A stretch of DNA of 64,000 nt from Elsinoe ampelina (GCA_010093995.1 ML992513.1:307203-371202), one strand, 5' to 3'; shown: positions 1 to 64,000, counted from the first letter of the stretch. Notes: a model not told the origin generated them from the sequence alone. Translations and numbers: made by a program.

Positions 1-1527
1 CTATTAATAAGACTACTTACTATACTATCCCTACTAGATTTAAGCTAGTTATAGAGGATCTTATAAAGGACTATTCTAGTATTACTCTATTAGATGTAAT
101 TCTCTTACTTAATAAGGCCTTATATAGTCTTAAATAAGCTCTAGCTCTCTAGTATACTAAATTTACTACTACTCTAAAGAGTAATAGTTTTACTTAGGCC
201 TCTAAGGCTTCTTACCTCTAGCTAATTCTTAATATAATAATCTTCTTCTTTGTAGATAATATTACAATTATATACCTTAAGAAGTATAAAGAGAAAGCTA
301 ATACTATTATTATAGCCCTCTATACTAAATATAAAATAAAGATACTTAAAGATCTAAGCTAGTTTCTAGCTATCTAAGTTATAAGGGATAGACTAATAAA
401 GAGACTCTAGCTTAGCTAAGCCTAGTATATATAATAGATATATAGTAAGTTTATTATAGAACTAATAAGGCTAGTATTAACACTACTACTAATTAAGATA
501 CTTTAACCTTATAAAGGCTAAGTATTACTATAAGAGATCTACCTATATTAGTAAAAGGTAAAATCTATTAACTTTATAGTAGTTATTATAAGGCCTAATA
601 TAGCCTTTACTACTTCTAGATTGTTAGAGCATCTAATAAATCTATTACTAACTTACTAGAGGATAGTAAATAGAGTAATCTAATATCTCTATAAAACTAA
701 GAATTTAGCTCTTATCTTTAATAGCTTAATACTACTACTAATCTTTTAAGCTTTATTAGATACTAGCTTTAGTAGCTACCTAATAAGGAAGAGCCTTTAA
801 GGCTATCTCTTTAAGATGTTTTAAGGATTAATTAACTAAAAGGCTATAAAGTAACTAATAGTTATAATATTAACTATAGAGGCTAAGCTACTTACTCTTA
901 TAGAGACTACTAAGTAAGCTATATAGTAGAGAAGGCTAATAGCCTCTATCTATCCCCTTAAACATATTAGTATTTAGTATAACAATTAGTAAACTATTAG
1001 TCTTATTACTACTCTAATTAAGAAGCTAAATATATATCTTTACTATATTAATATTTATTATTATTAGCTAAAACAAGAGATTAATTAAGCTAGAGATCTA
1101 TCTAGTCCTATCTTAGTTATATAGATACTATTAGTAGATACACTAGCTAATAGATTTACTAAATTATTACTACCTAGGAGGTATAAGGCCTTCTTATAAT
1201 AGCTATCTCTTAAGTTAGTAGTCTACTAACTAGCTATTATAGAGTTATAGCTATTTAGTAAAGGGGTGTGTTAACCGAGGCATAAGCTAGAGCGCTAAGA
1301 AGACCCTAAGTTAGTTTATCCTAAGGTTAAACTAAACACTATCTTACTATTTTACTAATCTATAATTAAATTAGATAATTATTGTCTTAATCTGCTACTA
1401 TTAAGGAGTTCTTTTGATTTAGCTATCTTTTAGTACACCAGATTAAGTATTTATATAGTTATAATCCACCTCATTTTGGTGGTTTAGGCAGTAATTAATC
1501 CTTTTTCCTCCCCCGCACAAATCAACA
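1..1527 (+). mobile_element. 3' part of a RIP-degraded Ty1/copia LTR retrotransposon (end of RT, RNase H, PPT, 3' LTR), truncated by the window start
   Basis: Very AT/TpA-rich and CpA/TpG-depleted. Mentally reverting RIP gives copia motifs: YQQKVxSINF..ITRPDIAF (~545-610), GYLFKMF..IDWK..Q..VTTSTTEAELL (~800-895), DNQQTI (~980), HVDIH.HWLKQE (~1045-1080), LADGFTK (~1143-1163). Purine tract ends at 1268. Confidence 0.9.
1269..1527 (+). repeat. 3' LTR (~259 bp) of the first copia element
   Basis: Begins TGTTAA (RIPed TGTTGA) right after the purine tract AAAGGGGTG and ends TCAACA at 1522-1527, a terminal inverted repeat. Composition returns to normal after 1527. The partner LTR is outside the window. 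Confidence 0.7.
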
Positions 1528-1707
1528 GTTTTGTCCAAGCCCCGCTTTCGATTCAACGCGACTTGTCTTTACTGCCATTTGTGTGTCTTTCTGGATCTGC
1601 GACACATCCAGGTCCACGGCGACTCAAACTGCACAGCACAGATCGTTCATTCTACCACATAGACATGCTTCGATCGCGTGTGCGAGCTGTACACATCGCT
1701 GCCCACG

Positions 1708-3305
1708 ATGCCGGGCGTTCGGAGACCTCAACCTTTTCATGACATTGACTACACGCTCCGTGTCACGTTCGGCAAAAGCAGCTTCAGGTAGGCTAACCCT
1801 GATCATAAGGCATCAAAGATTTACTGATATGAATCAAGACCGACGCAGCGTGAAGTAATCACCGCTGCTCTCGAAGGACATGATGTCTACCTCCAAGCCG
1901 CCACCTCTTTTGGGAAGAGTTTATGCTTCCAGCTTCCAGCTGTCATCGACATCGGGTGTAAGTGGAATGCCAACGAGCTTCATGACAGATCTGAGTCTTT
2001 TATAGTGACACTCGTGGTTTCACCATTGCTAGCGTTGATGGTATGCTTTCAGGCTCATGGTTCTGGGATATCTGATTAACACTAGAGCAGAAAAACCAGA
2101 TCACATCGCTGGAGGCTGCAGGTATACCGGTAGCATCCATCAACAGCGCGACATCTCGTGGCGAGAAAGATGGAATCCTGGACGACCTCAAATGCGGCCA
2201 CCCCAACATCAAACTCCTGTACGTTACGCCAGAGCTCTGTGAGATGGATTACTTCCGGAAAGTCCTGCGCACGATCCATTCGCAAGGGGAGCTGGCTCGT
2301 ATCGCCGTAGACGAAGCGCATTGTATCAGCGAATGGGGTCATGACTTCCGAAAGTCATTCCAGGAACTGTCTTTCTTCAAGCGAGAATTTCCCGAAGTAC
2401 CGATGATATGCTGTACGGCGACCGCAACATCCAAAGTCAGTTCCGACATCGTCAAGACCCTCGGGCTTGATATGCTCAAGTTGCGAACGTTTACCATGAG
2501 CACGTCCCGGCCAAATCTTCACTACGAGATTCGCTTCAAGTCTGAGGAGGAAGACCACTATGACGCATTCCTGGCCTGGATGAAGAACATTTACAAAAGG
2601 AGACAGAATGACACGGTGCGAGCAGTCGAGCTTGCAGCTGCAGGCGAGAGAATATCGAATGTCTCAGGGATCATCTACACACTATCCCGTCGCGACACCG
2701 AGATCTTGGCTGAGCGTCTGACGTATGATGGAATCGGCGCGAAAGCTTACCACGCAAAGTTAGAAAGCTCCGAGAAAGATGAGATCCTCCAAAAGTGGGT
2801 CACCAATCAGCCTGGCTATGATGTGGTCGTCGCAACGACTGCATTCGGCATGGGTATCGATAAAGAAGACGTCCGCTTCGTGGTACATTGGCAGATACCG
2901 AAGAGCTTCGAGGGGTTCTACCAGGAAGCCGGTCGTGCTGGTCGCGATGGCAAAGCCAGCGTCTGCGTCCTTTACTACAGCCGGGAAGATCGTGATCGCT
3001 CAGCAAGCATGATGATGAAGGAGATGGCGAAGAACAAGGGCAAGCCAAAAGTCGAGGCAGCCTACAAGCAGCGGGCGGACAGCCTGCAGAAGCTGGTCAA
3101 TTACTGCGAAGAGACCAGGAGATGCAGGCACAAGCTCATTAGCGAGTACTTTGGAGACCAGAGTGGAGGTGTATGCGACTATGCTTGTGACTTTTGCAAG
3201 GACCGAGACATGCTGGCGAAGAGGAAGGAGATCGGACTGGCCAGTGAGGAGTGGTGCAGCACCCAGAAAGAGATGGGCAGGTATGATTACGACGAGTATG
3301 ACTGA
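1708..3305 (+). CDS. Small RecQ-family ATP-dependent DNA helicase (spliced; introns ~1788-1838, ~1958-2005, ~2041-2090)
   Basis: Spliced reading gives MPGVRRPQPFHDIDYTLRVTFGKSSFR/PTQREVI..AATSFGKSLCFQLPA, then VSPLLALM, VDEAHCISEWGHDFR, ATTAFGMGIDK, YQEAGRAGRDG and RQC Zn-binding Cys residues (CRH..YFG..C..CDFC). Confidence 0.93.
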
Positions 3306-3663
3306 ACGATCCTCGATATCAGAGTGTAAGCATAAGCATGTGAATAATTTGCTCACGCATCTATGCTAGAGACAATCAATCAGCAGTGCCGGACACAGAC
3401 CGGGAATGTCTTTAGAGCCCCGCATGTTTGTCTCGTTTCGAAAATGACGTCGGGGATGTGGAACTCTGAGTCTGTTAGAAATCAATTGTTCCGTAACATT
3501 ACTAAGATAGACGTGTAAGCAGACAATTAAACACGAGTATATAACAGCACCTTGTGCAGTCTCTTGGGGTATCATTTCATAGTCTCGGGCCCTTCACCGT
3601 CACCGTCGCCGTCGCTCATCAAAGCCCAACGCCCTCAAATTGATCCAGTCGACTCTCTGTTGT

Positions 3664-4677
3664 ATGCAAGCACTCTCCAGAACCTTCCTGAAGACGAGCC
3701 GAATATCTTCTCTGTCACGTACAACACATATCAGGACAATCTCCAACATGACGACCGGAAATTTCAAGTACATCGACCCGACGACGGTCAACACCTCGAA
3801 TGAGCCTTTCAAAAAGGCCTGGGCCAAAGTGGATGGTCCGGGTACATCCTTCGAGTACATTCATCACCCGAACTCAGTCGAGAATGTACGAGGCCAGGAA
3901 TCTAAATTCTCCACTGACATCTCTGGGTTCGCGCTATACAAAGAGACGGCACGGGAGAAGTCTTTCCGCGATGACGATCAAGTCCGGGCTACATACTACG
4001 AAGACGTGGAGAACCTCCTACGCTCAAAACTGCCCGGCGTCAAGAAGGTGGTCATCTTCGACCACACAATCCGGCGACGTGAGAAGTCATCGCCGCGCCA
4101 GCCTGTCCAGCAAGTTCATGTTGACCAGACACCCGCGGCGGCGGAAGCAAGAGTCAGAAGACATCTACCGGCTGAAGAGGCAGAGCAGTTGATCCAAGGA
4201 CGATACCAGATCATCAACGTATGGCGGTCGATTGAGAACCCGGCGTCCGACTTTCCTCTCGCAGTGGTAGACTGGCGGTCGACCACACAGGACGACTTTG
4301 TGAACGTGGATCTACTCTATCCCAAGCGCCAAGCCAATGGCACGAACGGGACAAATGACACACATGACGACGACGATCGTGGTAAGGAGGTCCTTCCAAC
4401 CGCAGATCCGAAGAGCACGGAAGGATACGAGGTCAAGGGCGAGACCTACGCTGTGAAGCCGAGCGACAAGCACAAGTTCTACTACATGAAGGATATGACG
4501 CCCGAGGAGGTCATGTTCATCAAGTGCTTTGATAGCAAGAGCGAGACAATGTTGGGAGACAAGGCAAAGGGCATCGCCCACTGCACGCCGCATACCGCAT
4601 TTGTCGACCCTGATACACCAGAGGATGCGCCAGGGAGGCAGAGCATCGAGGTCAGATGCTTAGTGTTTTACGAGTAG
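3664..4677 (+). CDS. CmcJ/NvfI/AsaB-like Fe(II)/2-oxoglutarate-type oxygenase (family often annotated as 'methyltransferase')
   Basis: Motifs FDHTIRR, QVHVDQT, INVWR...PLAVVD, KFYY...IKCFDS, CTPHTAF and RQSIEVRCLVF. Start is ATG 3664 (presequence-like) or 3748. Confidence 0.8.
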   Translation: MQALSRTFLKTSRISSLSRTTHIRTISNMTTGNFKYIDPTTVNTSNEPFKKAWAKVDGPGTSFEYIHHPNSVENVRGQESKFSTDISGFALYKETAREKSFRDDDQVRATYYEDVENLLRSKLPGVKKVVIFDHTIRRREKSSPRQPVQQVHVDQTPAAAEARVRRHLPAEEAEQLIQGRYQIINVWRSIENPASDFPLAVVDWRSTTQDDFVNVDLLYPKRQANGTNGTNDTHDDDDRGKEVLPTADPKSTEGYEVKGETYAVKPSDKHKFYYMKDMTPEEVMFIKCFDSKSETMLGDKAKGIAHCTPHTAFVDPDTPEDAPGRQSIEVRCLVFYE

Positions 4678-5267
4678 GGAGGTCTGGTCATGATAAATGC
4701 ACATATTGTAAATCTAATGAAGCGATGGACATAGAAACTTGAATGATTATGTGGTCGAATTGGATCTCGCGCTCCACAATGACTTGCTCATGTGACATGC
4801 CAGACAGGATGCAACAGCGCACCAAGAGGGACGCTGGGCAGACTGATGAGACTGATGAACAGGATTCACTGCTCAGCGATGACATCTACTTCGCCACATG
4901 TCTTGTAGTACCACAAAAGAATGTCTGCCGAAAGCGAACCCGAAATCCTACTTAGGAAGCAAGCCGGGATTATGAATGGCGATGAAATGGTTTCGTCTTG
5001 GTCTCCTGGGAATGTGGAAAGTCAACGGCTGTGTATGACTACCCAAGGGTATTTCTGGACCTTGTTTGGTATCGAGAGAAGAAAGAGGAGTGAAGGCGAG
5101 GATGAAATTTCGTGTATACCCACGGCCGGGACTCTGTAGCCAATCGGAGTGCTTCAATTCCAGCATGAGGGATCTGCTCTGATTCACGCCGATCCCGGCC
5201 AGAATATTTGGAGCGCATAGCCAAAGCTTCGAGTCTTGCTTTTCGGATACCAAACACATAAGCGATC

Positions 5268-7160
5268 ATGTTGGCGTCGCGGCAGGCAGGAAGGCTAGCT
5301 AGGCCCTCGTGGTGTCCACGCACACAATGGCTCAATACGTGGGTATACATGACTTGCTACAGCATCCTTGACTGACAGTGACTCAGGAGAGCTTTCTCGC
5401 AGACGCCACTGCAGAGGAGTTCTGTAGACGACGAATTGCTCGGTGAAGCCGCCAGAGCAGTGCCCAAAGATGCCCTCAACAAGACGAGTCGATTCATCAC
5501 GAAGCCCAAGTCGCAGGGCGCTTCCCAGGCCATGCTCTACGCGACTGGCTTCACTGAAGAGGACATGGATAAGGCGCAGGTCGGCATCTCATCTGTCTGG
5601 TACAGCGGCAATCCCTGCAACATGCACCTTCTGGATTTAAACAACAGGGTGAACGAGGGTGTCAAAAGAGCTGGTCTTAAGGGCATGCAATTCAACACAA
5701 TCGGAGTCAGTGATGGTATTTCCATGGGCACAAAGGGCATGCGGTACTCATTACAATCACGAGACTTGATCGCAGACTCGATAGAGACTGTCATGAGCGG
5801 CCAATGGTACGACGCCAACATCTCGATCCCAGGCTGCGACAAGAACATGCCTGGTGTGATCATGGCCATGGGGAGAGTGAACAGACCATCTCTCATGGTG
5901 TACGGAGGCACAACAGCAGGAGGATGTGGCAAGCTACCGTCAAACTCGAAGCTCGACATTGTATCAGCTTTCCAAGCATACGGGTCGCATATCACCGGTC
6001 AGATCGATGAGAACGAGCGATTCGACATCATCCGCAACTCCATCCCAGGCTGCGGTGCATGCGGCGGCATGTACACGGCCAACACCATGGCCTCTGTAAT
6101 CGAAATCATGGGCATGTCACTCCCCGGCTCCTCCTCCAATCCAGCCCAATCCAAAGCCAAACAACTCGAGTGCATCGCCGCCGGCGCCGCCATCAAGAAC
6201 CTCCTCAAAGAAGACATCCGCCCACGCGACATCATCACCCGCACCGCCCTCGAAAACGCCATGATCCTCGTCAACATCACCGGCGGCTCCACCAACGCCG
6301 TGCTCCACCTCATCGCCATCGCCCACAGCGTCGGCATCACCCTCACCCCATCCGACTTCCAATCCGTCTCCGACCGCACCCCCTTCCTCGCCGACCTCAA
6401 GCCGTCAGGGAAATACGTCTTCGAAGACCTCTACAACATCGGCGGCACCCCTGCCCTCCTCAAATTCCTCCTCGCAGAAGGCGTCATCGACGGCTCCGGC
6501 ATGACCGTCACCGGCCGCACATTGGCCCAAAACCTGGAATCCGCCCCCTCCTTCCCCGCCGATCAAGACATCATCCGACCCTTCTCCAACCCCATCAAAC
6601 CCGTCGGCCACATCCAGATCCTCCACGGCTCGCTCGCGCCGGGCGGCTCCGTCGGCAAAATCACCGGCAAAGAAGGCACCGTGTTCACAGGCAAAGCCCG
6701 CGTTTTCGACGCCGAGGACCTCTTCATCTCCGCCCTCGAACGGGGGGAGATCAAGCAGGGGGGGAAAACCGTCGTCATCATTCGCTATGAAGGTCCCAAG
6801 GGCGGCCCGGGTATGCCGGAGATGCTCAAGCCTTCGTCGGCCATCATGGGTGCGGGGCTGGGGAATGACGTCGCGCTCATCACGGACGGACGGTTCAGTG
6901 GTGGCTCGCATGGTTTCTTGATTGGACATGTGGTGCCGGAGGCGCAGGAGGGTGGGCCCATTGCGTTGGTGCAGGATGGGGATACGGTGACGATTGATGC
7001 GGAGAAGAGGGTGATTGAGTCTGATGTGAGTGAGGGGGAGATGGAGGAGAGGAGGAAAGCGTGGACGGCGCCGAAGTTGAAGTACGAGAGGGGGACGTTG
7101 AAGAAGTATGCCAAGTTGGTGAAGGATGCTAGTAGTGGGTGTATCACGGACGGGGACTAG
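5268..7160 (+). CDS. ILV3: Dihydroxy-acid dehydratase, mitochondrial
   Basis: Arg-rich presequence exon [13 protein letters not shown]..., intron ~5339-5387, then [46 protein letters not shown] and [12 protein letters not shown]. Confidence 0.97.
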
Positions 7161-7432
7161 GGGTACTCGTCCACGGATATCAGTCGAACTGGGGAAGGTT
7201 TCAAAAAAGTGGTGTATTATGCAAGTGTATCAAACGTCAAAGTACTCCAAAGTCAATTTCACAAAACAAAACAGCAAGTCAAAACTTTTACCGTCTCCCT
7301 TCCATCACCTCTGCGTCTTTCCATGTTCCCAATCTCTACTTCCCCCCAACTCTCCCCCGGCCCTCCCACCACCTCCTTCCCACCCCATTCCACCCCTCCC
7401 CCCTCCCTCCCCCTTTCCCCTGCTCCGATAAG

Positions 7433-7600
7433 CTAAACCCCCCCACTCCCCTGACTCTCCACATCCTCCCTCCTCTTCACCCTGCGTCTCGTCTTGTGCA
7501 CAATCTCCCTATCCAACGCCCTGCACCATACCGCCCAGAAAACCAGCAGACCCAGGATGAAGACCAGTAGGACGAGGATGATGACGTGGTTGCGTTGCAT
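7433..7600 (-). CDS. Putative small single-pass membrane protein (55 aa)
   Basis: MQRNHVIILVLLVFILGLLVFWAVWC is a hydrophobic helix followed by a basic tail (KTRRRVKRR). No family recognised. Confidence 0.45.
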   Translation of the reverse strand: MQRNHVIILVLLVFILGLLVFWAVWCRALDREIVHKTRRRVKRREDVESQGSGGV

Positions 7601-8061
7601 TGCGGTGCGGAAGAGGAGGGGTCTGGCCTTTGGCTTTGGTCGCGTGTTGGACGGGGGTGTTGGCAGCGAGAGGACCGGGCGAGCGGGGAAGGGGGGAGGG
7701 GCGGGTTGTGGTTGTTGGACAGAGGAGGTCCCAGGTATGGGGTGTTGGTCGAGGAGGGTTGAGATTGTGAGGCGTGGGCCGCGAGGGTTGGGATTCCGAA
7801 GGTGGAGGGCTTGGAGGGGAGGGTATTGTTGCATTTAGTGGCGAAGATTGGGATAGGTGATCGTAGATGTTGGAGTCGGTCCGGCTTGGAGTCGATGATG
7901 GAGAGGTTCTGGTGGCGTTCTCGATGATCTGGGACACAGGGGTCGGGGAAGGAAAGGGGAGTATGTATATCATGTTGACCGTGAAGGACACACCTGATGA
8001 GACAATAACAAATACTTGAATCCAATATGTCGGTGACCAAGTAATAGTGAAAAGTGGTTGG

Positions 8062-11000
8062 CTAAGTGTCGTGTGGTGTAACACAGTTGAGCAGACGACC
8101 CGCTCTTTGTACTCCCGCCAGCAAGTCTGCGGTCAGGGCCTTTTCGAGCTGATCCAACCATATCGGATGCAGGTCCTGCTTTCGTCCAACCTGCAAGAAT
8201 TGAAGCAGTTGCTGGCGTAGCGTCGCGCTTTGCAATCTCAGGCCCCTGCGTTGGCGTTGCCAGTGCAGCAGTACTTGGGCATTGAAGATCACCTGAAGCC
8301 CAAGAGCGAAAGTGTCGGGTTTGTACGACCAGCCGAGTGGTCCACCTTTGTGCACGCTGCTGGCGTTGATGAGCGCTTCGATGCCCTCGGAGGTCCATCG
8401 TCGGAGACTCTCAACCTGTGCGGTCTGTATACTGGATGGCGAAAACTTCATGGCAAATCCAGACCAGACTCGGGCTTCTCGAGCTGGGTCGATGTACAGG
8501 TTCTGCTTCTCCTCGGCGAACAAAGCACTATCCCCCCTTAGGTACTCTGACAGGAGTCCAGATACGGGAGTGAGTGTCTCATCCCCTGATCGAAACGTCA
8601 TAAGCCTGGCTGTGGCGACAGAGGCGAGGTGACCATTGCCTGAGAAGTGACGGACAAGACGAGTCAAGAGCTGAGATCCCGCCGCCAGAGAAATTTTGGC
8701 TGAAGGTCTTTTGTGGGTCAAATTGAGCACTTTGCTTGCAATTTCAGCAGCGATACCGCGGATATCATCGTCATCGTCGTTTGTGAGGTCGTAAGTCAGG
8801 ATGGCTAGATCGACCAGCGAGTTTGCATATATCGGCTCCTGCTTCATGATGTCAAGGCTAGCTACAAGTTTGCTCAAAGCGGTGGCTACAGCGAAGCGAG
8901 TGTCGTATGGCTGCGAAAGGTTAGAGACATTACAAGGAGGTAGGCCAAGACGTACCTGATCTTCATGCGCTGCTAGTTTGGTCATGAACAGTATCGAGGT
9001 GAGACGTTGGACCTTGTCAGAACCAACCGCCTGTCCTTCACGTAGCTCAAGATCTGCAAGAGCCGCTGATAAGACCAAGACTCTGTCGTGCGCAATAGGC
9101 GAAGACCTGCACCGTAAGGCCATGTCTGACCATTCCGCGCAGACAATGTCAATATCGACAGCGGCGGCGAATCCGTCATGCATACTGCAGCCTATTGACA
9201 GGTCCATAGCGGCCACCCGGACCAGGTCGTCTGTCGAAGATGCCGTCTTGAGCAATTCCCATCCTGCCATGAACATTCGGCCAAGGTCATTGTCCGTGCA
9301 GCTTGGGGACAGCACGAAAGAGGTGCAGGTCTCGAGAAGCGAAACACAGGCATTGACATCAGCCTGAGATACATCTCTGGCGAGTACATCAACACAGAGC
9401 CGTGTAGCTGCATGATGATGTACCAGAGCCGAGTCCGACTTAAGCGACATGGCAGACAGGCGGATGGGTTGTAAATGGCCTGCCTCCCTCTGCTCAATGA
9501 TGCTCATCGTCGGCCGGAGATCTTGAAGCAGCTCAAGCAGTGCATCGACAATAGTAGGACGATTGATTCGGGTCGCAAACTCGCTCACGATGTCTAAAGC
9601 TGTGGCTTGAACGTAGTCTGGCTGATCGTCAAGCTTGTCGCGCTTGAACACTTCTGCTAGTACAGCTGCAGCAGCATCGATATTGCGGGTGACACCCACG
9701 TCGAGATAGCGCAGAGAGTATTTCATCAGGAGCAAAGTCCCATGGCGTGCATTTGAGGTTGTAACCTTGTCGCAAGTGATATCACGCAATGCGTCGAAAA
9801 TGTTGTCGTTGCGGTAGGTGGTGGCGAGTGTCCGGGCTGCTTTGTCTCTGACCAACCAATGAGGACAACCAATTAGCTTCGATATAGATGACCTAATGTT
9901 TGTGATTTCGGAATCCGGAGGGGCAGCTCGTTGCAGAAGCTGGAGTGCAGGAAAGACTTTCTCAACCGCGGCTGTCTCTGTCAGATCGTACACATCGGCA
10001 TCCAACAATCGATATAAAAGTGGAAGCATTTGCGGGTGTCTGACGAAGATCTCCTTCGACGAGGATGTAGTACCGACTTCGCTGTAGTCGTCATTCGTCC
10101 CAAGAAGTCGATCAAGTAATGCCCTGAACAGCATCAACCCAGAATTGCGGATACCCCATCTGCGAGAGTTAGCCATGTCTGGATGGACAACCGAGAGTAC
10201 ACTTACAGATCTGATGTTAAGCAACTTCCGGATAGAGCAAGAGCGTCCGAAAGATATGGTTCAGAGCGTTGCCCTAATTTCGAGTGCTTGAAGATCTCCC
10301 GGAGACAATTCAAGGCATGGACTTGGGGCAGCGATTGATAGTCCAGCTCCGATGGCAAATTAGCATCTGAAGCAATGCTCGACAACTCATGCACCGCTCG
10401 CTTGAACAATCCTGATTCGGGAGATGCGGAGGTCAGCAGACCAGCTAACATGGCCGGTAAGCCAGCAGACCTGCGGGTGTTTATTGTGGTGGTGCTCGTG
10501 ATGGTAGATATGGTTTGCTATCAAGGTGGTCAGCTGGATGCTACGTGGCACGATAGACCATGAAACTCACATCATACAGCTTGACGATTGTCCCCGCTTC
10601 ATCCGGAAAGCACTCGGTCAGCTGGGAGCAGCAAAGAGCGAAGGTCTGAGCTACAGTGGAGAAAGCTCCACGATGACGGAGCTCGCGCAATTCGGTGAAG
10701 CACAAGGAGATGTGACTTGTGATACTGGTGGCAGGCAGTCTCGCGGGCTTGTGTTTGGTCATGCTAATTACGTAGCTCCGCTGTAGGAGGCTAATTGCAT
10801 TAGCAACAAATTCCATTCTGATCATGCTGCAAAAATACCTTGCTTCTTTGAGCGCTCTCCATGCAAAGCTGAGAACATCCTTGGTATCGACGTCGAGGTC
10901 GCCATCTTCGATCTCAGCGGGTAAATATCCCTCTGGAGCATCGTTGCACAGCACTGGATAGACAGATTGCCAGGTCAACTCCGCAATATCCTGTATTGCG

Positions 11001-13238
11001 TGATCGAAGGAAGATAAGGTCTCTAGACCATGATCCTCCAGGCCTGCTTGTTCGATCATATACCTATCAATGTCAGAAGCCGTAAGGCAAATCATGTTGT
11101 TCAATTTCACCTTAAGCTGATGAGGACTGCATGGAAGGGGAGGCTCAAGAGTGCCGCTGACAGATCATTCCGGAGTGAGTCAAGAATTTTCTGGCATCTC
11201 GCAATAGTATCCTGTAGCATTCGCTGCTGAGAGAAAGGCTCGTCCACTGTCGTCGGGATTGAAGCATGGGAAGATACAATGCTGAAGACGAGACCGTGCA
11301 GCCTCGCCACGCCATCGGCATGATCGGCTCTGCCTGATTGTGCGGCTTGCCGTTCGACATTCGGTAATAAGCCTTCCAGTCTAGTTCGTTGCGTAGTCTG
11401 ACTATCCTCGTACTGTGGCCCAGGCTCTACGTCCAGTAACATCTGCAGAATAGACATCGCAAGACCGCGCACATCGTCAAATGGATCCAACAACAGCCCT
11501 GTTAGTGCACTTAGCTCGGGTGTTCCAAAAAGCTCGGTCTTGAATATGAAACTCAATTGTGAATGCGAGCCCTTCGACCAGTACTTGTCTCTTACTGCAG
11601 GATCTATGCCAGATCTTGCCAATATTTTCATCGTTCGCAAAGCACAAATATGGCGCTGGTAGCTGGCTGATGGTCGCAGCTCGAACATGGAAAATCGTAC
11701 GAGCCAAAGTAGAAAGTCTCGGTGGACGACCAGATATGTGGATTTCTGCTTCAGCAATGCGCAAGAGCTTGTTCGTAGCCGATCAATCAAGCGCTGGAGC
11801 ATGCCAAAAAGGTCCGAGCGAAATCCAGCATCTGTTTCAGCAAACATGTTTGGCAGCTCTTGTTTGAGAATGCGCAAAGTGCTGCGAGACAAAGGCGTCA
11901 TGGTTGCAGACTCTGTCGTAAGCATTTGCAATGCACCGCTCCGATAGGCCTTTGCCGGGTCCTGCATCATTGCCTCAATTACACTCGTCGGTATTTTCAC
12001 CACCCCATGAGTTTCATCAACGATGATCTCAGAATTGGATTCATGTAAAGTGACAATTCCAGCAGACATACCCACGAGCATGCAGGAGACAATGATTGCA
12101 TCTGAAGTAGGCCTGTTGTATTGTCCAGCAACCCTCAGAGGCGACTCATTAGTGTCCCCGTTGTCCATTTTGGTGTTTGATTGTGTGTTTCCGATGTTCC
12201 AATGCTCGGTGAAATGCATGTTATTCAGGATAATCATGAGTTGTTTGAAGTTCCGTCCAATGATGGCAGGCAATACATAATGCCGATAATTCTCTTGAAT
12301 CACAATGTCTTCGGAGTAAGCTTGAATTAGAGGTTCCAGCCAAGAAGGAGATGTTGAGCTTGGATCAGCATTTCTAGAGGATGCCGTGACACCGGATGTG
12401 ATCAGAGATGCAAGGCTTGATCCCAGATCATCCAAAGCAGCAAGCGAGAAGATTCTTGCATAGAACAAATTCAGTTGAGAAGCCTTTGTTTCAGTGCTGG
12501 TGCCTGCATGGACTATACCTGTCGCTCTAACCAGCTCCTCAGGTTCAAATATCTGCTTTTCAAAGCCAGCTATGATCGCTTGAATGTAAGGCTTTGGGTT
12601 CGGATGCTGCTTCGATCGCTTGATGATCGAGGAGAGGTCTTGCAACAACCATGCTCGAGCTGGAAGATAAGCATTGGACTGAGTAGCTTGCTGCAACGTG
12701 GTCATGAGAGCGCCGAGGAGCTGCTTCATTGGCTTCGGCTTTGAATCTCCATATCGGTTCAGGAAGACTCCATACGCTCGAAACCAAGTGCCTTCTGCTC
12801 TCCATAGTAGATCTTGGATGCCAGTGTTCGAGTCTTTGTTAAGCTGGATGATGACCGAAGACAACAGATTGCAAGCAGCGGAGCGATGACTCTGTGTGAT
12901 CGATGGCGCATCCGAAGTGTCCAATAATTGGGATAGCAGACGTTGTAGCTCACTGGTCCCAAGTCAGCCATCATGCACCTCATAGTTGGGCCATCGAGCC
13001 TACAGACCCTCGTTTGTCTATTGCAAGCCGAGTATTACCTTATCTCAAGCGCATCATCATGCGAAGACGTAAGCTTCGCGCCACCGTACGCAATGGCCCG
13101 GATCTCCTTCTCAGATAGGACTGGTAGGTCACGTGATCGTGGGCCGATGGTATGGCTGTCCCCGGATGTGGAACCAGCATCACCCATATCGAGAGTAGGC
13201 ATTTCGTCCAAATGGGCTACCTTACTGGTCATATCCAT
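8062..13238 (-). CDS. TRM732: THADA/Trm732-family armadillo-repeat protein (DUF2428; tRNA 2'-O-methyltransferase regulator), multi-exon
   Basis: Exons carry SFAWRALKE, LRHRGAFS, RRSAG-like ..SAGLPAM, LPQVHALNCLREIF, WGIRNSGLMLFRAL and LFAEEKQNLYID. GT-AG introns join ORFs 13035-13238, 11107-12924, 10541-11110, 10203-10451 and 8062-10224. Start codon uncertain. Confidence 0.88.
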
Positions 13239-13609
13239 CCAGCCTGAAATGTACGCGTCCTGAATGCCTCGACTAGGTGGTGTCCTAGATAGTCTACCGT
13301 TATTGAGAAGTTGGCAAGGCGACTTGGCTAGTCATGAGACAGTTTCATGCCATCCTCTGGGACATCAGGTAGCGCGACTGTGCTCGATGAGGTCGGCGAC
13401 AGGCTCTAATAGAAGTGCATAAATTTGCAGAGAGAAATGTACAGCGGTGTCGGGCAAAAGTCATGCCAAGGCCGATGATCCTGACGTCGCATAGAAACTT
13501 TTCGTTCAGAGCTTCATTTTTGCTCGATTTACGGCCAGCGAGGCATCTCAATCAAAGACCGCAAGGACAAATCAACGCGCACTCCATCTCGCTTCTCTTC
13601 ACACCCGAA

Positions 13610-14326
13610 ATGTCGATCTGGGACTCTATCACTGGGCGCAAGACCCAATCAAGCCCAGCTCCATCAGATGATCTCCACGACTCAGCTCCAACCACCGTCA
13701 TCCAAAATCCATACAGCACACAAGAGGCGCCGAATGTATCGTCCTTCCTGAACAGCTCAGATGCCTTTGATCCATCTTCGTTACATCCTCTCGCCGGCTT
13801 GAACCAAGACACACTCGACTACCTCCAGCTTGATGACTCTGTACTGACCGATTTGCCGGGAGCGAGATCTGCCCTACCATCGAGAGGCTGGTCGGACGAT
13901 TTATGTTATGGAACCGGTGTCACCTATCTCACAGGCCTGACGGTTGGAGGAGCCTGGGGACTTGCCGAAGGACTCAACAGACTGCCACCGTCTTCTCCAC
14001 CAAAGCTCCGGCTCAACTCTGCTCTCAACGCGATCACTCGGCGAGGACCCTTCTTGGGCAACTCTGCAGGCGTTTTAGCTATGGTATACAACGGTTTCAA
14101 CTCCACAATAGGCTACTACAGGGGGAAGCACGACTCTATGAACAGCATCACCGCTGGAGCGCTGAGTGGAGCGCTGTTCAAGAGCACGAAGGGCCCGAGA
14201 CAAATGATGATCTCGAGTGGACTTGTAGCCACCGCAGCAGGAGCATGGGCAGTGAGTATACCGCTTTCCTATCAGGCGATTTGAATATGCTGATCTTTCC
14301 AGTTCACACGCAAGCTCCTTTTTTGA
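13610..14326 (+). CDS. TIM23: Mitochondrial inner membrane translocase subunit Tim23
   Basis: MSIWDSITGRK...LHPLAGL...LPSRGWSDDLCYGTG...LNAITRRGPFLGNSAG. Intron 14252-14302; last exon FTRKLLF*. Confidence 0.96.
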
Positions 14327-14742
14327 ACTCTAATCGAATCATTCAACTTCATGTACTTTACGCATCGGCTCGAGGTTAAGAGCTAGGTTTTGGTGACAAT
14401 AGAGGAATTTGCATAGCATGGCGCGAGTACGGGCAGGAACGACTTCGATATACTCCACTCTAGACAAACATCTGCGGCACGCACCTTCCTGCTGGCTTGT
14501 AGGACTCGCTTGCTCCCGGGCAGCATACAAACTTTACCGCGCAGAGAAGTACATGTTACAAACTCTCTGATTGATTGTCAAGCACTTTAGCGGAATGTAT
14601 TCATAGCATCCTTAAGGCCGTTCTTTCTGTCCTTTTCTGCAATTCCAGCATACGTGAACTGCGCGATATTTTCTGGACAAAACTCTGACATTGGAGCACT
14701 AATTAGCACCGCAGCTCCTGCACTGACATGTGACAGGTCCAC

Positions 14743-16617
14743 ATGGATCACTTCGACAGCACTCCTGCTTTTCACATCCGCCATGGTCGACCACTTCTCA
14801 CTTCACGCCGGACGAATATGACAAGGACTTCGCCCTCTGTCAGCGAAGATCAGTTCGCAACAGCACAGTCTTCGGAGACTATTGCAAGTAATGAGAGACA
14901 TGTTCGAGGTCAGGAACCAGAAGCCTCGTCGTCGACTAGCAGGAACTTGCCGCCTCCGCAGACGCCACCTTCACACGCTGCGGATCGCCAGGTAAAAAGC
15001 GGCAACCCACAAACCCTGCATCAATCGCCATCCCGACCAACTGTGTCCCAGACAGATCAACTGCAATCGACAGTGTTAGAGGCGACAAACGGCAGAGAAG
15101 CTGCTTCACATCTGTCGCCTTTAGGCACCTTGACCTCGCAATTGGTCCCCACCACTGCAACCAGCCCCCAGCGACCAGCAGTCCCCACTCAGCAGGTGCG
15201 GCCTGTCGATCCCGTCACAGCGCTCCCTTTCACTCCGGTCGACCTCGGTCTCCTGACGCTATTATACCGCGGGGACGAAGGATGGTTTCTGCAGTCTTTC
15301 CCTGGTTTTCTGTTTTTCTGCTCGCAGGAACTTGGACAGACGCCAATCCCATCGTTCCATCCTGGATTATCAATCAAGCTCTCATGTCCCGCTCGGAACT
15401 TGGCCGCCACCTTTACGCACTTGTACACAAGATGGGCTGAGTCAAACTCCACAGCCTATCGCACGCTCGTATCCTTGTGCGAGATCCAGAACAACCAAAA
15501 GAACCTTAAATTAGCGCCCATGAAAGCCTTGTTCGAGGGCAGGGAAGCGCTACGAGCTGGGATTGCAATAGGCGAGGTCAAGAAGCGTATGCTGGATATC
15601 ATTCGAGGACCAGAGCCCGTGGCCGATGAAAACACCCAGACGAAATGGCAAGCGGCGTGTCTCGATGGCCATCCGAGGATCGAGGACGTCTGGACTTACG
15701 CCCTTCCTATACCATGGCGCAACGGAGAGGGTAACAAGAATGATCGCCAAGTCGTGGTGCCGAATCAATGGAACGAGAACAAGCTCGCGCCCTTCCTACA
15801 TGCTTGTCGATATCTCCGCCCGCTATTGGTCAACTCCGAACACATCACCGCTGAGGTTCTACCGGAGAGCATCCGCCATACCAACAAGCAGCGATACGCC
15901 TCGTTTCTACTGCAGGTGAAGCTACACGCGAGATTCGTCACTCAAAGTAACCTCGAACTCTTTCGCGAGATTCACCAGCCTCGCCCCCAAAATTTCATCC
16001 CACTTGTCAAAGGCCGACCAGTTTATAAGACTGGAGCGGATGCCCTACTCTCACCTGCCGGTGGATCCTCGAAACCGGCCTCTCAGCAGGTCACTGATGG
16101 TAGCATTGGCGACGACCTCAATGTCCGGAAGCGCAAGACGGTACATGATGGCATGGTGGAGCACTATGAGGACAAATTCCCGAAGCGAAGCAAACCCAGC
16201 CGGCGCATGTCAAGCCCGAACAGACCGACGCATTCGCAACTCGCCACACCACCGATATATCATCGAAGTGGTCGCTCGTCACACCGCCCAAAGGTGACAA
16301 TGGCGGAGGGCGACGGTGGCTCGGATCACTCGGCGCTTACGATCAGACCCCGACCTACCGTTGACGATTTCTTGCGCGAACAGGAGGATTCTGCATGGTT
16401 CTCCCCCTCAGGTATGACCCCGGAAGAGCTGGAAGACAGGATTGAAGCAACGGCAATCGCTAGTCATCATCAGTCCGAGCTAGACATGGTCTATTTCGCA
16501 CAACATTCTGCGGTGAGATGGAGGACTGGAAATGCCAGTTACCTTCCGCGAGCAGACGAACGTGTACTGTACAATCCGGAAGAGTACGAGCCTCGTGGTG
16601 AGCAGGGAGAAGGCTAG
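14743..16617 (+). CDS. Hypothetical protein (~600 aa): disordered S/T/P/Q-rich ends, central globular region, basic NLS-like patches
   Basis: Uninterrupted 624-codon ORF with a protein-like core (WFLQSFPGFLFFC...WTYALPIPW...FLHACRYLRP). Start may be 14743 or 14818. No family recognised. Confidence 0.75.
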   Translation: MDHFDSTPAFHIRHGRPLLTSRRTNMTRTSPSVSEDQFATAQSSETIASNERHVRGQEPEASSSTSRNLPPPQTPPSHAADRQVKSGNPQTLHQSPSRPTVSQTDQLQSTVLEATNGREAASHLSPLGTLTSQLVPTTATSPQRPAVPTQQVRPVDPVTALPFTPVDLGLLTLLYRGDEGWFLQSFPGFLFFCSQELGQTPIPSFHPGLSIKLSCPARNLAATFTHLYTRWAESNSTAYRTLVSLCEIQNNQKNLKLAPMKALFEGREALRAGIAIGEVKKRMLDIIRGPEPVADENTQTKWQAACLDGHPRIEDVWTYALPIPWRNGEGNKNDRQVVVPNQWNENKLAPFLHACRYLRPLLVNSEHITAEVLPESIRHTNKQRYASFLLQVKLHARFVTQSNLELFREIHQPRPQNFIPLVKGRPVYKTGADALLSPAGGSSKPASQQVTDGSIGDDLNVRKRKTVHDGMVEHYEDKFPKRSKPSRRMSSPNRPTHSQLATPPIYHRSGRSSHRPKVTMAEGDGGSDHSALTIRPRPTVDDFLREQEDSAWFSPSGMTPEELEDRIEATAIASHHQSELDMVYFAQHSAVRWRTGNASYLPRADERVLYNPEEYEPRGEQGEG

Positions 16618-17230
16618 AGGCTCAAGCCTCAAAAAGGTGCAGGCATGTGGAAATATTGATCGACCGAGAGATATTCGCATTGTGGAGGAGGCTACTAGGA
16701 AGTGGTCCGCGGGCGTAATTTGCATGCCTGTCGTGGTCTCAGGAGTGGCACTTCTACCGATCTGGTTGTATACCATTTTCTTACTTTGATACACCACATC
16801 CCTCCCAGGATCGTAGATGGGAACAGCACTTTCTTAATAGTAATCACTTGACGCATGCCCTTCTCTGCCTTTTCTGAAATTCGTCCCGGTTGTTCTTGAC
16901 GTGGTGTGAAGTGTCCGATCGCCATCTTTCCAGCTTGACATGTGCTTGGTCAAAACTTCACAAACCTCACCTCAACCCCAGCCCCCCTGACGACACTAAT
17001 ACACGACAATAGGACTCATACGACCTAAGCCACCGCTATGACTTCTTCGTGCAGAGTATATGGGTCAAGGTGTTTTCCTCTCTTCCCCTTTCCTTTCCTC
17101 CTCCTTCCTCTCTCTCTTTCCTGCGCAGCAAGACCTGCAGTAATCCCTCACACCACAACCAGCTATCATATCCTCAAGACGCTCCTCCTCATCGCTACGC
17201 AATCCCGACGTCCTTCTCAAAGCGTACAAG

Positions 17231-18292
17231 ATGCCTCTCATCACCAACCCCCAACAGCTTAGTCTGTCCGACATTGTCATCTCCCAAATCACCCACCCAG
17301 CCGACCGTCAAAGCATCAAGACCCTCGTCCGCCTCACCTGTCTCAGCCAAGCAGACATCTCCGAACTGCTCCTCCGCACTATGCTCCTCATGCAAGAAAC
17401 CAACCAGCTCACCAACTTCCCCTCCACCTTCCCAGACACGATGGCCAAAGACATGTTCAACACCCTCGCCATCGCCACCCCCTTCGACCCAAGCACGACC
17501 GGCACCGCATCCCTTCCCACTCCCAACATCAAACCCGACCCAACCTTCGACTTCAACCCCATCCCCATCAAATCCGACCCGACCACACCAACCTTCGATC
17601 CAGACTTCCCCTTCCCCTCCACAACCGTCAACAACACCAGCATCAAGCAAGAAGACGCCACGTCCCCGCTCACCAACCCCTCCACCCTCCCAACCATCAA
17701 CCCTTCGTCCCATCAGGAAAACATCACAAACCTCTCCCTCCTCCTCTCCTCTTCCCCCCACCTCGTCGCGAGGGGGGAGTTCTTCCTCGCCCTCCTCGGC
17801 TCCAAGCTGGGCGTCGGTCCTCGTCCGGCTCCCTTGTCCGGGTTGCGAGGGGAGGGGTTGGGGGATATGTTCGCTGAGGAGGAGGTGGTGGTGGGGCAGC
17901 TCCGGGGGGTCGTGCAGGGGTTGGGGNNNNNNNNNNNNNNNNNNNNNNNNNNNNNNNNNNNNNNNNNNNNNNNNNNNNNNNNNNNNNNNNNNNNNNNNNN
18001 NNNNNNNNNNNNNNNNNNNNNNNNNNNNNNNNAAGGGGAGGGGTGGGATGGGGGGATGGCAGGGGGTAACGGGCTGGGCCTGGCGGGGGCTCACGGGGTG
18101 GAGACGGGGATGGGCATGGGTGGTTGGGGCGGGCTGGATCCCATGGGTGGGCCAGCGGTGGGGTGGGGGGCGGGGATGAGATACGGGTTGGGAGAGGGAT
18201 GGATGTGTGCGCCTGACGCATCAAGTGAGCAGGTATGGGGTGGTGGAGAGGGGGGTATGGCGAGGATCACCTTTGGGGCAGCGCAGTATTAG
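17231..18292 (+). CDS. Hypothetical protein spanning an assembly gap
   Basis: Protein-like N-terminus MPLITNPQQLSLSDIVISQ... followed by P/T/D-rich and Gly/Met-rich parts. The N-run at 17927-18032 makes the frame uncertain. Confidence 0.45.
   Translation: MPLITNPQQLSLSDIVISQITHPADRQSIKTLVRLTCLSQADISELLLRTMLLMQETNQLTNFPSTFPDTMAKDMFNTLAIATPFDPSTTGTASLPTPNIKPDPTFDFNPIPIKSDPTTPTFDPDFPFPSTTVNNTSIKQEDATSPLTNPSTLPTINPSSHQENITNLSLLLSSSPHLVARGEFFLALLGSKLGVGPRPAPLSGLRGEGLGDMFAEEEVVVGQLRGVVQGLGXXXXXXXXXXXXXXXXXXXXXXXXXXXXXXXXXXXXGEGWDGGMAGGNGLGLAGAHGVETGMGMGGWGGLDPMGGPAVGWGAGMRYGLGEGWMCAPDASSEQVWGGGEGGMARITFGAAQY
17927..18032. other. Assembly gap (N run) inside a G-run-rich tract
   Basis: Run of N flanked by poly-G-rich sequence. 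Confidence 0.99.
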
Positions 18293-18310
18293 GCGGAGGG
18301 ACTTATGAAA

Positions 18311-21087
18311 TTACGAATCTAGATCGCCTCTCATTTCTGACATTAGCGCCTTCAACCTTTGCGTGCTCATTCGTTCGAAGCGGTCGACTTTCATCGTGAA
18401 TGTGCCTCGTCCTTTGGTCAGACTTCGCAGGTGCTTGAGGTAGCCGACCATTTCCTTTAGAGGCACGCGGGCGATGATTTGTCGCATGAGACCTGCGCCT
18501 TCGACGCCTTCGATGCCAGATGCACCACCGAATGGGTCGGGTGGAGCGTAGATTCGTGCTGCATCGATGACTGGTCGGTCTTCTCCTTCGGTGGTGGTAT
18601 GGGCAGACTCTGCATCGGCATCGAGTGATACGATATGCCCGCCGCGAGCAGAGGAGATGTCGTGGACGACAGCGCCGAGTGATGGCTCATCCACTGAGAT
18701 GGTGGCGAACATGACTGGCTCCATGAGTGTCGGTGATGTGGAGGCTTGTGCTGCAGACTTCAATGCCTTTGTGGTGGCGAGACGTGCGGCTGCAGACAGA
18801 GCTGAAGTGGTCGTGTTGGAGAAAAGATGAGAGGCGACATCGAAAGTGAGATGTACTGCCGTCGAATGCAGCGGGTATGAGAACGAGGGGCCACGGGATA
18901 GGGCAGCTGAGACACCAGCTTGTAGAGATGAGCGTAGAGCTGTGATGGATATAGAATCGGGCAGTGAGGGACCATCGTCTTCAATTGAAGACCCATCAGA
19001 TGTCAGCCCAGGTGTAGATATTGTTAGGACATTCTCGTCGGCGAGATCGATTGACCAAGCAGTTGCAGGGATATCGGCATCTTCTCTTGGACCAATACTG
19101 GCAGAACATCCAGCTTTAGCTGCCTTCCCAGCGATGTCTCGGTCGAAGATGCTTTCCTCCATGCCAGACGCCGTGGTAATTGCCTCACGATAGCCTATAC
19201 GAATGCTTCCCATGCGTGCTTTGGCTTTGAAATCGTTGATCAGTCTGTCTCTAGCGATTTCAAGATGCAATTCACCCATCCCAGATAGATGAGTTTGGCC
19301 ACTGTCAGGATCTTGTGAGACATTGAGACTTGGGTCTTCTCGCAGAAGCAGAGCGAGTTGCTCATGTAGATTTCTCTCCTCGGCCAAGCTGTTCGGCTCT
19401 ACACTGGTGAAGAAAACTGGTGGTGGCACAGCGATTGGCCGCAATTGAAGACTGTCCAACGGTGCTGGCGGGCCATTCTTGGGGTTTGAGCCTGTGTAAG
19501 AAATGAGGGTATCTCCAGTCCGAGCAAATTTTAGGCCAGGTATGACACCGATCTGTCCAGCTTGAATGGAGTCTTGATCCACGGCGTCGTTGGCGTACAT
19601 GCGAAGCAGTCTCTGAGCTCGTTCTGTGGATCCGAGGCTGGTGTTGAACAGCTGCGCGTTCCTGCCGATTGTGCCAGAGTAGACTCGGACATACACCAGG
19701 ACGCCTCTTTTTGAATCGTTGACGACTTTGAAGGCCAAAGCGCATGTCTCGAGTTTCGCCAGGCTGAGTGAAGGCTTTCCCTGAAGTGCTTTGCCTTTAT
19801 TTGTTTTAGTCTGCTCGGTCTGGGCAAGATTGGTCTTCCCGTCAAGTAGAGCGTGCAAGCCTGTCTGTATGCCTCCAAGCCTCGCTTCAGGATCCGGACG
19901 CTGCTCCGGCGCAGGTAGCATGTCTACTACAGCATCTAGTAGAGATTGGACACCGATGTTGCGGAAGCTGGCACCAGCGAGTAGAGGTGCCACCAGCTGG
20001 GAGCTTTGAGAAGTGAGCTTTCTCAGACTCCAGACAATGTCTACTTCAGCAATCGCCAAATGGTCTTCGTCGCATTCCAGGAATTTCTCTACCATGTCAT
20101 CGTCATGCTCGCTGAGCAGCTCCACCAATGCGATTCTTGCTTTGCGAATCTCATGCGCAAATTCAGCATGCTGAGCATCCAAGCGTGAGAGATCATAGAC
20201 CTCCATGGATTTTCCATCGCCGCCTTCGGGGTACAAGAGGCCTCGTAGTCCAAGGACATCTCCAACACCTTGCAGTCTGCCATCTGCATCTCGCCACCAG
20301 GGGATTTGGCAGACAGCAGGCCATACACCAAGTCGAGTACCGACCTCTCGAACTGTCCTCGCAAATGCCGCCCCATCTCTATCAAGCTTGTTGACAAAGA
20401 CTAGACGCGGGATCTGATAATGACTCGCTTGCTTCCACACCTGCTCAGTCTGAGCTTCCACGCCTGCTACACCGTCCAAGATGCAGACTGCTCCGTCCAG
20501 AATTCGTAGTGATCGAAGCACTTCGAACGTGAAGTCGGCATGTCCCGGAGTATCGATCAGGTTGATATTGTGAGGCTGAGTAGATAATCGCGCCGTCTTT
20601 GATGCTGCATTCTCGGCGCTGCTTGTGTCCGCCGGCGGCCATGAGAAGGTCACTGCTGCGGACTGAATGGTGATTCCTCGCGCTCTCTCAGCAGGCAAAA
20701 AGTCCGTCACCGTTGAGCCATCGTCCACATCTGTGAGAATAAGTCAGATCTTCCGTCTATCGTTTGCATGCATGTTTTCTGGTTTCCAAGGACGAGAGGC
20801 GAAAGTAAATGATGAGACCCACCTCCAAGTCTTCTAGTAAAGCCACTGTAGTAGAGCATACGCTCTGTCGTAGTTGTTTTACCCTACCATACTCAGCACT
20901 TGATACTTGCCTGGCAAAAGCTTGAACTCACGGCATCGATGTGAGCAATGATCCCGATGTTTCGGGTCTTGCTTGGAAGTGTGGATGCATGTCTACGACC
21001 TACGTAGTGACCAGGGAGATGCCTACGTAACACAGATCCTGATGTTGGGATAGACGACTGCAGTCGGGCAGTCCATCGTATGATCAT
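18311..21087 (-). CDS. MEF2: Mitochondrial ribosome-releasing factor 2 (EF-G2)
   Basis: Presequence [10 protein letters not shown]..., [57 protein letters not shown] and [11 protein letters not shown]. Three short 5' introns. Confidence 0.95.
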
Positions 21088-21407
21088 CACACGGTTAATG
21101 CTGGATTTGTGATGTAGCAAGGAAAGCGCAAGACTCTGAGGCTCCCACCTGCACATTGCTGCTGTCCAAGCACGGACCACATTTCTGGTGGGCAGCTGCA
21201 GGCCATCATCATCCATCATCCATCGTCCATCGCCGACCACACCGCGACACTTCCACCTGCAATTGCATCCTGCGCCAACCTTATTTCGTCTGGAGCCATG
21301 TCTGAACTATGAGCGCCAGCTCCTCCAAATCGCCCGTTCAAGTCCCGAGATTTCAGAGACGAATATCTGAGCGGGCCTATTCCGAGGGATCATTCAAACC
21401 AGGCGGC

Positions 21408-23282
21408 ATGGACTACTCCAGCTTACCACACGACCCGGAGCATCCAGAAGGTAGCTCACCATGGGCGGTATCACCCAAGCAGAGCAGAGATTTCGGGTCG
21501 AGACCTGACCTGTCTGGGTCGGCCAATCCTCAATCACCTTTCGGTCCCAATTCCGCTGAGGCATCAAACTACTCGGAACGTCCTTCGACAAGCGATTCTA
21601 CAGCAGCAATAAGATCGGAGAATGGAGATGGCCCACAATCGCCCTACATCCGCGACTCGCCTGAACAATCTCAGAATATCTCGCAGCAAGGACAACAGCA
21701 GCAATATCAGCAGCAAGGTGGTGACCAGCAACGGCCGCAGCAGGCAGCACGATACCACCCTCGACAACCTCAGAAGCCGCAGCCACAGTACAAGCTACAA
21801 TGCAAGATTACAGCGCTAGAGCGGACAGGCAAGAAGGACCCGATATTGAGATTCGACGCCTATGTAAGCTTTGTCGTGTGCCTGCTCTGGACCTGATCTG
21901 ACTGTCTCTAGACCAATCTGCCCAAGTTCCGCACTACTCAATTCAGAGACATTCGGAGGACGCATCATGAATTCCAGAAGTTTGCCGAACATCTCATCGC
22001 GAGCAATCCAGAGGCAATGGTTCCAGCAATTCCTCCACCAGTGACAGCGGCAGGTGCCGGAACGGACGAGGATGAAGTAAGAGTCAAGACGCTCATGCAG
22101 AGATGGTTGAACGTGGTCTGCAGCAATGATATTCTGATTCGAGACGAAGAGATGGTCTTTTTCATCGAGAGCGACTTTGGATACAGCCCAGTAGTACGGA
22201 GGAAGCAGCCTGCGACGGGTGCTCGAAGGAAGTACATCAAGCAATTTGCACCGCCTCCAGATGATACGCCGGAGCTACTCGAGGCTCGGCCTATCGTAAA
22301 AGCTTTCTACCTTGGTGCCATGGACGCAGGACAGCGACTGGAAAAGGTGGTCAAAGCCAGGAGAGGTATGTCACCTCTATCTTCCCATACCCATCTATAC
22401 TGACCCCCGCCTTCAGCCCTCGGTCTCGCAGAGTCCAGCCTTGGCCAATCCCTCCAACAACTGACCACCACCGAAGGCCATCCCGGCCTCGGCAACGCCT
22501 ACCGCAAGCTCTCTCGCACCATCCAAACCGTAGGCGACTTCCACTCCGCCCAAGGCACCGCCGAAGCCACCACCCTCGGCGACCCCCTCACCTACCACAG
22601 CAGCGACGCCAGCATCGTCAAAGAAACCCTCACCAACCGACACATCCTCCTCCGCGACCTCATAGCCGCTCAACAACACACCCACTCGCGCGAATCCGCC
22701 GCCAACCGCCTCAAATCCTCCTCGAGCGTCAAACGCGACAAAGTCGACGAAGCCATCACCCTCCTCGAAGAAGCGCGCAATCACGAGCAATACCTCGCGG
22801 GCAAAACCCGCGCCGTGACCGCCAACCTCCTCCAGGAAAAACGGCGCTGGTTCGACCGCACCTCGGCCGACATGCGCGTCGCCATCCGCGAGTACGTCCT
22901 CCGCCAAATCGAAGCCGAGCGACGCACCCTCGCCAATCTCGAGCTGGTGCGACCCGACGTGCGCAACGTCGACGCCTCGGGCGGTCTCAGCCGGCTGGGG
23001 CGGGAGAATTTCACCGTGCGCCGGGCGTTGGGGAGCAGTCAGGGGCCGAAAGGGGATGCGTGGTCCGGTGTGCCGAGGAGGCCGGACGGGGTGGCGAGGA
23101 GCATGTCGGGCAGTTTTCTCGGGGAGGAAGGGGACGAAGGGGATGGGGAGGGGGGAGGACAGGCGGGGGCGAGGAAGAGGGCGGCGAGTGGGGCGGGGAG
23201 TTTGCGGAGGTTGGAGGAGGATGATGAGGATAGGGTTGATGCGAGGAATGCGGCGAGTCGGTTGGCGACGACGACTTTTTAG
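21408..23282 (+). CDS. VPS17: Retromer sorting nexin (PX-BAR) Vps17
   Basis: MDYSSL...KITALERTGKKDPILRFD, TNLPKFRTTQFRDIRRTH, FFIESDFGYSP, QFAPPPDDTPEL, ASGGLSRLGRE and C-terminal RVDARNAASRLA. Introns ~21864-21911 and ~22366-22416. Confidence 0.95.
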
Positions 23283-23636
23283 TGGAGGTAGTCTGTCGGT
23301 TGGGGGGCGGGGGTGAGGTGAGTGGTAGGGAGGCAAGGGAGGTGTATATGTTGTGTTGTGGGGGGTAGATATAGCTCCCGAGAGGAAGCTGGGGATTGTC
23401 ATGACTACTGAATCGAATAAAGACAGTTTCCTCACAGGCACATTGAGCGGTACAGCAAAAACGATCTATATTTTTGTTGTGTTCCCCGGTGCTGGTCCCG
23501 GTCCTTCCCAGCCTCCCCACTTACTCACCACCTTCTCTAGTCCATGCCTGATTACATGCCTTCTCCCCTTTCCCTTTTCCTTTCCCCTTCCCCTTCCCTC
23601 TCCCCCTCCCCTCGCCCCCTCCTCCCTATCGTCCGA

Positions 23637-25654
<2,018 letters not shown>

Positions 25655-26637
25655 TCTGTCGATCTGAGGAGAATGAAAGCTAGAATATGCAAGGGGCAGC
25701 TCAGAAACTAGAGGTCGTGCAGCTCGACTTTCTTTCCTTGTGCTCGGGAAAATCTGGGGATGACGAGCGAGGGGTGTGCCCTTGGTTGTCTCAAACGCCG
25801 AATTGGTGATCAAGCTTAGCTCCGATCTAGGACCTGACCAGTGGAAGAGCTCCGATGTGAGATGAAGGGGGACTGATGAGAGTTTGAAGGAGACAGAGCA
25901 GCGAGAATGAAAAACAAAATATGTTTACTCTCGTCCCGTCTTTGCACAAAATAGGAGAAGCACTAGGATGACGCGAGTCGCGGAGTATGCGTGTCTTTCT
26001 CGGTGCAGGAATTGCAGGTTCTTCCTCCTGCAGCTCGCTCCAGGGGCCAGCGAAAAATAGCAAAAAAAATGCTTGCACAGGGACGGGCCAAAGCCGGCAA
26101 TTACTGACGTGCTGCGGGAGCAAACGTCACGCTGCGGGTACATGTCTCTGTTTGGTGACCCCCCCTTTCATCTGGTTGGGCCGGATGAGTTCCAATTGGT
26201 GGTGTGGTCAGCATTTTCGGGAGAGGACGTTAGGACCTGGCGCATGGCAGAGGTCAGTGGCAGTCGTCCGCCCTTGGCGTGGAGATTGGGAGAGCTATTT
26301 GAAGGTGAGGTGAACGATATTCCAGCCAAGACATCAGGGGTGACGTCCATCCTTCATACGTGACCGATGGCATGATAAGTACCAGAATGTCACCATCGAA
26401 GAGGCGGCCTGATATCGTTTTTGATCATCGTGGATTCATTGCTATCCATTCTCTATATACAAGTCTCGTCGAGAGACTGTCTTTTCTTCTATTGCATCTC
26501 GCAATGAAGACCGCCAGCTTTTGTATATCATTCTGCTCTCATGCCGCTGCTCTGCGGTCAACCCAAAATCAACGTCCCTTTCCAAAACGCCATGGCTAAA
26601 ATACGACAAAACCGAAACAATGTCGAAGGTGTGCACT

Positions 26638-27590
26638 CTATGCCTCAGCTTCAATGTTGAGACCATTCTGGATTGCCCGACTCAATTCATCCTGTCGCTT
26701 CTGTTCTTGTTCTTGCAAGAACATGGCATAGCGACTCTTCTTGTTGTGAATACCGCACTCTGACTTGGCGCGACCCTTCCATCGGCCAGCCCGCTCATCT
26801 TCGCTGTCACTTACTGGCTGAGTTGAGTGCCAGTCACCGACAGATCGGTAACCTTGCTGGAGAAGAACATTGGTAGGAACGTCGTTGTTCTTGATGTACT
26901 CCTCAACCTGCTTGAAGTTCCAGTTGGCGAGCGGATTGATCTTCACCATGCCGGTGTCGTCGACTTCGATGATATCCATATCTCCTCGCTTGCCACCTTG
27001 AGACTTGCGGCGGCCGGTAATGACAGCTGCTACTTGCAGCTCAGAGTATGCCCTTTGTCCGGGTTCGACTTTGGCGATGTAGTCGTATAGCTCCTCGTTG
27101 CTTTCCCAAAGCTTTTCGCCGTGCTTAGCAGTAAAGTCTTCGACAGTCTCGCATCCATCTGGCTTGTAGACATGCACAGTGAGGTGAGGGTATCTTCTCT
27201 TTACTCTGTCTACCAGTTCGAGGGTTTCGTTAAAGTGATGGAGCGTGTCGAGGAAGATGAGGTCGATATCGGGCTTGATCGGCCCGTCGAGCTTTGCCAG
27301 CATGTCATTGATGGCTAGTCCAGTCAGACCAAAGGCTGTAGTCTGATACAGTCTTGGTAGCGATGTGATGCACCACTTGAGCACATCTGATGAACATGTC
27401 AGTACTGGTACCTTGCAATAGAATTTGTTGGGCGCTCACCTTGAGGCTCCAATTTTGACAATTGCTGGTTGAGGAACTTGAGATGTGGTCGGGAAAAGTA
27501 CAAGTCTGGAAGACTCGCAGTCGAACTGCCTGATGCATATCCTGACTCTGCATCCCGGTCCGAGGAGTGTGAGTACCTGCGTGGTGCCAT
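26638..27590 (-). CDS. MET16: Phosphoadenosine phosphosulfate (PAPS) reductase
   Basis: MAPRRYS...ESGYAS...LNQQLSKLEPQ, intron ~27389-27439, QTTAFGLTG, FLDTLHHF, TGRRKSQG, GYRSVGDWHST and ERAGRWKG..SECGIH. Confidence 0.96.
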
Positions 27591-28202
27591 TGTGTGTCTC
27601 GTGTCAGGCTTCCCCTCAGTCAAAGCCCCGCGGTGAATTAGAGAGGTGTAGGGCGCCACGTCTTTGCAGCGTGCTTGGTCTAGAGCAATGTTCAAGTCTT
27701 CTCTCTTGCGGTGTAGGAACGAATTGCGGAGGGAGACAGCGAGTTGGATAGTTGAATGTAGGTGACACTTACAATCACGACATAACTCACCATTCGCGAT
27801 CGGAGCCCGCCCGCACGCTTTGAAATCACCACACGTCAATTTTTGTCGTTCGCATTGATGAGAAAATCGAGTCTCGAAAGCACGCAATGCACGCTAGTCC
27901 GACAATGGAAAGGCGGGCAACCTACGGTAGACGACAACGGGCGCCCATCACGGCCAGATCCAATCATGACTCTGTCATGCCCGACGGCTCTGAACTTCAT
28001 CTGCCACGATCCGATGGAACGACATGCGGATGCTGCAGCTGTAGGTACAATGATGTTCGAGGGGCAGACCAAGGGACGCTGTCCTCGAGCTGCAGAGAGA
28101 GCGACTTCTGCGTTCCTGCATGTCCGGGGGTCTGGAGATCTGGAAACCTCTGCCACCGAGCATAACCGGATTAAGGTTGGGCGATCCCTTTGACAACTCC
28201 GG

Positions 28203-28210
28203 TGACGTCA
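28203..28210. promoter_or_regulatory. Palindromic TGACGTCA bZIP (CRE-like) site ~610 bp upstream of MET16
   Basis: Perfect palindrome. Related half sites at 27831-27840, 26341, 26105 and 26124 lie upstream of MET16 and MET3. Function is inferred only. Confidence 0.35.
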
Positions 28211-29204
28211 ATTTAAAGGTCCGACATCGCATTGGTCATCGAACATTGCTGACAGAGAAGTGCTGGAGGACCGATTAATACTATCAGACGCGGTGTTCGT
28301 AATCCATTTCCCACTGGCACATGTGATAGCCTCCACCGGACAGCGAATTTTGAAGCCGATACCGAGTCTGCCGGAGCAAACATGCCTGTTTGTGGTTCTG
28401 GTAGTTTTGACCAGATCGGGCGTCGGGAGTGAGCCCCTGGATCAACACCTCGTCAGGACCATTTGTTCTTTGTTGATGTCCAACAACCATTCCTTGAACT
28501 GGCAAAGAGACGAGGTCCGTCGGCAGTCGCTAAAGCTGGCTCAGAGGTCTTGCCACTTTCGAGCGCGCACGACTTCATCTCATGTACCCGGTTGCATTTT
28601 CATTACACGTATACACTATGACCCCCTCGACAGAAGGCGCTTTCGATACGTGGGACGATATATATTGGCAACACGGACGACTCCTACTCCCAGCACCCAG
28701 CCTCCTTTCCGTCTTTGCATGAAAAACTCCCGGACGCAAAACGTGCAACGGAGATGTCGCTTCCGGGGGAACGGTCACAATGCTTTGATCGGTAGCAGTT
28801 CCGGCATGAACGTTTGCGACACATTGTAACATGTGTGCATCTCCTAGCTGTTATTCGGAACCATCTGAGGGCACCCAGGAAAGAATTGCACGGCCACTTT
28901 GTTGCTCACATTCGAAATCAACGTGGCATATGCCCATCTGTTGGTCTCTGGGAACTGCCACACTAGCTCGAGGACGTATCGCGGTAGTGAATTGGTGACT
29001 GCCCGATATCAAGACTGGAAATCGCATGCGATCTATAGACCCATCTATACGAAGTAACTCCGAATGCCTAGACCCATGCCAAATCCGAAGTGAAAACCAA
29101 CCTCTATATTTGAACGCCAGTCCGCGGTGGTGGTCCAAAAGGGTCCAGCCCTTTTACTGTCGCCCCATCTTGCTCCATCGCACCATAAACATCCTCGCAA
29201 ATCT

Positions 29205-29989
29205 CTACTGTCTTCCTGGATCCGCGCCGGGCTGCTGGGCCTGCAACATCGACTCCATCGATCCCGCGCCCGCTGGGTCGGTGGGCGGGGTCTTCGGCGG
29301 TGCAGGCGGGACTTCGCTGGGACCGCCAAAGGTCGTTCCCATTGCACCGTTCTCGCCCGCGTTGTGGAAGTTCGGATCCGGGCTACCCATGTTGGCATTC
29401 TTCTCCTTGTTCACCTGGAAGTGTGGTTAGTCTGCACAGTCCGGCCAACGAGTGAATCGAAGGGACTCACCGTGTCCAATGCACCGATCGCCATCGTGTT
29501 GCCGATCTTGCCCACTGGATCGAGTGCCTGAGGTATGCCGGCTGCATTCGAGGGGGCGACACCCGCGAGCTCCGTTCCTTTACCCACGAATTCTGACCCT
29601 GTCTTTCCCCCGCCGAATTCCGTCTGGGTGGGCAGGTTGAAGGCGTCTTTGTCGGCGCCCTTTTTGTCGGTCATATCGGCTGGACCACCTAGAGCCCCTG
29701 GGTTTTGTTGACCGGGGACGTTGACTGGCATGGTGGGGTTGAATTTTCCTTGGTTGTTCACTGGCTGGTTAGCATTGGCTGGATTTCCGACGGGGGCAGT
29801 AGTAGGGTTTGTGTCGTGTGAGCCCGGGCTGGGGGGCTGGTAAGGAACGTTTTGCAGTGGCGGTGATGGAGGGCCGTTAGAATCCGTACTCGAAGTCGAA
29901 CTTGTGGAACCTGTTCTTTTCGGCGCGGCCAGGGTCCCCTGAGAGAGCACTCCCAGAAGTAGAAGGAGGGTGGCGGACTGCAACTTCAT
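29205..29989 (-). CDS. Secreted Pro/Gly/Asn-rich, Cys-free protein (~242 aa)
   Basis: Signal peptide MKLQSATLLLLLGVLSQGTLA followed by APKR. Phase-0 intron 29470-29415 (GTGAGT...CTAAC...CAG) joins two ORFs in frame. TATATAA on the minus strand near 30110. Confidence 0.8.
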
Positions 29990-31277
29990 GGTTGCTGGTG
30001 AATGTAAGATGACACTGGTACTTCTTTTGGAGAGCTTGAGTGCAGGAAAGTTAAACTTGTAATCGTTCTTGTCTGGTCTGATCCATACCTTGACTTCTTC
30101 CTTATCTTATATATCATACTTGCCATGCACAATGCGAGGAACGAAGACGTTGCACATCGACATCAGAACAGCTTGTGAAGTGGACTCGAAGAGCCTCTTA
30201 CTACCACGATAGCATTCACCCAAGGGATCTCTCTCAAGCTAGCGAATGAGAGCACGCCGAAGAGATGGCCAATGAGCCAGCATCAGACGTGAAACGGACC
30301 AGGATGCAGTGCGAGAACAGCCTGCGCGGTGCATGAGAGGGCCGAGGTCGAAAAGGGGACGAAGCATAGGCAGGTGTTCTCTTCGACGACTCCTACCAGG
30401 TCGGGATGCCGGTCTTTTTCCGATCCGGAAGTAAAGACCCTCGCCGTGTGGAGTCTTTCGCCTTGTGGTGTCCAGACGGAGCATGAATGCAAGGTACAGG
30501 TGGCAACCTGCTGTACCGACGATACCATGCTGTCTCCAGATCTGAGAAGAGGAAGAAGTGGATTCTTACGTGATTGGCCAATCTCACTCACCGGGATAGA
30601 TGCATCCGGTAATGCCGGTCACAGAACAATTGAGAGGATGAAGGGACGTTGTGTCGATGCGACATCCGGCAAGGCTGATCTAGCCCACCATCACCATATC
30701 TATGCCTTGCATCCGCCTACACAAAATAAGTATACTATTACATCACAGATGGTCATAATACTCCTCTGTCGTTCTGGTACTGTAGACGTCTGTTGTCTTC
30801 GGACTCGAAATCATCAACGCGCTAACAGCAAGACCTGCCAATGCCTGCTCATTGCCCGCCCACTGTCTCAACGCCGCAGCAGCACTGCCGCTATCCGTAT
30901 CGCAGACCGAACCGTGTTAGTATCGTTCTGCCGGTATGCCGAAGGTCAGCCTGTTGAAGGCGTTCCTTGCAGGCAGTCGCGCGCGCTGAAGCATGGTGGT
31001 TGTGGGATAGAGATTGTTGTCCGCACCAGAAACGCCCTCTTCGCGTCCGGCACGACGTCTTTCCTTCTCATCTTACAATACGGAACTTTCTTCACCCCTT
31101 TACTGCTGGCCGCCATCAAATCCCACTGCCGCTGGAGCATGTCGAAGGTCTGACGTCGATGGAGCTATTGCATTGAGGACGACAAAGCGACTTGCTTGAG
31201 GTCACTGCGAAGCGCCATGTGGGCACAGCGGATTTTCAACCATGACAAGTGTTCAGCCTTAAACATCTGGACGTCAG

Positions 31278-31419
31278 TGTTGTAATGGAAGGCTGGTACA
31301 GCTTCTCTGGTACTGAAGAACTGGCACTGATGAGTCAGCGCACGCACAGTAGATAAATCGGTTATTGTAACTCTCTGAATAAAACACACGTCTCTCGATC
31401 CGATTTGCTAGTTATAACA
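31278..31419 (+). repeat. 5' LTR (142 bp)
   Basis: TGTTGTAATGG...GTTATAACA; direct repeat of 37719-37860 with 11 substitutions. Confidence 0.97.
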
Positions 31420-34400
31420 GGTCATAAGCCCGGCGCTTCTATAAAAGCACTTAAAGCTATAGCAAATTAAGCGTGTTATTATTAAAAGGATTACTAAGCC
31501 GCCTATACTAAATTCTAGACTAGCTACATTAAGATAAACACTTATAGTAGCCCGTATTAACCCTTTAATTAAACAGCTTAAACGGCTTAAACAAGCTAAT
31601 TATATTAATTAAATTAATAAGCCTTTAGCTAATTACTATTATTATATCTAGATTAGTAAAAATGCTTAAGACTTAGATTCTTAAGAGAGGAAGTAACTAT
31701 AATGCCTAGAGATTAACCCTTAAGGTAGCCCTCCTTAAAAAGGATATACTTAGATATATAATTTATAACATTAACTAGATACTAGTAGTTATAAAGCCTA
31801 AAGAACTAGCCCTAGATACTAGTAAAGGCACTAAGGCAATCTATAAGGTCAGGAATAAGACCTAGCATAAGAATAACAGAATTACTTATAGTATTATTAT
31901 AATAAGGATTTATAAATCTATTAGACCTTACTATAGTATAACTTAGAAGACTTTAAAGGAACTTCTAGACACTATTAAAGCTATATTTAAACCTGTTGTT
32001 TTATATAAGCTATATATAGCTATCTATAACCTTAATAAGGTAATTATAACAAGTTATAACACCTAAAGGTACTATAAAGATTTTATAAAGTACTATTATT
32101 AATACACTATTACTATAGAACAAAAAGCAAGCACTATTAGTACTAAACTAGATAAGTTTAGGCTTCTTCTATACTATATTAAGACTATGTTTATTATAGG
32201 AATAGAGACTACTAAATAGTTAAGGAGCTAAAGATCTAGCCTTAACTATATAAAGAGTCTTAAAGAGATAATAGACTCTCTTAGAATATAGAAGCCTTTA
32301 TATAATAGAAGAACTAATCTAAACTCTATTTATAGAGTAGCTAGTTATATTAAGGATTAATACACTTAGTATACTTATTATGTCTACTCTAATATAGATT
32401 ACTTTAAGTAGCACCCTAAGAAAGTACTAAAGAGTTAGAGTAAAAGGAATAATAAAGATAGGTTAAATAATAAAGATATAAAGGCTAGAGGTAAAAGTAA
32501 CAAGTTAAAGACTAAGAAAGTTAAAGGTTAAGCAGCTATTAAAGAATCTAGAGAACCTACTAAGGTAGGTAAATTAGATAAACGCTCTAATACTAATATT
32601 AATATTATTATACTAGTCTATAGAGTAGTAGTAGTATCTACATTATTATTCTTAACTTATAGTAAGAATAGAGCAATCTATAACTCTAGTGCATTAAGGC
32701 ACTTTATTAAAGATAGGTTATAGTTCTTAACAATTAAGGTATATAAAGGTATTCTTAAATTTAAATAAGCTATTAGTATAAAGAAGCTACTTAATATAGA
32801 AGTAAGCATAGTTAAGCTTACTCTAACTAATAGCAAAGGCAAGAAGTTAATTATTAAGCTTTATAATTATATATACTTACTATTATTACTAAATACCCTT
32901 ATATCTAATCTTTAGAATAAAGAGAAACTTAGTATCTCTATAGTTAGTAAATTCTTAATAAAGGATAGAAAGGAAGTTAGCCTTATTAAACACTTTAAAA
33001 GAGTTAAATAGCTTANNNNNNNNNNNNNNNNNNNNNNNNNNNNNNNNNNNNNNNNNNNNNNNNNNNNNNNNNNNNNNNNNNNNNNNNNNNNNNNNNNNNN
33101 NNNNNNNNNNNNNNNNNNNNNNNNNNNNNNNNNNNNNNNNNNNNNNNNNNNNNNNNNNNNAACTTTAAATATTAGATCTTAGCTACTATAAACTATATAC
33201 TATATTAAAGACATAGAAAGTAGTATTAAGAGAACTAAGGGATATACTAAAGTACTTACTAGATAAGCTCTATCTAGACCTTATTAGTCCTATTAAACTA
33301 TAGTTAAGTAAGAGCTATAAATACCTTCTCTTTATAATATATAGTAAGAGTAAGTATAAGTTTATTACTATTCTCTTCCTTAAGAGTAATACACTAGCAG
33401 TAATTAAACTTATCTATATAAGGAACAAAATAGCCTATAATAAGCTTTTATTTATCTTTATCTCTAATAGAGAAGGTAAATTTAAGAACTATAAACTAGT
33501 AATAGCTATTTATCTTAAAGAGTAGAGATAGAATATTTCTACACCTAATACTCTATACTAAAATAGTAAATCTAAGGCTACTAATAAAGTAGTTATTCTT
33601 AGAACAAGGTATATCTTTATTAATTATAGAGCACCCCTTAAACTTTAGTATATAGTTATAGAGTTTATAATCTACATTAGTAATAGAATTACCTATACTA
33701 AAACTAAGAAGATCCCTATATAAGAGCTAAGAAAAGATCTTCTCTATAATAATAAGCTAGTCTTATTAACTTATATTAGACGCTTTAGCTATAGAGTTTA
33801 TATCTATAACTAACATGTTTCTAAATTATACAAATTCTAAGCTANNNNNNNNNNNNNNNNNNNNNNNNNNNNNNNNNNNNNNNNNNNNNNNNNNNNNNNN
33901 NNNNNNNNNNNNNNNNNNNNNNNNNNNNNNNNNNNNNNNNNNNNNNNNNNNNNNNNNNNNNNNNNNNNNNNNNNNNNNNNNNNNNNNNNNNNNNNNNNNN
34001 NNNNNNNNNNNNNNNNNNNNNNNNNNNNNNNNNNNNNNNNNNNNNNNNNNNNNNNNNNNNNNNNNNNNNNNNNNNNNNNNNNNNNNNNNNNNNNNNNNNN
34101 NNNNNNNNNNNNNNNNNNNNNNNNNNNNNNNNNNNNNNNNNNNNNNNNNNNNNNNNNNNNNNNNNNNNNNNNNNNNNNNNNNNNNNNNNNNNNNNNNNNN
34201 NNNNNNNNNNNNNNNNNNNNNNNNNNNNNNNNNNNNNNNNNNNNNNNNNNNNNNNNNNNNNNNNNNNNNNNNNNNNNNNNNNNNNNNNNNNNNNNNNNNN
34301 NNNNNNNNNNNNNNNNNNNNNNNNNNNNNNNNNNNNNNNNNNNNNNNNNNNNNTAGATCTATAGCTATTAATTTTAAGCTAGACCTATAAATAGTAAGAG

Positions 34401-37400
34401 ATATACTATTCTCTCCTAAAGGTTATTACTAGTAAGCTATAATAGAGATAGAGTAGAAGGCTCTAACTAACTCTAAAACCTTTTTAATTATTAAGAAATT
34501 ATAGGCACTAAGAGGTATTAGGCTAATAACAGGCAAATAGGTCTTTAAGACTAAGAGGCTTACTAATAGCAAAGTTAAAAAATATAAGGCTTGTTAGACT
34601 ATAAAGAGCTTTACTTAAAGAGTAGGTATTAACTTTATTAGAACCTTTACACTAACACTAAGAGCTAAAACTAGAAGAGTAATCCTTATATATACTCTTT
34701 ATTATAACTAGGTTATTATAATAGCTAATATAGTTACTATATTTCTTAGACTAGACATTAATATTAAGAACTATATCTCTTGCCTAGAAGGCGTACTAAT
34801 TCCTAGTAAATAGGATAAGCTTATTATTCTTATAAAGGGCTTATATAGGCTTAAGTAAGCTACTACCCTCTAGTATAACGCTATAGTTAAGGCACTTCTA
34901 TTACTTAGTTTTAACAAATCCTATAGTAATACTTATCTCTTTATTAATAAGTATTATATAGTTCTTATGTATGTTAATAACTTTAGGATTATTACTACTA
35001 GGTAGAAGTATATAGATAAGCTAGTTAAAGATCTTTATCTTAAGTTCCTAATAAAGATTATAAACTTAAACCTCTTCCTTAATATTTAACTTTATAGAAC
35101 TAAGAACATAATTAAGATTAAGTAATTATACTACTTAAAGGAGAAGCTTAAAGGCTATAATCTTTACTAAGTAAGAACTATAAAGCATCCTATTAACTAA
35201 CTCTATAAACTAACTAATAGCTAAGTTAATACTTAATACTATAAGACATTTAATAGAATTATTAGTAAATTATAATATCTAGCTAACAATATAAGGCCTA
35301 ATATTAGCTATGCTACTAATTACCTAGCTAGGTTTCTTTAGAATCTAACTATAGCTTATATAGTTATAGCTAAATAGATCTAGAGGTATATTAATAAAAC
35401 TATTATAAAGGGCCTTACCTTTAAGAAGACTAATAGACTATTAGTTAACATAATTAAGACCTACTCTAACTTAGACTTTACTAGAGATAGATTAACTATA
35501 AGATCTATATCTAGTACTATTATTTATATACTTAGTGTACTAGTTATTTAAAAGTTAAGGCTATAGAAGATTATTATATTATTAAGCACTAAGGCTAAAT
35601 ACCTTACCCTTACTAAGACCTATAGAGAGATTAATTAGTTAAGAAATCTTATTATTAAACTTAGGCTACTTACTAATATTTACCTTAGCTTAACTATAGT
35701 CTTTATTAATAATAAGTTAGCTATTAAACTTATAAAAGATTATACTAATTTAAGGAGATTAAAGTATATTAATTTAAGGAATTATTACTATAGAGAGTAG
35801 TATAAACTTAGAGTAATTAAGCTTAAGTACATTAATATAACTTAGTAATTAGCTAATACACTTATAAAGCCTAAGTCTCCTAATAAGATTTTTAACTAAT
35901 TAGCAAAAGCTAATTATTTAGTATATTACTACACTATATACTTATTTAGATTTTATTTGTATTATTATTTTAAGTATATTATTTATGCTACTACTACTTA
36001 TTAAGCTATCTTATTTATCTAAAAACTTAAAGTAAGTTACTTTAACATTAAAAAGAGAGAAAGAAAAAGCTATTATAACCTTATTACTAGCTACTTATGC
36101 CTAAGCTACATCTACTACTTAATACTAACTACTATCTTATACTACTAACTACTTATTATACTTTACTAATTACTTCCTTAGAGAAGTTCTTATTCTTTTA
36201 AAGCTCTTAGAGCTAGTACAAGATCTATTACTTATTAATATATTAGAGTTAGCCCTTAATCTTTTATTTCTTAGGGAAGATCTAGATATATTTCTTATAT
36301 AACCTATACTACTAGCTAAACCTTATATAGCAAAGGTATAAATAGTTAAAAGACTACCTCTTTTACTAGATATAACCTTAGTTATACTTATAGCAAACCT
36401 AGCTATAATAACCTATAGAGCCTAGAGCTTAGCCTATATAGGATTTACTAGATTAGTAAAGTCTATAAAGACTATAATAAAGTAGCGTAAGTTAAGATAT
36501 ACTAAGGACTTATTAATAACATTAGTAGGCCTACTATAAGAAAAAGTAGGCCTTAGTAAGAACCTTTAAGGCAAAGTACTACTAAAAGAGAAAGACCTTA
36601 GAAGCTTAGTTAGTAGGTGTATTAGGCTATATAGAACAGGTTAGGTAATAGGCCTTAAACTACTTAGAGTTTCTTTTAGAGGCCTTAGAGTTAGAGTATA
36701 CTAGATAAGAGAGTAAGTCTTATACTATAGACTATAGGCATAGTTAGTATAGGCACTATAGAACTAGCTAGAGACTATAATATACTACTTAAACTTGCTA
36801 GCTCTACTAAGGCTACTATTATTACCTAGATTAGAGCTCTAACACTTAGTATAGTAGTTAGTACTATAGTAAATAACTCTTCTAGTAGCACTAGTTCCTA
36901 TTAAGGTAGCTATATAAGTTAGAAAACTAGTTAAGTTAATTGTCTTAGTTAGGTTCTTTACCTAGATAGTAGCTATAACTAAAAGATCTAGGTTACTAGC
37001 ACTAAAAGCCTAAATAGTAGAGGACCTAAAGACTAAGTATAGCAAGTTATAGTTATAGTATCTAAGGTCCCTAAGGCTAGTAAGGTTGTTCTAGATGCTT
37101 ATAGTAAGCTCTTAAGTAAGAGCCTATTTAGTCCTAACTATAATAAGTTAGTACTACTCTTTAGACTATATAAGGGACAATATACTAAGAGTATTTAGTC
37201 TAGTAATAGCCCTTATAGTACTCTACTCTCTTGTCTTAGAACTAGTTAAATCTCTAGACTAAGAAAAATTATATCCTCTACCTCTACTACCTAGTAAACT
37301 ACCTAGTGCTCTAGCACTAGTAGTAATGCTACTAATGCCTAGCTAAGTAGTAGCACTTATACTATAAGGAGTTAGTTTATGCTATAGAAGGTGTAAAAGT

Positions 37401-37718
37401 AGAATATAAAATAGTAGGCTATTATTATAAGTGTAATAAAGGAAAGAGAAACTATAAAGAAGTTAGCTAGATACTTATATCTCCCTTGTTAAGATTTATA
37501 AGCTAATCTATTTATATAGAACAATAGAGACAATAGCTGCCTAGTTATTATTAATAGTTACTATTGTTGCTAGCTATCATAAGCTAATCTAATAGTAAAT
37601 TCTCACTAGTGATTAGCTAGCACTAACAATCACAAAGAGATAAAGTAATAAGCTAATTACTTTACTTACATATAATAGGATAGTTCTCTAGCTTTAACAA
37701 TCTATACTAGAGGGGGAG

Positions 37719-37860
37719 TGTTATAATAGAAGGCTAGTATAGCTTCTCTAGTACTAAAGAACTAGCACTAATAAGTCAGCGCACGCACAGTAGATAAATC
37801 GGTTATTGTAACTCTCTGAATAAAACACACGTCTCTCGATCCGATTTGCCAGTTACAACA
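37719..37860 (+). repeat. 3' LTR (142 bp)
   Basis: TGTTATAATAG...GTTACAACA, preceded by the PPT and followed by the TSD GTCAG. Confidence 0.97.
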
Positions 37861-38249
37861 GTCAGACCATGACATGTCGGGAATTCTGAGCTGGTCGTAT
37901 CTCGCTCACTAGCCGACTGCATGCTTGTCGGTGAGAGCATCCTTCTCCCTTGTAATAATAGGCGTTCAGTATCGAACCTGCTGCGGTGGCGGACACTGGT
38001 ACTCGAGCGAGCCCTATAGACCTTGCGATGGTTGCTTCTGGTCGCTTTTGAGGTCAATACGTCCTCTTCGAGTCTCATGCTGCGAAATATCACATTCCTC
38101 GTCACCGTCACGGACCGCGTCTTCGGCGACTACCAGCTACATAGAGGTCTGTGAATTTGTTCATACTATAACAATGCCCAGGTGCACTCACTTTCCCCGG
38201 TCATCGCTTCCATGCAATCGTTACAGTTCTAGTCGTTCCTAACCCAATC

Positions 38250-38946
38250 ATGGCAAGTCCCTACAATACACGGCTGTGCCGTCAGATCTGCTTCATCTCC
38301 CTGCTCTTCGTCCCAGCATTAGGCCGTTCCAGCTGCATCCGAGGTAGATGCCACCAAGCTCGCATGGAGAGATGACTCCCCTTACAGTCTCATGCAATGG
38401 TATCTCGTGCGGTAGCTCTCCGAACACACCAGGAGACAACACGCCAGGAAGTAACACAGGGATGAACACGCAAGGTGAGAACTACCCTGTAGGCAACACT
38501 CCAAATGGCAACACATCTGGAACCGTGCGCCAGGTAGCAGCACTCCCAGCGGCAATACTCCGAGTGGCACTACTCCCAGTGGGAACACTCCAAGTGAAAG
38601 CAGTCCTGGCGGTACCGATTCTGGCAGCAATGCACCCGGTGGAGCAATACCTGCTGGCAAGACTCCAGATAAGAACGATACTCCAGTCAGCACCTCCTCT
38701 TACAGCTACAACCCCCCGTGCCACAACGGGATTGAGTACTTCCTCTACCACAGCGAAGACCACTTCGCCTCAGTGCGGGACGCTGCCGAACGGGTATCCT
38801 GGACGGCAACAAGTCTCACCACTACTAGAGGCACATACGGTGGTCGCCCGACAGAATCAAGCGCCGAGCGGCCGGGCCTGCGGCTCTGCGTCACGTATAA
38901 CGATCACGCACCTCCTGAGCTTGTGGCTGGGGCATTAGCTAGGTGA
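38250..38946 (+). pseudogene. Frameshifted gene for a putative secreted protein with (G/S/D)N-T-P-(G/S) pentapeptide repeats
   Basis: ATG 38250 MASPYNTRLCRQICFISLLFVPALG; 44-nt intron 38344-38387 joins in frame to VSCNGISCGSSPNTPGDNTPG... The repeat register continues in another frame from ~38521 (GSSTPSGNTPSGTTPSGNTPS...YNPPCHNGIEYFLY) to TGA 38944-38946. Confidence 0.55.
38420..38686 (+). repeat. Degenerate 15-bp coding tandem repeat (e.g. GGCAACACTCCAAGT-like units)
   Basis: Units such as ggcaacactccaaat, ggcaatactccgagt, ggcactactcccagt and gggaacactccaagt. Confidence 0.8.
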
Positions 38947-39398
38947 GGCATATCTCGGTGGAGAAGATCAGGGACGCTCTCGAAGAGGGAAAATGGACGA
39001 GGTTCGGTGGTCGAAGTTGATATGATTCTCACGCTTCCTTGATATCGATATTTGAGGTGATATGTAATTTGAGGGCGACTGGGTCGCTGGCAGGAGATGG
39101 ACTTCTCCAGCGACCATGTCAAGGGCTTGATAGTGATAATCTAATGTAAATCTGCCCACTGTTATGTACCCCACGTGATGTTTGACGTTGATTCGTATAT
39201 TGCGGTATTACGCGCAGGTCTGTACAGAGCATGTCCGTACCCGACCTTTCCGTCCGTCGAGTTCGAGCTTTGTCCTCGCATGGCCGGCATTGTTGTCCAA
39301 GCTGTGGCTTTGATGCCATTGACGAAGACTCGCTGTAAAATTCCAACTCGCCGTCAACACCGATACAACTCCGATATGCTCTCTCAATCAATTCTCGT

Positions 39399-40964
39399 TC
39401 ACGACAGACTCCCCCTCCCCACCCTCCCCAGCTCCGCCTCCTCCACACTCACCCCACTATCGCCCCTCCCATGACCCGGCGCCCACCTCTCCTCCCCCCC
39501 TCGCCCTTCTCCATCCCAACCCCATACCCCTGGCTCCCCTCCCTCCTCTCCTTCTCCCTTCATCCACCCCTCCACCCGCCTCGCAAACCTCACCACCGGC
39601 TCATCCACCCTCCTACAGAACACATTCGCCACTGCGATCGTCATCGGCCCGACCACCGCCCCAGTCAAACAGACACAGAAATGATACCGCCACCCCTCCC
39701 TCCCCACCACTTGCCAGAGCTTGAAGGCCAGACTGTACCCCACACTCCGCAACACTGGCCCGTGAACCAGATACAGTGCGAAACTGATCCGTCCCAAATA
39801 CCGCGCTAGTCCATTTGAGAAAAACCCCCTGTACACCGGCACCCGCGCGACGAGAATCATGAGCCCCGTCGCGCCGAGGCATTGCCAAAACCGCGACGTC
39901 TCATACGCGCGCAGCCCTGGTATCCAGACCCACGTAAAAGGGCGGTAGAAAGGGGTACAATGCGCCCACACCAACGGAGTGGAGAGGAGGTAGAGCGAGA
40001 GGAAGAGGGAAAAGAGGTGGCGTTTGCGCAAGACCAACGATGGACTCGGGGGGTGGAGCGAGTCGATTTCGCACAGCAATTGGCCGGTCCAGAAGAGGGC
40101 CATTTCCCAGGTATCGCCCCAGGTGAGGGCGAGGAGGATGGAGATGGTCAAGAGGGAGAGGCGCGCGCGGGTGACGAGGGGGGCGAGGGCGAGGTGGGTT
40201 AGGAAGAGGAGGAGCGAGCACCGGAGTTCTACGGGGATGGTCCACAGGTGGATGTCGTACCGCGTCATTGTCCAGTGGAAGTGGGTGAAGAAGTCGAGGA
40301 GGTCGTAGAGGGAGTAGAACCAGTCGATTAGCTGGAGGTTGAGGGAGGGGAGGACGTGCGGGGTGGCCTCGAAGGCCCAGCCGTGGAAGTAAGAGTGGAA
40401 AGTGCGGGATGAGGAGGCGAAGGTGGAGGCGTGGGTGTAGATGCCGATGGTGACGGCGAAGACGACGAGGAGGGTGGAGGCGAGGATGGGGAGGATGAGG
40501 CGGATGGGGCGACGGAAGACGGAGGAGGAGAGGGTGGTGAGGAGATGGGGGTGGGAGGTGGGTCCGGCGCGGATGAGGGAAGTGGGTTTGAGGGAGAGGG
40601 AGTAGCCTGATACGAGGAAGAAGATGACGACCATGGGGTCGCCGTCGGCGAGGAGGCGGACGATGGGGAGTTGAATGGGGTATGTATGTCGATATGGCTC
40701 TAGTGCGGTGACGTTGGTACCGTTCCAGACGGGTTGACCTCCTGGGTAGTTTGTGCCATTTGGAATGATGGAGTGTAATGGTATGACAGTCCCGTAGGCG
40801 TAGCGGAGGTTGTTCCAGTAGACGATGCCAAAGTGGCAGAAGAAGACCAGCAATGCAGCGTAGCCACGGAGTCCATCTAGCCAGGCAGTCTGGGCTCTTG
40901 GTGGGTTTCGAGACTGACTCGACGAGGCGGATAATTTCAGCTCGTCCAGTACAGTTCCTAGCAT
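39399..40964 (-). CDS. Acyltransferase-3 family membrane O-acyltransferase
   Basis: TAWLDGLRGYAALLV, IFFLVSGYSLS, SSVFRRPIRL, LWTIPVELRCS and YLGRISFALYLVHGPV; multiple TM segments. Confidence 0.92.
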   Translation of the reverse strand: MLGTVLDELKLSASSSQSRNPPRAQTAWLDGLRGYAALLVFFCHFGIVYWNNLRYAYGTVIPLHSIIPNGTNYPGGQPVWNGTNVTALEPYRHTYPIQLPIVRLLADGDPMVVIFFLVSGYSLSLKPTSLIRAGPTSHPHLLTTLSSSVFRRPIRLILPILASTLLVVFAVTIGIYTHASTFASSSRTFHSYFHGWAFEATPHVLPSLNLQLIDWFYSLYDLLDFFTHFHWTMTRYDIHLWTIPVELRCSLLLFLTHLALAPLVTRARLSLLTISILLALTWGDTWEMALFWTGQLLCEIDSLHPPSPSLVLRKRHLFSLFLSLYLLSTPLVWAHCTPFYRPFTWVWIPGLRAYETSRFWQCLGATGLMILVARVPVYRGFFSNGLARYLGRISFALYLVHGPVLRSVGYSLAFKLWQVVGREGWRYHFCVCLTGAVVGPMTIAVANVFCRRVDEPVVRFARRVEGWMKGEGEEGGEPGVWGWDGEGRGGEERWAPGHGRGDSGVSVEEAELGRVGRGSLS

Positions 40965-41878
40965 GTCGTCCGCTGTGGCCTTTTCAGGCAGTATCGAAGG
41001 GGTCGAAGCCAGATTGTGGAGCTACTGCGATGGTTCCTGGTCATAAAATTACGTGGTCTGCTGCGATCGGCGCGTGTGCTCGGTGACGATGATTTCTATG
41101 GGAGACGGTGGGATCATGTGCTGAGTCTGCCAAGTTGGGGCAAGCCGTACAATGAAGCATGGACGTGATGCATATTAGGGTCGAGGTAGGAAGAGGGACT
41201 CACAATGTAACGAGGTCATTGTGGCGGACGAGTCTTGGATGATGACCTGTGTACTTTTACTCGGGGCTGCTTTGTACTTGTCAAGTCTTTGTAGTTTTCT
41301 TGTGACGTGAGAAGTGGGTTCTGCAGACGTTGCAGTGTAACTCAACGAGCAAGAAGGGTCGGTCCCGAGGCGATATCAGAGATATGATGCCAGGCCTGGA
41401 ATTGGATGAAACACGTCGAAAGTTTAACGATGAGGCTCCTGTTCTGCATGCCCTGATCTTGGCCTCGGCGGATAGAGCTGGATCACCACTGGCCCTAATG
41501 TAATGAATGCAGAAAGGTTGGGTACAATTTCACTCCAGTCGTGGGTACAACTCTGCACCGTACGATGGCCCTGCAGACGAGCTGAATGCGAGCATGTCCT
41601 GAGATAGGTCACGGCCATTTTCGGCCTCATGGTGCGCGAGGTTGGCCCTGTTGGCGACCAGATGTGGTTGAGACGTTGCTAAAAGCGGACCTCAAGTCTC
41701 GGCAAACTGCCTCAGGATGTGACAAACTCCCGGCGGTGAACAATCCGGAGGGGGGCCCTTTCGGCTGCCAAATTTAACCAGAGCGGGGTTGAAAAGTGGG
41801 AACGAAACTGGCCCTGTCTTGGGCTTTAGGCTTCATTTCGTTTCTCGTCATCATGTCTCTAATATGTACACATGTGCA

Positions 41879-43465
41879 TTACCAAGCAGTAATGTCTTCT
41901 ACTTCAGCCTCTCCAAAGGTGCTCGTCTTGGTCTTTCCAAGCTCATCGCCGTCCACGTCCGCCTTTACTTCCGCTGGCGGTCGTGCCATAATGTCGGGTA
42001 AGACTCTATTTTCAAAGTCCAGGATGAATTTATTCACCTGCTCAAACTCCAACAAGAATGCGTCATGACCTTCAGGACTGTCAATCACTTTCAGCTCAGC
42101 ACCGGGTATATGCGCCGCCAACAATTGCTGTTCGGCAAAGGTGAAGAGGCCATCCGACTGAATGCCTAGTACAAGCGCAGGCTGCTCAATCAGTCCAAGA
42201 GCTGCCTTGACTGGATCCTCGTCTGGACTGTCAGTGCCATCAGACTGCGGTATCCGTCCTCTAGACACGTCATGTGTATCCAGCTTTCTCGTAATGGCAA
42301 TGTAGCAATTGGCGTCGAATCGTTTGATAAACTTTTCGCCCTGGTATCGGAGGTAGGATTGAGCAGAGAAGTAAGTGGGTGTCTTCTTCCGCCGCGAATT
42401 TGGAGGTGTTGAAGCTGCTGTGAGCGGTGTAGTGCCTGAGAACTGAGGATCAAAGTACGTCGGTGGTGTAGGTACAGACTTTAGCGAGTCTATCGAAGAG
42501 GTCATGTCTGCATTTGAAGTCCGCCGCGATGGCCTTGGAGACCCTGCCAGCTTGTGTCCGTCGTTGTGTAGCGCAAAGTGCTCGCTCGATGGTGTCAGCG
42601 GCCGTGAGGAGCCATTGATGTTCTGCCGCCGCGATGGATCAGGTGTGTTCCTCCCAAAACGACTTTCGAATGAGTCACGAGATCGGTATGTGAGGAGCGC
42701 GGACATGCGAGCTGCTCCTAAACCAGTCGATGGAGGATCTGAGAATGTGTAGTAGCCATCCTCATATTTGGGGTCGCTGTATATGCTCTGCCGTTGTGCC
42801 TCTCCCCAACTTATGCCCCAGGCGCTGTACCTGGACGATGTCGCGATGGGCACGATGCTCCGCACGTAGTCCTTGCCAAAGTATGCGAATTCGAGGACCA
42901 GCATACCGCCCATAGATCCACCGATCACAGCAGCAATCTGCCTGACTCCAAGATCGTCCAAGATGAGTCTGAAGATGTTGACGTCGTCTCGGACCGTGGT
43001 GAGTGGGAACTCGGGTCCATAGTGGTCTTGTGTGCTGTCTCCGTCCATGCTCGTGACTGGACTAGCGCTGCCATATGGACTGCCCAAGCTGTTTATGCAA
43101 ACGACGAAAAATCTCGACATGTCGAATGCTTTGCCCGGCCCTCCCAGCATTGGACCCCACCAATCTCCTACATCTGCGCTGCCGGTCAATGCATGACAAA
43201 TGACCATGGCGTTGTCTCGCTCTTGTGATAGCGCGCCATACGTCTTGTATGCGACAGGAATGTTTCGAAGTGTTACTCCGCTTTCAAGGGTGAACTCTGG
43301 TATGATCGCGATCGTCTGGTCGGGAATGAGTTTGGCGTATGGATTCTCTGGCTGGGTCGTCACTCGTTCTGGCAAAGTGTTAGGCTGGTGTTGTCTATGC
43401 GCAGAAGAGTACTCACGGTATTTGTGCGTGCCATTGACCGCAGTACTGTTCGTATAGCTTGTCAT
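41879..43465 (-). CDS. MET2: Homoserine O-acetyltransferase
   Basis: FTLESG, ICHALTGSADV.DWW, IGGSMGGM, AQSYLRYQGEKF..RFDANCY and SPEGHDAFLLE; intronless 528-aa ORF. Confidence 0.96.
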   Translation of the reverse strand: MTSYTNSTAVNGTHKYREYSSAHRQHQPNTLPERVTTQPENPYAKLIPDQTIAIIPEFTLESGVTLRNIPVAYKTYGALSQERDNAMVICHALTGSADVGDWWGPMLGGPGKAFDMSRFFVVCINSLGSPYGSASPVTSMDGDSTQDHYGPEFPLTTVRDDVNIFRLILDDLGVRQIAAVIGGSMGGMLVLEFAYFGKDYVRSIVPIATSSRYSAWGISWGEAQRQSIYSDPKYEDGYYTFSDPPSTGLGAARMSALLTYRSRDSFESRFGRNTPDPSRRQNINGSSRPLTPSSEHFALHNDGHKLAGSPRPSRRTSNADMTSSIDSLKSVPTPPTYFDPQFSGTTPLTAASTPPNSRRKKTPTYFSAQSYLRYQGEKFIKRFDANCYIAITRKLDTHDVSRGRIPQSDGTDSPDEDPVKAALGLIEQPALVLGIQSDGLFTFAEQQLLAAHIPGAELKVIDSPEGHDAFLLEFEQVNKFILDFENRVLPDIMARPPAEVKADVDGDELGKTKTSTFGEAEVEDITAW

Positions 43466-44010
43466 GGCTGTTGTGCTATGTTCACAAACGAGATGGAGTT
43501 GATCTTGACATGTCCCGCATTTGATCGTGACTCGAAGCCAAATTTTTGCCGAAAGTCAATGATGTGATGATTGCCCGTTTGTTCAGGGTCTGTCGGCAAA
43601 AGCTCCCGTTGACAAGCCCCATTTCCTCGCCTCGCTTTCAACCACAGAAACGAGGAATGAGCACCAATCTTAGGTCGTACCATATAGCGATCAAGGCACA
43701 GGTCTTCTTCTGATCTCTCTGGCTCTGCATGGTCGGTCATGTCCCTTCCGTCACCGATGCATGTTGCACAAAACAGGTCCCTCGTCGGGCCGGCATACAG
43801 CATTCCCGACGTCAGCTAGTGTATGTATCTCCACCTTTGTCAAGTACTAGTGCACGACAGGAGGAGAGTGCAGGCCAGCTCGATCCCTGATCAATAGCTG
43901 CCTGTCAGCACACAAAACTTCTTTGATTGCTACACGATCACCGCTCCTGAGAAGGAATCATCCTCGTCCTCCACGAAGCAGCACATCCATCCAAACACCC
44001 ATCAATCATC

Positions 44011-44811
44011 ATGGTCCTCGACTGCTGCCCCACGGGCTTCAAATGGGATGGTCAGCCCGAAGGCAAAGAGGCAAAGTACGCCAACCACGACGTCTATGTC
44101 ACCGGTGACAATCCTGATCGAGCTATCCTCTACATTCATGATGGACTGGGATGGAAGTTCCAGAACGCTAGATTGCTGGCCGACCACTATGCAAAAGAGG
44201 TCGGCGCAACCGTCTACTTGCCCGACTTGTACGTATACCAGAGTACAAAACCGGAGATGCACTAAGACCCTCCCAGCTTTCCCGGGGTCGACATCCCGAT
44301 TGATGAGATGATCAACGCATTCGAGAACCCAGCAAAGGCAACGCTTGATGTTCGGGCCTTGCTGAAAGACCAGTCCAAGGAAAATCGCAGTCCAGACATT
44401 CACAATGTTGCCAAAGCACTCCGATCTCAGTACAAGCGTGTCGGTGCCGTCGGCTTCTGCTGGGGCGGATGGGCCGTCTTTCATCTGGCAGACAAGACGA
44501 ACAATGGTCTAGTGGATGCCATCTCGACCGCTCACCCGTCCTTGCTGACTCAAGACGAAATGGCCAAAGCTGGTGTCCCGGTCCAAATCCATGCACCAGA
44601 GATCGACCTCATGTTCAAGCCCGAGGACAAGGCATTTGCCAATGAGAAGTTGCCTTCCCTCGGCATTGCATATGACTACCAGTACTATCCTGGTCTGTCA
44701 CACGGCTTCGGCACCAGGGGTAATCCTGCGGACGAACCAGCCAGGAAAGGCATGGTACGGGCAAAGAATGCGACAGTGGCATGGTACCAGCAGTGGCTCG
44801 CCGTCGAATGA
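44011..44811 (+). CDS. Dienelactone hydrolase family protein
   Basis: CCPTGFKWDGQPEG, NARLLADHYA, intron ~44229-44277, nucleophile elbow GAVGFCWGG, AHPS and YPGLSHGF. Confidence 0.93.
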
Positions 44812-44904
44812 GTTACTTACATGACCATCGTGTTATGTGAACGTCCCTATTATACATTGCTTGACAAAGCCAACGCTATCCACCCATGCATTATCCTTCT
44901 CTTA

Positions 44905-46176
44905 TCAAAATTCGTCCCGGAAGAAGCTACCCTTGCTCATACTACTCTTCTGATCTTCCTCACTCCTCGCTCCGACCGATTGCTTCTTGACGAATTGCAA
45001 TTCGATCGGCGCCCTACTGACCGTGACCTCTGTCTTCATCTTCATCGCTCCATCCTCCAGGTCCACCAGCTCCTCTGTACTCGAGCTTCTCTCATCGAAG
45101 CCCTCACTCAACCCCTTCCTTCCCCGTCCTCTGCTCCCACTTCTCCTCACCGCACCACCCTGAATCGTCGTCGTAGTCCCATACTCCTCCGGCTTCCAGT
45201 AGAAAGTATCCAAAGCCCTCATATCCTCCTTCAACGGCTCCGAACCAAAGATCAACGCCCTCCTCGTCAAACTATACAACAACACATCCAACCACCCGTT
45301 ACTCGTAATCATGGCCGCCGCCACGCAAAGTTGGACATAACTCGGCACATTATCCGCCATACTACTAATCCTCATGGCGGCCAACGGACACGTACAAACC
45401 ACATAGATAATCGGATAAGGAATAATCGCCCTGGCCGCCGCCTTGGCCCTACCCGCCGACCCGGGGGCCGAGTAATAATTACTCCTCAACCGTTGCTGCA
45501 AAATCCAGAACAGCGCCGAGTACAGCAACACGGTGCCGAACTCGGCCACCAAGATCCAGAAGTAATGCAACCACAACCTCTCGTGCTGGTACGAGCCATT
45601 GACCCAACACCAGGCGCCGGCCCGGACGTAGATATCGGCGGGGTGCAACGCGATGCCGATCACCGCGCACGCGTACACGAAGACGTGGCACGACGCTATG
45701 CACCCCAAGAACAAGCCGTACCCGGGCTGGTACGCGAGCACAATGTCCGCGAAGGTGTGCACCGCGATGGCGATGGTGAAGACCCCGCTCGCTAGATCCC
45801 CGACCGACACGAAGAACCCCTGCGCCCAACACATGGACGTGTCGACTTGGATCCCATCGTGGCGCAACCACTGGACGTTGGACCAGAAAGCGATGCTCTG
45901 TTGGATGTCCGCCAGGAGCAAGTTGAGAATGAGGACGAGGAACTGGTTCCGGTGGAGTTTGTGGCGGCGGTCGAGGATGAGGCGGTAGGTGAGGCGGAGG
46001 AAGAGGGCGATGGAGAGGAAGAAGGAGAGGAAGGCGAAGATGGAGACGGCGGTGAGGCCGCGGAAGAGGGAGGGTGGGAGCGGGGAGAGGGAGCCTTTGC
46101 CCAGGACGGAGAGGGATTCGGGGTCGGAGGGGCCACGGGGGAAGAGGGTGGTGGTGCTGAGGGAGATGGGGAGCAT
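44905..46176 (-). CDS. Seven-TM G protein-coupled receptor (Git3/cAMP-receptor-like)
   Basis: LILNLLLADIQQS, CWAQGFF, AIAVHTF, AGAWCWV, YPIIYVVCTCPLA and SNGWLDVLLYSLTR; seven hydrophobic segments. Confidence 0.88.
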   Translation of the reverse strand: MLPISLSTTTLFPRGPSDPESLSVLGKGSLSPLPPSLFRGLTAVSIFAFLSFFLSIALFLRLTYRLILDRRHKLHRNQFLVLILNLLLADIQQSIAFWSNVQWLRHDGIQVDTSMCWAQGFFVSVGDLASGVFTIAIAVHTFADIVLAYQPGYGLFLGCIASCHVFVYACAVIGIALHPADIYVRAGAWCWVNGSYQHERLWLHYFWILVAEFGTVLLYSALFWILQQRLRSNYYSAPGSAGRAKAAARAIIPYPIIYVVCTCPLAAMRISSMADNVPSYVQLCVAAAMITSNGWLDVLLYSLTRRALIFGSEPLKEDMRALDTFYWKPEEYGTTTTIQGGAVRRSGSRGRGRKGLSEGFDERSSSTEELVDLEDGAMKMKTEVTVSRAPIELQFVKKQSVGARSEEDQKSSMSKGSFFRDEF

Positions 46177-49100
46177 GGTTTTTCGTTCGGGGGACCAGGG
46201 ATCCTCGTTGGAGCCGATGGTGTGAGCAGTGCTGGGGAGCTTGCTGGGGGAGGGATCGTGGGGGTGCGAGATCCCGTGGCGAGGTTGAAGAGGCAGAAGG
46301 TGAAAGTCCCAGTGCTGAAGGTGAGGATATGTATAGACCGAGGTCTGGAGGGGGGGATATCCGGGAGATAAGAAGATGATTAAGCGTCCAAAGTGGATAG
46401 GGACAGTTCGGGAGTAGACTAAAGAAGAGAAAAGGGCCTAAGGACAGGGGTAAATGGCTTGCCCAGGTCCATGGACTGTGATACTAGACGATCCACTGTC
46501 CGGTGAAGAGACGGTCGAAGTTGGGACGGGCGTCAGCGAACGAGGATACTTACAGCGGAATGTACTTGACTAGTATCAGGACTGGAGCCAAGATGTACCA
46601 CCAAAATGTCACTTTTGGTACGACTCGTTCCGACCAGTCGTGGCCGTGAGGGATGCCGTGAGCCGTGGGGCACGGTCTGCCCTCGAGGCGTTTAGGTTTG
46701 ATGTTGGACCATAGCGGTCGAAAGAGACAAGAGGAGGTTGATGGGAAAGTGACCAATAGAGGACCCTGATTCGACGCCAACAAAGGAGCGTAACCATCCG
46801 GGAAAAGTGAGCGGCCGTGTAGACCGAGCCGGCGCTTGCCACGTGAAGGTGGTTGCGTCTGACTCGCATGGTCATGATCGTGGCTGGCGGTGCCTGCGTC
46901 AAGATGCCGAGTCTGTGCTGAAGTCGCGTGGCACGGTCGGAGTATTTGCTGTGAGCTTAGTGGAGACAAGCGTCTAGCTGAGAAGCTACCTGCATGCGAG
47001 GCTGTGGTGGATACTGTACTCTGTCGCGTAATCAGCTGAACACATGCTGTGCTGTGGATGAAGGATGATGCGCTGGAGAGATCCTCGGATGACCGTCGGG
47101 AAAGTTTGGTGATCATTTTGCTGGAGTTTGGGACCCAAACTCTCGGTCATCAATCGCCACTACAGTACCAACAGATTTGGACATCAGACATCGGAGAGGG
47201 TATCCGACAGGGCGATGAATGGAACTCGAGGACAAGCTCGGCTCCAAAAAAGTGGTCCGTCAGATTGGCGCGGACAAAACAATCGGTCCGTGTCGTGAGT
47301 CCAGCTCAGCTACGGCACGGTCAAAGGCAAAGCAGGGATTGATGATTTGACCATGCCAGGACAGGCTACAATGGCACGTTGCTGGGCTCGATATACTTGC
47401 AGCTTGCAGGACAAGTGCGACGTGGGTAGCAACGTGCCAATGCTAGCCCCAAGTAGCCCAGAGGATCGGTCGCCAGGTGTAGATTGTATACTTTGTCGTA
47501 GCGTTCTAAGAATGGCGTGCCTGATATCCGCTCGTCCCGTCACTCGCTCATTCTTTCGACGTGTTACGTACGGACATGGATTCCGTCTGGAGTGCTATCC
47601 GTTTCCGGAGGATCCGTTATGGCAAGCACCTTCTGCATCTGAACGTAGAGTGCATAGACAGAAACACCCAGTGCAAAAAGGTGGTGGAAGCGAGCGGAAG
47701 AGGCGCCACCACCAGGTTGATCGGAAATTTGGACCGAGGAGAGGGATGCAGGAACGAATCAGTGAGACAAGAACGCCATCAACCATTCAACCGAGATATA
47801 ACCCCTCGCAAGGAGTCAAGGACTCTGTGGTGACCGGCGAGACATCGGATGGCGCATTGCTTGATACTGTAGTGAAAATTCCGCCCTCACGGTGTGTCCG
47901 GACGCCACAAGTCCAAAGACTGAAGCTGAAGGGACCAGAGACAAAGATAGACGTGCATCTGCCTGTTCGATCCACTGGTCGATTTTGTTGGAAACCGGTT
48001 GACGATTGGCAGGGCGGGTTGCCTTGAGCTGGTTCTGCCTGATCGCCCTGGCAGATGAACAATCATTCCAAAGTACTGGTACCCTTGTACATCATGTATC
48101 ACGAGCGACATGTATGACACTACTGCTTCGTTTGAACAAGCATCGTCATCTGCTTCGAGTAAACTCAAGCTTCTCTTTGACAGCGACGATCTCGTCTCCT
48201 CGCAAGGATTCCCCGGCCGCCACAGTATTCGTCACTGCCATGTCCTTTCTCAGCCTTGCCGGGTGAACAACTCGAACAAGCGAAGTGGCGTTATTCCAGA
48301 CGCAAAAGGGTGCGACGCGAGCTCAATCCGGCATATGATGCGCATGGCAGACAGGCACACTCGACAATTTCCATCGACATTCCCGTTGACGCTCATGTGC
48401 AGTAGTCAGACGCCTCCAACATGCCAAGTGTGAAGATCAACACCGCTGCCTCTTCGATATCACGTCACGCTTTCGTCTTCGATGTCGATGCTGATCTGCA
48501 TGGCATCGGGCATTCTTGTCGTCAAACGCTCGCTTCATGCCGTGGAAGAGCTGCGTTGATCGACTCTGTGGCCGGCGCTTGTTCTACGTCCGCTGGCGAA
48601 CATGAATGATTGCGCAGCCATCGAATCACCCCCTTCACACATACCACAAGCAAGTTGAGACATCTCTAGAGCGCTTTACAGTGTGTCCCTACAACAGTCT
48701 CGACCGGTCTGCTCCAGACATGGCTGACAGGCCTTAATGGATTTAAGGTTCTGCTGTATATTCACTGCTAACCTCACATACGTTTCCCACGCAACAGTCG
48801 TCATTCCTGCGTTCTTTCAGCCCCATCAAATCACTATCGATATAGGTCATCTTTACGACTGCTCCGCGGGTATAATCACTCCATCCAAAGGCATCCTTTT
48901 ACAAGACCGTATGCCGTGCCTCGTAAGGAAGCGTTCACCCGACCGCCGTTATGAACCCTCATTCGGACAAGCATATATTTACCAACGGTAATAAAAAGGT
49001 TAGCCGTTGACCCAATGGAGCCTCACAACCAAGCCAGTAACCAGACCGTTGAACATATCTGGGGCCATGCTATGCTTACTGCTCCTCGGGAGCCCCGACA

Positions 49101-49358
49101 GTTCGTCGCTCAAGGCACACGCCACTGCGTTTCGATATTGGCAACATCTTCGCCTACCAGATGAACCAATCCGAACGATTAGCAAGCACGGCTAGTATCT
49201 CCACAAACTAGCTGGAGACGCTTCCATCTCACTGCTATTGAATAAACGGTCAAACGCTGCACGACCGACCAGACACTCGGGTTTGGCGAAAAGTCCTAGA
49301 AACATGGCCATGTCCCGCGCATGGCATTCTTCTCATTGTGGTCGCAGAACATTGACGA

Positions 49359-50784
49359 ATGCCGCTGACAACGATGTTGCCGCTCAGTCTGGGGACACTG
49401 GAGGCAGAGCAGACATTACTCTTCTCCGTCACAATTGCTCTTCTGGCCGTGGCAACAGTGTCCATCACCCTGAGGACTTTTGTGCGACTATGCATTCTGA
49501 AAACCTTTGGATGGGACGACTGGATGATCGCGGCTGCTCATTGCTTCTACGCCGCTACATGCTCGCTCACTCTGGCACTCATCGAGACTCAAAGGTCGAT
49601 TGAAGTTTCCAAGGATGACCCAACATATGCGAGGATCCAGCGGGTACGACAGGTCCCTCTCACTCGTCGTGCATGTCTGGCCAATACTGACTTGCTACTA
49701 GTTGATCAGATTCCACAATGTATTCTATTGCATCACTATCCTGGTTGCAAAGGCATCTCTGGGCCTCTTCTTTCTGAGCCTCTTCGCAGGAACTACGAAG
49801 AAGCTTCAGCGTCACATTGTGCTGGCTTCGATCATCATACCAACGGTTGTGGGAGTGATTTATCTGGGCATGACCCTTTTCTCGTGTACAGCCTCGGTGT
49901 CTCTGCTCTTTGTCGACAGCTGCGATGTACAGGGCACTTACACCGACATCAGCATTATCTGGACGGCACTCAACTCAGCATCTGATATCCTTCTATCTGT
50001 CCTCGCCGTACTAGCTCTGATGAGGTCAAAGCTACCTCCTTTTGCAAAGTTCTCGGCCTCAGCGCTGCTTGTTCTAGGCACGACCGGTGGACTCGCCAGT
50101 ATCATGCGACTCGTCTCCCAGATCACGACACAAACAGACAAGCTGCAGGGCGTGGTCCTCGCACGATGGAGCAACACCGAAGCCGGTCTATGCATCACCG
50201 CAGCATCACTCGTCACTCTCCGCCCTCTCTTCCAACGAGTCGTTAGCCGCCCCTTGTCCCGACTAAGCGGCTGGAATTGGTCCTCCAAAGGCGCCGGGAT
50301 CAGCACAACCAGCATCAGTAGCGCTTCAGCAAGTCGATCTAACAGCTTCTTCTCTGGCAAGAAGAGTGTCAGCAAGAAAAGCCGAAGCAAGAGTGTTTCA
50401 GGCACAATGACCAACCGCAGCGTCAAGAGCGTTCGCAGTCAGCGTAGCGCGAGGAGACTGAGTGGCGATCCATTCATCGAGTACGTCGACGCCAACAAGA
50501 GTCACTCAGTCGCTCAGGTGGACATTGAGTCCGAGGCCATCAGAATGCCCAGCACAATAGCTGATCCTGGCGGACTACTGGCGGGAGACAAGGCAAAGTT
50601 CGGCGACGAGGGATGGGGCAGATTCGGAGAGGTCGTGGTCACTCTCGAGGTGGATGTCAGTGCAGAGGAGAAGAAGAGAACAAAGTCGGTATGCTTTGGC
50701 CCGGATGTCGAAAGGGGAACAAACACTGGGGGACTGCTGATGCCGCAACGACCTGCTTTTACGCGTACAAAGAGTGCGCGATAA
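49359..50784 (+). CDS. PTH11-like (rhodopsin-domain) integral membrane protein without CFEM
   Basis: LRTFVR...FGWDDW, intron ~49643-49701, KASLGLF, SDILL, ASIMRL and WSNTEAGLCITAASLVTLRPLF; Ser/Lys-rich tail. Confidence 0.88.
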
Positions 50785-51200
50785 TGACACCGTGATAAAT
50801 GGCTTGTATCAGCCTCTAATGTGTATACTCCTTCCAAGCATCACTCACATGACCATGCCAGTAAATAAAGGCGAGCGTGTACCCCAAAACATTGACGACG
50901 ATCACTGGAGCTTTCCCCGCACTTTGAGGGGGAAGATGCCGCCCAACTTAGTTCGCATCTGAGAGGTTCCCTTATACCACATCCTCACGTTATTCCCGCC
51001 CATGCTATCGAGCGGAGATCGTGTGCTTGGACGTACCCCGCTGCCGGTAAGGACGTCGTCATTCAGGTTTGTACCGAAAGTGCTTACTCAACGTGTTTCG
51101 ACGTGTGCTTGTACTCCTTTCTGATTAACTGCTCATACTCTCTGCTCGCTACAGTCCTTTCGTCCCTTTGCTCTCCCGATACTGACTGACCACGCTCAAC

Positions 51201-53127
51201 ATGGCGGGTGACAAACCATGGCCGGAAGCACCGGTCGGCAACAAGGACCATACCCAGGCAGCTGTGGTCATTGTAGGAGCCGGCATATCTGGTAGGCCTT
51301 ATCGTGAATCATTTGAGGCCTGATATCTGATACTCGCAGGCATGTGTACTGCCATCGACTTGATCAGACGGAACAATTGTCGCAACTTTATCATCGTTGA
51401 GAAGAGCAGTGGTGTCGGCGGTACATTCCCTTCCAACTCCACAACAGCCCTGGTAGTAACACTTGACGTAGGTACATGGTATGACAATCGCTATCCTGGG
51501 TGCTGCTGCGATGTCTACTCTATGCTGTACTCTTTCTCGTTCGAGCAAAAGTCAGACTGGACGCGGGAGTATCCTGGGCAAGAAGAGATCTTAGAGTACC
51601 TCACAGGCATTGCACAAAAGTACAATCTGTATCAGCACATTCGCTTCAGTACATTCGTCGAAGAAGCGAGGTGGGATGATCAAGCTCTGAAGTGGAGGAC
51701 AAGAGTATCAACGGTGGGAGGGAGCAAAGAAGCAGAAGCCAGTCAAGGCTACGAGATCACAAGCGACTTCCTAGTCAGCGCTGTGGGGCAACTGAATGTG
51801 CCAAAGTGGCCAGATGCGATACCCGGACTGCATGACTTCAAGGGTAAGATGATGCACTCGGCACGATGGGACTGGAGCTATGATCTGAATAACAAGAAGA
51901 TTGCTATCATTGGCAATGGTCTGTCTGCCAACACCTCCTACAACTTTCCATCTACTCACTACCTCAGGTGCCACCGCCGTCCAGATTATTCCAGAGCTAC
52001 AAAAGGTCGCATCGAATGTCACCGTCTTCCAGAGGACTCCCAACTGGGTCGTCCCCCGCCAGGACGCCGAAGTACCCACCTACACCCGCACCCTCATGAA
52101 ATACATCCCTCCCCTCCGCGCCCGCAAACGCTCCCTCCAAATGGACTTTCGCGAATCCACCTACGACGGCCTGGTCAACCCAGACTCCGACATCTCCTCC
52201 GAATTCCGCCGCCTCTGCCTCTCCATGATCGACGCTGCCTTCCCCAACGACCCCGAAATGCGCAAGACGCTCACGCCCGACTACTCCCCCGGATGCAAAC
52301 GCATCCTGATAAGCGACGACTACTACCCGGCCCTCGCGCAACCCAACGTCCACCTCGAAACCCGTCCCATCTCCCGCATCACCCCGAGCGGCATCTGCGT
52401 CCCCTCCTCCTCCCCCTCCCACCCCTCCTCCTCGTCCGAAGAGGAAACCCCCTTCGACCTCATCATCCTCGCCACCGGCTTCCAGACCCTCTCCTTCCTC
52501 CACCCCATCAAAATCACCGGCGCCTCCTCCCTCCCCCTCTCCATCCCCTGGTCCACCGGCGCGACAGCCCTGTACGGCATCCTCGCCCCCTCGTGCCCCA
52601 ACTTCGGCATGCTCTACGGGCCCAACTCCAACCTCGGCCACAACAGCATCATCCTCATGATCGAGGCGCAGAGCGCGTACATCAGCGCGCTCGTCGCCCC
52701 TGTGCTGGCCGCGCGTCGGCGGGGGGAGTCTCTGGCTCTCGTCCCCGGGCAGCAGAGGTTGGAGGAGTTTAATGCGTGGTTGCAGGAGAGGTTGAGCGGG
52801 ACGAGTTTCGCCGACGAGAGGTGTGGGAGTTGGTATAAGAATGAGGCGGGGAGGATTGTGAATAATTGGTGTGGCACCGTGGTGGAGTATCAGAAGTTGG
52901 TGGAGGAGGTGAGGTGGGGGGATTTTGAGGTTTTGGGGGATGGCAAGGGGGAGGTGGAGCGGGAGGGGAGGAGGTGGGTGGGGAGGGTGAGGGAGGAGAG
53001 TCTGGTGGGGAATGCGGTGTGGGTTGGCATGGGGGTGTTGGGGATGGTGGGGATGGTGGCGGGGGGGATGGCGCTGGTGGGGAGTCTGGGTGGGGGAAGA
53101 GGGAGGGGGAGGTGGAGGGTGAGATGA
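51201..53127 (+). CDS. Flavin-containing (Baeyer-Villiger-type) monooxygenase
   Basis: VVIVGAGISG, GGTWYDNRYPGCCCD, AVGQL, fingerprint FKGKMMHSARWD, IAIIGNG/ATAVQ, FQRTPNW and ILATGF. Introns ~51292-51339, ~51421-51471 and ~51919-51968. Confidence 0.93.
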
Positions 53128-53267
53128 GAGGGGGAACGAAGAGAGCGGTGCTGTCGACGAATTACGTTACGTGTCATGTCTGCTTGTATCTATATCCCTT
53201 ACGCCTTGAATTGAACCCTGTCCAACCCTTCATGATGCAGCGTGGCTCGTTACCTCCTCCGTACCCC

Positions 53268-54332
53268 TCATAGACCCATAGTATAGTCGTGTTCAATTCC
53301 TGGCGTCACGCTTGCCATGAACTTCAGGAACACCACCAGGTACTGATCCACTCTGATGGCGCTCTCGTCCTCGCCTTGCTCGCCCTCGTCGAGCACTTCC
53401 CACTCATCTCCTTCCTGCTTCTTTCCATCCTTGATATCGAGCCCCTTGGTGTCTTCCACAAGCCCTTCCAGTCCGTGATCGCCCTTGACGTCTTGACCTT
53501 TTCTCAGCTTCTGCTTTCTGACCCTGAGCGCGGCATCCGCACGGTCAAGCAATGTCTTCATGACGCTGGCGTGGCGGCAGGGGTGAACAGAGGCAGTCTT
53601 GACGATCGGAGAGATGAAGGGGAAGTCTTCGAGAGTGACGGTCTTGTCTTTGTAGTCGCCTACAATATCCTCCATCATTGACGTGGGAGGCAGGGGGACA
53701 GGCGGTGATCCAGGCGAGGGTGATGAGTAGCCTGATAGGTACAATCTCGGAGTGCGATAATATGGCGTGTAAGTGATGTACAGTGTGTATGTCCTCAGCG
53801 GTCTAGAAGTGTCAGCTGCTCTTCTACCTCGACGTTTCGTATATACTTACGTGTCGCCTGAAGTATCCCTGATTATAGCCTCATCATCACTCTCGTCTTC
53901 CATGTCTGGGATCTCGTCTTCCTCTTCCACTCTCGCCTCGACGACGCCTCCTTCACCCAATGTCCTGATATCTCCGACCTTTTCTCCTTCACTTCTCCCA
54001 GTGTCCCCACCTGTCGTTGTCCAGCCCTCCTCTCCACCTTCACCTTCCACGAGTCCTTCCCCACCGGTTCCGGCAAAGTCCTCCCCTAGTCGTCGCCGAC
54101 ACGGCACACCACGTGTGACAAGATACTGCTTGCCAGGAGGAAAGTATGCGACGCGCTTATCGGGTGAAGAAGCGTCTGCCCAGGACCAGGACGGGAACTT
54201 GTAGACGAGAAAGTCTCCGGCGAGGAGGAACTCTTCGGGCATGATCTGACCTGTGTTCCGGAAGGTGGAAGATGTGGTGAGGGGCGCGTAGGTGTCGCGG
54301 AGACGATCGAGAGTGGAGTGGATAAAGTTCAT
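53268..54332 (-). CDS. ATG3: Autophagy E2-like enzyme Atg3
   Basis: [62 protein letters not shown], catalytic ASVHPCRHA and [17 protein letters not shown]; one intron ~53804-53850. Confidence 0.97.
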
Positions 54333-54955
54333 GGTGCTCGTGTCGTAGGACTGTTGTCAAAGAGTGTGAGGAGTGAGAGTGTCGGTCACTCAGATGGACT
54401 GATGTGGTTCTCGTCTGATATGCCTGAGTGCTGGGTCGAGGTGTTGCTGCCTGTTGGATATTGTGTGATATGTCGTGAACGACTTTGGTGTTACTTTATC
54501 CTCCCGAAGAACCTGGCGCCTTATTGGATATTATGACCGTAGAACAAAGCCTGTTGTAGAAGACGAGGAAAGCAAACATGCGTCACGGTTGAATGCGGGC
54601 GGTGACCTCTGGCCTCGGCTTGGCGCGGGGCATCACGGGGAGCGTCGGCCTCATGCGTGATGTGGTCATTTGCGGCTCTGTTTGACTTGTCGTCCTCATA
54701 CCAACGACAAGAGTCAGATATCTGGCTGCTTGACTGAGGAATTTGAGTGATGCCGTGGATGTAGCGAATCAACACCGGGCGCAGGTACAAGTGAGTGAAG
54801 CTCAACGCAGGCCAACAGCACCGCGGACGTCATTGATGCGCTTGTACCACATCCCTCTAGTCATCCTATTTGCCTGGGGTTTGCACCGCTTGTCTACATC
54901 CAAATCGATCACGTACGATCTTGACCGCGTCCTACTTGAGAAGATCTCACGTTCC

Positions 54956-55956
54956 ATGCCATTTGGCTGCCTGAGGTCTGCAGCTTCTTTGCTATCCAGA
55001 ACGAATCCTCAGCGCGTAAGCCACTTGAACATTACCACTTCTAGGATGTCGACCTTCAACTTGGAAGACTGGCAGCCGGCTGTGCCGGTGACTCTAGCAG
55101 ATGGCCTTACTGAAGAGCAATTGCTCAAATTCCCTGCTTTCAAGAACTGGATCGGCACGTTCAAGAAGAGTCTCGAGCAGCAGAGCAAGAAGGATCATCC
55201 ATTTCATCATGAGCCGTATCAGCTGAAAAGCATTGAGGTACAAGCTGTGGACTACTTTGGAGGCGGAAGGGTTGGCTTCATCAAGATGAAGACCGAAGTC
55301 AAGAATGAGAACGGCGAGCGTTTCCCAGGATCGTTCCTTTTGAGAGGTGGAAGCGTCGGCATGCTGGTCAGTACATACCATACAGGTTATTTTAAAGTCA
55401 CTGCTAATGCAGCAGCCAGGTCATCCTCCAGCCTGATGATGTGTCACCGACGTCTGAACAGGACAAGCACGTGATTCTCACACTCCAGCCTCGAATTCCG
55501 GCAGGGTCTTTGGCATTTGCTGAGATTCCGGCAGGCATGCTTGACGACAGTGGCTCTTTCGCTGGAGGAGCTGCCAAGGAGCTACAGGAAGAGGTCGGAC
55601 TCGAAATCAAGCAAGACGAGCTCATCGATATGACATCTCTGGCTCTGGAAGACGATCCTCAGGAGCAGTCTGGCGAAGCGCTGCACAAAGCCATGTATCC
55701 TAGTGCTGGTGGCTGTGACGAATTTATTCCCATCTTTCTCTACCAGAAGCAGATACCCAGATCGCAGCTGCAGGACTGGCAGGGCAAGCTCACCGGACTT
55801 CGTGATCATGGCGAAAAGATCACATTGAAAGTGGTCAGACTGGAGGATGTGTGGCGAGAGGGGGCACGAGACGCCAAAGCACTGGCCGCGTTGGCTTTGT
55901 ATCAAGGGTTGAGAGGCGCTGGCAAATTGCCGGAGAAAGGCAAAGCAAGTCTATGA
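54956..55956 (+). CDS. Nudix hydrolase (ADP-sugar/ADP-ribose pyrophosphatase-like)
   Basis: LRGGSVGML, intron ~55367-55419, Nudix box EIPAGMLDDSGSFAGGAAKELQEEVGL, YPSAGGCDE and TGLRDHGEKITLK. Start ATG 54956 or 55046. Confidence 0.92.
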
Positions 55957-56683
55957 GATTGCACGGACCGCATTGTTGGGGCTGGAAGCAAGGATGATGC
56001 ATACAGTAGGAGTGCGATGTTGTGACACTGCGGCAGGCAGTCCTCGAATGACATGATCTCACTGCTTTGCCGCCATCGGACTGTGCTAGCTCGTCTCCAG
56101 ATCAAAATGCATGATCGTCGCGCTAGAAGACATTTGCATACTCTGCCAGCATTTGATTCGCTCAAAGACTTGGTCGACCGCTTGTTCGGAATCTTCGCTT
56201 CCATCTTTCCCTGGATATTAGAGCGGATGCGGCTCAATATTGCTTCTAGAAGGAAAGTTAGTGCCTTGGCCCGGAAGTGTACATTTGCTAGCGAGATGTG
56301 GTGGCTGCTGACCCCTCATGAGGTCTTCCCATGACAGGTCACGCAGGTGGATTAGCTTTGACTGGTGGTGTGATCGCAAACATTCCTCGATGCTCGTCGC
56401 CGTCTGACGGAGATGCTGAAGTGCGAGGACGTTCGAGCAGAAGACCACTCAACTCTCGTCGAGACAGCGTATACATTGATGTGAGCTTGTCCCGAATCTA
56501 CGGAAAGAATCGCGTCTCTCCTGCAAGTCGAAATTACTCCTGCCGACCCGAGGTTGATGACCCCGCAAAGCTGGGGGCCAATCATGGCGATCCCCCCCTG
56601 TCCTGGCATTAAATTTTACGGCTCTAGCGCGCCATGAAAAGCATTCACACCTGCAGAAACTCGCAAGGAAGTCGTCGTCACGC

Positions 56684-57140
56684 GGGCTGCAGCTCGGCCC
56701 ACCTCAGGATTAATTCCGACGATAGCCAGATAAGGCAAAGCCAAGCCCGCTAAAGCGGGTGTGGCTTAGCCTAGTCCGTTTTAGCCTATGTTTAGTATAA
56801 GTTACGCCTAAGTGTAATGCTTACTTCATAGCATATATTAGGCATATGTTAAGCCTAAGTTAAATATTTAATTCTCTTGTTTTTCTAAAATTTTATCTAG
56901 CTTATAGGGTTATTTAGGCTAGGAGGTTAAGGTAAGAAGCTAGGGGTTAGGGTCGTTAGGGTCGTCAGGATAGTTAGGGGAATTATAAAATATATCTAAC
57001 TTAGTACGCATATGCTAAACCTATGCTTAGCATTTAAGTTTAGGTTCAGACTAAAATCTAGCTAGAACCTTATTTTCTGCCCGTCCTTGTGTAAGATTGG
57101 TGGAGTTGAATCCTGAGGTGGGCCGAGCTATAAGCCCTCA
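56684..57140. mobile_element. Non-autonomous inverted-repeat element (MITE-like) with RIP-like AT-rich core
   Basis: Perfect 21-bp inverted repeat AGCTCGGCCCACCTCAGGATT (56691-56711) / AATCCTGAGGTGGGCCGAGCT (57109-57129), with outer GGGCT/AGCCC. TpA-rich interior, no ORF. CGTCACGC on both flanks (56676-56683, 57141-57148). Confidence 0.75.
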
Positions 57141-57382
57141 CGTCACGCTAGCAGCTTCTGCGCTATTGACTTTCTCAATCCAGTCGCGTTTTCATACATG
57201 CTCCCACTAAAAGTCATTGCCTCGATCACCTGTCCCTACCTGGGGTACCATTGCTTCAACAGCGTAACATCGTGCCCCGGGGCGCCACCTCTGCGGCACT
57301 GACTTCCCTGTATTGTATAAGATGACATGATGCCCACCGTCCTCTGGTAGGACTCCACCTTCTCTGGTAGGTCAGCGTCACC

Positions 57383-59881
57383 ATGGTGTCTGTCAAGTCC
57401 CTCTCGATTTCTCTCCTGGCTTTGTCAGTGGGTGTCAATGCCCAAAGAGGTTTGTTCACCCAGGGCGTCTTTGAACCCGAGGAGATCAGAAGGCTAGCCC
57501 AGGCTATGCTTGACAAGTTCTCGAAATACACAAAAGGACCCGGCAAAATACCAGGCCTACCAAAGCCACCGAAGCCAGCGCCTCCTCCAAAAGACCAGTG
57601 TGGCTACTGGCTGGCCGACATCAAGAAGCAAGGCATCGCTGCCTTCAATCCAAACCCAGCTCAGTACCAGGTGTTCCGTAATGTCAAGGACTTTGGTGCC
57701 AAAGGAGATGGCGTGACCGACGACACCGCTGCGCTTCAGGCAGCTATCAGCAGTGGCGACCGCTGCGGCATTGGCTGTGCATCATCAACTACCACACCAG
57801 CATTGGTCTACTTCCCTCCCGGGACGTACGCAGTGTCCGCTCCTATAATCGACATTTACTACACCCACATAATAGGCAACCCGAATTGTTTGCCTGTTAT
57901 CAAGGCCTTGTCCAACTATACCCTGAGTCCTGGCGCTATCGGCATTATCGAAGCCGACCCTTACGGGGCCAATGGACTTAGCTACGGTGCCACCAATGTC
58001 TTCTGGCGACTGGTCCGAAACATCATCATCGATATGACAGATCTACCACCAAGCCAAGCCGCCACCGGAATACACTGGCCGACAGGTCAAGCGACTAGTC
58101 TTCAGAACATCATTTTCCGCATGAGTGATGCGCCAGGCACACAACACCAAGGAATCTTCATCGAGTCTGGTAGTGGTGGTTTCGTAAATGATCTGGTCTT
58201 CTATGGTGGCCTCAACGGTGTCGCATTCGGTAATCAGCAGTTCACCATGCGCAACCTGACCTTCTACAACGCAGTCACTGCCATCAGCCAGATCTGGGAC
58301 TGGGGCTGGACCTATCAGGCTATCACCATCAATAATTGCTCAGTCGGCCTTGACATGTCCAATGGTGGTCCTCAGGCGCAGACCGTCGGCTCCATTAACT
58401 TCATCGACAGCAGCATCAGCAATACTCCAGTGGGCATCAAGACTGCTCGTAATGCAGACTCGCTTCCTGAGGCAGCTGGCAGCTTGATTATCGAGAACGT
58501 GCAGCTCAACAATGTCCCCGTTGCTGTTCAAGGTTCGGATGGTACTGTTCTCGCGGGTAGCTCAGGTGTTTCGACAATTGCTGCTTGGGGTCAAGGCCAT
58601 TCGTACACCCCGGCTGGGCCAACCGAATTCCAGGGCACAATTCCGCCAAATAACAGACCTGGCACGCTTCAGTCTGGCAATCGCTTCTATGCCCGCTCGA
58701 AGCCTACTTACCAGAACTTGCCGCTTTCGTCCTTCATCTCCGCCCGCTCGCTAGGTGCCAAGGGTGACGGCAGATCCGACGATACAATCGCTTTAAACGC
58801 CGCCGTCACTCTTGCCGCGGTCACGAACAAGGTGCTGTTCCTCGATCATGGAGATTATGTGATCACACGCACATTGTACGTCCCGCCAAATGCAAAGATT
58901 GTCGGTGAAGCTTTCTCCGTCATCCTCTCAAGCGGCTCTTACTTCAACGACGTCAAGAACCCACGACCAGTCGTTCAAGTAGGCTTCCCAGGTCAGCGGG
59001 GTAGTGTAGAACTCTCCGATATTGTCATCTCCGGCCGCGGCGCACAAGCTGGCGCTATCGAGCTCGAAGTCAACCTCGCCTCCCCTGCTTCTAGCCCATC
59101 TGGATATTGGGACGTACACACTCGTATCGGCGGCTTCCAGGGCTCTGAACTCCTCCTGGCTGACTGTCTTGTGTCGCCCAACATTCCAGCACCTCCTGTC
59201 AATCCCAAATGCGTCGCTTCTTTCATGTCCCTGCACATCACTCGATTTGCGTCTGGACAGTACTTTGAGAACACATGGTTCTGGGTTGCCGACCACGATG
59301 TGGAGGATCAACAGCTACGACAGATTACGATTTATGCAGGCCGTGGTCTGCTTGATGAGTCTTCTGGACCCGTCTGGCTTGTCGGGACAGGTGTTGAGCA
59401 TCACGTCCTGTATGAATACCAATTCCAAAACGCTCGTCAAGTCTTTGCAGGCTTCATCCAGACCGAGACAGCCTACTACCAGCCGAATCCACCCGCACCT
59501 TTCCCATTCCCATACGACCAGCGTTACGGCGACCCCAAGTTCCCTGCCGAGCCCGCCCAAAATAGCACAAACTCGACCTACGTCCCAGTCGCGGACGGAT
59601 GGGGACTGCGGATTCTGGACTCCAGCGATATCCTGATCTACGGAGCAGGCCACTACAGCTTCTTCAATAACAACAATGTGACGTGCAGCAATCAAGGGAA
59701 TGGGCTAAGATGTCAGAGATCCATCGTGGAGATCTCAGGCAGCTCGAACAAGGGCAACAGCATCTACTCGCTCAGCACCGTCGGAACAGAGTACCAATTC
59801 ACTTTGGATGGAAAGGACATGGCGTTCTACCTTGAGAATGAGCAGAACTTTGTACAAACCATAGCCCTTATCAGATTCTAG
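57383..59881 (+). CDS. Secreted exo-beta-1,3-glucanase, glycoside hydrolase family 55
   Basis: Signal peptide, YWL, YQVFRNVKDFGAKGDGVTDDTAA, PALVYFPPGTY, GIHWPTGQATSLQN, second GAKGDGRSDDT, WFWVADHD, EHHVLYEY and IQTETAYYQP. Confidence 0.96.
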   Translation: MVSVKSLSISLLALSVGVNAQRGLFTQGVFEPEEIRRLAQAMLDKFSKYTKGPGKIPGLPKPPKPAPPPKDQCGYWLADIKKQGIAAFNPNPAQYQVFRNVKDFGAKGDGVTDDTAALQAAISSGDRCGIGCASSTTTPALVYFPPGTYAVSAPIIDIYYTHIIGNPNCLPVIKALSNYTLSPGAIGIIEADPYGANGLSYGATNVFWRLVRNIIIDMTDLPPSQAATGIHWPTGQATSLQNIIFRMSDAPGTQHQGIFIESGSGGFVNDLVFYGGLNGVAFGNQQFTMRNLTFYNAVTAISQIWDWGWTYQAITINNCSVGLDMSNGGPQAQTVGSINFIDSSISNTPVGIKTARNADSLPEAAGSLIIENVQLNNVPVAVQGSDGTVLAGSSGVSTIAAWGQGHSYTPAGPTEFQGTIPPNNRPGTLQSGNRFYARSKPTYQNLPLSSFISARSLGAKGDGRSDDTIALNAAVTLAAVTNKVLFLDHGDYVITRTLYVPPNAKIVGEAFSVILSSGSYFNDVKNPRPVVQVGFPGQRGSVELSDIVISGRGAQAGAIELEVNLASPASSPSGYWDVHTRIGGFQGSELLLADCLVSPNIPAPPVNPKCVASFMSLHITRFASGQYFENTWFWVADHDVEDQQLRQITIYAGRGLLDESSGPVWLVGTGVEHHVLYEYQFQNARQVFAGFIQTETAYYQPNPPAPFPFPYDQRYGDPKFPAEPAQNSTNSTYVPVADGWGLRILDSSDILIYGAGHYSFFNNNNVTCSNQGNGLRCQRSIVEISGSSNKGNSIYSLSTVGTEYQFTLDGKDMAFYLENEQNFVQTIALIRF

Positions 59882-59991
59882 TCTACTTCTGTCCATAGCG
59901 TGGCGTTAAGTGGCAACCAATCCCAAATTCCATCACATCTAATCCCCTCGTCTCTCCCGTCATACCTCGTTTCTCTCCGCTCAATCATCCT

Positions 59992-60927
59992 CTAAGCCCC
60001 CTTCCCCTCGGCCTCCACCTCCCTCACAACCCTCCCCACCACCTCCCCCAAATCCTCATCCTCCAACCCCAACAACCCCATCGCAAACTCCTCTCGTCGA
60101 GTCCAATCCCCCTCCATAACCCCCAAAGCAAACACCAACTCCTCCACCGCAGCCTTACTCCCCCGATCCCTCCTCCCCTCCTCCCTCCTCACAAAACCCT
60201 CCACCCCCTCCCTCTCCACCTCCCACCTCCCCCCCGTCACCCCCTCCAAAGCCCTCAAAACCTCCCACTGCGTCACGCAAAAACTCTGCACCATCAACGT
60301 CCTCCCCCTCACCTCCGCCCTCCCCTCGGCCCCCATCTCCAAAACCCGCACCGTCGCCTCCGCCACCCTCGCGAGCGTAGACAAACTCATCCTCTGCTCC
60401 CCGTCGCCCAACACCAACGCCTTCCTCCCCCTGACGTCAAAGTGCATGAAATCCGTCTTCAGCGCCCAGTCGAAGAAATGCCCGTTCACCAGCGCCGTCC
60501 AGGTGAATCCCGCGTGCTGTCCGGCCAAGTCGGTCAGGCGTTGGCGCACTGCCGATTTGCGCCCGAACAGCGGCACGAGTTTCTGCGAGAGTGGCGCGCC
60601 GCTGTCGACGCTGCCGAAGTCGGCGGGGATGTAGTGCTTCACGCCTGCGTGTGCCGCGGCGGTGGCGAGGTCGAGGTGGAAGTCTAGGGAGGTGAGGGGG
60701 ATGGCGATGATGACTGCGTCGTGGTTCTTGAGGAGAGGGGTTAGGGTGGTGACGGTGGGGGAGGAGGGGAGGGGGATGGGGTGCAGGTTGGGGTGGGAGG
60801 GGAGCGGGGAGGTGGAGGTGGGTCGGTGCAGGACTGTGACGCTGTGGTTGGAGGAGAGGAGGTGGGAGAGGATGGGGGCGCCGACGTTGCCGTTTGCGCC
60901 TAGGAGGGCGACTTTGAGGGTGGGCAT
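59992..60927 (-). CDS. NmrA-like/isoflavone-reductase-family NAD(P)-binding oxidoreductase
   Basis: VALLGANGNVG Rossmann motif, AGVKHYIPADFGS and WTALVNGHFFDW. Confidence 0.9.
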   Translation of the reverse strand: MPTLKVALLGANGNVGAPILSHLLSSNHSVTVLHRPTSTSPLPSHPNLHPIPLPSSPTVTTLTPLLKNHDAVIIAIPLTSLDFHLDLATAAAHAGVKHYIPADFGSVDSGAPLSQKLVPLFGRKSAVRQRLTDLAGQHAGFTWTALVNGHFFDWALKTDFMHFDVRGRKALVLGDGEQRMSLSTLARVAEATVRVLEMGAEGRAEVRGRTLMVQSFCVTQWEVLRALEGVTGGRWEVEREGVEGFVRREEGRRDRGSKAAVEELVFALGVMEGDWTRREEFAMGLLGLEDEDLGEVVGRVVREVEAEGKGA

Positions 60928-61129
60928 GGTTGGGGGGTTTCTTAGAGGTTGATGTGGGAAGAGGAGGGATGGGGGAAGTGGAAGGTTGGGATTTGATGTG
61001 CGGGGTGGATTTCGAAGGTTCGCGGTGTGGGTTCACGTTGGGGGCACGAATGAGGTGGCAATTTGAGCATGGAGTTGCAGGTTTGATCTCGCTCCATCTG
61101 AAGCATGATAGCGGGATGTATTGCATAGA

Positions 61130-63635
61130 CTATACAGCAATCTTCGCCGCCATCTTCTCAACACTCCTCTCAAATTCACTCACACCACCTTGCAAAGCCC
61201 GAAGAGCCCCTCCCTTCAGAAGCAGCACCTCTCTCCTCCTCGCCTGCTCCCCTTCGCTCGTCTCAGACTCCAAATCACTATCTTCATCCGCAGAATCCCT
61301 CATACCTTCTGCCACTCTCTTCTTTATGTACCGATCATGGCTCACCAGAACCACAGCCCCGTCATACTGCTCCAACGCATCTGCCAGAGCCGTCACTGTG
61401 TGGTAGTCCAGATGAGTGCTGATCTCGTCCAACACGAGAAGATTCGGATGACTCGCGACCATTCTTGCTAATGCGAGGCGGACAAGCTGGCCGCCTGAGA
61501 GCGATATCACGGGGACATCGGAGGCGGTGCGGCCTGACAGTCCATACGTGCCTAGCAGGCCGCGAGCGTCTTGCTCGGTCATGGTGTCCCCAGCATCTCG
61601 CATCATTAGTGACACAGCTGTCAGGCTTGAGTCATCCTTGGCCAGAGTCTGAAGGTCCTCGACGGCATGTTGGGAGTAGTACCCTAGCTTCAGCTGAGGA
61701 TGATGCGTGACGATACCAGAGCTGGGGCGAAGGGTTTGTGTGAGGACCTTGATCAACGTAGACTTGCCGCTTCCATTCAAGCCCATGATGCCGATTCTGT
61801 CGCCGGCGTGGATGACTAGATTGATATTGCTGAGAGTGGGTCTGTCTGCTGACTTGAACTTCAATGTGGCATTCTCCAGTGATGCAAGAGCTCCTGCATT
61901 ACGGAGCTCAGTAGCGCCAGGGATTAGCATGGATACGCTCGTCTCCAAGGTCGGTATCTCGATCTCGGCGAGCTTCTTGTCATCGTAGACTGGGATTATC
62001 ATCAGCAGAGGTCGATGATACGGGATATACGACCTACCAGCTCGATCTCTGTTGAGCTTGAAACGACCGCCTGTTGCACTCTTCATCAAGCCGGTTGAGT
62101 TCTCCAACTTCTTTGTTCTGGACTTGGCCGTTCGCAGAGCATTGTCGTCTCCTCTCCTCTTCCCTTGCTTGACCGTATCGGCAATCGACTTCTTCATTCG
62201 ATCAGTCTTCTTCTCTTGAGCATCCTTCATGCGAGTCAAGTATTTGATACGAGACCGCGTATCCGTCTCATAGTCGGTAATGTTGCCTGGAAAGTACGAG
62301 AGTACCTTGTCCCGCAGTATGATGATCTCTTCACATGTTGCATCTACAAAGTCACGATCATGGGAGACTATGACGATAGTCTTGTCCCCCAAACTCTGTA
62401 GCGATTCAATGTGTTTCTGCAGCCAGACAATACCAAGCAGATCGAGAAAGTTGGTAGGCTCGTCAAGGATCAGAAGGTCTGCAGTCTGCAGCAGGGCGGT
62501 CGCTAGCATACATCGCATATGCCAGCCGCCTGACAGCTTGTTGACCGGCTTCTGCATCATGATCTCGTCAAAGCCGAGACCTTTAAGCGTTTTACGTGCT
62601 TGTGCTTCCCTCTCGCCGGTAGTGATCTGGAGACACGATCAGATCAAATTGCAAGACTTCGGCGCTCGTACGTACTACCGCAAGCTTGTCTTGGATATCA
62701 GCGATCAACTTCGTAGCTTGTTGTATCTCACTGTCTGCTTCAGTGATTGCCTCAATCGTATCCCCGATGTCAAGTCTGTACGTCTCAGTCTGTGTTATAC
62801 TCGATCTCCTCGCAACAAGACAGTCTACCTCTCTAGCAACTGCACAGCTTTCGCTTCAGCAGCTAGCAGCTCCTTCTTCGCCTGAGCACCTCGACCACCA
62901 CTGCGTAGCTCTGCTTCCCGTCTGTACTTGGCCAGATCTATCTCGAACTTGACTTGTTGATATCGCCGATAACGTCGGACCTGCTCGAGTGTATCCAGTG
63001 CCTCTGATGCTTCTGTAGATCCTTGCAGTACTTTGTAGTCAGTCCCGACACATTGATTGATGGTAAGAAGATGGCATACACAGTAAATCTTGCAAGAGCT
63101 GCAATCGATATGGATCATTCTGAGCCACATGCTCGAGCACAGGCAGACTCTGCAGCTCCTCGACCTGGCTGCTAGAGTCTACCACGTCCTGGTCTGTCTG
63201 CTGTAGACAAGCTATCCGAAGCCTCTCCGGCATGCCAGGGATAGCCTGCTCGTTGATAGCCCGGAGCAAAGCTTGGATACAACGTCAGCCAGAGCTCGTT
63301 TCAGCATTGTGATCGCAGGCATACTTGACTTTCCTGCTCCATTCCGTCCGATGAGACCATAGCAAGTTGATTGCTTGAGCTTCAAGTCTGCATGAGATAA
63401 GATCTCCAGAGAAGTCGACTTTGATTTCGACGACTTCCGCGCAGAGGTGCTCAGACTGTCATGGTCGACGGGTGACACTACTGCTAGGTCTATATCTTTG
63501 ACATGGATCTTCAGACGTCAGCTTTGATACGAGAGTAGATGAGTCGTGGATCACGTCTGATAGGCTCGCATCTTCGTTGATGTGGAAGCGCGTCTCTTGG
63601 CTGGTGGCCACTAGCCTGGGTCGGGAGGAGACCAT
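61130..63635 (-). CDS. ABC-F-type soluble ATPase with two ABC domains and no TM segments (multi-exon)
   Basis: MVSSRPRLVATSQETRFH, YGLIGRNGAGKS, LSGGWHMR, LILDEPTNFLD, VSHDR, GLNGSGKST, LSGGQLVR and LDEISTHLD. Several GT-AG introns; start approximate. Confidence 0.88.
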
Positions 63636-64000
63636 CTGGTCGATTGATCAGGTTGCGGAACTTTGTGGATCATCCCTGGACAGTCGGGGGATTCTATAGT
63701 AGCTTGGAGATGTTACGAGGCGGAGAGGGGCTACGACTGCGGTGTCTGGAACGAGGACAAGTTTTTGTGACTCATGGAGAGCTTGAGGAGCTTGGTGGCG
63801 GAGCAGTCAAGCGCCCATCTTCAACCGAGTGTCAATTACGCCAATACGAAATCATGAAAGTCGATTATCGCACCCTATCAGACCCCCAATCACTGCAAGT
63901 CAGAAAAGTTGGATATCGAGTGTGCCTGTGTGGCTGCATTTCAAATGCTATCTGATATCTATCCATAATACTACGCCAGAGTATTAGACCGTGTCCATGC

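Follow-up and report, generated by a model that had tools for sequence, protein, structure and literature searches.

Transcript-anchored C-rich to G-rich composition domains in Elsinoe ampelina and their possible origin by strand-specific mutation pressure

About a fifth of the gene-rich DNA in a 64,000-nucleotide stretch of the Elsinoe ampelina genome (GCA_010093995.1, ML992513.1:307203-371202; hereinafter, the window, with positions counted from its first letter) is occupied by two-block units of about 1 kb, each corresponding to a short gene or a gene tail, in which the first half contains almost no G and the second half almost no C. Each of these domains spans either a whole transcription unit or its intron-free final 1.0-1.4 kb at the 3' end. 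We observed anchoring of the domains to transcripts, a codon-class signature, a direction of amino acid replacement, a link to convergent neighbors, and, for two genes, a derived origin within the genus. The best explanation of the pattern as a whole appears to be a directional pressure on transcript-anchored domains, for which an R-loop mechanism is proposed; we assign this reading as a whole a probability of about 50%.

The initial annotation of the window listed nine domains that switch from C-rich to G-rich, and all nine are present at the spans and switch points given there, far beyond chance. A blind segmentation (150-nt window, |skew|>0.4) yielded 23 segments, including nine C-block/G-block pairs that match these spans, a further pair of weaker skew (53885-54064 / 54257-54425), and three unpaired C blocks (13637-13757, 36063-36199, and 61161-61339). 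The switch points originally proposed (6740, 7570, 17800, 22960, 23900, 39930, 45850, 52720, and 60640) match those obtained from cumulative skew (6737, 7553, 17839, 22978, 23922, 39933, 45871, 52700, and 60500), the last of the former falling in the 239-nt balanced center of domain d9. In 400-nt windows, GC skew is -0.52 and then +0.57 at 7.2-8.0 kb, -0.40/-0.29 and then +0.73 at 52.0-53.2 kb, and -0.76 and then +0.39 at 60.0-61.2 kb, whereas GC content is 0.59-0.70 inside the domains versus about 0.52 in the surroundings. When 300-nt windows of the 55.8-kb gene-rich core were compared with 50 dinucleotide-preserving shuffles, |skew| exceeded 0.5 in 81 real windows and in none from any shuffle; the largest |skew| in the shuffles was 0.32. 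An assembly artifact was rejected given that spliced RNA contigs from independent runs cover the domains with 0-5 differences. The domains and two weaker features are as follows.

d1, 5929..7227, + strand: 3' 1.1-1.3 kb of ILV3 (dihydroxy-acid dehydratase; ORF stop 7160); C-arm 6165-6601, switch 6737, G-arm 6922-7168, plus about 70 nt of 3'UTR.
d2, 7227..8007, - strand: small unit between the ILV3 stop and the Trm732 stop; on the + strand, C block 7272-7514, G block 7612-8007.
d3, 17020..18266, + strand: orphan ORF 17144-18292; C-arm 17020-17766, switch 17839, G-arm 17871-18266.
d4, 22370..23398, + strand: last exon (22404-23282, Vps5-like BAR part) and 3'UTR of a VPS17/VPS5-like sorting nexin gene; C-arm 22432-22724, switch 22978, G-arm 23058-23392.
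d5, 23398..24363, - strand: last exon (23640-24293, APS-kinase-like domain) and 3'UTR of MET3 (ATP sulfurylase); on the + strand, C block 23502-23781, switch 23922, G block 24234-24363.
d6, 39363..40741, - strand: single-exon Acyl_transf_3 gene (39399-40964), all except the first ~75-100 codons; on the + strand, C block 39363-39763, switch 39933, G block 40122-40741.
d7, 44887..46421, - strand: entire GPCR-like gene (44905-46176) and upstream leader; on the + strand, C block 44887-45335, switch 45871, G block 45931-46421.
d8, 51967..53173, + strand: last exon of an FMO-like monooxygenase gene (stop 53127); C-arm 52063-52600, switch 52700, G-arm 52775-53152.
d9, 59912..61064, - strand: entire NmrA-like gene (CDS 59992-60927) with 5'UTR and 3'UTR; on the + strand, C block 59912-60426, balanced center 60427-60665, G block 60666-61064.
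Weak tenth domain, 53885..54425, - strand: exon 1 of ATG3, ending about 35 nt before the intron 53802-53851.
Lone G-tail, 61161..61339, - strand: 3' end of an ABC-F ATPase gene, without a C-arm.

The 133-aa ORF of d2 (7436-7834) consists of a Pro-rich N-terminal part, a central hydrophobic, transmembrane-like stretch, and a basic tail; neither this ORF nor the orphan ORF of d3 produced a Pfam match. An ORF of similar build, with weak local similarity to that of d2 (E 0.003), is located at the same place after ILV3 at another locus (L001). The G-arm of d3 contains a run of N (17927-18032), and a weaker G-skew extends from d3 into the 3' end of the convergent MEF2 gene. The ABC-F ATPase gene has a tandem neighbor, and C accounts for 0-6% of the third positions in its last 77 codons; its G-tail overlaps a hypervariable stretch (61265-61403) with 10 differences from other isolates in 140 nt.

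The domains coincide with whole short genes (d2, d3, d7, and d9, and nearly so d6) or with terminal exons (d4, d5, and d8), take in the UTRs, and end 80-140 nt beyond the coding sequence, near transcript ends, bearing out the original observation that the G-rich half ends at the gene 3' end. An RNA contig covers the d7 gene over 44277-46726 with zero differences. The C-bias is strongest towards the 5' end in the single-exon genes d2, d7, and d9; in ILV3, VPS17, MET3, and the FMO-like gene, the C-arm starts roughly 0.6-1.1 kb downstream of the start, the 5' part being little skewed, if at all. The sense amplitude, that is, the change from C to G in a gene's own sense, is positive in 24 of the 26 genes, on either strand, and amounts to 0.50-1.30 in the 9 strong cases.

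None of the eight RNA-confirmed introns lies in a strong domain, three of the four partial domains begin within about 100 nt of the last intron, and d8 starts directly after one (51917-51967). Intron-free, 3'-anchored domains of this kind would be expected if reverse-transcribed 3'-end RNA were copied back, that is, if sense or antisense cDNA recombined with the gene, removing introns and adding errors or edits. We consider this very unlikely: about two of the eight introns would be expected within domains by chance (our estimate, p about 0.1), and fungal introns are generally 5'-biased. In addition, the ILV3 C-arm starts (at about 5929-6165) in mid-exon, with no known mark at the spot; no retroelement signal was seen near the domains; and, to our knowledge, A>G combined with T>G and C>G is not the spectrum of any reverse transcriptase or editing process.

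The same anchoring bears on fixed bidirectional replication origins, which were among the causes initially suggested, the C/A-to-G/T flip having the same sign as at bacterial origins. This is the least probable of the explanations weighed here. Origin-type skew switches once per replicon, extends over many kb, and is independent of genes; by contrast, the nine switches of the window fall within 55 kb, at spacings of 0.8-16 kb, each acting over about 0.5 kb per side, inside coding exons, tied to a transcript or terminal exon and bounded by transcript ends and introns (arms of 0.13-0.75 kb, taken as blocks of the blind segmentation), and the effect is absent from tandem genes. The domains share with the GC/keto skew at origins of bacteria and some yeasts the sign of the flip and the joint rise of G and T on one strand, but the scale is 1 kb rather than tens of kb to Mb, and the coupling is to transcripts, exons, and neighbor orientation rather than to replicons.

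Strong domains, defined by an amplitude of at least 0.5 (a cut-off picked post hoc, after the data had been seen), occur in 9 of the 14 genes with a convergent 3' neighbor versus none of the 12 tandem genes (Mann-Whitney p=0.04), the tandem genes having amplitudes of +0.06 to +0.30, except one at -0.01. Five of the 14 genes are flat despite the convergent neighbor (MEF2, the ORF at 38348, DLH, ATG3, and GH55), and ILV3 at another locus (L002) has a convergent neighbor 645 nt away, yet no domain; the stop-to-stop distances of all domain genes are 19-461 nt. In three runs, RNA contigs continue beyond the GH55 stop for about 245-305 nt and reach the 3' part of NmrA, and DLH and the GPCR gene are joined in one contig; although a contig over two genes does not prove a single transcript, these contigs are compatible with overlapping convergent transcription.

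The restriction of strong domains to convergent 3' ends, together with the observation that tight convergent pairs combine an extreme gene with a flat one, is also what a selected function might produce: the two-block composition could be kept as a bidirectional transcription stop or insulator between packed convergent genes, or for some property of the RNA. In one variant, polymerase coming from either side would make C-rich and then G-rich RNA, resulting in pausing or termination via hybrids or G4. A link between terminal G-skew and termination has been proposed for human gene-dense regions (Ginno et al. 2013, PMC3787257). The presence of the ILV3 domain at the same codons in other fungi (L063 and L065, with about 80% protein identity) fits a maintained feature as well, and selection on nucleotide composition would give a static pattern identical to that produced by mutation. 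We nevertheless view a selected function as unlikely. A terminator should not have to be about 1 kb long or to change 36-40% of the NmrA residues that are otherwise conserved; the skew passes gradually into both UTR and coding sequence; and two further observations, described below, weigh against it, namely, the recent origin of the domains of two genes, which are absent from near relatives that have those genes, and the concentration of isolate differences in the skew zones.

Amino acid content as the sole cause of the skew is refuted by the third codon positions and the UTRs, both of which carry it. Among 1045 C-arm, 890 G-arm, and 4582 control codons, the composition of four-fold sites (A, C, G, T) is 6, 84, 9, and 2% in C-arms, 7, 12, 71, and 10% in G-arms, and 25, 31, 20, and 24% in controls. 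Two-fold R-ending codons end in A in 79% of the cases in C-arms versus 11% in G-arms (control, 39%), and Y-ending codons end in T in 66% in G-arms versus 4% in C-arms (control, 41%). Because the two-fold codons shift against GC (G->A in the C-arm, C->T in the G-arm), the pressure is against G or C on one strand, not towards GC: the strand driven towards G is the antisense one upstream and the sense one downstream. Within individual genes, third positions in ILV3 (ORF 5532-7160) are normal in codons 1-150, 74-82% C in codons 201-400, and 54-72% G with about 10% C in codons 451-543; they are 62-72% C in the d3 C-arm, 70-88% C (codons 101-300) and 56-72% G (codons 401-522) in the Acyl_transf_3 gene, 68-86% C and then 68-84% G with 2-6% C in the FMO-like gene, and 80-82% C (codons 1-100) and 72-86% G with 0-2% C (codons 201-300) in the NmrA-like gene. 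UTR skews are 0.35-0.80 in absolute value, as in the 3'UTR of VPS17 (23283-23392, +0.72 on the + strand), the 3'UTR of MET3 (23502-23636, -0.80 on the + strand, that is, G-rich in sense), and the 5' and 3'UTRs of NmrA (+0.74 and -0.70 on the + strand); unlike at four-fold sites, A is not depleted in the 3'UTR parts of G-arms (sense A 17-32%). The lack of bias in TRM732, MEF2, MET2, and GH55 was confirmed by third positions and sense amplitudes. These data support the initial proposal that a local strand-asymmetric process overrides codon usage and spills into non-coding DNA.

Recombination-associated mutagenesis could be such a process, if error-prone synthesis or damage to the resected strand at hotspots of meiotic or mitotic break repair wrote the skew. 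Resection and conversion tracts are of the order of 0.5 kb, comparable to arm length, GC content is elevated in the domains, and differences among isolates are clustered (for example, 5 in 35 nt), as expected of error-prone patches. However, a break at the switch would leave the + strand single on the left, and if the single strand gains G, the order would be G and then C, the opposite of that observed. Breaks at the edges predict G|C pairs at each edge, whereas, in our reading of the 400-nt-window and cumulative-skew profiles, most edges are one-sided; furthermore, the two-fold codons move towards A and T, contrary to GC-biased repair, and the domains respect exon and transcript limits. Hence, the meiotic hotspots invoked initially are not supported, and we consider recombination in general improbable. 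A GC-biased gene conversion tract as such was rejected: rather than a weak-to-strong bias, two-fold sites display a preference for G->A in C-arms and for C->T in G-arms.

A selected long RNA hairpin or fold-back element, with the C-arm and the G-arm as partners, had been suggested as well. Predicted folding energies are -0.40 to -0.49 kcal/mol per nt for domain RNAs versus -0.31 for controls, 279 of the 401 pairs in the predicted d9 fold are arm-to-arm, and native d9 and d8 exceed the stability of counterparts whose codons were permuted within arms (z -5.3 and -3.1). No significant excess over such permuted versions was detected for d2 (z -0.3) and d6 (z -1.6). The arms would pair, but generically: in an 8 by 8 co-fold matrix, C-arms paired no better with the G-arm of the same domain than with foreign ones (p=0.39), and the search for true inverted repeats produced only low-complexity matches of 16-35 nt (73-95%). 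A fold-back element is thus largely refuted and extremely improbable. By contrast, 25 of the 27 G4 motifs in the window are in arms, always on the G-rich strand, which makes a 3'-end R-loop/G4 process, a candidate based on sequence propensity, the most plausible of the ideas initially listed.

The evolution of the domain genes indicates the direction of change. For NmrA, replacements were polarized at sites where two flat congeners agree: in the G-arm, there are 19 A>G, 6 C>G, and 2 T>G versus 9 G>N, and in the C-arm, 7 G>C, 6 T>C, 6 G>A, and 5 A>C versus 7 C>N. The replaced residues number 32 of 81 in the C-arm, 39 of 108 in the G-arm, and 7 of 38 in the center. In the acyltransferase, where the directions are the same, replacements affect 3 of 43 residues in the 5' part without skew, 23 of 150 in the C-arm, and 25 of 92 in the G-arm. 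Thus, arms mostly evolve faster than unskewed parts, although the acyltransferase C-arm (15%) exceeds the unskewed 5' part only about twofold, and the small center zone of this protein (7 of 22) changed as fast as the arms. The amino acid composition differs accordingly, with L (14.3%), S (9.9%), T (8.1%), P (6.7%), and H (3.6%) in C-arms, and G (13.6%), V (10.1%), E (9.9%), R (9.8%), and W (2.6%) in G-arms. The amino acid gradient of the acyltransferase is strong in the window and in the closest congener, intermediate in the next one, and flat in Sphaceloma and all outgroups, and that of NmrA is flat in two further congeners; for these two genes, the domains are derived within the genus. Compared with RNA contigs of other isolates, 16 of the 20 differences are in skew zones.

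Taken as an explanation of the strand bias, transcription-linked mutation pressure on one strand is probable. The directional substitution pressure would drive one DNA strand to G, with A>G the most frequent change, followed by T>G, C>G, and C>T; over the final 0.4-0.7 kb, or as much as about 1 kb in d7, it would act on the sense strand, and over the preceding 0.5-1.3 kb, on the antisense strand. A more specific version, a feed-forward process involving R-loops, is possible, and we propose it tentatively. The strand that gains G would be the one left unpaired in co-transcriptional RNA:DNA hybrids, with sense hybrids forming at the 3' end and antisense hybrids further upstream, the latter fed by read-through from the convergent neighbor or by antisense transcription begun at the 3' hybrid. 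Where the unpaired strand has undergone base loss or deamination, bypass by Rev1/Pol zeta would mostly place C across from the lesion, so that the damaged strand gains G. Given that G-richness favors hybrids and G4 DNA, the process would be self-reinforcing, which could explain the all-or-none look of the domains. Several of the observations above run counter to this scheme: the mid-exon start of the ILV3 C-arm, the five flat genes with convergent neighbors and the domain-free ILV3 of L002, the retention of A in the 3'UTR parts of G-arms, and, in the acyltransferase, the fast center zone and the modest excess of the C-arm over the 5' part.

Components of this scheme are known from other systems. 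In the yeast study by Owiti et al. 2018 (PMC6063437), Rev1/Pol zeta put C opposite abasic sites, and R-loop accumulation raises T>G on the non-transcribed strand; the N-to-G changes on the unpaired strand match the direction deduced here. Those effects, stronger when R-loops accumulate, were described for reporter genes in repair mutants, whereas our data concern evolutionary composition, with A>G rather than T>G dominant and with a C-arm that is not predicted by that study. R-loops promote antisense transcription (PMC6868509) and form at the terminal G-skew of closely spaced human genes (PMC3787257). The human terminal skew resembles the present one in the G-rich coding strand at the 3' end, the close neighbors, and the presence of G4- and hybrid-prone sequence, hybrids being predicted here from sequence propensity alone; it differs in occurring mostly in tandem pairs, around or after the poly(A) site, whereas the E. 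ampelina domains lie in coding exons of convergent genes, include an upstream C-arm, and are much stronger. In budding yeast, the hybrid-prone regions are without a GC-skew pattern (PMC4911931), which offers no fungal support for skew driving hybrids.

The closest precedent among fungi is the analysis of McLean and Tirosh 2011 (PMC3315797), who described opposite GC skews at gene 5' and 3' ends, of unknown cause, as species-wide averages, mainly metagene curves, with flat AT skew. In common with that pattern, genes on either strand here have a coding strand with an initial C-bias and a G-bias at the 3' end (24 of the 26 genes), four-fold sites and UTRs are affected, and amino acid usage is shifted; the tandem genes of the window resemble the baseline reported there. 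In contrast, the skew here comes in discrete blocks of up to +/-0.84 (84% C, then 71% G at four-fold sites), is seen in some of the genes, each of them with a convergent neighbor, is anchored in the longer genes to the 3' end or terminal exon rather than to the start codon, and has an AT component that changes sign between the arms at silent sites; the lineage-specific origin and the accelerated protein evolution go beyond that description. The domains represent an extreme form of this weak fungal 5'-C/3'-G gene skew, one that is block-like and locus-specific.

In its fullest form, our proposal is self-reinforcing, strand-specific hypermutation at the overlapping sense and antisense 3' ends of convergent genes, switched on in one lineage of the genus; this remains speculative, and perhaps somewhat doubtful. 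If it is true, a hypermutation ratchet flips gene tails into a G-free half and a C-free half across about a fifth of the gene-rich DNA, and would impose fast directional protein evolution irrespective of function, towards Pro, Thr, Ser, Leu, and His upstream and towards Gly, Glu, Val, Arg, and Trp downstream.

Sharp strand asymmetries punctuate this part of the genome of Elsinoe ampelina, a Dothideomycete. In 400-nt windows, GC skew (given for the plus strand unless stated) goes from -0.76 to +0.39 at 60.0-61.2 kb and from -0.52 to +0.57 at 7.2-8.0 kb, and stands at +0.73 at 52.8-53.2 kb. The nine domains of about 1 kb proposed in the initial annotation (d1-d9), each a C-rich half (C-arm) followed by a G-rich half (G-arm), were all recovered by blind segmentation, which also returned a tenth, weaker pair (53885-54425) and three unpaired C blocks. 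The proposed switch points between the arms agreed with cumulative-skew values to within 40 nt for eight domains, and for the ninth, both positions lie within the balanced centre of d9. The 55.8-kb gene-rich core contains 81 windows of 300 nt with an absolute skew above 0.5, compared to none in 50 dinucleotide-preserving shuffles, where the largest value was 0.32. By segmentation blocks, the nine domains total about 10 kb, or about 18% of the core, and GC content inside them is raised to 0.59-0.70. Independent RNA assemblies (spliced contigs of four runs, which carry no strand, transcript-end or level information) match the domain sequence with almost no differences, ruling out an assembly artefact; parts of d7, d8, and d9 are thinly covered or absent in some runs.

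The rest of the window is gene-rich DNA with a GC content of about 52%, with two AT-rich blocks (1-1400 and 31300-37700; GC 3-32% in 400-nt windows) that look like RIP-type AT isochores. The second block contains N runs at 33016-33160 and 33845-34353, and an ORF for a RecQ-like helicase (2076-3302) adjoins the first. Sulfur-assimilation genes lie close together (23637-27435 and 41879-43555): MET3 (ATP sulfurylase with an APS-kinase-like end) and a MET16-like PAPS reductase are on the same strand about 1.2 kb apart, with a MET2-like acetyltransferase 14 kb beyond the pair.

The domains were placed on a gene map built from Pfam annotation of all long ORFs and from the spliced RNA contigs:

d1: the 3' 1.1-1.3 kb of ILV3, starting in mid-exon
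d2: 7436-7834, minus strand, a 133-aa ORF with no Pfam match; Pro-rich start, hydrophobic membrane-span-like centre, basic tail
d3: 17144-18292, plus strand, an orphan ORF of about 350-380 aa with no Pfam match; Pro/Thr/Ser-rich, then Gly-rich, with an N run (17927-18032) inside
d4: plus strand, last exon and 3'UTR of a VPS17/VPS5-like gene
d5: minus strand, last exon and 3'UTR of MET3
d6: minus strand, a single-exon acyltransferase gene without its first 75-100 codons
d7: minus strand, an entire GPCR-like gene
d8: plus strand, last exon and 3'UTR of an FMO-like monooxygenase gene
d9: minus strand, an entire NmrA-like gene with both UTRs

The d2 region at first looked intergenic, until the minus-strand ORF was found there; an ORF of similar build also follows ILV3 in fungal contig L001, and a tblastn search for d2 synteny against L001, L002, L009, L063, and L065 produced no matches at E <=1e-4. 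Domains end 80-140 nt past the coding sequence, and the C-arm of d8 starts directly 3' of the RNA-confirmed last intron (51917-51967). The untranslated regions share the skew of their domains (3'UTR, -0.80 in MET3 and +0.72 in VPS17; NmrA-like gene, +0.74 in the 5'UTR and -0.70 in the 3'UTR). A C-then-G sequence remains C-then-G when reverse-complemented, so the strand symmetry noted in the initial annotation amounts to a C-rich to G-rich polarity in each gene's own sense. The G-skew of d3 runs beyond the stop codon and covers 18314-18685, where the convergent MEF2 has its final 370 nt; the 3' end of MEF2 thus carries a C-bias in sense, the opposite of the usual polarity. Spurious long ORFs are also numerous in the arms, on both strands. 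Replication origins, suggested earlier from the sign of the switch, are not supported, with nine switches packed into 55 kb and transcript ends delimiting each.

The codons of seven genes (1045 in C-arms, 890 in G-arms, and 4582 unskewed controls) reveal the direction of the pressure. Four-fold sites are A6 C84 G9 T2 (%) in C-arms and A7 C12 G71 T10 in G-arms, as against A25 C31 G20 T24 in controls. Two-fold codons ending in a purine have 79% A in C-arms vs 39% in controls, and those ending in a pyrimidine have 66% T in G-arms vs 41%. These shifts to A and T exclude both GC-biased conversion and amino-acid content as causes: G is disfavoured upstream and C downstream, even when this lowers GC content. 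Synonymous families obey the same rule (Leu CTC vs TTG, Arg CGC vs AGG, Ser TCC vs AGT), and the encoded residues shift from Leu/Ser/Thr/Pro/His upstream to Gly/Val/Glu/Arg/Trp downstream. At the arm junction, G and C are both high and the skew is about zero; in the 3'UTR parts of G-arms, A is not depleted. A single one-strand rule, under which all bases change to G and C changes also to T, describes both arms when read on the antisense strand upstream and on the sense strand downstream. The general proposal of a local strand-asymmetric process is borne out. Its break-hotspot version is not supported: if G is gained by the resected strand, breakage at the switch point would produce the wrong polarity, and the G|C pairs predicted around breaks at domain edges are mostly absent in our reading of the skew profiles.

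Strong skew is associated with a convergent gene arrangement. The sense amplitude (the C-to-G rise along the gene) is positive in 24 of 26 genes. Tandem genes, mostly at +0.06 to +0.30 and in one case at -0.01, resemble the baseline known for fungi. The genes with a convergent 3' neighbour comprise nine strong (0.50-1.30) and five flat ones (Mann-Whitney p=0.04; the 0.5 cut-off is post hoc), and amplitudes above 0.8 occur in 5 of 14 convergent vs 0 of 12 tandem genes (Fisher p=0.03). In the four tightest pairs (19-141 nt from stop to stop) and one 461-nt pair, one partner is extreme and the other flat; at separations of 273 and 355 nt, both partners are skewed. A less likely alternative, which would leave the same static sequence pattern, is that selection maintains the two-block composition as a bidirectional stop where convergent genes meet. 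RNA contigs from three runs extend from GH55 to about 245-305 nt beyond its stop codon, into the 3' part of the NmrA-like gene, and one contig covers both the DLH and the GPCR-like genes; such contigs fit overlapping convergent transcription, but they carry no strand and are no proof of a single transcript. Contigs from two runs join the G-arm of d7 (46051) to that of d9 (60850) via 8 extra letters, most likely an assembly chimera arising from the low-complexity G-rich sequence that both arms share.

Comparison with ILV3 loci on fungal metagenome contigs (about 80% protein identity) revealed a third-position switch at the same codons in L063 (C 55-70%, then G 58% with C 8%) and L065 (C 75-76%), a weaker one in L001 and L066, and none in L002. 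L063 and L065 carry a second domain on the convergent gene downstream of ILV3. L001, whose ILV3 domain is weak, has a convergent neighbour as well, and so does L002, where ILV3 is domain-free and the neighbour lies 645 nt away; hence, the neighbour test across fungi is not discriminating. Several Sordariales NmrA-like homologues show the same amino-acid gradient. Thus, the phenomenon is not confined to this genome, and the ILV3 domain has either been maintained or has recurred. In the NmrA-like search, Sordariales proteins with this gradient (P0126-P0132) had 50-54% identity, vs 53-55% for two congeners, suggesting that shared skew inflates the similarity of distant homologues.

The window and the closest congener (89% identity) share a strong N-to-C compositional gradient in the NmrA-like protein; the gradient is intermediate in the next congener (64%) and almost flat in two more (55% and 53%). 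The acyltransferase gradient, in the same species order, is +0.59, +0.54, and +0.34; Sphaceloma has +0.12, and the outgroups all lie between +0.02 and +0.22. The flat gradients in the further congeners, and for the acyltransferase also in the outgroups, show that the strong state of both genes is derived within this lineage. With the ancestral state approximated by sites on which the flat relatives agree, 32 of 81 NmrA residues were replaced in the C-arm, 7 of 38 in the centre, and 39 of 108 in the G-arm. The changes inferred at codon positions 1 and 2 of the G-arm are A>G (19), C>G (6), and T>G (2) vs G>N (9), mirrored in the C-arm by G>C (7), T>C (6), G>A (6), and A>C (5) vs C>N (7). The acyltransferase changed in the same directions (unskewed 5' part 3/43, C-arm 23/150, centre 7/22, G-arm 25/92). 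Polarising NmrA with 117 homologues yielded mostly multi-step changes, and the closest congener (89%) on its own left too few single steps that could be polarised. ILV3 replacements (outside 13/180, C-arm 24/220, G-arm 15/102) are mostly common to the congeners and so carry no information on timing. In the same species pairs, the NmrA-like and acyltransferase proteins diverge far faster than ILV3, which is 96% and 92% identical to its congeneric counterparts; in the congener with 92%, NmrA is 55% identical. Among isolates, 16 of the 20 differences listed over 20 kb fall in skew zones (with partial arm cover, and single low-depth contigs can err) and only 4 elsewhere. Five cluster within 35 nt in the d9 centre (60508-60542), and ten within 140 nt in the G-tail at the 3' end of an ABC-F gene (61265-61403).

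The best reading of these observations, to which we assign a probability of roughly 0.6, is a transcription-linked mutation pressure on one strand. Its R-loop feed-forward form is plausible, though less likely than not. The G-gaining strand behaves as if repeatedly single-stranded; base loss and deamination on the exposed DNA, followed by bypass through C insertion (Rev1/Pol zeta), would convert A, T, and C to G, and C in part also to T. Sense hybrids would form at the gene 3' end and antisense hybrids further upstream, the latter supplied by read-through from the neighbour or by hybrid-started antisense RNA. G-rich RNA favours hybrids; each hybrid would expose the strand that then gains G, promoting more hybrids. 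Such feed-forward would account for why the domains look all-or-none, why arms come in pairs, why the domains are bounded by transcript ends and introns, and why 25 of the 27 G4 motifs in the window fall in the arms. In yeast, such base changes depend on transcription, and T>G on the non-transcribed strand increases when R-loops accumulate (PMC6063437); R-loops are formed by the terminal G-skew of closely spaced human genes (PMC3787257) and can initiate antisense transcription (PMC6868509). Against this mechanism stand the ILV3 C-arm, which starts at no visible landmark, the five flat convergent genes, the undepleted A in G-arm 3'UTRs, and budding-yeast hybrid maps, which have no skew signal (PMC4911931).

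Fold-back RNA structure, another possibility raised in the initial annotation, draws on real pairing potential: predicted fold energies of domain RNAs are -0.40 to -0.49 vs -0.31 kcal/mol per nt, 279 of 401 pairs in the d9 fold are arm-to-arm, and d9 and d8 are more stable than arm-wise and codon-permuted shuffles. However, a C-arm co-folds with its own G-arm no better than with foreign G-arms (p=0.39), so this potential reflects generic composition and a selected hairpin is rejected; likewise, the only inverted repeats are low-complexity matches of 16-35 nt.

Fungal genes are known to be C-biased at 5' ends and G-biased at 3' ends; the bias reaches four-fold sites and UTRs and affects amino-acid usage (McLean and Tirosh 2011, PMC3315797). 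The window shares this polarity and reach, but differs in the larger magnitude and block form, the limitation to a subset of genes with convergent neighbours, the anchoring of the skew at the 3' end or terminal exon in longer genes, and an AT component that flips with the arm. A search of the openly accessible literature found no account of block-like extreme intragenic skew in filamentous fungi. To our knowledge, the weak skew has had no accepted cause since 2011; the same polarity in extreme, switch-like form makes this question testable, aided by abrupt boundaries at transcript ends and last introns, an interpretable substitution pattern, the convergent-neighbour context, and a recent origin among sequenced congeners. 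The blocks also have practical consequences. They distort codon-usage statistics, homology searches (distant homologues that share the gradient equalled or outscored some true congeners), gene prediction (the spurious long ORFs could mislead gene callers), and RNA assembly (chimeric contigs between G-arms), and they inflate apparent protein divergence, as for NmrA relative to ILV3 in the same congener. If the pressure is mutational, this would be a non-adaptive nucleotide bias rewriting a third of the residues in functional proteins.
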